From: a virus
Taxonomy: Duplodnaviria > Caudoviricetes
Reading direction: 5' to 3' (one strand)
DNA: 38,527 nucleotides
IMG/VR virus record: IMGVR_UViG_3300027826_000156
Span: 1 to 38,527 of that record
Shown: positions 1 through 38,527 of the stretch, piece by piece
Layout: each line of letters starts with the position of its first letter
How positions within the stretch are numbered: position 1 is the stretch's first letter
The notes under the pieces: generated by a model
What the model saw: only the letters and a program-made list of their open reading frames with translations
Database searches by the model: none
Told to the model about the DNA's origin: nothing
Position numbers and translations under genes: made by a program

Positions 1-1785
1 TTACGCAGTCTTCGCGATCTGAATATGCAGCTCGCGAGCGGCAGCCAGAAACTTCTCAGCGTGAACAAAGGTCACGACCGCACATTCGTAACCGCCTTCC
101 CCAAGCTCGATGAAGCGGTCCGGCATGCCGAGACCTTCCAGTATGCCATTGAGTCCCTGAAGCACGCCTGAAAGATTGCGCCACCGTCCTTCGTGTTGAA
201 TCGAAAACGAATATCCTTTGCCCCGGTGAACGAGCAGCAGCCGCAACTCTTCGCCACTCGTTTCAACGACCTGCGCGACATCCTCAACGTCGAAACGGCC
301 ATTGGTTATCTTGGCTAGGTCTTCGATGAGGCGCTCGTGCTCGGCAGGGGACGTAACTGTCTTGCAGACCACTGCGGTCAGACAATTCGGTGGTTCGCTA
401 AGAATGTTCCAAACGAACAACTCACCATTAAAATCCGCCCGCCACTTTTCCTCGAGCTTCTCGATCGCTGCTTCGCTTATTTCCTTGTCGCCACACGCTC
501 GCCGTAGCTTCGCGACCACCTCCCTTGGTCCGATGTCGTTCAGCAGCCAGTGAACCACCATTGCTGTTTTCGAGTCTAGACGCGCTTGAATGTCCGCCGC
601 GAGAGCTTTCGCCTGTCCGCCGCAGGCGAGAAACGTCCGCACAACAACTGAGATATTCTTCGCGCCTTCGCGCGCAATTTCCCGGGCGAGCGTGTCGACG
701 ATCATGGGATCGACTGCACCGTCGACAAGCGCTCCCAACCCGTCTAATGCCGCGTCGCGTAAATCAGGATCAGAAAGTGCCGAGAGGAGTCGCGGAATGC
801 CATTCCGACCTTCGAGTTGCGCGAGCCGCTTGAGAGCCTCGCCACGGATATACCATTCCACCTTCGAGGCGATGACGCCCCGCAAGAGATCGGCTTCTTC
901 GGGTAATTGAGCTTTGCGGACCGCCTTAAGGCAATTCCAGACGTGATTGGCGATTTCCGACCCGCTCGCCAAATTACGACGCACAAACCGCACAGCCACG
1001 GCTCCCGCGCGCGCTCGCGTTTCTATATCGTGGCTCTCGCACAAACGTTCCAACGCGACGATGAGATGATAGTGTTTCGGGCGTCGCGGAAAATCTGGCC
1101 GGGCCAGCATCTCCTCGATGACGAACACGGCGCCACGGTCCCGGCCAGATCGCCCGAGCGCTATCGCAGCTTCCGCGCGCACATCATCGCGGCTGTCCTC
1201 AAGGAGTTGCGCCAAGCGGTCAAAGGCGCGCGGTGTTGCCAGGTAGTTCATCACCATTAGCGCGCGTTCGCGTGTCCAGGGATCGGCATCGGCGACCGAA
1301 GGTTCAAGGGCCGTCAGGATAGCGCCGGCGTCAATTGCTAGGCTGTAAGACCGTGTTCGATTGCCAATGCCGGAGCTGATCAAGCGGTCTAATGCGCCGC
1401 GGCGCGTCTCGGGCTGCTGCGACTGCAGGCAATCGACTAATGTCGCGCAGCCGAGAGGATCACCGAACTTCAGCAACGCTGACGCTGCATTGACCCGAAC
1501 AACTCCGTTTTGCGCGTTCACCATTGCCCGGAGCGCCGGCAAAACAAGTTCGCGTTCGGCGGCCGGAACCGTCCCAGGGTCGACGTCGATGTACGCGCCG
1601 CGATCGAGCACCGCGAGGAAGCGCCTTGAGTCGAAGGCGCGCTTCTTCGCCAAGCGGCGTGCTTTTTCGGCGATGTCATCGCTATCGCTCACCGCCCGCA
1701 CTCCTACGGCTATGTTCTTGTTATGTTCCCATAGAGTCTGTCGCGCGTCAACCGAAATCGTTGACCGTTCCTTCGGGTTCGCCAT
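1..1785 (-). CDS. HEAT/PBS-lyase repeat protein, possibly immunity-associated
   Basis: 594-aa ORF with repeated helical motifs (VRVNAASALLKFGD, VRAEAAIALGRSG, LRDAALDGLGAL). TAA stop at 1-3. Directly downstream of two Imm52-like genes. Confidence 0.75.
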   Translation of the reverse strand: MANPKERSTISVDARQTLWEHNKNIAVGVRAVSDSDDIAEKARRLAKKRAFDSRRFLAVLDRGAYIDVDPGTVPAAERELVLPALRAMVNAQNGVVRVNAASALLKFGDPLGCATLVDCLQSQQPETRRGALDRLISSGIGNRTRSYSLAIDAGAILTALEPSVADADPWTRERALMVMNYLATPRAFDRLAQLLEDSRDDVRAEAAIALGRSGRDRGAVFVIEEMLARPDFPRRPKHYHLIVALERLCESHDIETRARAGAVAVRFVRRNLASGSEIANHVWNCLKAVRKAQLPEEADLLRGVIASKVEWYIRGEALKRLAQLEGRNGIPRLLSALSDPDLRDAALDGLGALVDGAVDPMIVDTLAREIAREGAKNISVVVRTFLACGGQAKALAADIQARLDSKTAMVVHWLLNDIGPREVVAKLRRACGDKEISEAAIEKLEEKWRADFNGELFVWNILSEPPNCLTAVVCKTVTSPAEHERLIEDLAKITNGRFDVEDVAQVVETSGEELRLLLVHRGKGYSFSIQHEGRWRNLSGVLQGLNGILEGLGMPDRFIELGEGGYECAVVTFVHAEKFLAAARELHIQIAKTA

Positions 1786-1818
1786 CGGGGAAAGCGCTTA
1801 CCGTCGTAGCTAGGCCAA

Positions 1819-2634
1819 TCAGCCGCTCCCGCCGCGCGGCTGCCAACCAGTGCACGCGATCATGGTCTCGGCGAGAATGCGCGCGCGCCGCACGTGCTCG
1901 GGGTCGGTTGGATTCAGCCTGTCCGTAGTGGCACTCATCAGCAACCCGCCCTTGGGGGTGCGTTCAGTGAGGATTTCGGGAGACACCTTGAGGTCAGCCG
2001 CATGCTGTGCCGACAGGTAAATGATCCATGGCACGTGAAAAACTGATTTGGGGAACGTCGGGTCAATGGGGACCTGAAGAGCGCTATCTACTCTGAACGC
2101 CGGGACGCCGGGCCCGAAATCGATAGGAACCATGACCGCATCATTTCGGTATGCGGTCGCGTAAGCCCACTGCGCATCCCATACCGTACTGATGGCGAGC
2201 AGCGCGGCCTTGAACAACGGATACGTCACGATCGATAAATCGGATGGGAGATCGTATTCTCCTAACGAAAGCTCGAAGTGCTGGTCGCTGGACGATGCTG
2301 CAAGCGACACATGGCGAGGACCTCTCGCCCCGGCCACGGCTATCACGAAATGTCCATTTTCTGGACAGGGTTTGTTAAAGTCGTCCACGTAGACACCGCT
2401 TTCAACAATCTCAGCAATGCGTTTGCGCCCGATGGCAAGCGGCACGAATTCTGATCTATGCTCTTCGGGGATCTGCCAAGCCCCGGTGAACTGCCAACCT
2501 TCAAAAAGGGAGGCGATGCCACCCAGTGCATCGAGCGTCTGCAAGAACTTTTCCCCGATGACAGCAGGCTTTTCATCGGCCCGACCTACCCACCGACCCC
2601 GGACGAAATAGCGATAATTTATCGTCGTCATCAT
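1819..2634 (-). CDS. Imm52-like immunity protein (second copy)
   Basis: Paralogue of 2787-3578 (F.QTLD.L..I, IVTYP.FKAALLAI...W, PW..YLSA, RTP.GGLLM.A..DRL.P..P.H). Start moved to ATG 2634, which follows AAGGAG. Confidence 0.75.
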   Translation of the reverse strand: MMTTINYRYFVRGRWVGRADEKPAVIGEKFLQTLDALGGIASLFEGWQFTGAWQIPEEHRSEFVPLAIGRKRIAEIVESGVYVDDFNKPCPENGHFVIAVAGARGPRHVSLAASSSDQHFELSLGEYDLPSDLSIVTYPLFKAALLAISTVWDAQWAYATAYRNDAVMVPIDFGPGVPAFRVDSALQVPIDPTFPKSVFHVPWIIYLSAQHAADLKVSPEILTERTPKGGLLMSATTDRLNPTDPEHVRRARILAETMIACTGWQPRGGSG

Positions 2635-2704
2635 CGGCCGCTCCTTACCCAGGGAACGTAAGCGACTGTGATACCCTTGAGGCCCGATTTGCGCCCCGAC
2701 GCGA

Positions 2705-2751
2705 GTTCTTGTTATGTTCCCATGCGTGCTTGGCACGCGTCAAGGTGAAAT
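2705..2751 (-). pseudogene. Degenerate remnant of the 5' end of the HEAT-repeat gene
   Basis: 2705-2723 is identical to 1714-1732 (GTTCTTGTTATGTTCCCAT, encoding WEHNKN). Similarity continues with indels for about 28 nt. Confidence 0.6.
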
Positions 2752-2786
2752 AATGAGCCATACAATTCATGGGCTGAGATCACGCG

Positions 2787-3578
2787 CTAAGCGTGCTTCG
2801 ATGAGTAGCCCCTGCACGCGATCAGCGTCTCGGCGAGAACTCGTGCGCATCTTATATGGGCGGGGTTGGCGGGGTCGAGCCGATCTTCGGCTGCAATCAT
2901 CAGCAATCCGCCGTCGGGGGTGCGCTGCGTTTGTATTTCGGACGTCACCTTAAGTCTGGCGACGCACGGGGCTGAGAGATAGAGAAGCCAGGGGATGTAA
3001 AAGTCGTCTGGAAACGTCGGATCGCCGGGGACCTGCCGCACGCCTTTCACCTGGTTTGCTTCCAGGCTCCCTAGCTTGATCGGCACGAGGACCGAGCCCA
3101 CCCTGTGGGCGTAGGCGAACGCGTATTGCGGGTGCCAAGCCGCAATGATCGCGAGCAACGCCGCCTTAAAGCGGGGATAGGTGACGATTGCCAGATCAGG
3201 CGCCACCTTGTAATCGCCGACCTCAAGCGTCGTACTGCTGCTACGTTTTCCGCCGGCCACAACCCTGAAGCTCACGTTTCGCGGGTTTATATTCTTTTTT
3301 GTTCTTGCCGTTACATAATAGCCAAAGTCTGGATCGGGCCCGCCGGCATCGTCGCGTGCGACATTGTTTTCGATGATCTCCACAATCCGTGATCGTGCTG
3401 CAGCGAGAGGACTCGATGACACGGCGTGCGCATCAATGATCGACCAATTCGCATAAAGCGGATCAATTCTGCTCAAAGAATCGAGCGTCTGCACAAACCT
3501 CGTGTCCAAGGAGGCTGGCGATTCCCTGCGCACCCCGCAAATCGAGCAAATTCCATATGTATAATACGGCTCGCTCAT
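2787..3578 (-). CDS. Imm52-like immunity protein, cognate to the upstream toxin
   Basis: ATG 3578 overlaps the toxin stop (ATGA). C-terminal W..YL...T..GG.L..A..RLDP.NP.H pattern typical of Imm52. Confidence 0.78.
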   Translation of the reverse strand: MSEPYYTYGICSICGVRRESPASLDTRFVQTLDSLSRIDPLYANWSIIDAHAVSSSPLAAARSRIVEIIENNVARDDAGGPDPDFGYYVTARTKKNINPRNVSFRVVAGGKRSSSTTLEVGDYKVAPDLAIVTYPRFKAALLAIIAAWHPQYAFAYAHRVGSVLVPIKLGSLEANQVKGVRQVPGDPTFPDDFYIPWLLYLSAPCVARLKVTSEIQTQRTPDGGLLMIAAEDRLDPANPAHIRCARVLAETLIACRGYSSKHA

Positions 3579-4969
3579 TTCGGTTCTCGCTCCCATCGCT
3601 TGTCGATAACAACGATTCCGTGCAACTCGGGGTATTTGGGATCTGCAAAGAGTTCTTGCGCATACTTTGCCGCCTCCGGTTCGGCAAAGATCCAGACGAT
3701 CGGCCGCCCGTCACTCGCCGCGACCTGTCTTTCAGCTTTGTCTAGAAACTCTTTCTCTATCGACTCTCTTGGTTCGGGATACTGCAGGAGATATGCGTAT
3801 CTTGGCCCTTTGATTTCGATCAGGATACCACTGTTTCTCTGGCAATCGTCGTAAGTGACCGGCTCCCCATCCTTCTTCGGTAGCTCGTAGACCAACCCAC
3901 TGGGGGTGGGTGGATCATTGATGAATTTTTTAATGTAATCTTCATACTGTCTCGATCTGTTTTCCTCGTAGGATTTACCCTGATCGCTGCCTGGTCTGTC
4001 GGGCACCGGCGGTTCCGGGCAGAGTTTCGGATCATTTTGCTTCACCAGATCGGGAGCGATCGCCGCCAGATCGAACGCGACAATGTCGCCCGGCAGCACT
4101 CGGCCGATAACCTTTTCGTTTATATCGCGGACTTTGTCACCTTGCCGCCACGCGGTAAATGTGCGCCGCGTGCCGTCAGGTGCATTGTATGTGAACTGGA
4201 TAACGGCCTCGTCGCGATTCCAGGAATAACGAAGGCCGGGCACCCCCTCGACTTCGCCTTCGACGTGAATGTCGTTCGATGATGGAATGAACAGCAGCCA
4301 GAAGGTCGCGACGGCTCCGCCTGCGCCGGTGATGAGGGTTAGCGCGAAGCGACCGAGAGAGACCAGGACGGATGGCGCAAGCCTGCTGAGCCAGGACGCA
4401 GCGCCGGGCGCGCCGACGCGCGGCGCGAAGGCCGGCACCGGGAGTTTTGCGGCGTCCACGCCGCCGCGCGTCCACTCGCCGCTCGGCTTGCCGCTGCCGG
4501 CCGGGACGCGGAGTTCCTCGGGATTGTACTGTTTCTCGAGCGCTTCGATGTACGGGGCGTCGAGCTTCAATCCTTTGAATACAGTCCGCGGGCTGCCGCC
4601 GGCTTTCAGGAAAGCGTCGACGATGACGAGGCGCTCGGCGGCATCGTGCGGGTACGGCAGCTCGCCGAGACGGGCGTGCGCCAAGTGGATGTAGGCGAGA
4701 CAATCGTCGCCCGCGTTCCAGGCCTTGGCGGCGCGCTCGATGTTGCCCAGCACGGCCGGATCGATGGCTCTGCCGTAAGCGGCCGACAGCAGCGCCAGCA
4801 CGCGGACTTCATAGCCCTTCGTGGTGCGCAGTTGCCGCGGACCGTCTGCCGGCAGCAGCACGGTGCCGGCCCCGAGCACCAGGCCCTCGGCTGCAATCCG
4901 GAGAACGGTATTGATCGGCTCGATGGGCGCAGGCGCGCGCGAGCCGCCGCGAGGCTGTCGGTTCAGCAC
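3575..4969 (-). CDS. Polymorphic toxin with C-terminal Tox-REase-5-like (PD-(D/E)XK) nuclease
   Basis: C-terminus YEDYI...YDDC...LIEIKG...AERQVAA..GRPIVWIFAE..AA matches the Tox-REase-5 pattern. Tip is visibly AT-richer. Coupled to an Imm52-like gene. Start codon uncertain. Confidence 0.82.
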   Translation of the reverse strand: MLNRQPRGGSRAPAPIEPINTVLRIAAEGLVLGAGTVLLPADGPRQLRTTKGYEVRVLALLSAAYGRAIDPAVLGNIERAAKAWNAGDDCLAYIHLAHARLGELPYPHDAAERLVIVDAFLKAGGSPRTVFKGLKLDAPYIEALEKQYNPEELRVPAGSGKPSGEWTRGGVDAAKLPVPAFAPRVGAPGAASWLSRLAPSVLVSLGRFALTLITGAGGAVATFWLLFIPSSNDIHVEGEVEGVPGLRYSWNRDEAVIQFTYNAPDGTRRTFTAWRQGDKVRDINEKVIGRVLPGDIVAFDLAAIAPDLVKQNDPKLCPEPPVPDRPGSDQGKSYEENRSRQYEDYIKKFINDPPTPSGLVYELPKKDGEPVTYDDCQRNSGILIEIKGPRYAYLLQYPEPRESIEKEFLDKAERQVAASDGRPIVWIFAEPEAAKYAQELFADPKYPELHGIVVIDKRWEREPK

Positions 4970-5240
4970 GCGTCGCCTCCGTTGTGAATGTCAGGAATGG
5001 GCTGCGGTCTTCCGGAAAATGCTGAGGCAATGAGGCTGAGATGTGCGGTCGGACGGGGTCGCAGCCTCAGTATTTCAACGGGGAGGTTTGTGCCGACGCG
5101 ACCGGATGTGCGCCGCGCCGGGTTCCGCCAGCCGACGGCTTGCCCGTAGCCCGCTTAGCCACATTTTCGCTCGTTTCGCCCCGCAAGAGACCCACGCTTC
5201 ACGTGCAACCCGTCTGCCGAGCATTGAGGGGCTCACGACG

Positions 5241-5402
5241 ATGGGCGATCCCGCTTCGATTCTTCTTGCCGTCGATCGGCTGTGCAGCCAGATCGCGCTG
5301 GCGCTGCAGCAATCCCAGGCGCACATTTACACGGCGATCGCGCTGGCCGTTGTTTTGGGCGTTCTGTTGTTTCCGCCCAAGGACGATCCAGATCAGATTT
5401 AG
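5241..5402 (+). CDS. Small membrane protein
   Basis: ATG after GAGGGG; 53 aa with one hydrophobic segment (IYTAIALAVVLGVLLF). Confidence 0.5.
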   Translation: MGDPASILLAVDRLCSQIALALQQSQAHIYTAIALAVVLGVLLFPPKDDPDQI

Positions 5403-5499
5403 GCCGCGCTGGATCGGTCGCTTCTGGCTCTGCGCCTCCGGCTCTCGTCGGTTACGGCCTAAAGCCCTGCGCCGCCGCGGGAACTTCCGCGCGTCAGAC

Positions 5500-5525
5500 G
5501 GAACCGCCCTGCCCTGTTGCGAGTT
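5500..5525 (+). promoter_or_regulatory. Candidate sigma-EcfG (general stress response) promoter
   Basis: GGAAC-N17-AGTT about 35 nt upstream of the DUF1328 gene; close to the GGAAC-N16/17-CGTT consensus. Confidence 0.5.
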
Positions 5526-5558
5526 GACTGCGCGAACAAGTCGTTAGGGAGCGCACCT

Positions 5559-5738
5559 ATGCTCAGTCTCGTCGTTACGCTTTTGATCGTCGCGTTGATT
5601 GCCGGCATTCTGGGTTTCGGCGGTATCGCCGGCGCCGCGGTCGGTATCGCCAAGATCGTGTTCTTCGTTGCGATCGTGCTGTTCCTGGTCTCGCTGATTG
5701 CGGGCGGCATGCGCGGCGGGTTCGGGCGGCGTCTGTAG
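5559..5738 (+). CDS. DUF1328 (UPF0391) small membrane protein
   Basis: [38 protein letters not shown] is the family signature; GGAG RBS. Confidence 0.92.
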
Positions 5739-5759
5739 CCGAACGCGCCTTTGCCATCT

Positions 5760-5800
5760 GACGAAGCCCGGCGCGGTGCGCAGCCGCGCCGGGCTCGTCG
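5760..5800. terminator. GC-rich hairpin between convergent genes, probable bidirectional terminator
   Basis: AGCCCGGCGCGG-tgcgcag-CCGCGCCGGGCT perfect 12-bp stem; no long U-tract. Confidence 0.6.
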
Positions 5801-5820
5801 TTAACGACTGTCGCTAACCG

Positions 5821-6150
5821 CTACTGAAAGTGCGAGAGCGTCGCGGTCACCGCCCATTTGATCGCGGCCTCCACGATCCAGCCCAGCAGAACAACGCTGG
5901 CAAACCCAATCGACGCCCACGTCACCAGCTTTGAACGCGCCAGCTCGAGTGCGGCGACGGTCGGCCGTATCGCCTCGACCGACGCCGCATGCTCGTCGAG
6001 TTTTTGCACGAGATCGTTGAGCGCGGTGCGTTGCTCGGCGTAGCGCCGTTCCTGCAGCTTCTGATTATCGGCAATGCGGCGCTGAATATCGGCGACGCTG
6101 GCGCGTAACCGTCCGATCGCTTCGCTGATGTCGTCGAGCTTGCCGGCCAT
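5821..6150 (-). CDS. Phage coiled-coil membrane protein, last gene of the lysis cassette
   Basis: MAGKLDDISEAIGRL... coiled coil plus C-terminal TM helix; start overlaps lipase stop (TGATG). Confidence 0.7.
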   Translation of the reverse strand: MAGKLDDISEAIGRLRASVADIQRRIADNQKLQERRYAEQRTALNDLVQKLDEHAASVEAIRPTVAALELARSKLVTWASIGFASVVLLGWIVEAAIKWAVTATLSHFQ

Positions 6151-6818
6151 CAGGCAGCAGTCTCCTGTTTGTCGTGCCGCGCCAGATACGCGGCGACGTC
6201 GGCCATGTAACCTTCGATGTGATGGCAGGCGAAACGGTCGGCTTGCGCTTTGCCGATGCGGATCGGCGGATCGCGGCTGTCGAGAAACGCCCATTCTGGC
6301 GGCACGTCGAACGGCACCGCCGGCACCGGATCGTTGCCGCGCACGTATTGGCGCACCGGCACGTCCTTCAAGCACGCGACGAAAGCCGCCATGCCGAAGC
6401 GCGGCGCCCCGAAGGTGACGATCGCCGCCGGCGGCCGGCCGGCAAGCTTCAGCAATGCGCCGACGCCGACGGCGAGCGCGCCACCCAGAGAGTGCCCGGT
6501 GACCAGGACCGGCAGCGTCGCCGAAGAGCGCCCCAGCTCTTGCAGCAGCGCATCGAGGATACTCTCGGCAGCGTCGAGAAAGCCCGCATGACAGCGGCCG
6601 AGCTGCGCATGCTCGCGCACCGCGATCGGCGCAAAGAAAAAATCACGCAGCCAATCCTGCACGGTGACCGAGCCGCGAAAGGCGACGACGAGCGCACCGT
6701 CGCCGCCGCTGAACTCGGCGGTGACGCGGCAGTTCACGCCGCTTGCCGGCACCGGCACGGTCGGCGGCAGCTTGTAGGTCGCCGCGCAGGCCGCAACCAA
6801 GTCGACGTCGGTGATCAT
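6150..6818 (-). CDS. Class 3 lipase (alpha/beta hydrolase)
   Basis: VVAFRGS...DWLRD, HAGF, VTGHSLGGALA, TFGAPR, DPVP and late His motifs. Confidence 0.9.
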   Translation of the reverse strand: MITDVDLVAACAATYKLPPTVPVPASGVNCRVTAEFSGGDGALVVAFRGSVTVQDWLRDFFFAPIAVREHAQLGRCHAGFLDAAESILDALLQELGRSSATLPVLVTGHSLGGALAVGVGALLKLAGRPPAAIVTFGAPRFGMAAFVACLKDVPVRQYVRGNDPVPAVPFDVPPEWAFLDSRDPPIRIGKAQADRFACHHIEGYMADVAAYLARHDKQETAA

Positions 6819-6833
6819 GGCGATCGCCCGCAA

Positions 6834-7751
6834 TCAAGGCGTCAAGGTCAGCGCCGGCAGCGCGATCGGCGCGGCGGCCGCGGCGCAGGGCGGACAAATC
6901 GCGGCGAGGCCGGCGGGCGCGATCTTCACCCCGATCATCGCCATGGTCTGGATCAAGGTATTGACTTCGTCGCCGAGCAACGGCGCGCAGCCGAGTTTCA
7001 GGTAAGTCGGCAGTCCGGCCTTGAGCTGTGCCACGAAATCGCGTTTGCGCTGAAACAGCTGAAAGCCAACCAGCTTGCCGGACGCCGGCTGGAACGTCGG
7101 CGTCGACTGCAGAAATTTGATCAGCGCCGGGTAGCAGGCATGCGCGATCGGATCGCGAACGACCGCGTCGATTGCAGCCGTCGGCGGCGTCGCGTTTGGA
7201 TTAGCGGGGATCGCCGGCGTCACCACCGCGCCGGCGTCGGCGTCGGCAGCCTGGATGTCGGCGATGACCGCGGCGACGTTCTCTGCCTTCACTTTCTCGA
7301 GCTGATCCATGAATTGCGACAGCGGATCGCCCGAGTGTGCCGGTGCCGGCAGGACCGCGGCCGGTTTCGGCTTCAGTAGCGGAATCGGCAGCTTGGGCTG
7401 GGCGTAACCCGGGTTGATCGCGACGACTGACGCCAGTGCCAGCGCAAGCGCGATCACAGCGGCCGAACTGATGCTCGGGCCCGGAAGTCTCGATTTGGCG
7501 TGGCCGGCTTCGGGCAGCAGGATGGCGATCAGGCCGCCTACGCCCATGCCGATCATGGTGATGTATTTGACGAGGTCGGCGCCGTCGCCCGACGGGATGA
7601 GGTGAAACAACGCCGCCGCGGCGGCAAGCGACGACAGCCCCGCATAGGTGGATGGTTCGCGCAGCCGCGCGCCGAGCCAGGAAATCTCCGCTTCGACTTT
7701 CTGCCGATCGATCGCCGGCGCAGCCTTCGCCGTACCCTGACTGTTGGTCAT
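6834..7751 (-). CDS. Membrane protein with holin-like N-terminus and exported C-terminal domain
   Basis: WLGARLREPSTYAGL plus two TM helices, then a signal-like hydrophobic stretch; immediately downstream of the endolysin; GGAG RBS before ATG 7751. Confidence 0.55.
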   Translation of the reverse strand: MTNSQGTAKAAPAIDRQKVEAEISWLGARLREPSTYAGLSSLAAAAALFHLIPSGDGADLVKYITMIGMGVGGLIAILLPEAGHAKSRLPGPSISSAAVIALALALASVVAINPGYAQPKLPIPLLKPKPAAVLPAPAHSGDPLSQFMDQLEKVKAENVAAVIADIQAADADAGAVVTPAIPANPNATPPTAAIDAVVRDPIAHACYPALIKFLQSTPTFQPASGKLVGFQLFQRKRDFVAQLKAGLPTYLKLGCAPLLGDEVNTLIQTMAMIGVKIAPAGLAAICPPCAAAAAPIALPALTLTP

Positions 7752-7777
7752 GGCAATGCTCCGTTGCTTTGTGGAAT

Positions 7778-7858
7778 CGTAGGATGGGTAGCGCCGCAGC
7801 GCGTAACCCACCGAGCGGCATGGTGGGTTACGCCGCTTCGCGGCTAACCCACTCTACG
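7778..7858. repeat. GTAG-type REP doublet (REPIN-like)
   Basis: CGTAGGATGGGTAGC...GCGTAACCCACC / GGTGGGTTACGC...GCTAACCCACTCTACG: two inverted palindromic units with GTAG/CTAC ends, intergenic. Confidence 0.75.
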
Positions 7859-7866
7859 CAACAGCG

Positions 7867-8547
7867 TTACGCGGCGGCCGCGCGCAGCGCGCCGGACCAG
7901 GCCGCCGCAAGCTCTGCGGCGGCGCCGTTGAAGGCATTAAGATCGGCGCCGTTTTGCAGTCCTGGCGCGCTATGCGGCCGCGGCCCGACGCCGTCGCCCG
8001 TGTATTGCAGCAAAAAATTGCTGGTCCAGGGCGGGATCGGCGGCACGCGCCGGAACAGCTCGGCGTTGTCCGCCGGCTGCGATCCGATGTAGCGGCACTG
8101 CCACAGCGGCGCGACCGCGGCCATGTCGATCCATTTGGCAGCGTGCGGCTTGACCTGTTCGCGGATGCGATTGCCGCCATAGATGCCGCAGGCGCGGCCG
8201 CGCTTTTGCGCAACACGATCGAGAAATTCGTAAGCTTGCTCGCCGGTCATTTGCGAATGGGCATTGTCCTCGAAATCGAGCCAGGCGCTGTCGGCGTCAT
8301 CGAGCCGCGCGTAGGCGAGAAACGCGGCGACGTTGGCGGCGACGTCGTCATGCGTGGCGAAGTCATAAGCGCCCCAGCGCAGGCCGGCGTTCTTCGCTGC
8401 GGCCATGCGCGCGGCATATTTCGGGTCGCCGACCGCAACGCCTTGGCGCGCCTTGTGGATGACGCCGACAAAGCCCGCCTGTTTCAGTTCGGAAAAATTC
8501 ACCGGATTGAAATGCGCGATGTCGGCGACGAGCGGAATGATCGCCAT
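7867..8547 (-). CDS. GH25 muramidase (endolysin)
   Basis: DIAHFN, VIHKARQG, GAYDF, WLDFE (DxE), LLQYT and DLN motifs; AGGAG RBS. Confidence 0.88.
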   Translation of the reverse strand: MAIIPLVADIAHFNPVNFSELKQAGFVGVIHKARQGVAVGDPKYAARMAAAKNAGLRWGAYDFATHDDVAANVAAFLAYARLDDADSAWLDFEDNAHSQMTGEQAYEFLDRVAQKRGRACGIYGGNRIREQVKPHAAKWIDMAAVAPLWQCRYIGSQPADNAELFRRVPPIPPWTSNFLLQYTGDGVGPRPHSAPGLQNGADLNAFNGAAAELAAAWSGALRAAAA

Positions 8548-8699
8548 GGGTTCTTCTCCTTTCGTTGCATTTGTTCGGCTGTTTGTTCGGCTGCGAGCGC
8601 ATCGCATTTGGCCGCGTAGGCGCGTATGTCAGCCCTGAGCACGCGCAGCCATGCGCGTCGCACCGCCGCATCGCGGCGAGTCTGTGGGGCCTCGCTCAT
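8499..8699 (-). CDS. Small hypothetical protein
   Basis: ATG 8699 overlaps the previous stop (ATGA); fills the gap to the endolysin but overlaps it by about 50 nt. Confidence 0.35.
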   Translation of the reverse strand: MSEAPQTRRDAAVRRAWLRVLRADIRAYAAKCDALAAEQTAEQMQRKEKNPWRSFRSSPTSRISIR

Positions 8700-9046
8700 G
8701 TACCGGCTCCGGGCATGAAGCAGCGGATCTGGGTGGCGCCGCTCGCGTCCTGATACGGCCACACCACGGCCCGGCCGTAGCGGTTCGGCTCGGCCACGAC
8801 CGCGGCATCGGGAACGGCGAGCCACTCGCCGTCCAGCCGCACGCGGTAATGGCCGTCGTGGACGTCCCAATCGACGTCTTCGACCGTGACGCCGTCGGCA
8901 AAGCTGCAGCACAAGCCTTTGCCGCTTTTGAGCTGATCGAACCACGGTTTGAGCGGCGACGCGGCAAAGCGACCGCCATCGCGGGCAGAAGCCGGCATGG
9001 CCAGCGCAAGTGCAAGCGCAACAGCGACGATGGTACGCATCATCAA
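8696..9046 (-). CDS. Secreted cysteine-containing hypothetical protein
   Basis: Signal peptide (VAVALALALAMPASA), CCSFADG...RCFMPG; translationally coupled to neighbours. Confidence 0.72.
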   Translation of the reverse strand: MMMRTIVAVALALALAMPASARDGGRFAASPLKPWFDQLKSGKGLCCSFADGVTVEDVDWDVHDGHYRVRLDGEWLAVPDAAVVAEPNRYGRAVVWPYQDASGATQIRCFMPGAGT

Positions 9047-9279
9047 TACCCGTGACTTTTCAGGACCCGATCACATGCCGGCGACACGTCGCTGCGATGC
9101 GCGCGGAAGCAGGCGTAGATGCCGCTGCGGTCGCCGAGCGCAGCCGCGGCGATTTCGGCGGCAGAGCACAGCCGGAAAACGTCCGGCTTGCAGGCCTGAC
9201 GCTCGGTTGAGGTCTGCGCAGCAGCATCAACTGCCGCGGCGAGCGTGGCGGCGAGAACGATCGCGAGAACGCGGTTCAT
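9043..9279 (-). CDS. Secreted cysteine-rich repeat protein
   Basis: Signal peptide then ACKPDVFRLC...IYACF...VSPAC four-Cys pattern; GGAGG RBS. Confidence 0.72.
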   Translation of the reverse strand: MNRVLAIVLAATLAAAVDAAAQTSTERQACKPDVFRLCSAAEIAAAALGDRSGIYACFRAHRSDVSPACDRVLKSHGY

Positions 9280-9673
9280 GAGGACCTCCGACGATTTGCA
9301 GAAAGACTCGCGCCAGGCCGCGGTTGCCGATGGCACGGCAGGCGCCGAGCGACAGATCGATGGCGCGATGCGTCCAGGCCGCCGGCCCGCGGTCGTTGAT
9401 GGTGACGGTTATGCAGCGCCGCGCGCTCGCGGCCGCCCCAGCCACCGCGCTAGCGCGCCGCGACCGATTGCAGACCAGAACGCGGGTGCCGAACGGCCAC
9501 GAGCGATGCGCCGCGGTCAGCCGCGACGGATCGTAGTTTTGGCCGGCGGCGGTGCGGACTTGATGGTGTTCGCGGCCGTAGCAGCTCGCCACGCCCGGTC
9601 GGCTGGCGGACAGACTTTCGGCACGCGCGGTCGCGAGTGCACAAAGCACCGCCACGGCGAGAAGCGCTCGCAT
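9227..9673 (-). CDS. RlpA-like double-psi beta-barrel lytic transglycosylase
   Basis: GVASCYG, TAAHRSWPFGTRVLV, VTINDRGP, RAIDLS motifs with signal peptide. Confidence 0.85.
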   Translation of the reverse strand: MRALLAVAVLCALATARAESLSASRPGVASCYGREHHQVRTAAGQNYDPSRLTAAHRSWPFGTRVLVCNRSRRASAVAGAAASARRCITVTINDRGPAAWTHRAIDLSLGACRAIGNRGLARVFLQIVGGPHEPRSRDRSRRHARRGS

Positions 9674-9816
9674 CGGTCACCTGGTTGTTTGCTGGAGCTG
9701 CGCCGGGAACGGGCGCGCGCGATCAGACGCTATGCCGCCATCTCTCGAAGGCAGAAGCTGCGGCTGCGTTTGGCACAGCTATTCGCCTGCCGTTCCGGGA
9801 CCGGGTGCATTTCCGC

Positions 9817-10233
9817 TTACTGCGCCGGCGGCGGCCGATTGGCGAGAATTGCCGCCTCGCGCGCTGCGGTGATGAGGCCAGTGCCGGCCAATGCATCCAA
9901 GCCGGCTTTCACCTGCGCATCACCGAGATTGATTTCACTGGCGCCGACGGCCTGCAGCAGCCAATCGAGTACGGCGTGATTGGCCTGCGCAGCGGCCATG
10001 ATGGCCTGGTTTTCCGCCGCCGTGAACAGCGCACGGAACTGCAGATACGCTACGACTGCAGGCAGTTGCTTGCTCGGATCATGCGCGGCAAGAACCTGCT
10101 GAAATGTCTGCTGCTGCGCCGCCGTCAGCTGCGCGATGTCGTAGGTGCCGTCCGGCGACCACGAACACGGCACGCCGAGCAGACCGACTGCGGCCAATTC
10201 AGAAGTAAAAGTCGGACCAATGATCGTGCTCAT
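9817..10233 (-). CDS. Phage hypothetical protein, possible tail fibre chaperone
   Basis: 138 aa, coupled (ATGA-type overlap) to the tail fibre gene. Confidence 0.6.
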   Translation of the reverse strand: MSTIIGPTFTSELAAVGLLGVPCSWSPDGTYDIAQLTAAQQQTFQQVLAAHDPSKQLPAVVAYLQFRALFTAAENQAIMAAAQANHAVLDWLLQAVGASEINLGDAQVKAGLDALAGTGLITAAREAAILANRPPPAQ

Positions 10234-11162
10234 ATGGACAACAGCCCTCCAACGCCGACGTAGTAGCTGCCGGTCCCGCCGGTGACGAGGCCGAGCGGAG
10301 TTATGTAGTGGTTGCCCTCGCTAACGGCGTAGGCCAGCACGTTCGCAATGCCCCATCCGAGATTCGTCGCCTGCGGAGAAATCGAACCTTCGGCTGCAAG
10401 AGCAGTCGTTCCGTCCACGCCTACGGCGTCATACACCGTGGCATTGGCAGTCGTCGTATTGGAGGCCGATCCTCCAATGTACGTCAGAATGTCGCTATCC
10501 GCCCATGTCACGAAAACGGCACGTTTGCTGCTGTCCAGCTCGACCCATGACGTCGTGCTGCTGGTTTGAGCATTGCTGGTGCTGAAGCCGACAAGCGATC
10601 GGAGCCGGCGATTGAACCAGCTCGCCAAACCACGGAATTGTTGCGTATCGGAGAACTGCGCCGATCCGTTCGTGTAGACCATGCCGATCAGCGTGCGCGA
10701 GTTGTCGCCGCTCTTGATCTCGACGCCGACGTTGCCTGTCGTGGCGTCGGTAGCATGGCCGGTGGTCGAAAAATCGATGGTCAGCGTGCCGGCATTGTTG
10801 AACAGGTAAACATAGAAAAGCGTCGAAGCCGCGAGATTCTGGCCGGCTGTGCCGTTCAGGTAAACCGAGGTGTTGGCGGCGGTGACGCCGGCGCCCGGGA
10901 TCGCATAAAGGAGCCCGGCGATCTTGACGCTGCCGCCGTTGAACGGCGCGAACTTGATCTGCGTGGCGCTGACGTAGGACAGCCGCCCGCATTGCGGCGC
11001 GACTTCGGCGATCCGCGCCGCCGGCCAGCCGCCGGCGGTCGTGCCATCATGCACGACCACGCGATTGTTGCTGGTATCGACGACGACTTCGCCCGGCGCG
11101 CCGGTGAACGTCGCCATCTGCGCCGCAGTACCGCGGCGGAACTGCAGTTGCGTTGCGGTCAT
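10230..11162 (-). CDS. Tail fibre/spike protein with Mtd N-terminal-like domain
   Basis: QLQFRRGTAAQMATFTGAPGEVVVDT..RVVVHDGTTAGG is the Mtd_N-type motif; Gly/Thr/Ser-rich beta C-terminus. Confidence 0.8.
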   Translation of the reverse strand: MTATQLQFRRGTAAQMATFTGAPGEVVVDTSNNRVVVHDGTTAGGWPAARIAEVAPQCGRLSYVSATQIKFAPFNGGSVKIAGLLYAIPGAGVTAANTSVYLNGTAGQNLAASTLFYVYLFNNAGTLTIDFSTTGHATDATTGNVGVEIKSGDNSRTLIGMVYTNGSAQFSDTQQFRGLASWFNRRLRSLVGFSTSNAQTSSTTSWVELDSSKRAVFVTWADSDILTYIGGSASNTTTANATVYDAVGVDGTTALAAEGSISPQATNLGWGIANVLAYAVSEGNHYITPLGLVTGGTGSYYVGVGGLLSI

Positions 11163-11167
11163 GATCT

Positions 11168-11222
11168 CAGGCCTCAGGGGGTCAGGTGTCAGGAGTCAGG
11201 AGCCAGGGGTCAGGGGTCCGGG
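11168..11222. repeat. Heptamer tandem repeat (consensus NGTCAGG)
   Basis: ggtcagg tgtcagg agtcagg agccagg ggtcagg ggtccgg preceded by two tcagg units. Confidence 0.75.
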
Positions 11223-11728
11223 AATGGCGCCGGCTGCCAAGCACCGATAGTGTCTTCGCTCAGGTCTTCGATGTCGCTCATCAGCTGTGCGGCGTGGCGC
11301 TGGATGGCATCCTCACGGGCAAGGCGCGCATCGCGATCGGCAAGGAATTTTTGCTCGGCGTCGGAGCGCTCGGTCACCGGCTTGCGCAGAAGATCGCCGG
11401 CCTTGAGCCCATCGAACCGCCGTTTGCCGGGCGGCATCGAGGCCACTAGGAGCGCGTGCTCCTCGCAGCTGACGTCATGGATGAGCGCGTCCTTGCGCGC
11501 CCGCAGTGAGAGACGGTCGTCGACCACTTCGTAAGGCACGATCTCGTAATTGTCGGGCACTTCGCTGCGCGGCACCCGTTTGACGCAGGCCTCGACCAGG
11601 TCGTGTTCGCGCGGTGACGGCTCGCCCACCGTGGCATGGTGGTCGAGCTTGGCTTGGCGAAAAGCCGCGACGCGGGCCGCAAAAGACGCCGGGTCGCCGA
11701 TTTGAGACAAGGGGATCTGCACGGTCAT
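11210..11728 (-). CDS. Phage hypothetical protein
   Basis: 172-aa ORF with ordinary composition, co-oriented with tail genes. Confidence 0.6.
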   Translation of the reverse strand: MTVQIPLSQIGDPASFAARVAAFRQAKLDHHATVGEPSPREHDLVEACVKRVPRSEVPDNYEIVPYEVVDDRLSLRARKDALIHDVSCEEHALLVASMPPGKRRFDGLKAGDLLRKPVTERSDAEQKFLADRDARLAREDAIQRHAAQLMSDIEDLSEDTIGAWQPAPFPDP

Positions 11729-11742
11729 GCGTTTTCATCCAG

Positions 11743-11771
11743 TTGACTTGAGGTGAACAGCGCGATGCAAT
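11743..11771 (+). promoter_or_regulatory. Candidate sigma70 promoter for the glycosyltransferase gene
   Basis: TTGACT-N17-TGCAAT upstream of 11793. Confidence 0.35.
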
Positions 11772-11792
11772 CGGATAGACAAAGAGGCTCTG

Positions 11793-12797
11793 GTGGAGCC
11801 GGAACAGGCGATGCAGGACCTCTCCGTCGCGGCCATCATTCCGCTCTATAACGGCGCGCGCTGGATCGATTCTTGTCTCGACAGCGTCTTCGCCCAAACG
11901 TATCCCGCGTCCGAGATCATCGTCGTTGACGACGGTTCGACCGATGACGGCGCCCAAGTGGTTGAAGCGCTGGCGCACCGCGACAATCGCATCAGCCTGT
12001 TGCGCAAAGCCAATGCCGGGCAGTCGTCGGCGCGCAACACTGGAGCCAAGGCCGCACGGTCCGGGCTGCTCGCCTTTCTCGACCAGGACGACCTATGGCA
12101 CCCACGTCATCTTGAAGAACTGATCGGCCCGTTTCGCAGCAACCCCACGCTCGGCTGGTCGTTCAGCGATGCCGACGCCATGGACGAAAGCGGCACGGTT
12201 TTTCAGAAGCAGCTCCTGCACGTCAGATCGCTCGATCGCGACAGAAGCTCGCTCGTCGAATGTCTGTCGCGCGACATGTGTATCCTGCCGTCGGCGACGC
12301 TGATCTCTCGCGACGCCTTCGATGCCGTCAACGGCTTTGACGAGAGGCTCATCGGCTACGAGGACGACGATTTGTTTATCCGCCTGTTGGCCGCGGGCTA
12401 CAGCAACGCATTCGTCGACGTGCCCCTGCTGCGCTGGCGATTTCATGGCAGGCGCACCTCGCATACGACGCAAATGGTCGCTTCGCGCCTGATCTTTCTG
12501 CAAAAACTGCTGGCCGATCACCCCGATCTGACGCCGGTCTATGGCACGCGGTTCGCCATGGGCTTTCTAGCCGAGCTGGTTCGCAATCCGGACATCGGCG
12601 GCGAGCGGCGCGTCACGGCAATCGCGGGGGCCGAGTTGGCGCTGCCGCACGTCCCGGCGGCAAAGCGCGCCGTTCTTCGCGCCGCGCTTTGCGGGCTGCG
12701 GGTGTTTCCGACGTTCGGCGCCACATTCTTCCGTCTCGCCAAACCCTTGCGGCGCGTGCTGCAAAAGCCTGAACCGATACTGGGAGACGGCCCCTGA
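11793..12797 (+). CDS. Glycosyltransferase family 2
   Basis: IIPLYNG, EIIVVDDGSTD, GQSSARNTG, AFLDQDD, GFDE...EDDDL motifs. Confidence 0.93.
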   Translation: MEPEQAMQDLSVAAIIPLYNGARWIDSCLDSVFAQTYPASEIIVVDDGSTDDGAQVVEALAHRDNRISLLRKANAGQSSARNTGAKAARSGLLAFLDQDDLWHPRHLEELIGPFRSNPTLGWSFSDADAMDESGTVFQKQLLHVRSLDRDRSSLVECLSRDMCILPSATLISRDAFDAVNGFDERLIGYEDDDLFIRLLAAGYSNAFVDVPLLRWRFHGRRTSHTTQMVASRLIFLQKLLADHPDLTPVYGTRFAMGFLAELVRNPDIGGERRVTAIAGAELALPHVPAAKRAVLRAALCGLRVFPTFGATFFRLAKPLRRVLQKPEPILGDGP

Positions 12798-12882
12798 CAG
12801 CGCGTTTAATCAAATAATCGGCTCTTGACTTGACCTACCCTGCGGACCTGGAATGGCGCGGCGGCAAGGAAGAGGGGTTCAG

Positions 12883-13752
12883 ATGGCGTTGACGTTTTCC
12901 GACTTGGCCGAAGAGCCGTCGCCGCGCTTGCTGCCGCCGCTCGATCAAAGCGGCGTCGATGAGCGCGCGCTGACGCCGGCGCAGCGGGAATGGCGCCGCG
13001 ACGGCGTCGCGATCCTGCCGCGCTTCCTGCCCGATCGCCTGATGGATGCCTATGCGCGCCGGCGTGCGGCGTTCAACGCGCCCGGCGGCTGGCCCTCGCC
13101 GACGCCCTATCTCGACGTTCCGGAGATGCGTGAACTCGCCCTCTATCCGCCGCTCATGAAAGAAATGCAGGCTCTGGTCGGCGAGCCGATGTTTCTGCAC
13201 CTTTGCCTGACCGGCTGGGTCAGCACCGAGCGCGCCTGGCACCAGGACGACTATCTCAATCCGCCGCACGTCAACAGCTGGTATGCCGCCGTGTGGATGG
13301 CGCTCGATGACATCCATCCCGATTCCGGCCCGTTCGAGTACGTGCCCGGATCGCACCGCTGGCCGCTGATGCGCGGCAGCAAAGTGCGCAAACACATGCC
13401 ATGGCGCCAAGCGACACGGCCGGAGTGGCCGCAGCTCTCGGAAGTGTTTGTCGTTCCGGCGATCGACGCGGAGATCGTGCGCCGCGGCGCGGAGGTTCGA
13501 TCGTTCATCGCCAAACGCGGCGACGTGCTGATCTGGCACGGCCGCCTGCTGCATCGCGGCTCGAAGCCAAAACAGCCGGGCATGCTGCGCAAGTCGCTGA
13601 TCAGTCACTACTCGGGCGTCACCCACCGCGACGACATGCCGGCGCGGGCGCGCGACGCCAACGGCCAGCTTTATGCCGTGATCAAGCCGCACGGCGCGAT
13701 CCGGCGCAGCCTGGGCATATTGAAACGGCGCGTGACAGACGCGCTGCGATGA
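12883..13752 (+). CDS. Phytanoyl-CoA dioxygenase-like 2OG-Fe(II) oxygenase
   Basis: WHQD, VWMALDDI..DSGP..YVPGSH, GDVLIWHGRLLHRG (HxD...H triad). Confidence 0.88.
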   Translation: MALTFSDLAEEPSPRLLPPLDQSGVDERALTPAQREWRRDGVAILPRFLPDRLMDAYARRRAAFNAPGGWPSPTPYLDVPEMRELALYPPLMKEMQALVGEPMFLHLCLTGWVSTERAWHQDDYLNPPHVNSWYAAVWMALDDIHPDSGPFEYVPGSHRWPLMRGSKVRKHMPWRQATRPEWPQLSEVFVVPAIDAEIVRRGAEVRSFIAKRGDVLIWHGRLLHRGSKPKQPGMLRKSLISHYSGVTHRDDMPARARDANGQLYAVIKPHGAIRRSLGILKRRVTDALR

Positions 13753-14828
13753 CATCCATCGCGCCGATGCCGAAACAGGCAGTGCAGACCACGTTCCTGC
13801 AAAAGGTTCTGCTCGTCGTCGGTTCGGCCGCACTGATCTTGTCGATCATGGGCGCGGCCGAGCTTTATTGCCGCTGGTTCACCCGTATCAACTTTCTCGG
13901 CATCAGCCGCGGCATGTTCATCTCCCGGGCGTTCGGCGACAGCTATGGCAACAGGCCGGACTATCGCGGCGTGGCCTTCGGGGCCGCGGTGCAAACCGAC
14001 GCCAACGGCTTTCGCATCGATCCGACATTCCGCGGACCGACCGGGGGCGACGCGGTTCTGATCCTCGGCGATTCCGTCTCGTTTGGCGTGGGCGTAGACG
14101 CCTCGAAAACCGTTGCCGGTCTCCTGCAGCGCGCGATGCCGCAGGTTCGGTTCTATAATTCCTCGGCGATCGGGTACGGGCTGCACGATTATGAAAATGT
14201 GGCCGGCACGCTTCTGCCGCGAAAACCCGACATCAAGTCCGCCCTCTTGTTCTATTGTTTGAACGATATCTACGACACCAGCGCCCAGGAGATCGAGGCG
14301 ACGGTCCAAAAGATCGACGGCACCGGCGGTACGCCAAGTCCGTTTTCGTCGTTTCGGGCATTTGCGTTGGCGACCAACGGCTATTTGCGTTCGCGATCCA
14401 AACTTTACTTGTCCGTGAAAAAGGTTCTCACCGATCCATCCATGCGATATTTCAGGCAGGATTTTGCAGAATACCAGAAGCGGCTGTCGAACATCGGCGA
14501 CTCGCTGCGGCCGCTTCGCAACATTGCCCAGGAGCTGGCGGCCCGCGGCGTGAGCTTCGAGGTTTTGGTCATGCCCTACGAGGCGCAAGTGCGGACAAAG
14601 GACCAGAGCAGCTTTTTGCCGCAGACGCTGGTCGACGACTTCCTGCACCGGAACGGCATCGCCTATTACGATGCCGCGCCCGCCTTTCTGCAATCAGGAC
14701 TGCCGTCGCAAAGTCTTTATCTCTACGGCGATCCGATGCACCTCAGCGAGGCAGGCCATCGCCTTTCCTTTCAATTCGCCAACGCCGAACTGACGAAAAT
14801 GATGCAACACCGGGCGCCCGCGGACTAA
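13749..14828 (+). CDS. Membrane-anchored SGNH/GDSL hydrolase or acyltransferase
   Basis: N-terminal TM, N..GFR, LILGDSVSFG, LND, DPMH; ATGA overlap with the oxygenase gene. Confidence 0.82.
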   Translation: MTSIAPMPKQAVQTTFLQKVLLVVGSAALILSIMGAAELYCRWFTRINFLGISRGMFISRAFGDSYGNRPDYRGVAFGAAVQTDANGFRIDPTFRGPTGGDAVLILGDSVSFGVGVDASKTVAGLLQRAMPQVRFYNSSAIGYGLHDYENVAGTLLPRKPDIKSALLFYCLNDIYDTSAQEIEATVQKIDGTGGTPSPFSSFRAFALATNGYLRSRSKLYLSVKKVLTDPSMRYFRQDFAEYQKRLSNIGDSLRPLRNIAQELAARGVSFEVLVMPYEAQVRTKDQSSFLPQTLVDDFLHRNGIAYYDAAPAFLQSGLPSQSLYLYGDPMHLSEAGHRLSFQFANAELTKMMQHRAPAD

Positions 14829-14873
14829 GAAGCCGCGCGCCGGCGTCCGCCGACGCCCTGATGGATTAAAGGA

Positions 14874-15950
14874 TCACCGCTTCCGCTGTAAATTATTCTC
14901 GGTGACAAAATTCCGTACAAACGGCCAGACTGCGTCAGCCGTGAGCGCGGCACCAGCCGCATTGGGATGACCGTCGCCCGCTATCTCGTAGGCGGCACGA
15001 TTGTGCAGGATGGCCGGTAGAACATGTGGCGCGGCATCGAAAGCTGCAATTTGCTCCGAGGCAAGCAGGTCAGCCAACCACTCGTACGTTCTCCATCCGT
15101 TATTGATCACGGCAAGCTTTATGCCGCGCGCATCGCACCACGCTTTCATACGCCGGAACATCGCCCGTGCCAGCCGCTGTTGCTCGGCAGAGCTGTCGAT
15201 CGGCCCCAACTGCTCCGCCGCGGCAGCTTTGGCGGTGTAAGTGAGAAACAAAAGGTGAGTCCTCCTGATCAGCTGCGCCAAGTGCAGGTGCTCTATGGCG
15301 AAGTTGTATAGATCTGAAGTGACGACGGCTCTTCTCAGCGCGCCGATCGACACTCTGCCGGCGTCGAGGTCCAGCGTTTCTGCACTGCGCAAACGATAAA
15401 GCGGAGACCGCTGCGCCCTGTTGAAATCATCGATACTGACAAAAACGAATACCGCGGACGGTGCAATTTCGTCAGCAAAATCCTCCAGAAACGCCAGATG
15501 TTCTGCGGTGCCGCTGCCGGAAATGCCGGCATTCAACAACGCGATCCGCTCGGTTCCGAAGGCGGCATCGAGCTTTTCCTGCAGCCGCGCGATGTAGGTA
15601 TCTTGCTCCGGCAGACCGAAGCCGAATGTATACGAGTCGCCCAAAGCAAGAATGCGCGCGGCTCCCGGCGGCGGCGGATGCAATCGTCGCAGATGAGGCG
15701 AGACGAAGTGATAGATCCCTTTGTTTTCTCCAATGCTGAACAGCGCGGCGCCTTTGGATTTGGTGACCATGTAGCCACGCGGCGCATAGTCGAAGAAAAT
15801 TCCATTGATAGGCTGTGGCGCGAATAGGCGCACGGCAATCTCGGACAGAAGGAGACCTGCCGCGACAGAACATAAAATCAATACCAAATTGGCAATCCAG
15901 CCCTTCGCCCCGGACCGTCTCGACTTGTGGGCTAAAACGCCAGGCTGCAT
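14874..15950 (-). CDS. Membrane-anchored SGNH/GDSL hydrolase or acyltransferase
   Basis: N-terminal TM (LLLSEIAVR), LALGDSYTFG, NAGISG, DGHPN. Confidence 0.85.
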   Translation of the reverse strand: MQPGVLAHKSRRSGAKGWIANLVLILCSVAAGLLLSEIAVRLFAPQPINGIFFDYAPRGYMVTKSKGAALFSIGENKGIYHFVSPHLRRLHPPPPGAARILALGDSYTFGFGLPEQDTYIARLQEKLDAAFGTERIALLNAGISGSGTAEHLAFLEDFADEIAPSAVFVFVSIDDFNRAQRSPLYRLRSAETLDLDAGRVSIGALRRAVVTSDLYNFAIEHLHLAQLIRRTHLLFLTYTAKAAAAEQLGPIDSSAEQQRLARAMFRRMKAWCDARGIKLAVINNGWRTYEWLADLLASEQIAAFDAAPHVLPAILHNRAAYEIAGDGHPNAAGAALTADAVWPFVRNFVTENNLQRKR

Positions 15951-16208
15951 GAAAGGCACGCGTGCTTTTGCTTTTGACCGGCGACTCGGTGATAGCGGGA
16001 TGGCGGTTCCGTTCGAGCAGTACTTCGCCGGCCGGTTATACCGAGCAGATGTAGGAACGTAAATCGCCGCTCGGGTTTCTCAACGCGGCCGTCGCGCCGT
16101 GGCGGAGAATCGACCGGCCGGCGCGCAGATACCATGTGGTACTCTCGTCTCTGCGAGCACCGGAAAGCCATCATGTTCCGATCCGGTTGACTTCGCAGGC
16201 GCCACCGT

Positions 16209-17102
16209 GTGCAATCGGCGGCTGTGGAAGCCTATCTCTCAGACGAATTCCTCGATCGCGTGCGCCGCGCCTATCGACTCGCGCTAGACGCCGCCCCAAA
16301 GGCGCGCGGGCAATGGGCTTCGCACAATGCTCGCCGAGCCGACGTGCACATCGCGTTGCTCGCCGATGGCAACGACGCACTGCGACCGATTTTTGCTGAT
16401 CCGACGATTACCGATCTGTATTACGGCGCCGACGACTTATGCCGCACCGTCAACAAACTGAGAAACCCGTCCGATTTTGTGTGCGAGGCGCTAAGCCATC
16501 AGCGGGCTCGGATTGCTGCTTATCAGATTGCGCGCATTCGGGAGTTGGTTCCAGACGCGCGATCCGTGGTCGAGATTGGTCCCGGCATGGGCCGCTCCGC
16601 CTATTACGGGCACCTCGCGGGGTTAGATTACACAACAATCGATCTGCCGCTCGGCATCGTAGCTCAAGCTTGTTTCCTGGCGCGAGTGGTCGGCCCTGAT
16701 GCCCTTTGGTTTGCCGGCGAGGCAGAGGCCACAGCGGATGGCAAGATAAAGCTGCTTTATCGCGCGCCCGAACAGCGCTTCGATGTTGCGCTAAACGTCG
16801 ACTCGATCACTGAGATGCCGACGGCAACAGCTTTCGACTATTTTCGGTGGGCCGGCTTACACGCGCGCTGCTTGCTTTCGATCAATCACGAGAGGAACAG
16901 ATTCACCGTCGCGCAGCTGGCAAAGTTCTCCATTCCAGCAACAATCATCGCTAAAGGTCCCTGCCCGGCGTGGGACGGCTACAGCGAAGAGGTATTTTTA
17001 CCGCACGAGAGCGATTTGCTCCCGACCAGATTACGGCTTGCAGCTTTCGAAGCTTGCGTCATGGCTCATCGTGTACGGCGCCGGTTATTAAAAGGTTTTT
17101 AG
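16209..17102 (+). CDS. Putative sugar O-methyltransferase (class I SAM)
   Basis: VVEIGPGMGRSAYY, TIDLP, FDVALNVDSITEM, LSINHE. Start uncertain. Confidence 0.72.
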   Translation: MQSAAVEAYLSDEFLDRVRRAYRLALDAAPKARGQWASHNARRADVHIALLADGNDALRPIFADPTITDLYYGADDLCRTVNKLRNPSDFVCEALSHQRARIAAYQIARIRELVPDARSVVEIGPGMGRSAYYGHLAGLDYTTIDLPLGIVAQACFLARVVGPDALWFAGEAEATADGKIKLLYRAPEQRFDVALNVDSITEMPTATAFDYFRWAGLHARCLLSINHERNRFTVAQLAKFSIPATIIAKGPCPAWDGYSEEVFLPHESDLLPTRLRLAAFEACVMAHRVRRRLLKGF

Positions 17103-18202
17103 GCGATCCTCATCATATAATTAATCATCATCATAGGCGGCAACGTCGCCATGCTTTGTTGGGACACGCCGCCGTTGATCGATGAAACGGTGCCGGCGGG
17201 TGTCACGGTTACGGTCGGCGTTATGTCGGAAGTAGTAATTCCGGCGCCGCTCTGAAGGCCACCCCCCGATCCCGTGTGCTGGATAATTGAGCCCTGGTTG
17301 CTGTTCCAGGTTTGCGACGTTCCGGCGAAGGTCGGCGCGACATTTGGCAGTTGATTTTGCGCGATCGTTCGGTTCTGCGCACCGCCGGTGTTGCCGAGAA
17401 CGGTGCCATCCCAGTTGCCGCCGGCGACAGTAATTCGCCCAGAGCCGCCGGCGTCCAACATCGCCGGCAACCGCCCCCGCATATCGGGCATGGTGAAATT
17501 GCCGCCGCCCGGATTGCCGTAGGTGACGCCGAGCACGGTCGAGGCCGCGGGGTACGTGGTCGATGACAGGTTCTGCCCCTGCGGCAGGGCAAAGCCGGGC
17601 GGGATGCTGGCGCCGAAATACGGCACGATGCCGCCGATCGGCACGTCGGGCGGATTGAGCAACTCCCAGCGCGTGTTGGCCGCATTGTAGCGCAGCGCGA
17701 TCTCGGCATTGCCGCCGGGAATGTCGCCGATCCACAGCTGCTGGCCGCCGTTTTTGGTGATGGCGTGCGCGGTCAAGCCGTTCGGCGCGAAGGTCGGCGC
17801 CTGGGTGAGGTTCGCCGCGGTGGCGCGGAAGAACAGCACCATGCCGTCGATCAGCAGCGTCACCGGCGGATCGTAAGCCGCGGTGATGGCGTCATGAGTG
17901 CCAGACGCGGCGGCCCAGTTCTGCGTCGATGCGGCATTGAGCGATATCGCGCCGGTGGCGGTATCGATCGTCATCAGCGCGAGCCAGCTGGTGGTGGCCG
18001 CGAGGTAGAGCTTCCAGGTCGCCTGCCCGGACACTGAGGTGTCCATCCAGTCCTGGAAACCATCCGGCGAGCCCGCGGCGGACGGCACCGAGCCGCCGGA
18101 GAATTTCGAGCGCAGCGCCGCAGCGAGACCGTTGATCAGGCCCTGCTCGGCCACGCCCGAAATGGTGCCGACGGTCGGCAGTAGGGTCTGTGCCTGCGAC
18201 AT
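17099..18202 (-). CDS. Tail fibre protein with phage tail collar domain
   Basis: PIGGIVPYFG...PPGFAL..GQ...YP...FTMPDMRGR and terminal LPP...INY..RIA collar motifs. Confidence 0.85.
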   Translation of the reverse strand: MSQAQTLLPTVGTISGVAEQGLINGLAAALRSKFSGGSVPSAAGSPDGFQDWMDTSVSGQATWKLYLAATTSWLALMTIDTATGAISLNAASTQNWAAASGTHDAITAAYDPPVTLLIDGMVLFFRATAANLTQAPTFAPNGLTAHAITKNGGQQLWIGDIPGGNAEIALRYNAANTRWELLNPPDVPIGGIVPYFGASIPPGFALPQGQNLSSTTYPAASTVLGVTYGNPGGGNFTMPDMRGRLPAMLDAGGSGRITVAGGNWDGTVLGNTGGAQNRTIAQNQLPNVAPTFAGTSQTWNSNQGSIIQHTGSGGGLQSGAGITTSDITPTVTVTPAGTVSSINGGVSQQSMATLPPMMMINYMMRIA

Positions 18203-18207
18203 GCTTT

Positions 18208-21200
18208 TTAAGCTCCCTGCACAATGATCAAGGCGGTGCGCGATACCGCGCCGCCGCCGTTGAAGAACTGGATCGTCAGTTGCGACAACGACAAGCCGCT
18301 GACGACGTAGGTATCGCCTGCCGTGGCCTGCCAATCGACCTGATAGCTCGGCAGGGTGTTGCCGGCGACGCCGGCATTGAACGGCTGCGTCGAGACCGCA
18401 CCGTCCGGCTTGAACACGATGGTGAGACCGCCGCTGCCGACCGCCTGATTGACGTAGTTATCGGTGCGGGTCGGCAGCTGCGCCGTGAACGAGAATGCCG
18501 AGCATTGCGGCTGCGCCAGCGGCGACGAACTCTCCATGCCGATGCGCAGCTTCCAGGCACTCGCCGGAAAAACACCCGGCGTGAATTGCTGCCACCGGCT
18601 CCATTGCGGATTCGGCGTCGATGGCAGGTTGGACGCAGTGGCGATCTCGACCCAGCCGGAGATTTGCGAAGTCTCGGTGATGCCCAAGAAATCCGGATCG
18701 TTGAGAAAATCGCCGAGCGCCAAAAAGTTCGCGCCGAACGCGACGCCGGCGAAGGCGGCATTGGCGTTGATCCTGGCATCGTTGCTTACCAGATAGCTCG
18801 ACGCGAGCCAGTGACCGTTCGGCGGCTCGTAATAAAGCGCCACATCGAGCGGCACGCCTTTGAGTGCGATGGTATCGCCGTTCGCCGGCCCGGCGCCGGC
18901 GACGGTGGCGGACAGCGTGAGCTCCGCCACCGAATCGGTGATCGACCCGTCGTCGATGATGGTGCCGACGCTGTCGGTGATCAGCCCGTCGTCGATCGTG
19001 GCGAGCGTGTCGGTGTTGACGAGCTCGAGCGCGCCGTAATCGGTCGAGTTGAAGAAATTAACCGACTGCACGCTGGCGCCGGCCGGAATAACCGAAGGCG
19101 AGGTCGAATCGGAGACCGCAAAGCCGTAGCCGACCAGCGACGGCAGGCTCAGCACCGGGACCCGGTTGGCGGCAGGCTGGAAGCCGACGACGATCGCGGC
19201 CCACGGCACGCTTGCCGACAGGGTCGGCGCGAAGGTCTTCGCGCTGTTGGCCGTATCGACCAAAATGCCGCCGGCGGTGCCGCTGTTGCCCGTAAACATT
19301 TTGGCGGTGGGCGGCGTGGAAAAGCCTGCCGCCTGGGTGTAGGTCGGGCCGGCGCTCGATGGATCCAAATTGAACGACGCGCCGACGATCAGCTCGTTCG
19401 CCGCGGCGGGTACGCCCGACGTCACGCTCGGCGCCGTCGAGGTGCCGAGCGCGGAAGCGATGACCGCGGCATCGAGTGCGCCCGCAAGCTGCATGCCGGT
19501 GACATAGAACGCCGTCATGGTCAGCGAGTTCGCCGCATTGCGCGCCGTATAGGTGATGGTGGCGTTGGCGAGCGCCGCCGAATTCTGAAAGTAGAACACG
19601 CTGCCGACGGCGCCGAAGCCGGGCGCAAAGAGCAGCGAAGCCGCCAGGCTGTAATTGCCGTTGCTGCCGTCTGCCATAGAGCCGACGGTGAGATTGCCGT
19701 TGTCGGTCACCAGGACGACGATCAGCGCGCCCTTGGGCACGTTGACGTTTGTAATGCTGCAGGTCGTCGACCCGGCCGAAGAGCCGGTGCCGATCGCCGC
19801 GGCGTTCGGGCCGGCCTTGGTATTGGGCGACAAGGAAGCCGACAGCGTCGAGCCGCCGGCGCCGGTGAGGCCGTAATCCAGCGAGCCGGAGAACAGCGTC
19901 GCGACCTCGTCAAAACTCTGCGAATAGGTCAGCGCCAGCTGATTGCCGGAGATGACGATCGAGACCGGGTCCTCGGAATAGACGATCGGCCCGCCGGCGA
20001 CCGGCTGGCAGCGCGCCGAAATCCAGTAGGTGCCGTTGCCGGGCGCAATGAAGGGCGGATGCGCCTGCACCCGCATGAACAAGGCGGTGGCCCAGCTCGG
20101 CCCCTGCCTGATCTCGTATTCGACGCCGGGGCGGAAGTCGCTGACCTGGTTCCAGTAGACTTTCTGAAACCCGGCCTCATAGTTCGAATAGACGTCAGTG
20201 ACGTTCGGCAGCGGCGACAGCAGCGCCGAGCCGGTGACCACGTAAGGGTAAGCCGCGCAATCGGCGAGCGACTGCACGCCGCCGCCCCAGGCGTTGAACG
20301 ACTGGAACTTGAAATAGAGCGTCTGGCCGATCTGGCCCTGGCCGAACGGATACTTGAAGACGTTGTCGAGCCGCGCGAACGGCGTTCCGGCCGGATGGTC
20401 CGCGATCGATGTTTCGCTGCCGTAAGTGCCGCGAGCGAGGTTGGAAAGGCTGTAGTTGCTCGTCGCGGTCAGCGCCGAGGCGCCGAAGCAGATGATTTCG
20501 CCGCCGACATAACAGGGGTTGTCGAGCGCGGCGATATCGGCCGGCGACGCCGCGGCGAGCACCCCGTTGGATTGCGTGAGGTCGACCGCCAGCGTGTTGA
20601 GCGAATCGAGCGTGGTCGAGACCGGGTTGTCCGCCACCGCCGGAAGGTCCGCGGTGGTAACGCCCATCATCGAATTGTGATTGAGCGTGCCGACCCAGCC
20701 ATACGGCCCATCCGCGCCGGTCGCCACCAGGACGTTGCAGCCGCCATAAAGGCTGTTGGCATTCGACAGCGCGGCCCAGATTTGCAGGCCGCCGCCGAGC
20801 TCGTCGGTCGGCTCGAACAGGATCGGCGTATTGACCGAGCCGACGCCGGCGTTGCGATTCACCGGATTGCTGGTCGCCGACGCGGTGGCATAGAGCACGG
20901 CAGACGCCACGCCTTGGGGAAATTCTTCGGCGGCGACTTCCAGGTAGCCGTTATCGTCCTCCTCGATGTCGGTGATACGCACCGCGGTGTTGTTCAAGCC
21001 CAGGATCGTATCGGTGACCGTGACCAGGTCCATCGGATCGAGCAAACAGTATTCCCACGACAGCCGGAATTTATAGGTGTTGCGGATATAGAGGCCGCGC
21101 TGCAGTTGAAGCTGCGCCGAGATCAGCGCAATGTTGGTGTCGCAGATTTCGTGGGCGGTGACGGTCGGGGCGAGCCGCACGCCGGCCGCGCCGGTCGCCG

Positions 21201-22287
21201 CGGCCAGATACTCGATGGCGTTCTGATCGCGCGCTTCGACCGTGGTCAGCGCGTATTGATTGTTGCGGTCGGCACACTCGACCCGCAGCACGTTATAGGC
21301 CTGGTAGAGATCGGAGACCGACACTTCGAGCGGGTCGGCGCCGCTTTCGACGATGAAGTCGTCGTCGGTCAGATTGTAGATCGGCGTCACGCCGGGAACG
21401 AAGGTGATGCCGTTGCCGGTGACGGTCTGGTCGCCGTAGGGGATGAAGCGCAAGGTGCCGTTCGACCACACCGCGGCAACGTTGATCAGCTGCAGCCAGC
21501 GGGCGAGGATCGAAGCAGCCGGCTCCTGGGAGGTCAGCGCCGGCGACAGCGACAGCCCGTTGGCCCGGCACCAGGTTTGCAGCGACGCGTCGTTGCCGCC
21601 GCCTTGGGTGAACAAGGTTGTGGCGTCGATCGATGCCGACGGAAAGCCGACGCCAAACTGCGTCGAGGTGAGAAAGTCGTCGATGATCAGCGCCGGATCG
21701 GCATCGAAGCCGTTTTCGGGATAGCTCGATCGGTCCCATCCGGTGATCCAACGCAGTCCCTTGACCTCGAAATTGTGGTTGTCGAGCGTGGCGGAGCTGG
21801 TGAGCTGGTAGTTGAGCGCCGCCACATAGGCGGTGCCCTGATAGGCCAGCGCTTCGGCCGGATACGGCGGCGAGAACTCGAGAATGGCCCCCTCGAAGAA
21901 GAACTCGCCGGAAAACCCAGACCACACCGCCTGCGGCGTCGTGCCGACGAACAGCGACAGGCCGAGCTGGGCCAGGGTGAAGAGCGATTGGCCGCGCCAG
22001 ATCTGGCGGATGCCGGCGATCGGGCCTTCGCACAGCGCCAGGATGACGTCGGCAGAATAGCTGGTCTGCGACTGGTTGCCGCCGCCGCCGAAAATGCCGC
22101 CCTTGCCGCCGCTGCCGCCCTGATGAATCCGGAAGTTTTCGTACCAGATCAGGTTCGGCGCGATCTTGGTCGTGCCCCAGACGATCGGCACCGGCAGCGT
22201 CGACACCGCGGTCTGGATCTGCAGGCCGGTATAATCCGGCGTGGTGTTGCTCGGCGCGCTGCCGAAGAGGTTGCGAAATCCGCTCAT
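18208..22287 (-). CDS. Large phage tail/host-specificity protein (GTA g15-like position)
   Basis: 1359 aa; PVPIVWGT..IAPNLIW, LALCEGPI..I..IW, AY.GTAY, LDPMDLVTV, L.RG.YG motifs; follows NlpC/P60. Confidence 0.85.
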   Translation of the reverse strand: MSGFRNLFGSAPSNTTPDYTGLQIQTAVSTLPVPIVWGTTKIAPNLIWYENFRIHQGGSGGKGGIFGGGGNQSQTSYSADVILALCEGPIAGIRQIWRGQSLFTLAQLGLSLFVGTTPQAVWSGFSGEFFFEGAILEFSPPYPAEALAYQGTAYVAALNYQLTSSATLDNHNFEVKGLRWITGWDRSSYPENGFDADPALIIDDFLTSTQFGVGFPSASIDATTLFTQGGGNDASLQTWCRANGLSLSPALTSQEPAASILARWLQLINVAAVWSNGTLRFIPYGDQTVTGNGITFVPGVTPIYNLTDDDFIVESGADPLEVSVSDLYQAYNVLRVECADRNNQYALTTVEARDQNAIEYLAAATGAAGVRLAPTVTAHEICDTNIALISAQLQLQRGLYIRNTYKFRLSWEYCLLDPMDLVTVTDTILGLNNTAVRITDIEEDDNGYLEVAAEEFPQGVASAVLYATASATSNPVNRNAGVGSVNTPILFEPTDELGGGLQIWAALSNANSLYGGCNVLVATGADGPYGWVGTLNHNSMMGVTTADLPAVADNPVSTTLDSLNTLAVDLTQSNGVLAAASPADIAALDNPCYVGGEIICFGASALTATSNYSLSNLARGTYGSETSIADHPAGTPFARLDNVFKYPFGQGQIGQTLYFKFQSFNAWGGGVQSLADCAAYPYVVTGSALLSPLPNVTDVYSNYEAGFQKVYWNQVSDFRPGVEYEIRQGPSWATALFMRVQAHPPFIAPGNGTYWISARCQPVAGGPIVYSEDPVSIVISGNQLALTYSQSFDEVATLFSGSLDYGLTGAGGSTLSASLSPNTKAGPNAAAIGTGSSAGSTTCSITNVNVPKGALIVVLVTDNGNLTVGSMADGSNGNYSLAASLLFAPGFGAVGSVFYFQNSAALANATITYTARNAANSLTMTAFYVTGMQLAGALDAAVIASALGTSTAPSVTSGVPAAANELIVGASFNLDPSSAGPTYTQAAGFSTPPTAKMFTGNSGTAGGILVDTANSAKTFAPTLSASVPWAAIVVGFQPAANRVPVLSLPSLVGYGFAVSDSTSPSVIPAGASVQSVNFFNSTDYGALELVNTDTLATIDDGLITDSVGTIIDDGSITDSVAELTLSATVAGAGPANGDTIALKGVPLDVALYYEPPNGHWLASSYLVSNDARINANAAFAGVAFGANFLALGDFLNDPDFLGITETSQISGWVEIATASNLPSTPNPQWSRWQQFTPGVFPASAWKLRIGMESSSPLAQPQCSAFSFTAQLPTRTDNYVNQAVGSGGLTIVFKPDGAVSTQPFNAGVAGNTLPSYQVDWQATAGDTYVVSGLSLSQLTIQFFNGGGAVSRTALIIVQGA

Positions 22288-22973
22288 GGTTCCAGTCGCC
22301 CGCGTCCTTTTTGCATCGCACGGTGGCCCAGCGCCTCAGCCGGCATGGCGGACGAGGCGGCAAAATCCGCCGTGCAATCTGCGGCGACTGAGGGCCGCGC
22401 GATGCTAGACGTGCCGCCCGCCAATTCATCGGCGCGCGGCTGATGATTAAGTGACCACAAGCTGAAGAACTTTGGCGCGCGGATCGGCTCGCCAAGCACT
22501 GCGTTCTGCTGCACCCGCTCCTCGAGCACGCGACCGGCCGGTGCATAGGCGTGGACGATCCAGATATCGGAAATCAGGGATCTCGCATCAGGCATCAGGG
22601 TGGGGCCCCATTCCCGATGTCCTGATGCCTGACACCTGGTGACGATCCCGCCATGCGAGTAGCAGCGGCCGAAGCGAAACACGGCCACGTCGCCGGGTTG
22701 CGGCGCCGAGACCTCGTGGGCGCGGTCGAATACAAAGCCGAGATACTTTTCCTCGGCGCGGTGCAGATGCCAATCCGGCGGATAGGGCCGCGGATCGAAT
22801 GGCTCGCACAGCCCGGTGTCGACGAACACACGGACCAGCAGCATGCCGCAATCGACCCCCGCGCCTTTTACGTCGGCGCAATTGTGGTACGGCGTGCCGA
22901 TCCAGGAGCGCGCTTCGGCAACGATCGCCGCGCGCTGCGCGATCTCATTCGCGTTCGCGTTATTTTTTTGCAT
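22284..22973 (-). CDS. Tail-associated NlpC/P60 peptidase
   Basis: AEARSWIGTPY, GAGVDCG.L, PGDVAVFR.GR..SHGGI, IVHA (Cys-His-His). Start and C-terminal extension uncertain. Confidence 0.88.
   Translation of the reverse strand: MQKNNANANEIAQRAAIVAEARSWIGTPYHNCADVKGAGVDCGMLLVRVFVDTGLCEPFDPRPYPPDWHLHRAEEKYLGFVFDRAHEVSAPQPGDVAVFRFGRCYSHGGIVTRCQASGHREWGPTLMPDARSLISDIWIVHAYAPAGRVLEERVQQNAVLGEPIRAPKFFSLWSLNHQPRADELAGGTSSIARPSVAADCTADFAASSAMPAEALGHRAMQKGRGRLEP
22559..22639. repeat. Heptamer-based imperfect palindrome inside the NlpC/P60 gene
   Basis: cagatat cggaaat cagggat ctcgcat caggcat cagg ... ccgatgt cctgatg cctgaca cctgg. Confidence 0.6.
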
Positions 22974-23058
22974 CGCGGTCTCCAACCACCGCAAATTACT
23001 CGGCGGATTTTTCAGCCAAGTCCGCAGCGCACGATCAGGCGCCGGGCAATCGCTTGAT

Positions 23059-23934
23059 TTAGATGGCCATTTGCGGCGGCGGCACGAACGGGAATGCGCG
23101 GAAGTTGGCCAGATTGTTGAACTTGCCGGTGCATGTCGCTTGGGTATGGTCACAGCCGAAATAGACGGTGAAACCGTCGCCCGCGGCGGGCGCGCTCTGC
23201 AGCGGATAGATCAGATAAAGCGCCACGCCGGCGAGCGCCGAGCCGACGGTCGCGGTTACGCCGGAATTCACTCCCGACGTGAACGTGATAGTGCCTTGGG
23301 CGAAATTGGCGCTGGCGCCGCTCCAGTTAATTATCGAGAAGGTCGAACCTACGCCGACCACGCCGCCCGTACCGAAAGACGCCTTGTTAAGCGTGCAGCC
23401 GGCATCGTAGAGCGTGTGCAGGCAGGTCGGTTGGTAGATGTTGCGCGGCATGTCGTGGTCGAGGACCGCGAGATCGGAATTGATCGTCAGCTTCGCCGAC
23501 GTGCGGCCGATCTCGTCGATGGTGCCGAGGCGGCCCTGGAACAGCAGCACCCCGCCAATCAACGTGCCGCCGATCGCATCGGAAAAGAACACGCGGTAGC
23601 GCGCCACGCGGCAGCCGTCGAAGGCGCGGTTGCGCAGGGCCTGCAGAAATGGCGCGCCGCCGGTGACGGTGTCGGTGGCCAGGGCCGCAACCGAAATCTG
23701 CTGGCGGTCGACCTCAAGACCGATCGCCGCCTTGTATTTGAGCCCGTCGATGCGGACCGAATTGGCCGCGAACAGTGTGCCATTATAGGTGAACGACACA
23801 TCGACGTTGGTGTAGCCGAGCACGTTGCCATTGGCGAGCGTGAACTGAAACGCGTCGGCCATCAGCATTCTTGCATCCGGCGCAGCGCGGATGGCGTTGA
23901 GATAATTGATCAGCGCGGTGGATGCGGGTTTCAT
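23059..23934 (-). CDS. DUF2163/BR0599 tail hub protein
   Basis: GYTNVDV, FDGC, YQPTCLHTLYDAGC, GD.F.VY.GCDH...TC..KFNNLANFRAFPFVP. Confidence 0.9.
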   Translation of the reverse strand: MKPASTALINYLNAIRAAPDARMLMADAFQFTLANGNVLGYTNVDVSFTYNGTLFAANSVRIDGLKYKAAIGLEVDRQQISVAALATDTVTGGAPFLQALRNRAFDGCRVARYRVFFSDAIGGTLIGGVLLFQGRLGTIDEIGRTSAKLTINSDLAVLDHDMPRNIYQPTCLHTLYDAGCTLNKASFGTGGVVGVGSTFSIINWSGASANFAQGTITFTSGVNSGVTATVGSALAGVALYLIYPLQSAPAAGDGFTVYFGCDHTQATCTGKFNNLANFRAFPFVPPPQMAI

Positions 23935-23952
23935 GCGTTTCTCACTCTTTTG

Positions 23953-24030
23953 CGTCAGCCACGGGCTTTACGCGCGGGCCCATGCTGCCGGCAGGCCTGC
24001 GTGGATTGCCGGGTCAGCCCGGCAATGACG
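23953..24030. repeat. CGTC-type REP-like palindromic element, left half degenerate
   Basis: GGATTGCCGGG-tcag-CCCGGCAATGACG hairpin on the right; CGTCA...GGGC remnant on the left; intergenic. Confidence 0.6.
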
Positions 24031-24050
24031 ATTTCGGAGAACGGATCGGC

Positions 24051-24680
24051 TTAACCGCCCAGCCAGCTCTTGACGCTACGGAATTTCATGCCATCGAGCT
24101 TCCAGAGACTCGACATGAACTCTTCGAAATCCATCTGGTCGTCGAGGAAGCGGCAGTTGAAGGCGAAAGTGAAATCCGCGGTGATGACAACGCCGGCACC
24201 GGGAGCGGCAGTAAAGGACAGCGTGTTCGGCGCCGTGAGGCTGTAGGAACCGCCGGCCTGCGCCGCGCCGTTGAGATAGACCGCATTGGTCGCGGTGATC
24301 CAGCCGACCGGCTCGACAAAGCCGCCGAGCGCGCGCACGAACTGGAAGTTTTTGGTCGCGCCGTCGCCGTCGCCGAGAAACTGGCCGGTGACGGCGTTGT
24401 CGTCTGGATCGGCGTAGAGAAACGTGTTGGCCTGGCCCTGCATCTGCAGGAAAAAGCCCATCAGATTTTGCAGCGACGCGGCTTGCAGGCCGGCGAACAG
24501 CGCAGCCGACGATGTCAGCCCATTGTACTTGGCCTCGAACTCATAGAGTGGATACGCCATCAGCGGCACGCGCACCTCGCGGCCGGAGACGTGGCCGGCC
24601 ACCCGCGTGTTGAACACGGGCTTCTTGTGCCGCGACCAGGACAGGCCAGGCAATGTCGGCAAAAGCGGCGGCGTTGTCAT
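24051..24680 (-). CDS. DUF2460 distal tail protein
   Basis: SGREVR, L.GFF...GQ...FLY.DP, GDG.T..FQ..R, PGAGVVITADF.F.F.CRF.DD. Confidence 0.9.
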   Translation of the reverse strand: MTTPPLLPTLPGLSWSRHKKPVFNTRVAGHVSGREVRVPLMAYPLYEFEAKYNGLTSSAALFAGLQAASLQNLMGFFLQMQGQANTFLYADPDDNAVTGQFLGDGDGATKNFQFVRALGGFVEPVGWITATNAVYLNGAAQAGGSYSLTAPNTLSFTAAPGAGVVITADFTFAFNCRFLDDQMDFEEFMSSLWKLDGMKFRSVKSWLGG

Positions 24681-24689
24681 GCTGTCGGC

Positions 24690-25895
24690 TCATCGGGTCG
24701 AGGTTCGCAGCGGCAGATGCGCGCCGCCCTTGAACCCGCGCTGCAGCGCGCGGAGCATATGATGGGCATTGTCGTCGAAGAAGCGGCGGATCGAGCGTGA
24801 ATCCAGGGCGGTAATGTTGATATTCGGGCTGATGTGAGTGTCGCCGCCGCCCATGCCGTTGCCCGCGTAGGGCATCCGCACCTGGGCCGCCGGAATGACC
24901 TCACCCTGATGCACCATGGCGAGGCCGGAGCGCATCACGTAGCCGCCGACGGCCATGCTCGGCGTCGTCGACGCGACCATTGCCATCGCGGCCGCGGCCG
25001 GGGCCACCGCAGCCGGCCCCATTTCCGGGGCGAGAAAGCCGAATACGCCGCCGAATACTTTTGCTGCGTCGATGGCGATCGCCTTGAGCGCGGTGGCGAG
25101 CGTGATCGCAAGGCTCGCCTCGGCACCCGCTTCGTCGGACGCCTTGCGCGCCGTGTTGCCCGCGATCGACGCCGTGGTCATCGCCAGCTGCGACGCAGCC
25201 CACTTCACCACCAGCTGCTCGCACATCTCGATGAACTTGATAATCATGTCGCCGAGCATTTTCTTCCACGCCTGCGACCAGCTCGTGGTCCCGGCGAGCA
25301 GACCCCGCAGTTGCGTATTGAAGCTGCTCGTGATCATCGACAGCCCCTTGTTCCATTCCTTGGTCTGTTCCGCGATCGCCTGGGCGTCGAGCTTCATCAT
25401 GTCGATATTGTGCTTGGCCTTGAGCAGCTTGATTTTATCGAGCCACTTTTTGTTTTCTTCGAGTTCGCGATCACCAAGCTTGAGCTTGCTTTCGAGCAGC
25501 TCCAGCTCAGCCTGGTATTCGTTCTCGGTCGCTTCTTTGAGCAGCGTGAACTTCTGGTTTTGCGTGATGGCGAACTGCTGGGCCTCGGCCTGCAGCAGGA
25601 CCTTGCGCTCGGCAAGCCCCAGATGCAGGAGCTTGATCTCGGTGCCCATGTCTCTGATCTGGCCCGCCGCACGCGCCGTCTGAACGCCGAGGCCGTCAAA
25701 CGCCTTGCGCGCCTCGTCCAATTTGTCGGCTGGGAGCGCAACGGAGAATGCGCTCTGCAAACCACCGAGCGCGCCGGCGACATTGGCCACGTCCTGCTTC
25801 AGCCCGCCGAGTGCGTCATGAACCTCGGCGATTCCGCTCGTGACGTCACCGGTCGACGCGGTGAAGCGGATCTGCACCTCGCTCTGCTCGGCCAT
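24690..25895 (-). CDS. Short tail tape measure protein
   Basis: Ala/Leu/Lys helical composition, C-terminal GGYV..SGLAMVHQGE motif, lies between chaperones and DUF2460; GGAG RBS. Confidence 0.8.
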   Translation of the reverse strand: MAEQSEVQIRFTASTGDVTSGIAEVHDALGGLKQDVANVAGALGGLQSAFSVALPADKLDEARKAFDGLGVQTARAAGQIRDMGTEIKLLHLGLAERKVLLQAEAQQFAITQNQKFTLLKEATENEYQAELELLESKLKLGDRELEENKKWLDKIKLLKAKHNIDMMKLDAQAIAEQTKEWNKGLSMITSSFNTQLRGLLAGTTSWSQAWKKMLGDMIIKFIEMCEQLVVKWAASQLAMTTASIAGNTARKASDEAGAEASLAITLATALKAIAIDAAKVFGGVFGFLAPEMGPAAVAPAAAAMAMVASTTPSMAVGGYVMRSGLAMVHQGEVIPAAQVRMPYAGNGMGGGDTHISPNINITALDSRSIRRFFDDNAHHMLRALQRGFKGGAHLPLRTSTR

Positions 25896-25913
25896 GCTGT
25901 AGTTCTCCGCGAT

Positions 25914-26170
25914 TTATCTGATGGCGCCGTTCGGAAACATGGCGAGCAGCTCGTGGAAATTGCTCGACGGCCGCGACGGCGGCTTGTAGCCCAGGTAAGC
26001 GGCAACGATGCGCCGCGCCGGCGGGCATTCAGTCCAGGCGCGGCGCAGCGCCTCGAGAAACGGCATGTCGACCTGGTCGAGGACCGCGTCGCGGGTCCAG
26101 CGCAATTCGATCACCAGCTCGGCGACGAGCGCGCGCCAGTCCGCGGTTTCGAAGCGCTCGTCGCCGTCTA
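25914..26170 (-). CDS. Tail assembly chaperone T (frameshift extension of G)
   Basis: The -1 frame is open from the slippery site (IDGDERFETADWRALVAELVIELRW...) to the stop at 25914. Confidence 0.75.
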
Positions 26171-26509
26171 TTCCCCCGCCTGGTCAGCCTCGATCCGCTT
26201 GCCGCCGGCCTGCTCGATGACGACCGGCAGCGCCGCCACCAGTTCGCCGATCGGGATCGGCAGATCGAAAAATTCCTCGCGCGTCAGCGAAGGATGGGCG
26301 CGGCGCAAACCGTGCCACACCACCTCAGCCAACGGCAACAACCGCTCGCCGCTCAGGTTTTCGACGGTGATGCCCGACAGCTTCGGCACGTGATCGGCGA
26401 TGGCGAGAATCTGCCGCAGCGACAGCGGCGCCACGTAAAACCCGCGCCCGGCAAGCGTGACCTGGCGCGCGGCGCCGCGGTCGAGATTTTGGTCCGGATC
26501 AAGGCTCAA
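26168..26509 (-). CDS. Tail assembly chaperone G
   Basis: 113 aa, TTG start after AGGAG, ends GCG GGG GAA TAG; upstream of the tape measure gene. Confidence 0.78.
   Translation of the reverse strand: MSLDPDQNLDRGAARQVTLAGRGFYVAPLSLRQILAIADHVPKLSGITVENLSGERLLPLAEVVWHGLRRAHPSLTREEFFDLPIPIGELVAALPVVIEQAGGKRIEADQAGE
26171..26177 (-). other. Programmed -1 ribosomal frameshift site G GGG GAA
   Basis: Heptamer immediately before the G stop codon; a -1 shift joins the T frame. Confidence 0.75.
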
Positions 26510-26674
26510 AGGACGCTCCTATTCTGTGCATTTCCAGCGTGGATGACACGCTTGTTGATTGCGGCGTGAGCCGGTACACCACGCACGAACTTCGCGCCCG
26601 TGATAGCAATAAATTCTAGTGAAGTTCGCTGGGAGCAGAGAATTCGCCGGACTGTTCGGCGTACCTGAGGTGTC

Positions 26675-27142
26675 TCACTCTTTTCGGCTCAGCTCGTCCC
26701 TGATCGCCTGTAGCCGCGCGAGCGTAGCGGGCGATTCATTGTCATCCACAACGGCGCGCGCCTGAGCGGCGGTATAAAATTTCCAGTCCTCGCCGTCGAT
26801 GATTATGCCGTCGGTCGCTCGGATATAGGCAGTCGCAGCCATCCATGCCGCGATGAACTCATTCCACTTGCTGCCGAGCCAAGAGAACGCTAGCACGAAC
26901 CTCCACGGATGATCGATTCCTAAATCTGGATTCAGGGCAATGATCTCGCTGGAATCTTCATGATAACATTCAAATCCCGTCAATTCGCCACGGAGATGCA
27001 TCGGGAAAAAGCCGCAAATCCACGGGCGTGTCGGCCCCGCCCCTGTCTTCGCTCGGAGTTCAGCAGCTCTCGCAGGAGTTAGGCCACTCTTTCCAGTCTT
27101 TACATCATATATCGCAATAATCGCACCATTCCTATCCCGCAA
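26675..27142 (-). pseudogene. Fused remnant: toxin tip fragment plus C-terminal part of an immunity-like gene
   Basis: RDRNGAIIAIYDVKTG...AELRAKTGAG (D-x-K nuclease-like) runs abruptly into an unrelated aromatic/acidic segment GFFPMHLRGELTGFEC...; no good RBS. Confidence 0.5.
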
Positions 27143-27159
27143 ATGCGGCGCGGCCCCTC

Positions 27160-27618
27160 TCAGTCGACTAGTTTTCCGCGCCTAGCGCCCTCATAGGCGA
27201 GGTCCTGATATTTCTTCGGAAAATATTGCCGCTGCAGATCATCAACAATTTCATCCGGTCGAATCGAAATGCCCATATTAGGCCAATCTTCGTGGCCTCG
27301 TGTCGTGACCATGAGATCAATTTGCCATCCCGGAAAGTCTTTGACTAGTCCTTGGAGAGCATCCACTACCGGCTTGCGCAGCAGTTCCAGATTGTCAACA
27401 AATACAACAACCTGCGGATACTCACTGTAATCGTCGTGGACATGATAATCGCCATACGGCTGTCCTGGCTGAAAGTCAGGCCGTCCGAAGCGCTCAAGCA
27501 ACTTATCAACACGATTTTCCAGGCGCTCGAATACGGCAAGCTGTTCAGTCTGGCGACGATCGTATTCGTCTCGTCTCATCGAGTCCATGTCGCGTCGAGT
27601 TATTGTGTTGTTACTCAT
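27160..27618 (-). CDS. Orphan immunity protein (paralogue of 29422-29886)
   Basis: Near-identical 5' sequence to 29422-29886; shared FPGWQID and DDLQRQYFPK.YQDL.YEG motifs. Confidence 0.75.
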   Translation of the reverse strand: MSNNTITRRDMDSMRRDEYDRRQTEQLAVFERLENRVDKLLERFGRPDFQPGQPYGDYHVHDDYSEYPQVVVFVDNLELLRKPVVDALQGLVKDFPGWQIDLMVTTRGHEDWPNMGISIRPDEIVDDLQRQYFPKKYQDLAYEGARRGKLVD

Positions 27619-27640
27619 CACCGACCCACAGTGACTTGTA

Positions 27641-28072
27641 TTAATCGTGTGCGGTTCGCGGCAAGCCCCCCTCGTATTGAATGTCTTGAAACTCTTTCGG
27701 GAAGTATTGCCGCTGTAAGCCGTCAATAATCCGATCCGCCAGAATACGCACATTCATTTCCGGCCATTCCCTTAAATGATCCCACAATACTACCCTCAGA
27801 TCGATTTCCCAACCTGGGAACCCTTTGAGAAGCTGCTGAAGGGCAAACACGATAGCCGGCCGCAGCATTTTTAGGGTACTTATGAAAACTACTACCTCTG
27901 GGCTGTCGTTATAATCTCCGTGGACAGAGTAGTCCCCATAACGCTTTCCGGACAGGAAGTTCGGTTGGCCAAACCGCGCAAGCAAGTCACCGACACCTTT
28001 GTACAGGCGCTCAAAGGTTTCGAGAGGATCGCCATCGTGACCGTTCGTTTGAGCATTCGCTTCATTCCTCAT
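27641..28072 (-). CDS. Immunity protein for the second portal-cassette tip
   Basis: Same family (FERL...LL.RFG.P, YGDY..HGDY, FPGWEID, LQRQYFPKEFQDIQYEG); overlaps stop of the tip. Confidence 0.75.
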   Translation of the reverse strand: MRNEANAQTNGHDGDPLETFERLYKGVGDLLARFGQPNFLSGKRYGDYSVHGDYNDSPEVVVFISTLKMLRPAIVFALQQLLKGFPGWEIDLRVVLWDHLREWPEMNVRILADRIIDGLQRQYFPKEFQDIQYEGGLPRTAHD

Positions 28073-28372
28073 CGCCACGCCCTCGTCCTATGCCATAAAC
28101 GTTGATATAGCGAAGCCGCTCGCGAATGATCTTCATTCTGAGACCGCTGATTCGCGGGTCTCTTGACACCCTAACCTCAGCAACTATTTCCTGCGCGTGT
28201 TCTGCCGTCATCTCCGCGGGCGAAATCTTATTTTTCTTTAAATAGTTTTCGAATAGTTCGTCAACTGCCTGATTGTACTCAATGTGTTCTGCATTGTTTA
28301 CGTTTACCTTAGGATCAGCAAGCGCGCCAGACCTCGCTTTGTCGAATATTTCTCTTGCTTCCTTGGTAACGT
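28062..28372 (-). pseudogene. Alternative toxin tip of second portal cassette, out of frame and lacking the GHH motif
   Basis: SGALADPKVN...EH.EYNQAVDEL...MTAEHAQE...DPRI aligns to the tip of 29879-31897 but is in a different frame from the upstream portal fragment. Confidence 0.75.
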
Positions 28373-29358
28373 ACAGGAGGCTTTGGTGCGTCGGACGTTT
28401 CATCCGAATCGTCCGACGCTGCAATCTGTGTCCATTCTCCTCCACCTGTATCGTGCTTGGGAACGCGTGGTTCTTCTGGGTTGTAACCATACTTGTTGAG
28501 CAGCAGTGAAAGTTCCCCGATGAGGGCCTGTTCCGCTGATTCGAGCGTCGGTGTCGGAGCCGACTTTTTAGTCTTTGGTACTCTGCTATTATCGACGTTT
28601 AGGGGCGAGGACTCCCCACCCGCACCCGCCTCGATCGGCACGTAGCCGGTGGCGGTGAGCACCATCGGCCGGTCGGCGGCGGGATTTTGGAACGCCTCGA
28701 GGCCGAGCGCGTCGCGCAGTTCGTTGAGCGTCGCGGCGCCGATTTTTACGCGGGCTTCGAGCGCCGCCTCGGCTTGCGCAGCTCCGGTATCCTCGTCGAG
28801 CCAGGCGAGCTCCAGGTCGGGCGAGGCGAACTCGTCGGCGATCACCTCGTCGATCAGGTCCTTGACCCACTCCTTGGTCGGCTCGAGCCCCTCGTCCTCG
28901 GCCTGCGCCGACTGATTGTCGGCGGTGGCGCGGTTCATCAGCTTCACCGCCCATTGCGGCGGCACCGAAAACGCGTAGCAGATGATGCGCGCGAGCCACT
29001 CGTCGAAGTCCTGCTTGTGCTCCGGCTCCTTGGTCTGGTGCACCTTCACCGCGCTCTCGCCCGGCACGAACTTGGCGCGCCGGCGCTTTGCGAGGTCCCC
29101 GGCGAACTCGATGTCCCAGTAATCCTGGAACTGCCGGATCTGGTCCGGCGTCCAGCCCGCCGGTACCCCGATCAGCGCGTCCGGGATCGAGCCTTCGGAA
29201 AAGTAATCGAGCTGCCAGAGCTGGCGGCGCAGCGTGATGTTGACCATCATCAGCACCTGCTGCACCGGCGAATAACCGTAGACCCAGTGAGCGCGCACGT
29301 TGCGCGGCCGATAGACGATGTCGCGCACGGCATAGTCGACCGCCGGCAGGCCTTTCAG
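28315..29358 (-). pseudogene. 5'-truncated portal fragment with alternative linker (orphan cassette)
   Basis: Begins mid-domain at LKGLPAVDY; nearly identical to the full portal up to VPIEA.AGGE, then diverges. Confidence 0.85.
28612..29358. repeat. 747-bp direct repeat, copy 1 (portal 3' part)
   Basis: Matches 30455-31201 at a constant offset of 1843 at both ends; scattered substitutions. Confidence 0.9.
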
Positions 29359-29421
29359 AGACTGTTGTTAGAGACTGCCGCGAAGCAACCTTTTAAGATA
29401 TTCGGATGGATGCGGCACGCA

Positions 29422-29886
29422 CTACCAGTCGACTAGTTTTCCTCGCCTCGCGCCCTCATAGGTGAGGTCCTGGTACTCCTTAGGGAAATATTGCCGCTGC
29501 AGGTCATCGACAATTTCGTCGGCGCGAATCGAGATGCCCATATCGGGCCAATCTTCGTGCCCTCGTGTTGTCACTGCAAGGTCAATTTGCCATCCTGGAA
29601 AATCTTTGACCAGTTCTTGGAGAGCGTTCACAACGGGCGTGCGCAAGAGCTTTAGATTGTCGACAAAGACACCAACTATCGGATACTCGTTATAATCGCC
29701 GTTGAGATGGTAGTCACCATAAGGTTGCCCCGGGAGATAATCAGGCCGACCAAAGCGCTCAAGCAGCTTCTCAACTCGATCTTGCAGGCGCTCGAACACG
29801 GCAAACTGTTCAGTCTGGCGACGATCGTATTCGTCTCGACTCATCGAGTCCATGTCGCGTCGAGTTATTGTGTTGTTATTATTCAC
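29422..29886 (-). CDS. Immunity protein cognate to the portal-fused toxin (unassigned family)
   Basis: GTG start overlapping the portal stop; small, acidic, AT-richer; two paralogues downstream. Confidence 0.78.
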   Translation of the reverse strand: MNNNNTITRRDMDSMSRDEYDRRQTEQFAVFERLQDRVEKLLERFGRPDYLPGQPYGDYHLNGDYNEYPIVGVFVDNLKLLRTPVVNALQELVKDFPGWQIDLAVTTRGHEDWPDMGISIRADEIVDDLQRQYFPKEYQDLTYEGARRGKLVDW

Positions 29887-31897
29887 CACCTCTGCCTCCT
29901 CGTCGCCAGGGACCATAACGCCATATATATCTCGATCTCTCACGCTTAATCTTCGCGTTAAAATCACGAATCCTAGGGTCAGTTGAATTTTCAATCTCTC
30001 GCAAAACTTCCTGTGCGTGTTCAATGGTCATTTGTTCTTCTGTAATATTTTTTCTTTTAAGGTACTTGTCAAGGAGCTCGTTGAGCGCATCATCATACTG
30101 CCTATGTTCTTTGGTATTATAATTTACACTTGGATCAGCAAGAGCCCCCGAAAGGGAATCATCGAAAAACTCCTTTACTGCATCTGAGAAATTTCTTTTC
30201 GTGAAAATCTTTTTTGTCATCCAGTGGTGACCTTTGGCGTATGGCTGGTAAGGTATTACCGCGTGATCGAGCGTGTCCCACGGTTCTGATGTGGGCGCCG
30301 CGTCTTTGGGCCGGAACTGGCCGCCTTTGCGGTCTGGAGTGCCAGCAGGCCAGCCTGGATGCTTTGGATCGTCCGGACTCGCTTTGGCAACAACTGTCGT
30401 GCGACCGCCCGCATCACCACCGTGCACGCCCGGGTTGGATGCTTCATTGGTCCCCTCCCCACCCGCATTCGCTTCGATCGGCACGTAGCCGGTGGCGGTG
30501 AGCACCATCGGCCGGTCGGCAGCGGGATTTTGGAACGGGGCGAGGCCGAGCGCGTCGCGCAACTCGTTGAGCGTCGCGGCGCCGATCTTGACCCGCGCTT
30601 CGAGCGCCGCCTCGGCTTGCGCGGCGCCGGTGTCCTCGTCGAGCCAGGCCAGCTCCAGGTCGGGCGAGCCGAACTCGTCGGCGATCACCTCGTCGACCAG
30701 GTCCTTGACCCACTCCTTGGTCGGCTCCAGCCCCTCCTCTTCGGCCTGCGCCGACTGATTGTCGGCGGTGGCGCGGTTCATCAGCTTCACCGCCCATTGC
30801 GGCGGCACCGAAAACGCGTAGCAGATGATGCGCGCGAGCCACTCGTCGAAGTCCTGCTTGTGCTCCGGCTCCTTGGTCTGGTGCACCTTCACCGCGCTCT
30901 CGCCCGGCACGAACTTGGCGCGCCGGCGCTTTGCGAGGTCGCCGGCGAACTCGGTGTCCCAGTAATCCTGGAACTGCCGGATCTGGTCCGGCGTCCAGCC
31001 CGCCGACACGCCGATCAGCGCGTCCGGGATCGAGCCTTCGGAGAAATAATCGAGCTGCCAGAGCTGGCGGCGCAGCGCGATGTTGACCGTCATCAGCACC
31101 TGCTGCACCGGCGAGTAGCCGTAGACCCGGTGGGCGCGCACGTTGCGCGGCCGATAGATGATGTCGCGCACCGCGTAGTCGACCGCCGGCAGTCCTTTGA
31201 GCACCTGCTGGTAGGCCGGCGGATAGATCGTGCTGCCGTCGGGCGCGGCGTAGGGCTGCGGCGTGCGGCCCCAATCATCGATGACGCGCTTGATGGTGGC
31301 GCCGTCGAGCTGATGCAGCGCGCACAGCTGCCCGGCGCGGGTGCGCCGGCAATACAGCGTTGCCGCGTCGATGACGAACATGTCCTCGAGCAGCGCGCGC
31401 AGCCAGGTCTTCCAGCGCGTGACGCCATCGGGCTTTTGCCAGAATTTTTCGATGGCGGCGATGCGCGCGCCGGTGTCGACGGCAAGCGCGGCGGACTTGC
31501 GGCTCCCCCCTTCCCTGCCCCGCGCGCGGGCGAGCGACGGCAGCGGGCCGCGTGGTCGGATGCACCAGCGCTGCCGCTCCATCTGGTCCTTGCGGGTCTC
31601 GATGACGAGGCGCAAGAGATCGTAGGCGTCGGCAAAACCGCGCAGCTCGGCAAAGCCGATCGGCTCGTAGGCGCGCGGCCGGACCGAGAGATTGTAGCCC
31701 GGCGGAAAATCGAAGCGCCGCCCGGCGACTTCGGGCGGCGCGATCGGCCGCAGCGGATCGAGCGGGCCGAACCAGTCGGCGCCGCCGCCGCGCGCAATGC
31801 CGGCGCCGGTGCCCGCGGCGGTGCCGTACGACACGGCAATCTGATACGGCGACAACGGCCAGTTTGGCTGGCCGGCGCCGCGGCTCGGCTCGGTCAT
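29879..31897 (-). CDS. Phage portal protein fused to a C-terminal HH/HNH-like putative toxin domain
   Basis: Portal motifs (LRLVIETRKDQ, LLEDMFVIDA, LDGATIK, YGYSPVQQ, YFSEGSIPD, ICYAFSVPP, TLNELR..LGL.P), then linker and AT-richer tip GHHW...NYN..EHRQY. Confidence 0.85.
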   Translation of the reverse strand: MTEPSRGAGQPNWPLSPYQIAVSYGTAAGTGAGIARGGGADWFGPLDPLRPIAPPEVAGRRFDFPPGYNLSVRPRAYEPIGFAELRGFADAYDLLRLVIETRKDQMERQRWCIRPRGPLPSLARARGREGGSRKSAALAVDTGARIAAIEKFWQKPDGVTRWKTWLRALLEDMFVIDAATLYCRRTRAGQLCALHQLDGATIKRVIDDWGRTPQPYAAPDGSTIYPPAYQQVLKGLPAVDYAVRDIIYRPRNVRAHRVYGYSPVQQVLMTVNIALRRQLWQLDYFSEGSIPDALIGVSAGWTPDQIRQFQDYWDTEFAGDLAKRRRAKFVPGESAVKVHQTKEPEHKQDFDEWLARIICYAFSVPPQWAVKLMNRATADNQSAQAEEEGLEPTKEWVKDLVDEVIADEFGSPDLELAWLDEDTGAAQAEAALEARVKIGAATLNELRDALGLAPFQNPAADRPMVLTATGYVPIEANAGGEGTNEASNPGVHGGDAGGRTTVVAKASPDDPKHPGWPAGTPDRKGGQFRPKDAAPTSEPWDTLDHAVIPYQPYAKGHHWMTKKIFTKRNFSDAVKEFFDDSLSGALADPSVNYNTKEHRQYDDALNELLDKYLKRKNITEEQMTIEHAQEVLREIENSTDPRIRDFNAKIKRERSRYIWRYGPWRRGGRGGE
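30455..31201. repeat. 747-bp direct repeat, copy 2 (portal 3' part)
   Basis: Matches 28612-29358. Confidence 0.9.
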
Positions 31898-31970
31898 GGC
31901 TATTCCGGTGTTGCTGGTTTTGCTGGCGGCCGCCGGGCCGATCACCGCGAGATCAAGTTGCGCGCGCGGC

Positions 31971-32720
31971 TTACTCGGTCAGACTGATGCTGCCGATGTT
32001 GTTGGCGCCGTCGGCGATGGCCTGGAAATCCAACTCGGCCACCGTGAATTTCTGATTGGAGAACGGCAGCGCCAGTTTCGGAGCGACGCAGGCGTTGAGC
32101 TTGACCACGATGTCCTTGTTGACGCCGAAATAATTGAACGTCTCCTTCAGCGACACTTCGAACAGCGGCACCGGGCCCATCAGCTGATTGGCGAGCGCGA
32201 TCTTGTTGCCGGAGGCGACGCTGTAACTATAGTAGATCACCACCGCCGCGCCGTTGTCGCCGGCATTGAACGTATAGGTGCCCGGGCTGCCCGACGGCGC
32301 AATGTACTGGCCCTGCGTCGGCGAAGCGGCGACCGGCACGAGCTGCGCGCCGGTCGTGGCATAGAACACGCCGAAATCCTCGAGGAACGTCGCGCCGTTG
32401 GCCACGATGACGGCCGCCGCAGTGACGGTGTCGGTCTCGCCGGTGGTCATCTCGATCATGCTGTTGGCGGTGAGCGTCTGGCCGAGGAACAGATTGTTGA
32501 TCTGCGACGCCTGCAGGCGCGCGAACTTGGCCTTGCCGGCGATCTTGAACTCGCCGCCGCCGGCCGCGACCGGCATGTTGTACTGGCCGACCAACAGCTC
32601 GATCTTGCGGTCGAAATCGAGCGTGACGTCCTGCAAGGTGCCGAGCAGCGCCGGTGGCGTGCCGGTCACGTCGGTGCGCTTGCCAACCAAGGTGCCGCTG
32701 CCGAAAGCGAATTGGGTCAT
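31971..32720 (-). CDS. Major tail (tube) protein
   Basis: FAFGSG.L, LGTLQDVTLDF, L.GQY..PVA, I.GKAKFA, C-terminal F...ELDFQA; follows the tail completion gene; AGGAG RBS. Confidence 0.75.
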   Translation of the reverse strand: MTQFAFGSGTLVGKRTDVTGTPPALLGTLQDVTLDFDRKIELLVGQYNMPVAAGGGEFKIAGKAKFARLQASQINNLFLGQTLTANSMIEMTTGETDTVTAAAVIVANGATFLEDFGVFYATTGAQLVPVAASPTQGQYIAPSGSPGTYTFNAGDNGAAVVIYYSYSVASGNKIALANQLMGPVPLFEVSLKETFNYFGVNKDIVVKLNACVAPKLALPFSNQKFTVAELDFQAIADGANNIGSISLTE

Positions 32721-32758
32721 GGGGGAGGCTCCTGTTGGTGAAAAGATGATGGAAAAAA

Positions 32759-32835
32759 GCGAATGGGGAATAGCGAGTGGCGGGCAGTCGGGGGCGAGCT
32801 CGCCCCTATTCGCCACTCGCCATTCGCTATTCGCG
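32759..32835. repeat. Heptamer-based palindrome (GCGAATR / YATTCGC arms)
   Basis: gcgaatg gggaata gcgagtg gcg ... ccctatt cgccact cgccatt cgctatt cgc; intergenic stem-loop. Confidence 0.75.
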
Positions 32836-32861
32836 ATTTCGGCTAGTTCGTGCTTGTTGCG

Positions 32862-33308
32862 TTACGGCACGAGGATCTGGAACGGAATCGCCGCCACCGC
32901 CTTGCCGTCGATGTCGCCGGTGTCGACGAAGACCGGGCCGAGCGGGTAGCAGTGCGCCACCAGCCCGCCGAGCGTTTGCCGGTTGCCGTTGAGCGCATCG
33001 GCGCCGCCGGGCGCCACCGCCGCATCGATGGCGTCGAGCACGGCGTTCATGGCGCTGTCCGGCACGTCCTTGGGATCGAGCCCGGCCGACAGATAGACGA
33101 ACACGTGGACGTTGATGGTCAGCGTCGGCAGCCCCTCGCTCTGCCGGGCCCGCACCTCGCCGGTCTTGAGCACGGTCAGAAACGGCATCTGCGTCTCGTT
33201 GACCTGGTCCCAATGCACGAAGCGCCGGCTGGTCGCGGCAAAATCCACCGCGCCGGCGACCAGCGCGAAGAACGCAGCCGAAATCTGCTCGCGCGTGACG
33301 GTGCTCAT
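32862..33308 (-). CDS. Tail completion/terminator-like protein
   Basis: 148 aa, REQI..A.F, RRFVHW..V...P.L, LDAIDAA, TLGGLV.HC; upstream of tail tube; GAGGAG RBS. Confidence 0.7.
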   Translation of the reverse strand: MSTVTREQISAAFFALVAGAVDFAATSRRFVHWDQVNETQMPFLTVLKTGEVRARQSEGLPTLTINVHVFVYLSAGLDPKDVPDSAMNAVLDAIDAAVAPGGADALNGNRQTLGGLVAHCYPLGPVFVDTGDIDGKAVAAIPFQILVP

Positions 33309-33505
33309 CGCGGCTCCTCATATGGCAAGCGGTCGCGGCAATGCCGCGTTGAAACGTTCAGGGCACGTCAGGGGGGTGAGGCGAAGAGAGCGACTACGCC
33401 GCTTTAGGAATCGAGAGGACGCTCCGCGTCTTCCTTAAGGGTTCTTGGGTATGGAGGGTCTCCGGTAGGAAGCGCTCAGCCCTGCAGCTGTCTCATATTT
33501 CGGGG

Positions 33506-33952
33506 TTATATATCTCTACCCATCTGAGACAACCCCACCCTTAAAGCAGCCGGGTCAAAGTCTTCCCAGGAGACTAAATTGCTGGGCTCTCCCGTCTGAA
33601 GAAAATAAAATAAGATCGCCTTCAGCTCATCGAAGTGAATGATGTAGCGTGCCGGGGTTGGCGTCGGCGTATCGGCAGTGAGAAACTCAACGCAGCCGCG
33701 CTGCAGAGGGGGTTGTGCCGACATTGCCATGAGATACGGCGGATTGCCATCGGAGGAACTGTATTGAGCACAACAAAATCGTTCACCGATCCCTGTCAAG
33801 ATTTCGAATCCGTTATCTCCTTTCAGCTTGGCAATAAAAGGCGGCTTACGTTTCGTCTCGTCAAGCAACTCGGCAAGTTGTTCGCTCGCAGCGACAACGG
33901 CGCCGTGCATCGGATCGAGCTTGTCCTGGTGATTGAAGTATTGAATTCTCAT
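33506..33952 (-). CDS. Imm1-family (DddI-like) immunity protein
   Basis: ATGA overlap with deaminase toxin; C-terminal EF...TPT...ARY.I...EL......F.QTGE....V.WE pattern of Imm1. Confidence 0.8.
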   Translation of the reverse strand: MRIQYFNHQDKLDPMHGAVVAASEQLAELLDETKRKPPFIAKLKGDNGFEILTGIGERFCCAQYSSSDGNPPYLMAMSAQPPLQRGCVEFLTADTPTPTPARYIIHFDELKAILFYFLQTGEPSNLVSWEDFDPAALRVGLSQMGRDI

Positions 33953-35010
33953 TGTCGTTCGCCTTTGAAAGGCACCCTTTGACCGTTCGGCAATATGACA
34001 TACAAGACACCGCCGGGAGGAACCATACTTTTCAGTTGATTGTTGCACTGGTCGCATATTTCGGGATTGTTGATCTCCACCGACGCCTCCGAAATGCCGT
34101 ACAGCCGCATTATTGCCGCTGCTTGGGCCTCCACGTGAGATCGAACGTTTCCATCAAAGCCAGGCGTTCCTTTTGGTATTGCTGCTGTTGGCCCGTCATA
34201 CCCGCTCTGCAGTTCTATCGGCGTCATCCCTGGCGCCCGGAAGATACCGGAAGTTTTGCCGCCAGGCTCGTATGGTGCGAGCTGCGGCTCTGATTGGCTC
34301 ATGAATGGCAACTTCGATTTCGGATCAGGAGGACTCCAAGTTGGCCGCGCTCCCTGGGGAGCTGCTGGCCTAGCCGGCGCTGGCGCCGGTGCTGGTGGCA
34401 GCAGTCTCGGAATGCCCCCGCCGGGGAAAGGCAACTCAGCCCCTCCTGGAGGACCTGCACCGCCACCGGGAGCGGCCGGCTTTTTTCCCCATGGCCAAAA
34501 CCAAGGCGGTCGACGCTCCGCAACGGGTATGACGGGGATCGCTTCGGTCCTATCTGATTCCGGTGCGAACCAGCCGGGATTGGGCGGCGCGCCGGTGCGC
34601 GGATGCTTTGCGGGATCCCTGAATTTGAGCAGCCGGCTGCGGTGCAGCTCGAGCGCGCGGCGGCCAATGTCTTCGTCGGCCTCTCTGCCCGTCGTCAGCG
34701 GCGGGTCGGGAAACTGCATCTGCACGGTGGCAATCGCGGCCATCGCCAGATCGCCGCGATTGAAGGCCGCCGCGATGAGGGCGAGCGAGGCAGCTTTCGC
34801 GGCAACATCGATTGGCAGACCGTATTGCGTCGACAGGTCTTCGTTGAGTTCGGGTATTGCGCGAACGACCCATTGCCTTGTCGCGCCGGTGCCAACGGCT
34901 TGCAGCAACGGGACATCGCCGACGAACGCACCGGTGACGCCGCACGACACGGCGCTGCTGGCGCGCTCCGCGGCCAGCGAAAAGGCACGCGCACCCGGCA
35001 TCGCAAACAT
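33949..35010 (-). CDS. Polymorphic toxin with DddA-like (SCP1.201) cytidine deaminase tip
   Basis: GKTSGIF...LQSG...HVEAQAAAIMR..GISEASV.INNPEICDQC...MVPPG..L.V..P.G (HxE + CxxC). Confidence 0.88.
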   Translation of the reverse strand: MFAMPGARAFSLAAERASSAVSCGVTGAFVGDVPLLQAVGTGATRQWVVRAIPELNEDLSTQYGLPIDVAAKAASLALIAAAFNRGDLAMAAIATVQMQFPDPPLTTGREADEDIGRRALELHRSRLLKFRDPAKHPRTGAPPNPGWFAPESDRTEAIPVIPVAERRPPWFWPWGKKPAAPGGGAGPPGGAELPFPGGGIPRLLPPAPAPAPARPAAPQGARPTWSPPDPKSKLPFMSQSEPQLAPYEPGGKTSGIFRAPGMTPIELQSGYDGPTAAIPKGTPGFDGNVRSHVEAQAAAIMRLYGISEASVEINNPEICDQCNNQLKSMVPPGGVLYVILPNGQRVPFKGERQ

Positions 35011-35024
35011 GCGATCAGGCTCCG
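34565..35024. repeat. Direct repeat of toxin N-terminal region, copy 1
   Basis: Highly similar to 37733-38198, with two codons of length difference. Confidence 0.85.
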
Positions 35025-35275
35025 CTAGTTGATGACGTGAAGAGCGTCGATTCGACAGCGCTTAGGGGTCGCTCCGGCTAAGGCGTCGCTAGCGCGCAGT
35101 GCTGCCGCGTTGACGGCGCGGGCGCACGCTGTAGTGCCCCCCAGTTAGCAAGGTGGGCGAGCAGCTGCGTCGTCGCTATATCGATCCCAAGCGAAGGCCG
35201 AAGTGCACTCGCCCATTCTGAGGAAAATATCGCAGGTCACCGCTGGCCGGGTGCCGTTGGGCAAATCCCATGCCG

Positions 35276-35817
35276 CTACGATACCTTCAGATCGTGCTCA
35301 GTAGGCGTAGACGCACTGAGCGCCAGTCTGCCGCCTCTTCGAGCGAAATCGAGCGCCTCGGGTCCTAAGAAAAACGCGCCAAGCCTCTTAAAGCTCTGCC
35401 GAAACGGCCTTGTGAAAAATTCGTAAAGATCCTTAGACATGGGACTGTCAGAGATCGTTCCAATCGTTCCATACAAAATGATATCGTCTCAATACCGGCC
35501 ACCCGGGCCGAAAACAATCGTGTCCTGATTGAGCAACTGACTAATCGAGTAAAGAATGCCGCCGCGCCGCTGAGGAACGTCTTCCACGCACACGGTCGCG
35601 CCTTCCGGCGAAACAAGATATGCGGGGTTCGCTATCGACGTTGGATGCAGCGCTGTCCCGAAGTCCGGGATATCGACATAGGACCGATGAGTTTGGGCGC
35701 GTTCGTCTCGAATAAACCGGTCCGGGTGTATTGCAGCTTCCTCTGCATCTCCAGCGATGAAAGCAGCGGGCGCAGATCGGTAGCTGTCGCATAAAACATA
35801 ATGAGCCTGCGAGTCAT
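35276..35817 (-). pseudogene. Immunity paralogue of 36608-37150, disrupted
   Basis: One-base deletion near 35696 and in-frame TGA at 35489-35491 relative to the intact copy. Confidence 0.82.
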
Positions 35818-35940
35818 CGGGTGCGCCTTTTCGGAATCAGGATCAGCGTATCGTTCGGATATTTGGCGCGAATCCTGGCGACCGCAGCAGCCTTTCTCGG
35901 TGTCGGGCTTCCGTCGGCAAGCATATCGATTGCTTCAACG
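35814..35940 (-). pseudogene. Orphan toxin C-terminal fragment
   Basis: Translates as VEAIDMLADGSPTPRKAAAVARIRAKYPNDTLILIPKRRTR*, matching the end of 37147-38184. Confidence 0.82.
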
Positions 35941-36001
35941 CCGCTCGCGAGTCCGTGCAGCGTTTCATGCGTCCAGGGTCAACAACACCGTCGCGGCATT
36001 G

Positions 36002-36541
36002 TCACACCTTGAAATCAAATTCCGAAGGGCTTGATGCCGCGGCTGTGAGTCTAAAACCAGCCTTCCCGAGCTGCAATGCCTCAGGTCCCACAAAGAACTC
36101 CTCGACCCTATCAAAATGCTCGCGAAGCGCTTTGAGCATAGACTTATAGAGGCTTATGGAAGCCGCTGTGTCGGATATGGTGCCGATCATTCCATCCAAG
36201 ATGATGTCGCTGCCGTAGCGACCGCCAGGCCAGAGGGCGACGGTGTCCTCGTTTAGCTGTTGATCAAAGGCAAAGCGATGTTTACCAGTGTTTTGAATGA
36301 TCCGACGAGCGCGTATTGGGGTTCCACGCAGCGATACGAGGTACGATGGATTTGCAATGGCCGTCGGATGGCTTGCCACTCCGAAGTTTGGGATTTTCGT
36401 ATACGATCCATAGGTCCGAGGCTTGTTCGTTTCGAACTGCCCCGTCTGTGTATATTCGAGCTCTTTCTGACTTTCCAGCGTGGATAGGACAAGAGCAAGG
36501 TCCTTCGCTGTCGCGTAAAACATACTTTGGTTTCGGGTCAT
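36002..36541 (-). CDS. Immunity paralogue (divergent, intact)
   Basis: MFYAT..DL...LS.LE, IP.FG.A.HPT.IAN, DQ.LNEDT, F..GPEAL motifs shared with 36608-37150. Confidence 0.78.
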   Translation of the reverse strand: MTRNQSMFYATAKDLALVLSTLESQKELEYTQTGQFETNKPRTYGSYTKIPNFGVASHPTAIANPSYLVSLRGTPIRARRIIQNTGKHRFAFDQQLNEDTVALWPGGRYGSDIILDGMIGTISDTAASISLYKSMLKALREHFDRVEEFFVGPEALQLGKAGFRLTAAASSPSEFDFKV

Positions 36542-36579
36542 TGCGCGGGTCTTTTCGGGATGAGAATGAGTGTATCGCT
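36538..36579 (-). pseudogene. Minimal toxin tip remnant
   Basis: SDTLILIPKRPAQ* with ATGA overlap onto the next immunity gene. Confidence 0.7.
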
Positions 36580-36607
36580 GCCGCACTGCGTTAAACAAAT
36601 TACAGCG

Positions 36608-37150
36608 CTACGATACCTTCAGATCGTGCTCAGTAGGCGTAGACGCACTGAGGGCCAGTCTGCCGCCTCTTCGAGCGAAATCGAGCGCCTCGGGCCCTAG
36701 GAGAAACTCGTCAGTCCTCTTAAAATTTTCTCGAAATGGCCTTGTGAAAAAATTGTAAAGACCTTTGGACATGGAGCTGTCATAGACCGTTCCAATCCTT
36801 CCATACAAAAGAATATTGTTTCCATGGCGGCCTCCTGGGCCAAAAACAATCGTGTCCTCATTGAGCAATTGATCAATCGCGTAATAGACGCCGCCCCGTC
36901 GCTGAGGAACGTCTCTAATACACAGCGTCGCGCCTCGCGGCGAAACAAGATATTCGGAGTTCGCTATCGACGTTGGATGCCGCGCTATTCCGAAATCCGG
37001 AATATCGACATAGGACAGATAAGTTTGTGGCGTGCTCGTCTCGAATAAACCGGCCAGGGTGTATTGCAGGTTCCTCTCTATCTCCAGCGATGAAAGCAGC
37101 GGGCCTAGATCGGCAGCTGTCGCATAAAACATAATGAGATTGCGCGTCAT
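36608..37150 (-). CDS. Immunity protein cognate to 37147-38184 (unassigned family)
   Basis: ATGA overlap with toxin stop; AT-richer; two paralogues downstream. Confidence 0.8.
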   Translation of the reverse strand: MTRNLIMFYATAADLGPLLSSLEIERNLQYTLAGLFETSTPQTYLSYVDIPDFGIARHPTSIANSEYLVSPRGATLCIRDVPQRRGGVYYAIDQLLNEDTIVFGPGGRHGNNILLYGRIGTVYDSSMSKGLYNFFTRPFRENFKRTDEFLLGPEALDFARRGGRLALSASTPTEHDLKVS

Positions 37151-38184
37151 GGGGAGCGCCTTTTCGGAATCAGGATCAGTGTATCGTTCGGATATTTGGC
37201 GCTAATCCTGGCGGCCGCAGCAGCCTCTCTCGGTGTTGGGCTGCCGTCAGCAAGCGTATCGACTGTTTGAACGCGTGTCACCGCACCAGTCTCTGGGTTG
37301 ACGGCGGTGACGTCAACATATGTTCCCCCGAGACCACGGGGCCCGGGACCTCGAATGTATTCTTCAGGTTTCTGGCCGCCACCTCCAGTGATTTTATATC
37401 CCTGGGCCTCAAGGTCTGCTGCTATCGCGGCGTTCTGCGCGCGGGTTGCTGCACCTCCAAGTCGGCCGCCGCTGCGCGGAGCCGTTCCAAGCTCGGGTTC
37501 AGGAGAGGGGCCCGCTGGAGCTGCTGGCTTAGGTGGCGCTTCGACCGGCAGTCGTGCGACTTCACCTGGAAGTTCTGGTGGACCGCTACTACCAAACCCC
37601 CCGCCCCCGCCCCTGCCGCCACCTTCGACGATAGGGGGCCTCTTGAATGGATCGCCAACCATCGCTGCCGGTAGAGCGGTGATCGATTCCGGCCCGGTGG
37701 GAACTGGCCTCTCGGATTCTCCCGACTCTGGGGCGAACCAGCCGGGATTGGGCGGCGTGCCGGTGCGTGGATGTTTTTCCGGGTCCCAGAATTTGAGCAG
37801 CCGGCTGCGGTGCAGCTCGAGCGCGCGGCGGGCAATTTCATCGTCGGTTTCCCTGCCCTTCGCGAGCGGCGGCGGGTCCGGAAACTGCATCTGCACGGTG
37901 GCAATCGCGGCCATCGCGAGATCGCCGCGATTGAACGCTGCGGCTATCAGCGCTAGCGCGTTCGCTTTCGCAGCGACGTCGATGGGCAGGCCGTATTGGG
38001 TCGACAGTTCGTCGTTGAGCTCGGGTACCGTGCGAACGACCCATTGCGGGTTCGCGCTCGCGCCATCGATGGCCTGCAGCAGCGGAACGTCGCCGACGAA
38101 CACACCATCGGCGCCGCATGAGACGGCATCGCTGGAGCGCTCCGCGGCCAGCGAAAAGGCACGCAAACCCGGCATCGCAAACAT
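37147..38184 (-). CDS. Polymorphic toxin with unassigned, possibly restriction-endonuclease-like tip
   Basis: N-terminal ~150 aa nearly identical to 33949-35010; Pro/Gly linker; tip GGRLG..ATRAQN...GGGG..PEEY...YVDVTA...VQTVD...PRE. Confidence 0.8.
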   Translation of the reverse strand: MFAMPGLRAFSLAAERSSDAVSCGADGVFVGDVPLLQAIDGASANPQWVVRTVPELNDELSTQYGLPIDVAAKANALALIAAAFNRGDLAMAAIATVQMQFPDPPPLAKGRETDDEIARRALELHRSRLLKFWDPEKHPRTGTPPNPGWFAPESGESERPVPTGPESITALPAAMVGDPFKRPPIVEGGGRGGGGGFGSSGPPELPGEVARLPVEAPPKPAAPAGPSPEPELGTAPRSGGRLGGAATRAQNAAIAADLEAQGYKITGGGGQKPEEYIRGPGPRGLGGTYVDVTAVNPETGAVTRVQTVDTLADGSPTPREAAAAARISAKYPNDTLILIPKRRSP

Positions 38185-38198
38185 GCGATCAGGCTCCG
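37733..38198. repeat. Direct repeat of toxin N-terminal region, copy 2
   Basis: Matches 34565-35024. Confidence 0.85.
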
Positions 38199-38347
38199 TT
38201 CGCTTGTTGATGTGATGAGCGAGGACGCGACGGCGTTTACAGCGTCGCTCCGGCTATGACGTTGCCGGCGCGCAGTGTTGCCGGCGTTGACGGTCTGCAA
38301 CGCGCACGCCATGGTGCGCCCGCTTTCGAAAGCTACGGAACTTCGGC

Positions 38348-38527
38348 GTGAAGGACTTCGTCAAAAAACTCGAATATCGCACCATAAAACCGGCGCTGCG
38401 CGCGCTGCAGCCGTGGCGCTATGTGACCTACGGCGGCATCCGCGTGCACCACAAGCGCTATCTCGACGGCGGCGGCAGCGCGTTCGGCCAGGACTACGTC
38501 CCGTTCCTGCACGATTGCGGCATGCCC
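38348..38527 (+). CDS. 5' part of a gene running off the window, possibly a methyltransferase
   Basis: Open frame from GTG 38348: KDFVKKLEYRTIKP...YGGIRVHHKRYLDGGGSAFGQDYVPFL; high-GC codon usage; not in the ORF track because it is truncated. Confidence 0.5.
   Translation, partial: MKDFVKKLEYRTIKPALRALQPWRYVTYGGIRVHHKRYLDGGGSAFGQDYVPFLHDCGMP

Follow-up and report, generated by a model that had tools for sequence, protein, structure and literature searches.

We asked why polymorphic toxin genes should lie among phage tail and lysis genes, and what might deliver their products, in a viral contig of 38,527 nucleotides (hereafter the window). The window contains the tail and lysis half of a structural cluster; the head genes are outside the contig, and no terminase, protease, capsid, adaptor or closure gene was found in it. 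Four toxin genes (T1 to T4) each end in a tip of a different kind: PD-(D/E)XK-like, DddA-like, AHH-like (here joined to a full-length portal) and REase-5-like. All toxin, immunity and orphan cassette genes are located on the minus strand, as are the tail and lysis genes. In these respects the initial annotation, which had described toxin-immunity islands in or beside a tail-lysis block on the structural-gene strand and four full toxins with distinct tips, one of them fused to a portal, was accurate, except that its "many" orphan tips come down to about four recognisable ones. Its statement that no T6SS, T5SS, Rhs or MuF domain is recognisable also held: Pfam, PHROGs and NCBIfam gave zero matches of this kind to the window toxins (PF04233 and PF06152 for MuF), and neither VgrG/PAAR/Hcp, filamentous haemagglutinin, Rhs repeats nor tail sheath was found among the window proteins scanned.

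The toxins are distributed over three islands (coordinates in this paragraph are all minus strand). In island A, T1 (37147..38184) consists of an N-terminal carrier domain (aa 1-130), LLK, a short motif, a Pro-rich linker and a predicted PD-(D/E)XK nuclease tip, whose model (pLDDT 87) gave best Foldseek rows that were mostly restriction-endonuclease-fold proteins, none at E<=0.001. It is followed by its predicted cognate immunity gene I1 (36608..37150), which had no family match in profile searches including Pfam and NCBIfam, and by two I1 paralogues, each preceded by a T1-tip remnant (36002..36598 and 35276..35978, where the paralogue is broken by a frameshift and the segment is 87% identical to 36606-37274). 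T2 (33949..35010) combines a T1-type carrier domain (82% identical), LLK and the motif with a DddA-like deaminase tip (PF14428, E 2e-11; PDB DddA chains, E 1.7e-6), and precedes an Imm1 immunity gene (33506..33952; PF14430, E 5e-4, just under the cut-off). In island B, T3 (29879..31897) is a full-length portal (PF04860, E 1e-15; phrog_2662) continued by VAK, the motif and a predicted AHH-like HNH nuclease tip. This tip has no Pfam match, its pattern G-H-H..N..H..Y is the Tox-AHH motif of PMC3482391, and 1 protein among 43 candidates was a shorter relative of it. Behind T3 lie its predicted immunity gene I3 (29422..29883), an orphan cassette of a second portal 3' half (94% identical over 760 nt), motif and frameshifted T3-like tip (28062..29371), two further I3 paralogues (27160..28072) and an orphan immunity gene to which what remains of a fifth type of tip is fused (26675..27142). 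Island C comprises T4 (3575..4969), with a diverged carrier domain (hhalign probability 51%, E 1.5e-4 against the T1-type domain), LEK, the motif and a Tox-REase-5-like tip (matching P0124/P0160, which match PF15648); two Imm52 genes (1819..3596; PF15579, E 6e-10 and 8.5e-5), in line with the Tox-REase-5/Imm52 pairing of PMC3482391; and a HEAT-repeat protein (1..1785), possibly an orphan immunity, placed directly 3' of a T4-type tip in locus L146. Cognate immunity lies directly downstream in 30/30 loci for DddA-like tips (Imm1), 7/7 other loci for T1, 8/8 other places for T3 and 4/7 for T4. The GC content of the islands is 0.48-0.56, versus 0.64-0.70 in the portal core, tail and lysis genes; tandem duplications have their homology arm in the upstream gene's 3' end, and orphan cassettes of tips and immunity genes are present, as expected of polymorphic toxins.

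The structural genes, likewise on the minus strand, encode a tail terminator (32862..33308; phrog_8150, weakly phrog_4204), a tail tube (31971..32720; phrog_8234) and a tail assembly chaperone pair (25914..26509; phrog_7947, phrog_8018), the latter two assigned by position, the tube with gene order as in phage ON529863, and a short tape measure protein of 401 aa (24690..25895; phrog_2854). The tail tip (17099..24680) is of RcGTA type: distal tail (DUF2460), hub, NlpC/P60, megatron and collar fibre were recognised by TIGR02217/02218/02219, of which only TIGR02218 exceeds its own cut-off, and by Pfam (PF09343, PF09931, PF13550, PF23666, PF07484), with BR0599 and Rcc01698_C among the matches. Profile matches also identified accessory glycosyltransferase, dioxygenase and SGNH genes within the fibre region (11793..17102) and a lysis end with fibre (Mtd_N), RlpA-like protein, GH25 endolysin, lipase and membrane proteins (5821..11728). 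On the plus strand, the contig end truncates the start of a methyltransferase gene (38348..38527; 98.4% over 247 nt), which in the related locus L108 sits behind the head-closure gene. The tube-portal junction is spanned by contigs of runs from two studies, which rules out an assembly chimera there; the odd position of the portal is therefore not an assembly artefact.

In relatives from soil Xanthobacteraceae and Beijerinckiaceae the unit is complete, comprising a terminase, a portal, an XkdF-like protease, a capsid of 524 aa, a short tail and lysis genes. A metagenome search recovered L109 and L108, the latter a relative that contains the head half; the structural locus is present in cultured strains as well (L035, L068). 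The capsid has no Pfam or NCBIfam match and is about 60% identical to those of ON529863/ON529867. Absence of linkage between the toxin families and phage structural loci elsewhere had been named beforehand as a refuting result, and the outcome did not refute: the structural module is present on 31 IMG/VR contigs, with the N-terminal domain gene directly 3' of the head-closure gene in 31/31, and this gene adjoins window-type structural genes in 15/75 genome loci. Portal and coiled-coil carriers sit in the head module, and N-terminal-domain toxins are placed behind head closure and behind the lysis genes. In relatives the genes of the element are often frameshifted or IS-disrupted, which, with the displaced portal of the window, fits decay.

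The element occupies one chromosomal site in four genomes (G034, G048, G491, G595), which have common upstream genes: aspS, a small gene, an HTH-S24 repressor and DUF6362 in G034, and a GcrA-like gene in G048 and G595. Downstream host genes are common to G050, G663, G491, G034 and G048. This position, known from the relatives since the window's own flanks are cut off, is kept across different species representatives, with capsids 88-90% identical across the genomes sharing these neighbours. A scan of flanking ORFs in relatives found no replication genes, nor were any found beside the terminase. The flank check proposed initially recovered the head genes in relatives, while integrases were inconsistent: the nearest tyrosine integrase was more than 40 kb away in 3/5 genomes, and of the other two G048 has a short integrase ORF within the element and G595 a multi-copy integrase ORF 12 kb from the lysis end; no serine recombinase was near the element in 5/5. 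The element is phage-derived, yet it has a fixed site and no consistent integrase.

Three carrier families exchange tips: the portal tail, the unnamed N-terminal domain and a coiled-coil carrier. Tip families are common to portal and coiled-coil, to N-terminal domain and coiled-coil, and to T4-type domain and portal, and on constant carriers the C-terminal tips vary (22 tip clusters among 102 close homologues; 53 among 217 tips). The common linker motif noted initially does occur at five places of the window, not as a single motif but as three interchangeable variants (W-DP-x-K-HPR..GWF; Y-NP-x-x-PR-VP-x-G..G-x-W; DDP-x-HPGWP..GG-x-F). Carrier and tip are joined by hydrophobic-x-Lys plus this motif: [LIVFMA]-x-K lies <=5 residues before the motif in 99/119 unique junctions, versus 6.3% of 47,842 background windows. 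By carrier, the Lys site was present in 13/13 portal, 23/25 coiled-coil and 12/17 unclassified junctions, and in 7/15 of the T4-type domain (K or R, 15/15); 17/83 T1-type junctions have no Lys within five residues, many of them carrying one a few residues further up. A hydrophobic-x-Lys site also terminates the capsid's variable N-terminal extension in 21/21 sequences (28 rows, less 7 without captured N-terminus) and recurs in the protease's C-terminal portion.

The N-terminal domain forms 1,052 clusters at 50% identity (E<=1e-10). Its predicted structure (pLDDT 83) matched nothing at E<=0.001 in viral models and gave a best Z of 2.9 among 48,161 PDB chains, and its Atlas structural neighbours are unnamed, so that searches with the model appear to point to neither a known nor a new fold. 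The T4-type domain had no match in plasmids. Toxin-type tip profiles (REase-5, AHH, DddA, EC869-like, HNH, deaminase, DUF4329, metallopeptidase) matched 19/78 N-terminal-domain proteins scanned. Of the portal, coiled-coil and other tips Pfam identified just 3/45, so that most are classed as toxins only by their context. Portal-tip fusions, which the initial annotation had proposed to check in other genomes, recur: 16/26 portal ORFs with a recognisable core end are extended by >120 aa, and some relatives (L139, L142, L129, L012) have a portal without extension.

Finally, stand-alone carrier toxins occur far from the cluster, usually in genomes with the capsid gene elsewhere. In 12/12 dispersed loci no structural gene was found within about 7 kb and the Lys-plus-motif junction was kept; most of these genes are full-length, tip included. 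The capsid was present in 25/42 genomes chosen for a distant carrier gene versus 0/300 when the order was sampled evenly; the searches at order and family level scored fewer candidates per genome, with a stricter cut-off, than the 42-genome search. Within two families (centres left out), the capsid occurred in 8/10 carrier-positive versus 10/390 carrier-negative genomes (Fisher p 1e-10, a test that overstates independence because the genomes are related). Neither capsid nor tube was found in five carrier-positive genomes (G369, G549, G043, G044, G004), some of them incomplete. Protease-site signal, third carrier, dispersed cargo genes and fixed position all go beyond the initial annotation.

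With a probability of about 0.55, we interpret the window as the tail/lysis half of a phage-derived cluster, kept by the host at a fixed site, whose particle likely delivers an antibacterial toxin cocktail. The initial annotation's inference of particle loading through the portal and a separate N-terminal domain is supported. The best reading is a host-kept, MuF-free, capsid-delivered polymorphic toxin system; we infer its packaging, cleavage and killing, and read gene content, toxin-immunity pairing, tip swapping, Lys site, fixed locus, dispersed carriers and capsid co-occurrence from the sequences. According to the model, a lysing subpopulation would make particles, controlled by the CI-like repressor that relatives have upstream. 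Each toxin would enter the prohead through its carrier: the N-terminal domain and the coiled-coil family would act as capsid-targeting propeptides, while the portal would have its toxin as a C-terminal extension. The XkdF-like prohead protease would cut after hydrophobic-x-Lys, as it would in the capsid propeptide, releasing the motif together with the toxin for injection into a rival cell; the motif, as the new N-terminus, may act in retention or ejection. Immunity genes and orphan cassettes would shield kin and, through recombination, be a reservoir of new tips.

Several known systems share parts of this design. The MuF toxins carried by temperate phages (PMC5576092; PMC3482391; for Bxa and Apk2, PMC11699363) likewise have tips with adjacent immunity genes, a portal-terminase head module and predicted head packing, but the element lacks MuF and uses three carriers of other kinds. 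It also differs in its several arrays of toxins, its orphan cassettes of the portal, its fixed site and the dispersal of its cargo genes along the chromosome. In the nearest phage, ON529863, a MuF-like domain (PF04233, E 6e-6, 27.3 bits; cut-off 29.6) is fused to the portal after L-x-K sites; among the loci compared it matches solely its own record. Portal-fused effectors (PBECR, 2H, Nudix, ART) also place an enzymatic domain on the portal and are proposed to be packaged and injected; they differ as phage weapons against the infected host, and the available text of PMC5512222 and PMC9503650 describes no cognate immunity, orphan portal cassettes or carrier exchange. RcGTA and CcGTA, as far as presented in the available part of PMC9632790, share with the element a chromosomal cluster in which no replication genes were found, a tape measure that is short and a tail tip of GTA type, and have a regulator, RogA, with the domain layout of the nearby HTH-S24 repressor. 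In contrast, the element's head belongs to a different lineage (XkdF-like protease, 524-aa capsid; portal 23.9 bits versus the TIGR01537 cut-off of 112 for an RcGTA-type HK97 head), no GafA/GafYZ was identified in the element, and that part mentions no toxin arrays. The T4 internal proteins and SPN3US ejection proteins are, in the portion of PMC7411985 consulted, targeted by propeptides at the N-terminus, up to about 130 aa long, which the prohead protease cleaves off at a motif common to propeptide and capsid protein, as is predicted for the element; their sites end in Glu and the phages are lytic, whereas here the predicted site has Lys as its last residue and polymorphic toxins with immunity genes form the cargo. 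The accessible text of PMC8213781 presents eCIS and tailocins as host-kept, phage-derived toxin delivery released by lysis; the element differs in showing no sheath gene and in keeping capsid, portal and terminase. The papers found on MuF-type head toxins, portal-fused effectors and GTAs describe neither carrier, junction nor locus; no paper was found on Lys-specific XkdF-type cleavage.

Could the cluster instead be an ordinary or decaying temperate prophage? Its MuF-style head toxins would then serve the phage (host take-over, lysogeny decision or killing of non-lysogens, roles proposed in the discussion of PMC5576092) and the scattered carriers would be debris. The whole module in the same order as in Brevundimonas phage ON529863, its occurrence on 31 viral contigs and the many frameshifts agree with this. 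We nevertheless consider it unlikely, given the same chromosomal neighbours in different species representatives, closely similar capsids there with no replication genes in the flanks scanned, dispersed genes that are mostly intact, and a carrier domain unmatched in 50,697 phage records. Selfish toxin-immunity addiction modules piling up in a GTA-like cluster, whose particle moves DNA and not toxins, would account for the low-GC islands, the duplications via upstream 3' ends and carrier genes in genomes lacking capsid and tube; since addiction needs neither in-frame portal fusion, a Lys site common to the capsid propeptide, nor genome-level capsid co-occurrence, this appears quite improbable. 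We give least credence to anti-phage tripwires, in which a related phage, on invading the cell, would switch on latent toxins through cutting of the Lys site by its prohead protease. Interbacterial toxins are marked by cognate immunity genes and by arrays of orphan poly-immunity (PMC3482391), and PADLOC gave no match for 9/12 proteins, T1-T3 included; T4 and Imm52 do match its candidate PDC-M17A/B, but in the toxin this is limited to the tip. The L-x-K sites in capsid, protease and portal of the nearest phage and the stand-alone dispersed copies agree with tripwires, as does the PDC-M17A/B match.

Delivery of MuF-type toxins, with capsids as a secretion route, has been a hypothesis since 2012 (PMC3482391, PMC5576092), and the biological role of MuF toxins is stated as unknown in PMC11699363. 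A host-kept, capsid-delivered system would offer a sharp test, with one predicted protease site in capsid, portal and two unrelated carriers, and bears on the path of MuF-type toxins to their targets and on the possible use of capsids for bacterial secretion. The large unnamed carrier family (1,052 clusters) is a pool from which new toxin and immunity domains can be drawn, and GTA-like elements would be linked to interbacterial killing. More tentatively, a widespread soil-alphaproteobacterial lineage may have domesticated a siphophage as a capsid-based toxin gun, with chromosomal genes carrying domain, Lys site and motif loaded in trans. If so, the cell would fire a programmable cocktail of nucleases and deaminases, and its address label could also serve to package proteins of choice in a particle that does not replicate.

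Genes for a tail of siphophage type, for fibres and for lysis form one block on the minus strand of the window; the tail tip is GTA-type and the tape measure short (401 aa). Three islands of low GC break up this block. As proposed in the initial annotation, one toxin is fused to a portal, and the four toxins (T1 to T4) bear four different C-terminal toxin domains, or tips. These are PD-(D/E)XK-like, DddA-like, AHH-like and REase-5-like, respectively. T1 and T2 have an N-terminal domain of 130 aa in common (82% identical). The T1 tip is a predicted PD-(D/E)XK nuclease, with structure-search matches that fit this fold, none of them significant, and that of T2 is a DddA-like deaminase. T3 is a complete portal with a C-terminal extension ending in a G-H-H..N..H..Y domain that resembles Tox-AHH. 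The N-terminal domain of T4 is a diverged form of the T1/T2 domain (probability 51%, E 1.5e-4), bridged to it by intermediate homologues, and its REase-5-like tip is accompanied by two Imm52 genes. In other loci, genes of the same immunity family came after the tip in 30/30 cases for T2-type, 7/7 for T1-type, 8/8 for T3-type and 4/7 for T4-type toxins. A duplicated 3' half of the portal is found among the orphan cassettes of the window, and the tube-portal junction is spanned by contigs from two studies.

Inside the fibre region, a glycosyltransferase, a PhyH dioxygenase and two SGNH proteins are encoded (11793-17102); an acyltransferase-SGNH gene occupies the corresponding place in the relative L164. 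These genes possibly serve surface modification for self-exclusion. Palindromic intergenic elements are located at 7778-7858, 23945-24035 and 32759-32834. Contig depth near 24015 reached thousands in all four runs, which makes it a REP-like element present in very many copies. Palindromes of similar appearance are read in frame within portal and protease ORFs (approximately 31480-31546 in the window; 4005-5054 in L011).

The genome scan yielded 155 confirmed relatives with the carrier domain, i.e. the N-terminal domain of T1 and T2. The best 80 of the 155 (75 loci) were kept, and these were all alphaproteobacterial by record except one Bryobacteraceae and one Binataceae bin, the main host groups being Xanthobacteraceae, Roseiarcus, Rhizomicrobium and Methylocapsa. 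The expected linkage of this domain to structural genes of the window type was borne out in 15 of the 75 loci, within 10 kb. These 15 loci contain terminase, portal with tip and cassettes, XkdF-like protease (PF14550 at E 8e-4, below the cut-off; head maturation protease in PHROG), a 524-aa capsid, adaptor and closure, and onward carrier toxins, tail terminator, tube and a short tape measure. In some relatives (L016:5926-8421 and its kin), a gene combining a GTA TIM-barrel with DUF2460 is inserted between tape measure and distal tail; this gene is missing from the window. No head genes were present in the window. Its right end enters a methyltransferase gene which in L108 comes after the head-closure gene, and the head half of the element, the whole phage-derived cluster, therefore probably lies beyond the contig end. 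The element is rare: it was detected in 0/300 genomes of an even order sample, and in 16/151 and 4/251 genomes of two families.

Among viral contigs, of a kind selected for viral genes, a carrier gene was located directly 3' of head closure in 31/31. Besides the portal tail and the N-terminal domain, a third carrier was recognized, a short coiled-coil protein found in arrays on both sides of the capsid gene; no motif-bearing copy of it was detected in the window. Portal pieces are situated between tail terminator and tube also in L116, L119, L124, L125 and L128, indicating that the portal has been displaced into the tail block more than once. In toxin arrays of L079, L085, L099, L121 and L151, the last ~30 capsid codons recur before each cassette where the array comes after the capsid gene, and the 3' end of the closure gene recurs where it comes after head closure. 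These arrays are products of tandem growth by recombination on the end of the upstream gene.

The N-terminal carrier family comprises 1,723 clusters at E<=0.001 and 1,052 at E<=1e-10, and Pfam, PHROG and NCBIfam gave no name for the domain. Known toxin-type tips were found on 19 of 78 scanned proteins with this domain. The N-terminal fold predicted for a 309-aa Atlas cluster resembles that of the carrier domain (TM 0.61 by query), and 85% of its members carry a glucosaminidase, which may be cargo directed at the cell wall.

As initially suggested, a short motif marks the junction of every carrier with its tip, though it exists in three variants rather than one. Both motif variants and tips move between carriers. 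Directly before the motif, a hydrophobic-x-Lys site ([LIVFMA]-x-K) was present in 99 of 119 unique junctions, compared with a background of 6.3% (portal 13/13, coiled-coil 23/25); T4-type junctions had Lys in 7/15 cases, and in 15/15 if Arg is also counted. As homologues are not independent, the stronger point is that the site is common to unrelated carriers. The variable N-terminal extension of the capsid ends in the same site in all 21 sequences that include the N-terminus; the capsid body contains few such sites, and the protease has several in its C-terminal part. Over whole proteins, site density in head genes was not cleanly above that in tail genes, and the hub, counted per lysine, was at the capsid level; the argument thus rests on the position of the site and not on its density. 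From these sequences, we infer that the XkdF-like protease would cut after Lys. In the available text of PMC7411985, prohead proteases of T4 and SPN3US strip capsid propeptides as well as targeting propeptides of ejection proteins. By analogy, the same logic of propeptide removal may work in the element.

The capsid was searched for in the genomes of 50 of the 75 loci, one locus per genome, and matched in 28/50; among the 42 whose carrier lies at a distance, 25 matched. It was present in 7/8 and 3/4 carrier-positive genomes of two families; with these pooled and the centres left out, in 8/10 carrier-positive versus 10/390 carrier-negative genomes, a test inflated by kinship of the genomes. In genomes with multi-megabase contigs, carrier genes lay from 0.1 Mb to more than 1 Mb from the capsid. 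At 12 distant carrier loci (two from capsid-negative genomes), the junction was kept with no structural gene within ~7 kb. Neither capsid nor tube was found in five carrier-positive genomes, which counts against a link of dispersed carriers to the particle. L004 and L006 contain lysis-end genes with several carrier toxins, in genomes where searches for capsid and tube found neither; possibly, the particle was lost there and immunity retained.

The element occupies a recurrent chromosomal site, in line with a probable domestication. Genes upstream of terminase are common to genomes G034, G048, G491 and G595, and host genes past the lysis end to five genomes. An S24 repressor is encoded amid host genes, a few kb ahead of terminase, in 3/6 further genomes; in G385 the region upstream of terminase is full of transposases. 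GcrA-like and DUF6362 genes are located between repressor and terminase (L163:14080-15204, L166:2372-3446, L154:10067-11240) and are candidate activators of the cluster; the term DUF6362 was absent from the literature searched. A selection of 129 flanking and internal ORFs contained no replication genes. In whole-genome searches, G034, G050 and G491 had no tyrosine integrase less than 40 kb from the element, and no serine recombinase was near it in 5/5 genomes; G048 has a short tyrosine integrase inside the element, and in G595 a tyrosine integrase present in multiple copies lies at a distance of 12 kb.

Among phages, Brevundimonas ON529863 and ON529867 come closest (49% for the portal, ~60% for the capsid). 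ON529863 has the gene order of the element and, at the end of its portal, a MuF-like domain without a match in any other locus collected. In the available portions of the respective papers, prophage remnants are proposed to provide a MuF-based phage-packaging route (PMC3482391), MuF toxins are defined (PMC5576092), toxicity and immunity are demonstrated for one MuF toxin (PMC11699363), portals with fused effector domains are reported (PMC5512222, PMC9503650), XkdF is treated as a head-processing peptidase (PMC7824862) and the RogA repressor is described (PMC9632790). Capsid delivery and portal fusions are therefore known ideas. No description of MuF-free carriers, the shared Lys junction, orphan portal cassettes, the fixed locus or dispersed cargo was found in the literature searched, mostly outside subscription journals, and supplements or architecture files of the three comparative papers could list such proteins. 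The element works like MuF toxin systems but is not a member of them, and it is GTA-like in its genomics but is not RcGTA. On balance, we slightly favour (probability roughly 0.55) the reading that toxins are loaded into the particle head via a shared Lys cut site, and would serve to kill rival bacteria.

Follow-up and report, generated by a model that had tools for sequence, protein, structure and literature searches.

A portal protein carrying an interchangeable predicted DNase tip, with a likely immunity gene and spare cassettes, in a phage-like element with relatives in uncultured Xanthobacteraceae

Why should a portal protein end in a toxin-like domain, with a small gene overlapping its stop codon? 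The window analyzed here, a 38,527-nucleotide stretch of viral DNA (Duplodnaviria, Caudoviricetes; IMG/VR record IMGVR_UViG_3300027826_000156), poses this question on its minus strand. The limits proposed in the initial annotation are exact, the portal open reading frame (ORF) running from an ATG at 31897 to a stop at 29879 and the small ORF ending at 29422. The block comprises the following features:

29879..31897, (-) strand: portal-toxin fusion gene (P0001), 672 amino acids (ORF calls, PF04860, PHROG 2662).
30473..31897, (-) strand: complete portal core, residues 1-475 (alignment to the phage 812 portal).
30305..30385, (-) strand: Lys504 (in V-A-K) followed by a conserved motif of the HPGW type, a predicted prohead-protease site and candidate tag.
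29882..30232, (-) strand: tip from GHH onward, a predicted AHH-like His-metal-finger nuclease (motif residues, weak AHH-family matches).
29422..29886, (-) strand: likely cognate immunity gene, about 154 amino acids, overlapping the portal stop.

The portal domain is complete, as had been claimed: Pfam Phage_portal (PF04860) matches residues 155-451 of P0001 with 57.9 bits against a cut-off of 39.1, PHROG 2662 (portal) matches residues 58-581 (E 2e-66), and the N-terminus can be aligned to full-length portal homologues. A profile match was obtained to the solved portal 8q7d (E 8.5e-10); the closest solved portal is that of phage 812, and the end of the P0001 core aligns to its crown, which lies inside the capsid (PMC12886913). 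P0001 falls below the equivalog cut-off for HK97-type portals (TIGR01537, 24 bits versus 112), and no MuF domain (PF04233 or PF06152) was found in it at E values up to 0.5; the portals of Brevundimonas phage Polewnik and P0390 do match PF04233. The gap from core to tip is only about 80 residues, and a contig from another study's public run (X4) spans this junction. Residues 474-520 are 21% Gly, consistent with the Gly-rich linker described earlier, and the tip is indeed AT-richer, with a GC content of 0.42 against 0.70 in the core and 0.51 in the small gene.

The residues of the proposed GHH...N...H..Y tip could be located as G556-H557-H558, N592, H598 and Y601. The tip family conserves GHH, a position occupied by N or H, a further H, and Y; the signature tabulated for Tox-AHH (HNH/EndoVII fold) is [AG]HH, N, H, H, Y (Zhang 2012, PMC3482391), one of whose five elements is absent here. 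The tip of the window has no match to Pfam PF14412, and 17 of the 125 members of the tip alignment match weakly (best E 0.0011); in the Atlas search the top family carries the Atlas's own warning that it is probably wrong. The tip model (pLDDT 91) shows short strands at 11/13 and 36/38 and then a helix bearing H598. Nothing clear was retrieved with it by Foldseek against the PDB (best E 3.4), in the VIA wide fold search (best Z 4.2, rmsd 7.4, 74 aligned) or from a viral structure library (best E 0.92). The nuclease assignment draws on the residue motif and the weak AHH-family matches and not on a fold match, and the tip is accordingly a predicted DNase of the AHH-like His-metal-finger type. 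A BART-like identity, raised by a PDB sequence profile search, was rejected as a chance-level match.

The small gene is acidic and overlapping, as annotated, its product having a pI of 4.7 beside 9.3 for the tip; its most likely start is a GTG at 29886, 8 nt behind an AGGAGG. The family is unnamed in Pfam, PHROGs and NCBIfam, and neither a family nor a fold could be matched to the partner (VIA best Z 5.3, rmsd 3.6, 96 aligned). Binding of the tip to the downstream protein, which the initial annotation had expected, is favored by modeling of the complex, with a score of 0.83 against 0.00 for the best control; the mark was attained by 116 of 157 solved complexes, as against 2 of 215 mismatched pairs. 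The runs share at least 85% of contacts, the partner has a pLDDT of at least 89, and in the model its invariant Asp63 touches both His of GHH and N592. The partner is thus predicted to mask the tip's predicted active site.

The tip proved highly variable among homologues. Of the outcomes that the initial annotation named as refuting its reading, an invariant tip is contradicted by this variation and a lack of binding, at the level of prediction, by the complex model. Tips of at least 60 amino acids, 82 in number among the 120 best portal homologues, fell into 14 clusters, among them the Pfam-named RNase Sa-like and CdiA-CT RNase domains; the motif occurs in 89 of the 120. When tip-partner pairing was counted over the window and loci L001-L105, duplicates included, six tip families were found, each with its own downstream gene: GHH tips (followed by their own partner family in 44/44), restriction-nuclease-like tips (40/45), RNase Sa tips followed by barstar (11/11), CdiA RNase tips (14/17), small Cys-rich tips (8/8) and HNH tips (7/7). 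Three near-identical contig pairs (98.8-100%) differ in the tip on the full portal; the permuted pair L073/L075 could be a misassembly across repeats. Toxin-partner pairs are scattered over the whole element, and 14 of 58 copies of the partner family stand without a toxin. With variable C-termini, cognate downstream genes and carrier-sharing cassettes, the window's portal has the genomic hallmarks of a polymorphic toxin system.

The cassettes and the neighbors of the block are arranged as follows:

31971..32720, (-) strand: upstream neighbor, tail-tube-like (PHROG 8234, unknown function; named from its position).
28315..29361, (-) strand: spare cassette 1, a duplicate of the C-terminal half of the portal (94% amino acid identity over 241 residues) without the portal N-terminus.
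28062..28370, (-) strand: rest of the spare cassette 1 tip, of the main-tip family (45% identity), in another frame and without GHH.
27641..28078, (-) strand: second immunity-family gene, 56% identical to the first.
27160..27621, (-) strand: third immunity-family gene, 85% identical to the first, with no toxin directly in front.
26675..27142, (-) strand: remnant of a further cassette, the end of a restriction-nuclease-like tip in frame with part of its usual partner gene.
26168..26509, (-) strand: downstream neighbor, tail-chaperone-like (PHROG 7947, unknown function; named from its position before the tape-measure gene).

Of the spare cassettes of portal fragment, tip and immunity gene that come after the main gene, two are broken in the window. 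In the first, a motif of the Lys-PRVP type lies at 28494-28432 and the reading frame is interrupted ahead of the tip, a point where run X4 carries about 60 additional bases. Stand-alone cassettes with carrier sequence occur at 28062-29361 in the window and as 37 motif-bearing portal fragments in the fetched loci. The spare cassettes had been missed in the initial annotation.

In relatives the block sits in the head module, in the order terminase-portal-protease. In the window it is placed in the tail region, flanked by the tail-tube-like and chaperone-like genes, a position found in none of 47 related loci. This placement away from the head genes was likewise a point overlooked before. Terminase, protease and capsid genes are absent from the window's contig, and a search for its upstream extension recovered only L122, which itself lies within the window. 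Motif-tip modules near terminase, protease and capsid genes were considered as in-frame fusions and rejected, being separate genes.

The shared motif reported earlier recurs in related, Lys-preceded forms in five ORFs of the window. A Lys stands directly before the motif in 87 of 89 motif-bearing portals, and V, L, F or I occupies the position two residues before that Lys in 83 of the 87, compared with 28-29% for other Lys in the same tails. The Lys is kept in 62 of 69 non-portal carriers of the window's tip, and among 120 longer portal(-MuF) proteins of phage type, 37 have this Lys-plus-motif combination. An L/F-x-K site closes the leader in 42 of 44 likely capsid proteins, a label that is positional (PHROG 13692, unknown function) because neither this protein nor the protease has a sequence match in the PDB. 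Lys-specific cleavage is known from related phage proteases. The hydrophobic-x-Lys site that precedes the motif is also present in the likely capsid protein and the protease, which makes it probable that the toxins are cleaved off within the head and then ejected. Cleavage of a portal by a prohead protease has been described for SPN3US (PMC10052503).

We consider it probable that the gene encodes a portal with a swappable, predicted DNase tip, accompanied by a likely immunity gene and spare cassettes, and that this tip, incorporated into the head of a phage-like particle that has likely been domesticated, is likely released there and ejected into a rival cell. The first step, a conserved portal with variable tips, one partner gene per tip family and spare cassettes, is seen directly in the genomes. 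In the producer, the co-translated acidic partner is predicted to cover the tip's active site. From portal structure it is known that the prohead begins at the portal ring, whose C-termini point inward, so that up to twelve tips could be loaded with no separate targeting protein. The XkdF-like prohead protease of the element would then cut after hydrophobic-x-Lys, as it likely does in the capsid-protein leader and in its own scaffold, leaving the Pro/Gly/Trp motif as the new N-terminus of the toxin and perhaps as an ejection tag. The toxin would exit through the tail with the DNA and kill cells lacking the matching immunity gene, and a tip would be swapped when the portal gene recombines with the portal fragment of a spare cassette. 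The initial annotation had placed up to twelve toxins at the DNA exit channel; that number may well be loadable, but this is probably not the mature state, given that the conserved hydrophobic-x-Lys suggests removal and that T4 portals accept bulky fusions on only about half the ring, their C-terminal GFP fusions sitting inside the head (PMC3012670).

A more far-reaching proposal, which we put forward as possible and tentative, is that a headed bacteriocin has arisen by domestication of a phage in a soil Xanthobacteraceae lineage. The portal would serve as a twelve-slot magazine of interchangeable nucleases, with more toxins borne on other small carriers, all freed by the prohead protease at the shared hydrophobic-x-Lys site and sorted for ejection by a Pro-Arg/Gly-Gly-Trp tag. 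If so, alphaproteobacterial phage heads would use this tag as a general ejection signal that has so far gone undescribed.

Relatives of the element reside in uncultured Xanthobacteraceae, with aspS flanking the repressor on its left in 18 of 19 genome loci, right-flank genes shared among loci and a DNA divergence of 16-21%. No integrase domain (PF00589 or PF07508) was found inside the element in any of five genomes, the nearest PF00589 lying about 11 kb past the right flank (G002). The control region comprises a CI-like repressor and GcrA-like, DUF6362 and cold-shock genes, and in two loci examined for it no replication gene was recognized. A full particle gene set and lysis genes are kept, the tail genes including DUF2460, baseplate hub and Rcc01698-like members, with a GTA TIM-barrel in a relative. 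The element was present in 34 of 151 sampled genomes of the genus, and a family sample of 401 gave 5 close matches. Distances of aspS and element genes were uncorrelated (Mantel rho 0.06-0.17, not significant, 14 loci), although the four trees all share two shallow clades. Decay is also seen: the portal frame ends before residue 400 in 5 of 24 genome loci (a count that leaves out four long frames missed by the anchor pattern) and stops 8 residues past the core in 2 of 24, tails are shorter than 60 amino acids in 18 of 120 homologues, and one locus (L170) has no head module. Contigs with protease, capsid and neck genes come from the same runs at similar depth, a weak indication to which other organisms may contribute.

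The element could be an ordinary prophage in decay, an explanation that we regard as unlikely. The fusion would then be the leftover of a portal-MuF-effector design for host takeover, the remnant would be trapped beside aspS, and the window's tail-region copy would enter no head now. Among the longer relatives that this portal has in phages, portal-MuF(-effector) fusions predominate, as in phage Polewnik, and the broken portals, lost head modules, patchy presence, unusual position of the window's block and lack of significant aspS co-divergence all fit such decay. It is hard to reconcile, however, with a single site held in nearly all loci despite so much DNA divergence, with intact toxin-partner pairs of many families that are kept and reshuffled, with the intact main gene of the window and, weakly, with the head-gene contigs of similar depth.

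It is distinctly unlikely that the system acts in the producer, either as defense, the protease of a related invading phage or portal co-assembly into its heads freeing the toxin for abortive infection or poisoned progeny, or as self-maintenance, the pairs making loss of the element lethal. The spread of pairs through the whole element is as expected for such functions, and the phage-type proteins that carry the Lys-plus-motif imply that phage proteases could recognize it; against this, the complete particle gene set and lysis genes are retained, and toxin-less immunity genes with spare cassettes form a pattern of between-strain competition (PMC3482391, PMC11699363). Very improbable is a tip that is loaded and never cut, staying on the portal crown to act on packaged DNA or reach its target otherwise, with the Lys-motif as a recombination anchor or a DNA- or scaffold-binding tag: the crown termini of phage 812 are charged and may touch DNA (PMC12886913), but the Lys and its hydrophobic neighbor are conserved across unrelated carriers, motif types and the likely capsid leader, a tethered toxin could not get to the target cytoplasm, and within a head no purpose is evident for an RNase or lysozyme-like tip.

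Several known systems come close to this one. MuF polymorphic toxins (Zhang 2012, PMC3482391; Jamet 2017, PMC5576092; Bxa and Apk2, PMC11699363) likewise place a C-terminal toxin on a head-module protein beside an immunity gene, with proposed head loading and injection with DNA, and their delivery is still described there as hypothetical. Here, in contrast, the MuF domain is missing and the carrier is the portal itself, at 12 copies per head versus 1-2 for SPP1 gp7; the element has a fixed chromosomal site with no integrase for it, and the portal-fragment cassette arrays find no mention in the accessible text of Jamet 2017 (PMC5576092). Phage portal and portal-MuF effector fusions (PBECR, 2H, Nudix, ART; Iyer 2017, PMC5512222; PMC9503650) are also portal-fused enzymes predicted to be packaged and injected, and the portal subfamily is the same. 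They are read as host-takeover or counter-defense enzymes, however, and for them the accessible text of these sources mentions neither immunity genes nor spare cassettes, nor a Lys site or motif. As judged from the genes, the present system would work like both, its novelty lying in the absence of a MuF domain and in the cassette arrays. The literature searched, which covered few subscription papers, held no description of this system or motif; the supplements of Zhang 2012, Jamet 2017 and Iyer 2017 may list such proteins. The loading and injection of phage-head polymorphic toxins has been an open question since 2012-2017, for which this system offers a sharp test through its fixed stoichiometry, predicted cut site, conserved tag and cognate partner.

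RcGTA-type gene transfer agents and tailocins share with this element the fixed site, the lack of an integrase and the DUF2460, baseplate hub and Rcc01698-like tail genes, together with the GTA TIM-barrel of a relative. Known gene transfer agents carry host DNA. The element differs from these in its head genes, which belong to a different lineage (the closest solved portal is that of phage 812, and the score falls under the HK97-portal cut-off). Tailocins lack heads and kill by perforation (PMC5576092). In a soil lineage that is abundant and uncultured, the system points to a phage-derived weapon that would work through the head and not the tail, and a short tag routing proteins into and out of the capsid would be of interest to phage-assembly specialists.

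Rhs/CdiA C-terminal displacement arrays likewise consist of silent cassettes with a carrier piece, toxin tip and immunity gene, whereas the carrier here is a virion structural protein rather than a secretion-system or surface protein. Several unnamed toxin-immunity families come to light with this system. Tip families common to both systems are PF18431 and that of the window itself, which also forms the C-terminal end of an Rhs protein (P0387).

The portal-toxin gene and its surroundings in the window, a virus record of 38,527 bases, are arranged as follows.

31897 to 29879, minus strand: ORF of the portal-toxin fusion, 672 aa
29886 to 29422, minus strand: partner gene, likely encoding the cognate immunity protein
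29361 to 28062, minus strand: spare cassette, 94% identical over 241 residues to the main gene

The initial annotation of a portal with a Gly linker, motif, tip and overlapping small acidic gene stands. Residues 155 to 451 exceed the Pfam portal cut-off, a PHROG 2662 match spans residues 58 to 581, and the N-terminus can be aligned to full-length homologs. Behind the core follow, in order, a linker with 21% Gly, V-A-K504, the Pro/Gly/Trp motif and a basic tip at 42% GC, and the acidic gene (51% GC) overlaps the stop codon of the portal-toxin ORF. A profile of 20 cores matched one solved portal, 8q7d (E 8.5e-10; profile 106-442 against chain 123-468). The phage 812 portal study places the crown, residues 437 to 507, inside the capsid (PMC12886913); the extension of the window portal would therefore grow from the inner face.

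The reading of the tip as a putative nuclease drew support from its motif and from weak AHH-family matches. Searches among 50%-identity representatives gave 341 relatives (E at most 0.001), and in an alignment of 125 tips H557, H558, H598 and Y601 are kept in 121 to 123 rows; at position 592 every row has N or H, and position 602 is mostly N (D in the window tip). In the tip model (pLDDT 91), short strands at HH and at 36/38 precede a helix that bears H598, as is expected for a His-metal finger. Pfam AHH is weakly matched by 17 of the 125 members. On the other side, no Pfam AHH match was found for the window tip itself, and fold searches with it gave no clear match. Its Atlas neighbors at 0.90 to 0.92 carry Tox-SHH (30%), AHH (99%) or GHH2 (25%), and the tool itself warns that its highest-ranked family is probably incorrect. 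One relative of the tip forms the end of a 2016-aa Rhs protein. We predict that the tip is an AHH-like DNase belonging to a subfamily without a name.

The tip had been expected to vary across portal homologs, and a survey of the best 120, query included, bore this out. The motif is present in 89 and absent in 26, the remaining 5 lacking the anchor pattern used for scoring. The 82 tips of at least 60 aa fell into 14 clusters: restriction-nuclease-like (31; a presumptive label taken from the motif), the window GHH tip family (12), small Cys-rich (9), HNH-like (8), RNase Sa-like (6), CdiA-CT RNase (5) and others (11). Six of the tip families are each followed by a gene family of their own.

Tip families followed by their own partner
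Window GHH tip: 44/44, directly behind the tip (window and related loci L001-L105, duplicate contigs included, one edge case left out)
Restriction-nuclease-like: 40/45
RNase Sa, then barstar: 11/11
CdiA-CT RNase: 14/17
Small Cys-rich: 8/8
HNH: 7/7

Two more families (6 and 4 cases) have partners outside the compared partner set. Portal fragments with motif and tip stand behind the main portal gene, and motif-bearing fragments number 37 against 29 full portals with the motif. The window cassette lacks the portal N-terminus, its frame is broken and GHH is lost; behind it lie two more partner genes and the remnant of a third cassette. Three pairs of near-identical contigs differ in the tip borne by the full portal, by cassette loss in L057/L059 and L056/L058 and by permuted order, possibly a misassembly, in L073/L075. 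That this is a real polymorphic toxin-immunity locus is well supported, and our confidence in it is high.

The partner has 149 relatives; family and fold searches gave it neither a family name nor a fold match, and 14 of 58 partner copies are not preceded by a tip. The proposal that the downstream protein binds the tip gained support from modeling: the complex scored 0.83 against 0.00 for the best control, a mark attained by 116/157 solved complexes and 2/215 mismatches, with at least 85% contact agreement between runs and partner pLDDT of at least 89. The modeled interface covers the predicted active-site residues H557, H558, N592 and H598 of the tip and includes invariant Asp63 of the partner.

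A Lys lies at most 9 residues before the motif in 87 of 89 motif-bearing portals, almost always at 6 to 8, and is preceded two residues ahead by V/L/F/I in 83 of the 87 (28-29% for other Lys of the same tails). It is also present in 62/69 non-portal carriers of the GHH tip and in the window's three remaining toxin genes with the motif. Related motifs occur in 37/120 longer portal proteins, mostly Lys-preceded. In relatives, the gene behind the cassettes weakly matches XkdF/head maturation protease, its scaffold part has several L-x-K sites, and the leader of the likely capsid protein, encoded by the next gene, ends in L/F-x-K in 42 of 44 distinct sequences. All these sequences share descent, so that none of the counts represents independent events. 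From these patterns we infer that a Lys-specific prohead protease frees the tips within the head. Lys-specific cleavage occurs in other phages. The SPN3US protease cuts the portal and ejection proteins of its own phage after Glu (PMC10052503; PMC5694885), and T4 portal-GFP fusions lie inside the capsid, tolerated on up to about half of the ring (PMC3012670). We regard it as likely, with good confidence, that the tip is head-loaded, and as likely, with less assurance, that it is released by Lys cleavage and ejected.

MAGs of uncultured soil Xanthobacteraceae/Alphaproteobacteria and IMG/VR contigs supplied the close relatives. Gene order in these is aspS, repressor, GcrA-like, DUF6362, cold-shock, terminase, portal-toxin with cassettes, protease, likely capsid, neck, tail, GTA-like baseplate, lysis and a last toxin cassette. 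Of 19 genome loci with sufficient sequence, 18 have aspS adjoining the element. Right-flank genes are common to five genomes; within their elements neither a tyrosine integrase nor a large serine recombinase was found, and in four of them the element is the sole PF04860 locus. Speaking against simple domestication are non-significant Mantel tests against aspS (despite which all four trees share two shallow clades), presence in 34/151 of a genus sample and 5 close matches among 401 of a family sample (both incomplete MAGs), and portal frames stopping before residue 400 in 5/24. In locus L170, which lacks the head module, aspS, repressor and DUF6362 run into a partial tail-tube-like gene; in genome G002 (L112 8700 to L113 12000) a second tail-like and lysis-like block lies between element and usual right flank.

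In the window, the full portal block sits between tail-tube-like and chaperone-like genes, an arrangement absent from all 47 loci (of 54 fetched) that have both genes. A plain assembly error at the tube-portal junction was ruled out by bridging contigs in sequencing runs of two studies (X1, X2). The head genes lie off the window contig; in runs X1 and X4, the protease, capsid and neck genes of a related locus are covered by contigs at depths like those of the window's contigs, a weak hint that the window organism possesses them. The tube-chaperone slot of the relative L003 (19450-20508) contains an opposite-strand nucleotidyltransferase (PF12281), and the relative L025 has an opposite-strand Tle1-like phospholipase insertion in the neck region (12104-13240).

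The system would work like MuF phage-head toxins (PMC3482391; PMC5576092; PMC11699363) and portal-effector fusions already known in phages (PMC5512222; PMC9503650). Most longer relatives of the window portal carry PF04233, as does that of phage Polewnik (core 49% identical); MuF membership of the window protein was rejected, the domain not being detected. What is new relative to known systems is that the portal itself directly serves as polymorphic carrier, accompanied by immunity genes and displacement arrays, that Lys plus motif form the junction, and that the site is fixed and has no integrase; a search of the openly accessible literature found no published description. Among the longer phage-type relatives (P0390-P0509), most fuse portal and MuF and bear additional domains (PF06414/PF13671, PF03496, PBECR).

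Two further minus-strand toxin genes (37147-38184 and 33949-35010) begin with the same unnamed 130-aa domain, both carry a Lys-preceded motif and differ in their tips, one being DddA-like (PF14428) with an Imm1-like neighbor; in relatives, a carrier with this domain directly follows the neck gene. A degenerate copy of the 37147-38184 toxin end and its partner gene, interrupted by stops and shifts of frame, occupies 35035-36036 (minus). The end-of-element cassette (1-4969, minus) has another unnamed carrier, again bearing a Lys-motif and a tip, along with a HEAT-repeat gene and two Imm52 genes, an arrangement repeated in genome G001. Stand-alone genes with a short helical N-terminus, Lys-motif and toxin tip (loci L005, L006, L051, L057, L062, L073, L080 and others) adjoin cold-shock, terminase and capsid genes and may encode further head-loaded toxins; 65 motif ORFs have no carrier from the compared set. 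At the relatives' neck-gene place, an opposite-strand ORF (38275-38527, plus) had no Pfam match in the 60 residues scanned. Within the tail-fiber region, 11793-17102 encodes a family 2 glycosyltransferase, a PhyH dioxygenase and two SGNH/GDSL-like proteins, possibly for surface-glycan modification, and the lysis-type region (5821-9673, minus) holds GH25 muramidase, DPBB lytic transglycosylase-like and class 3 lipase genes.
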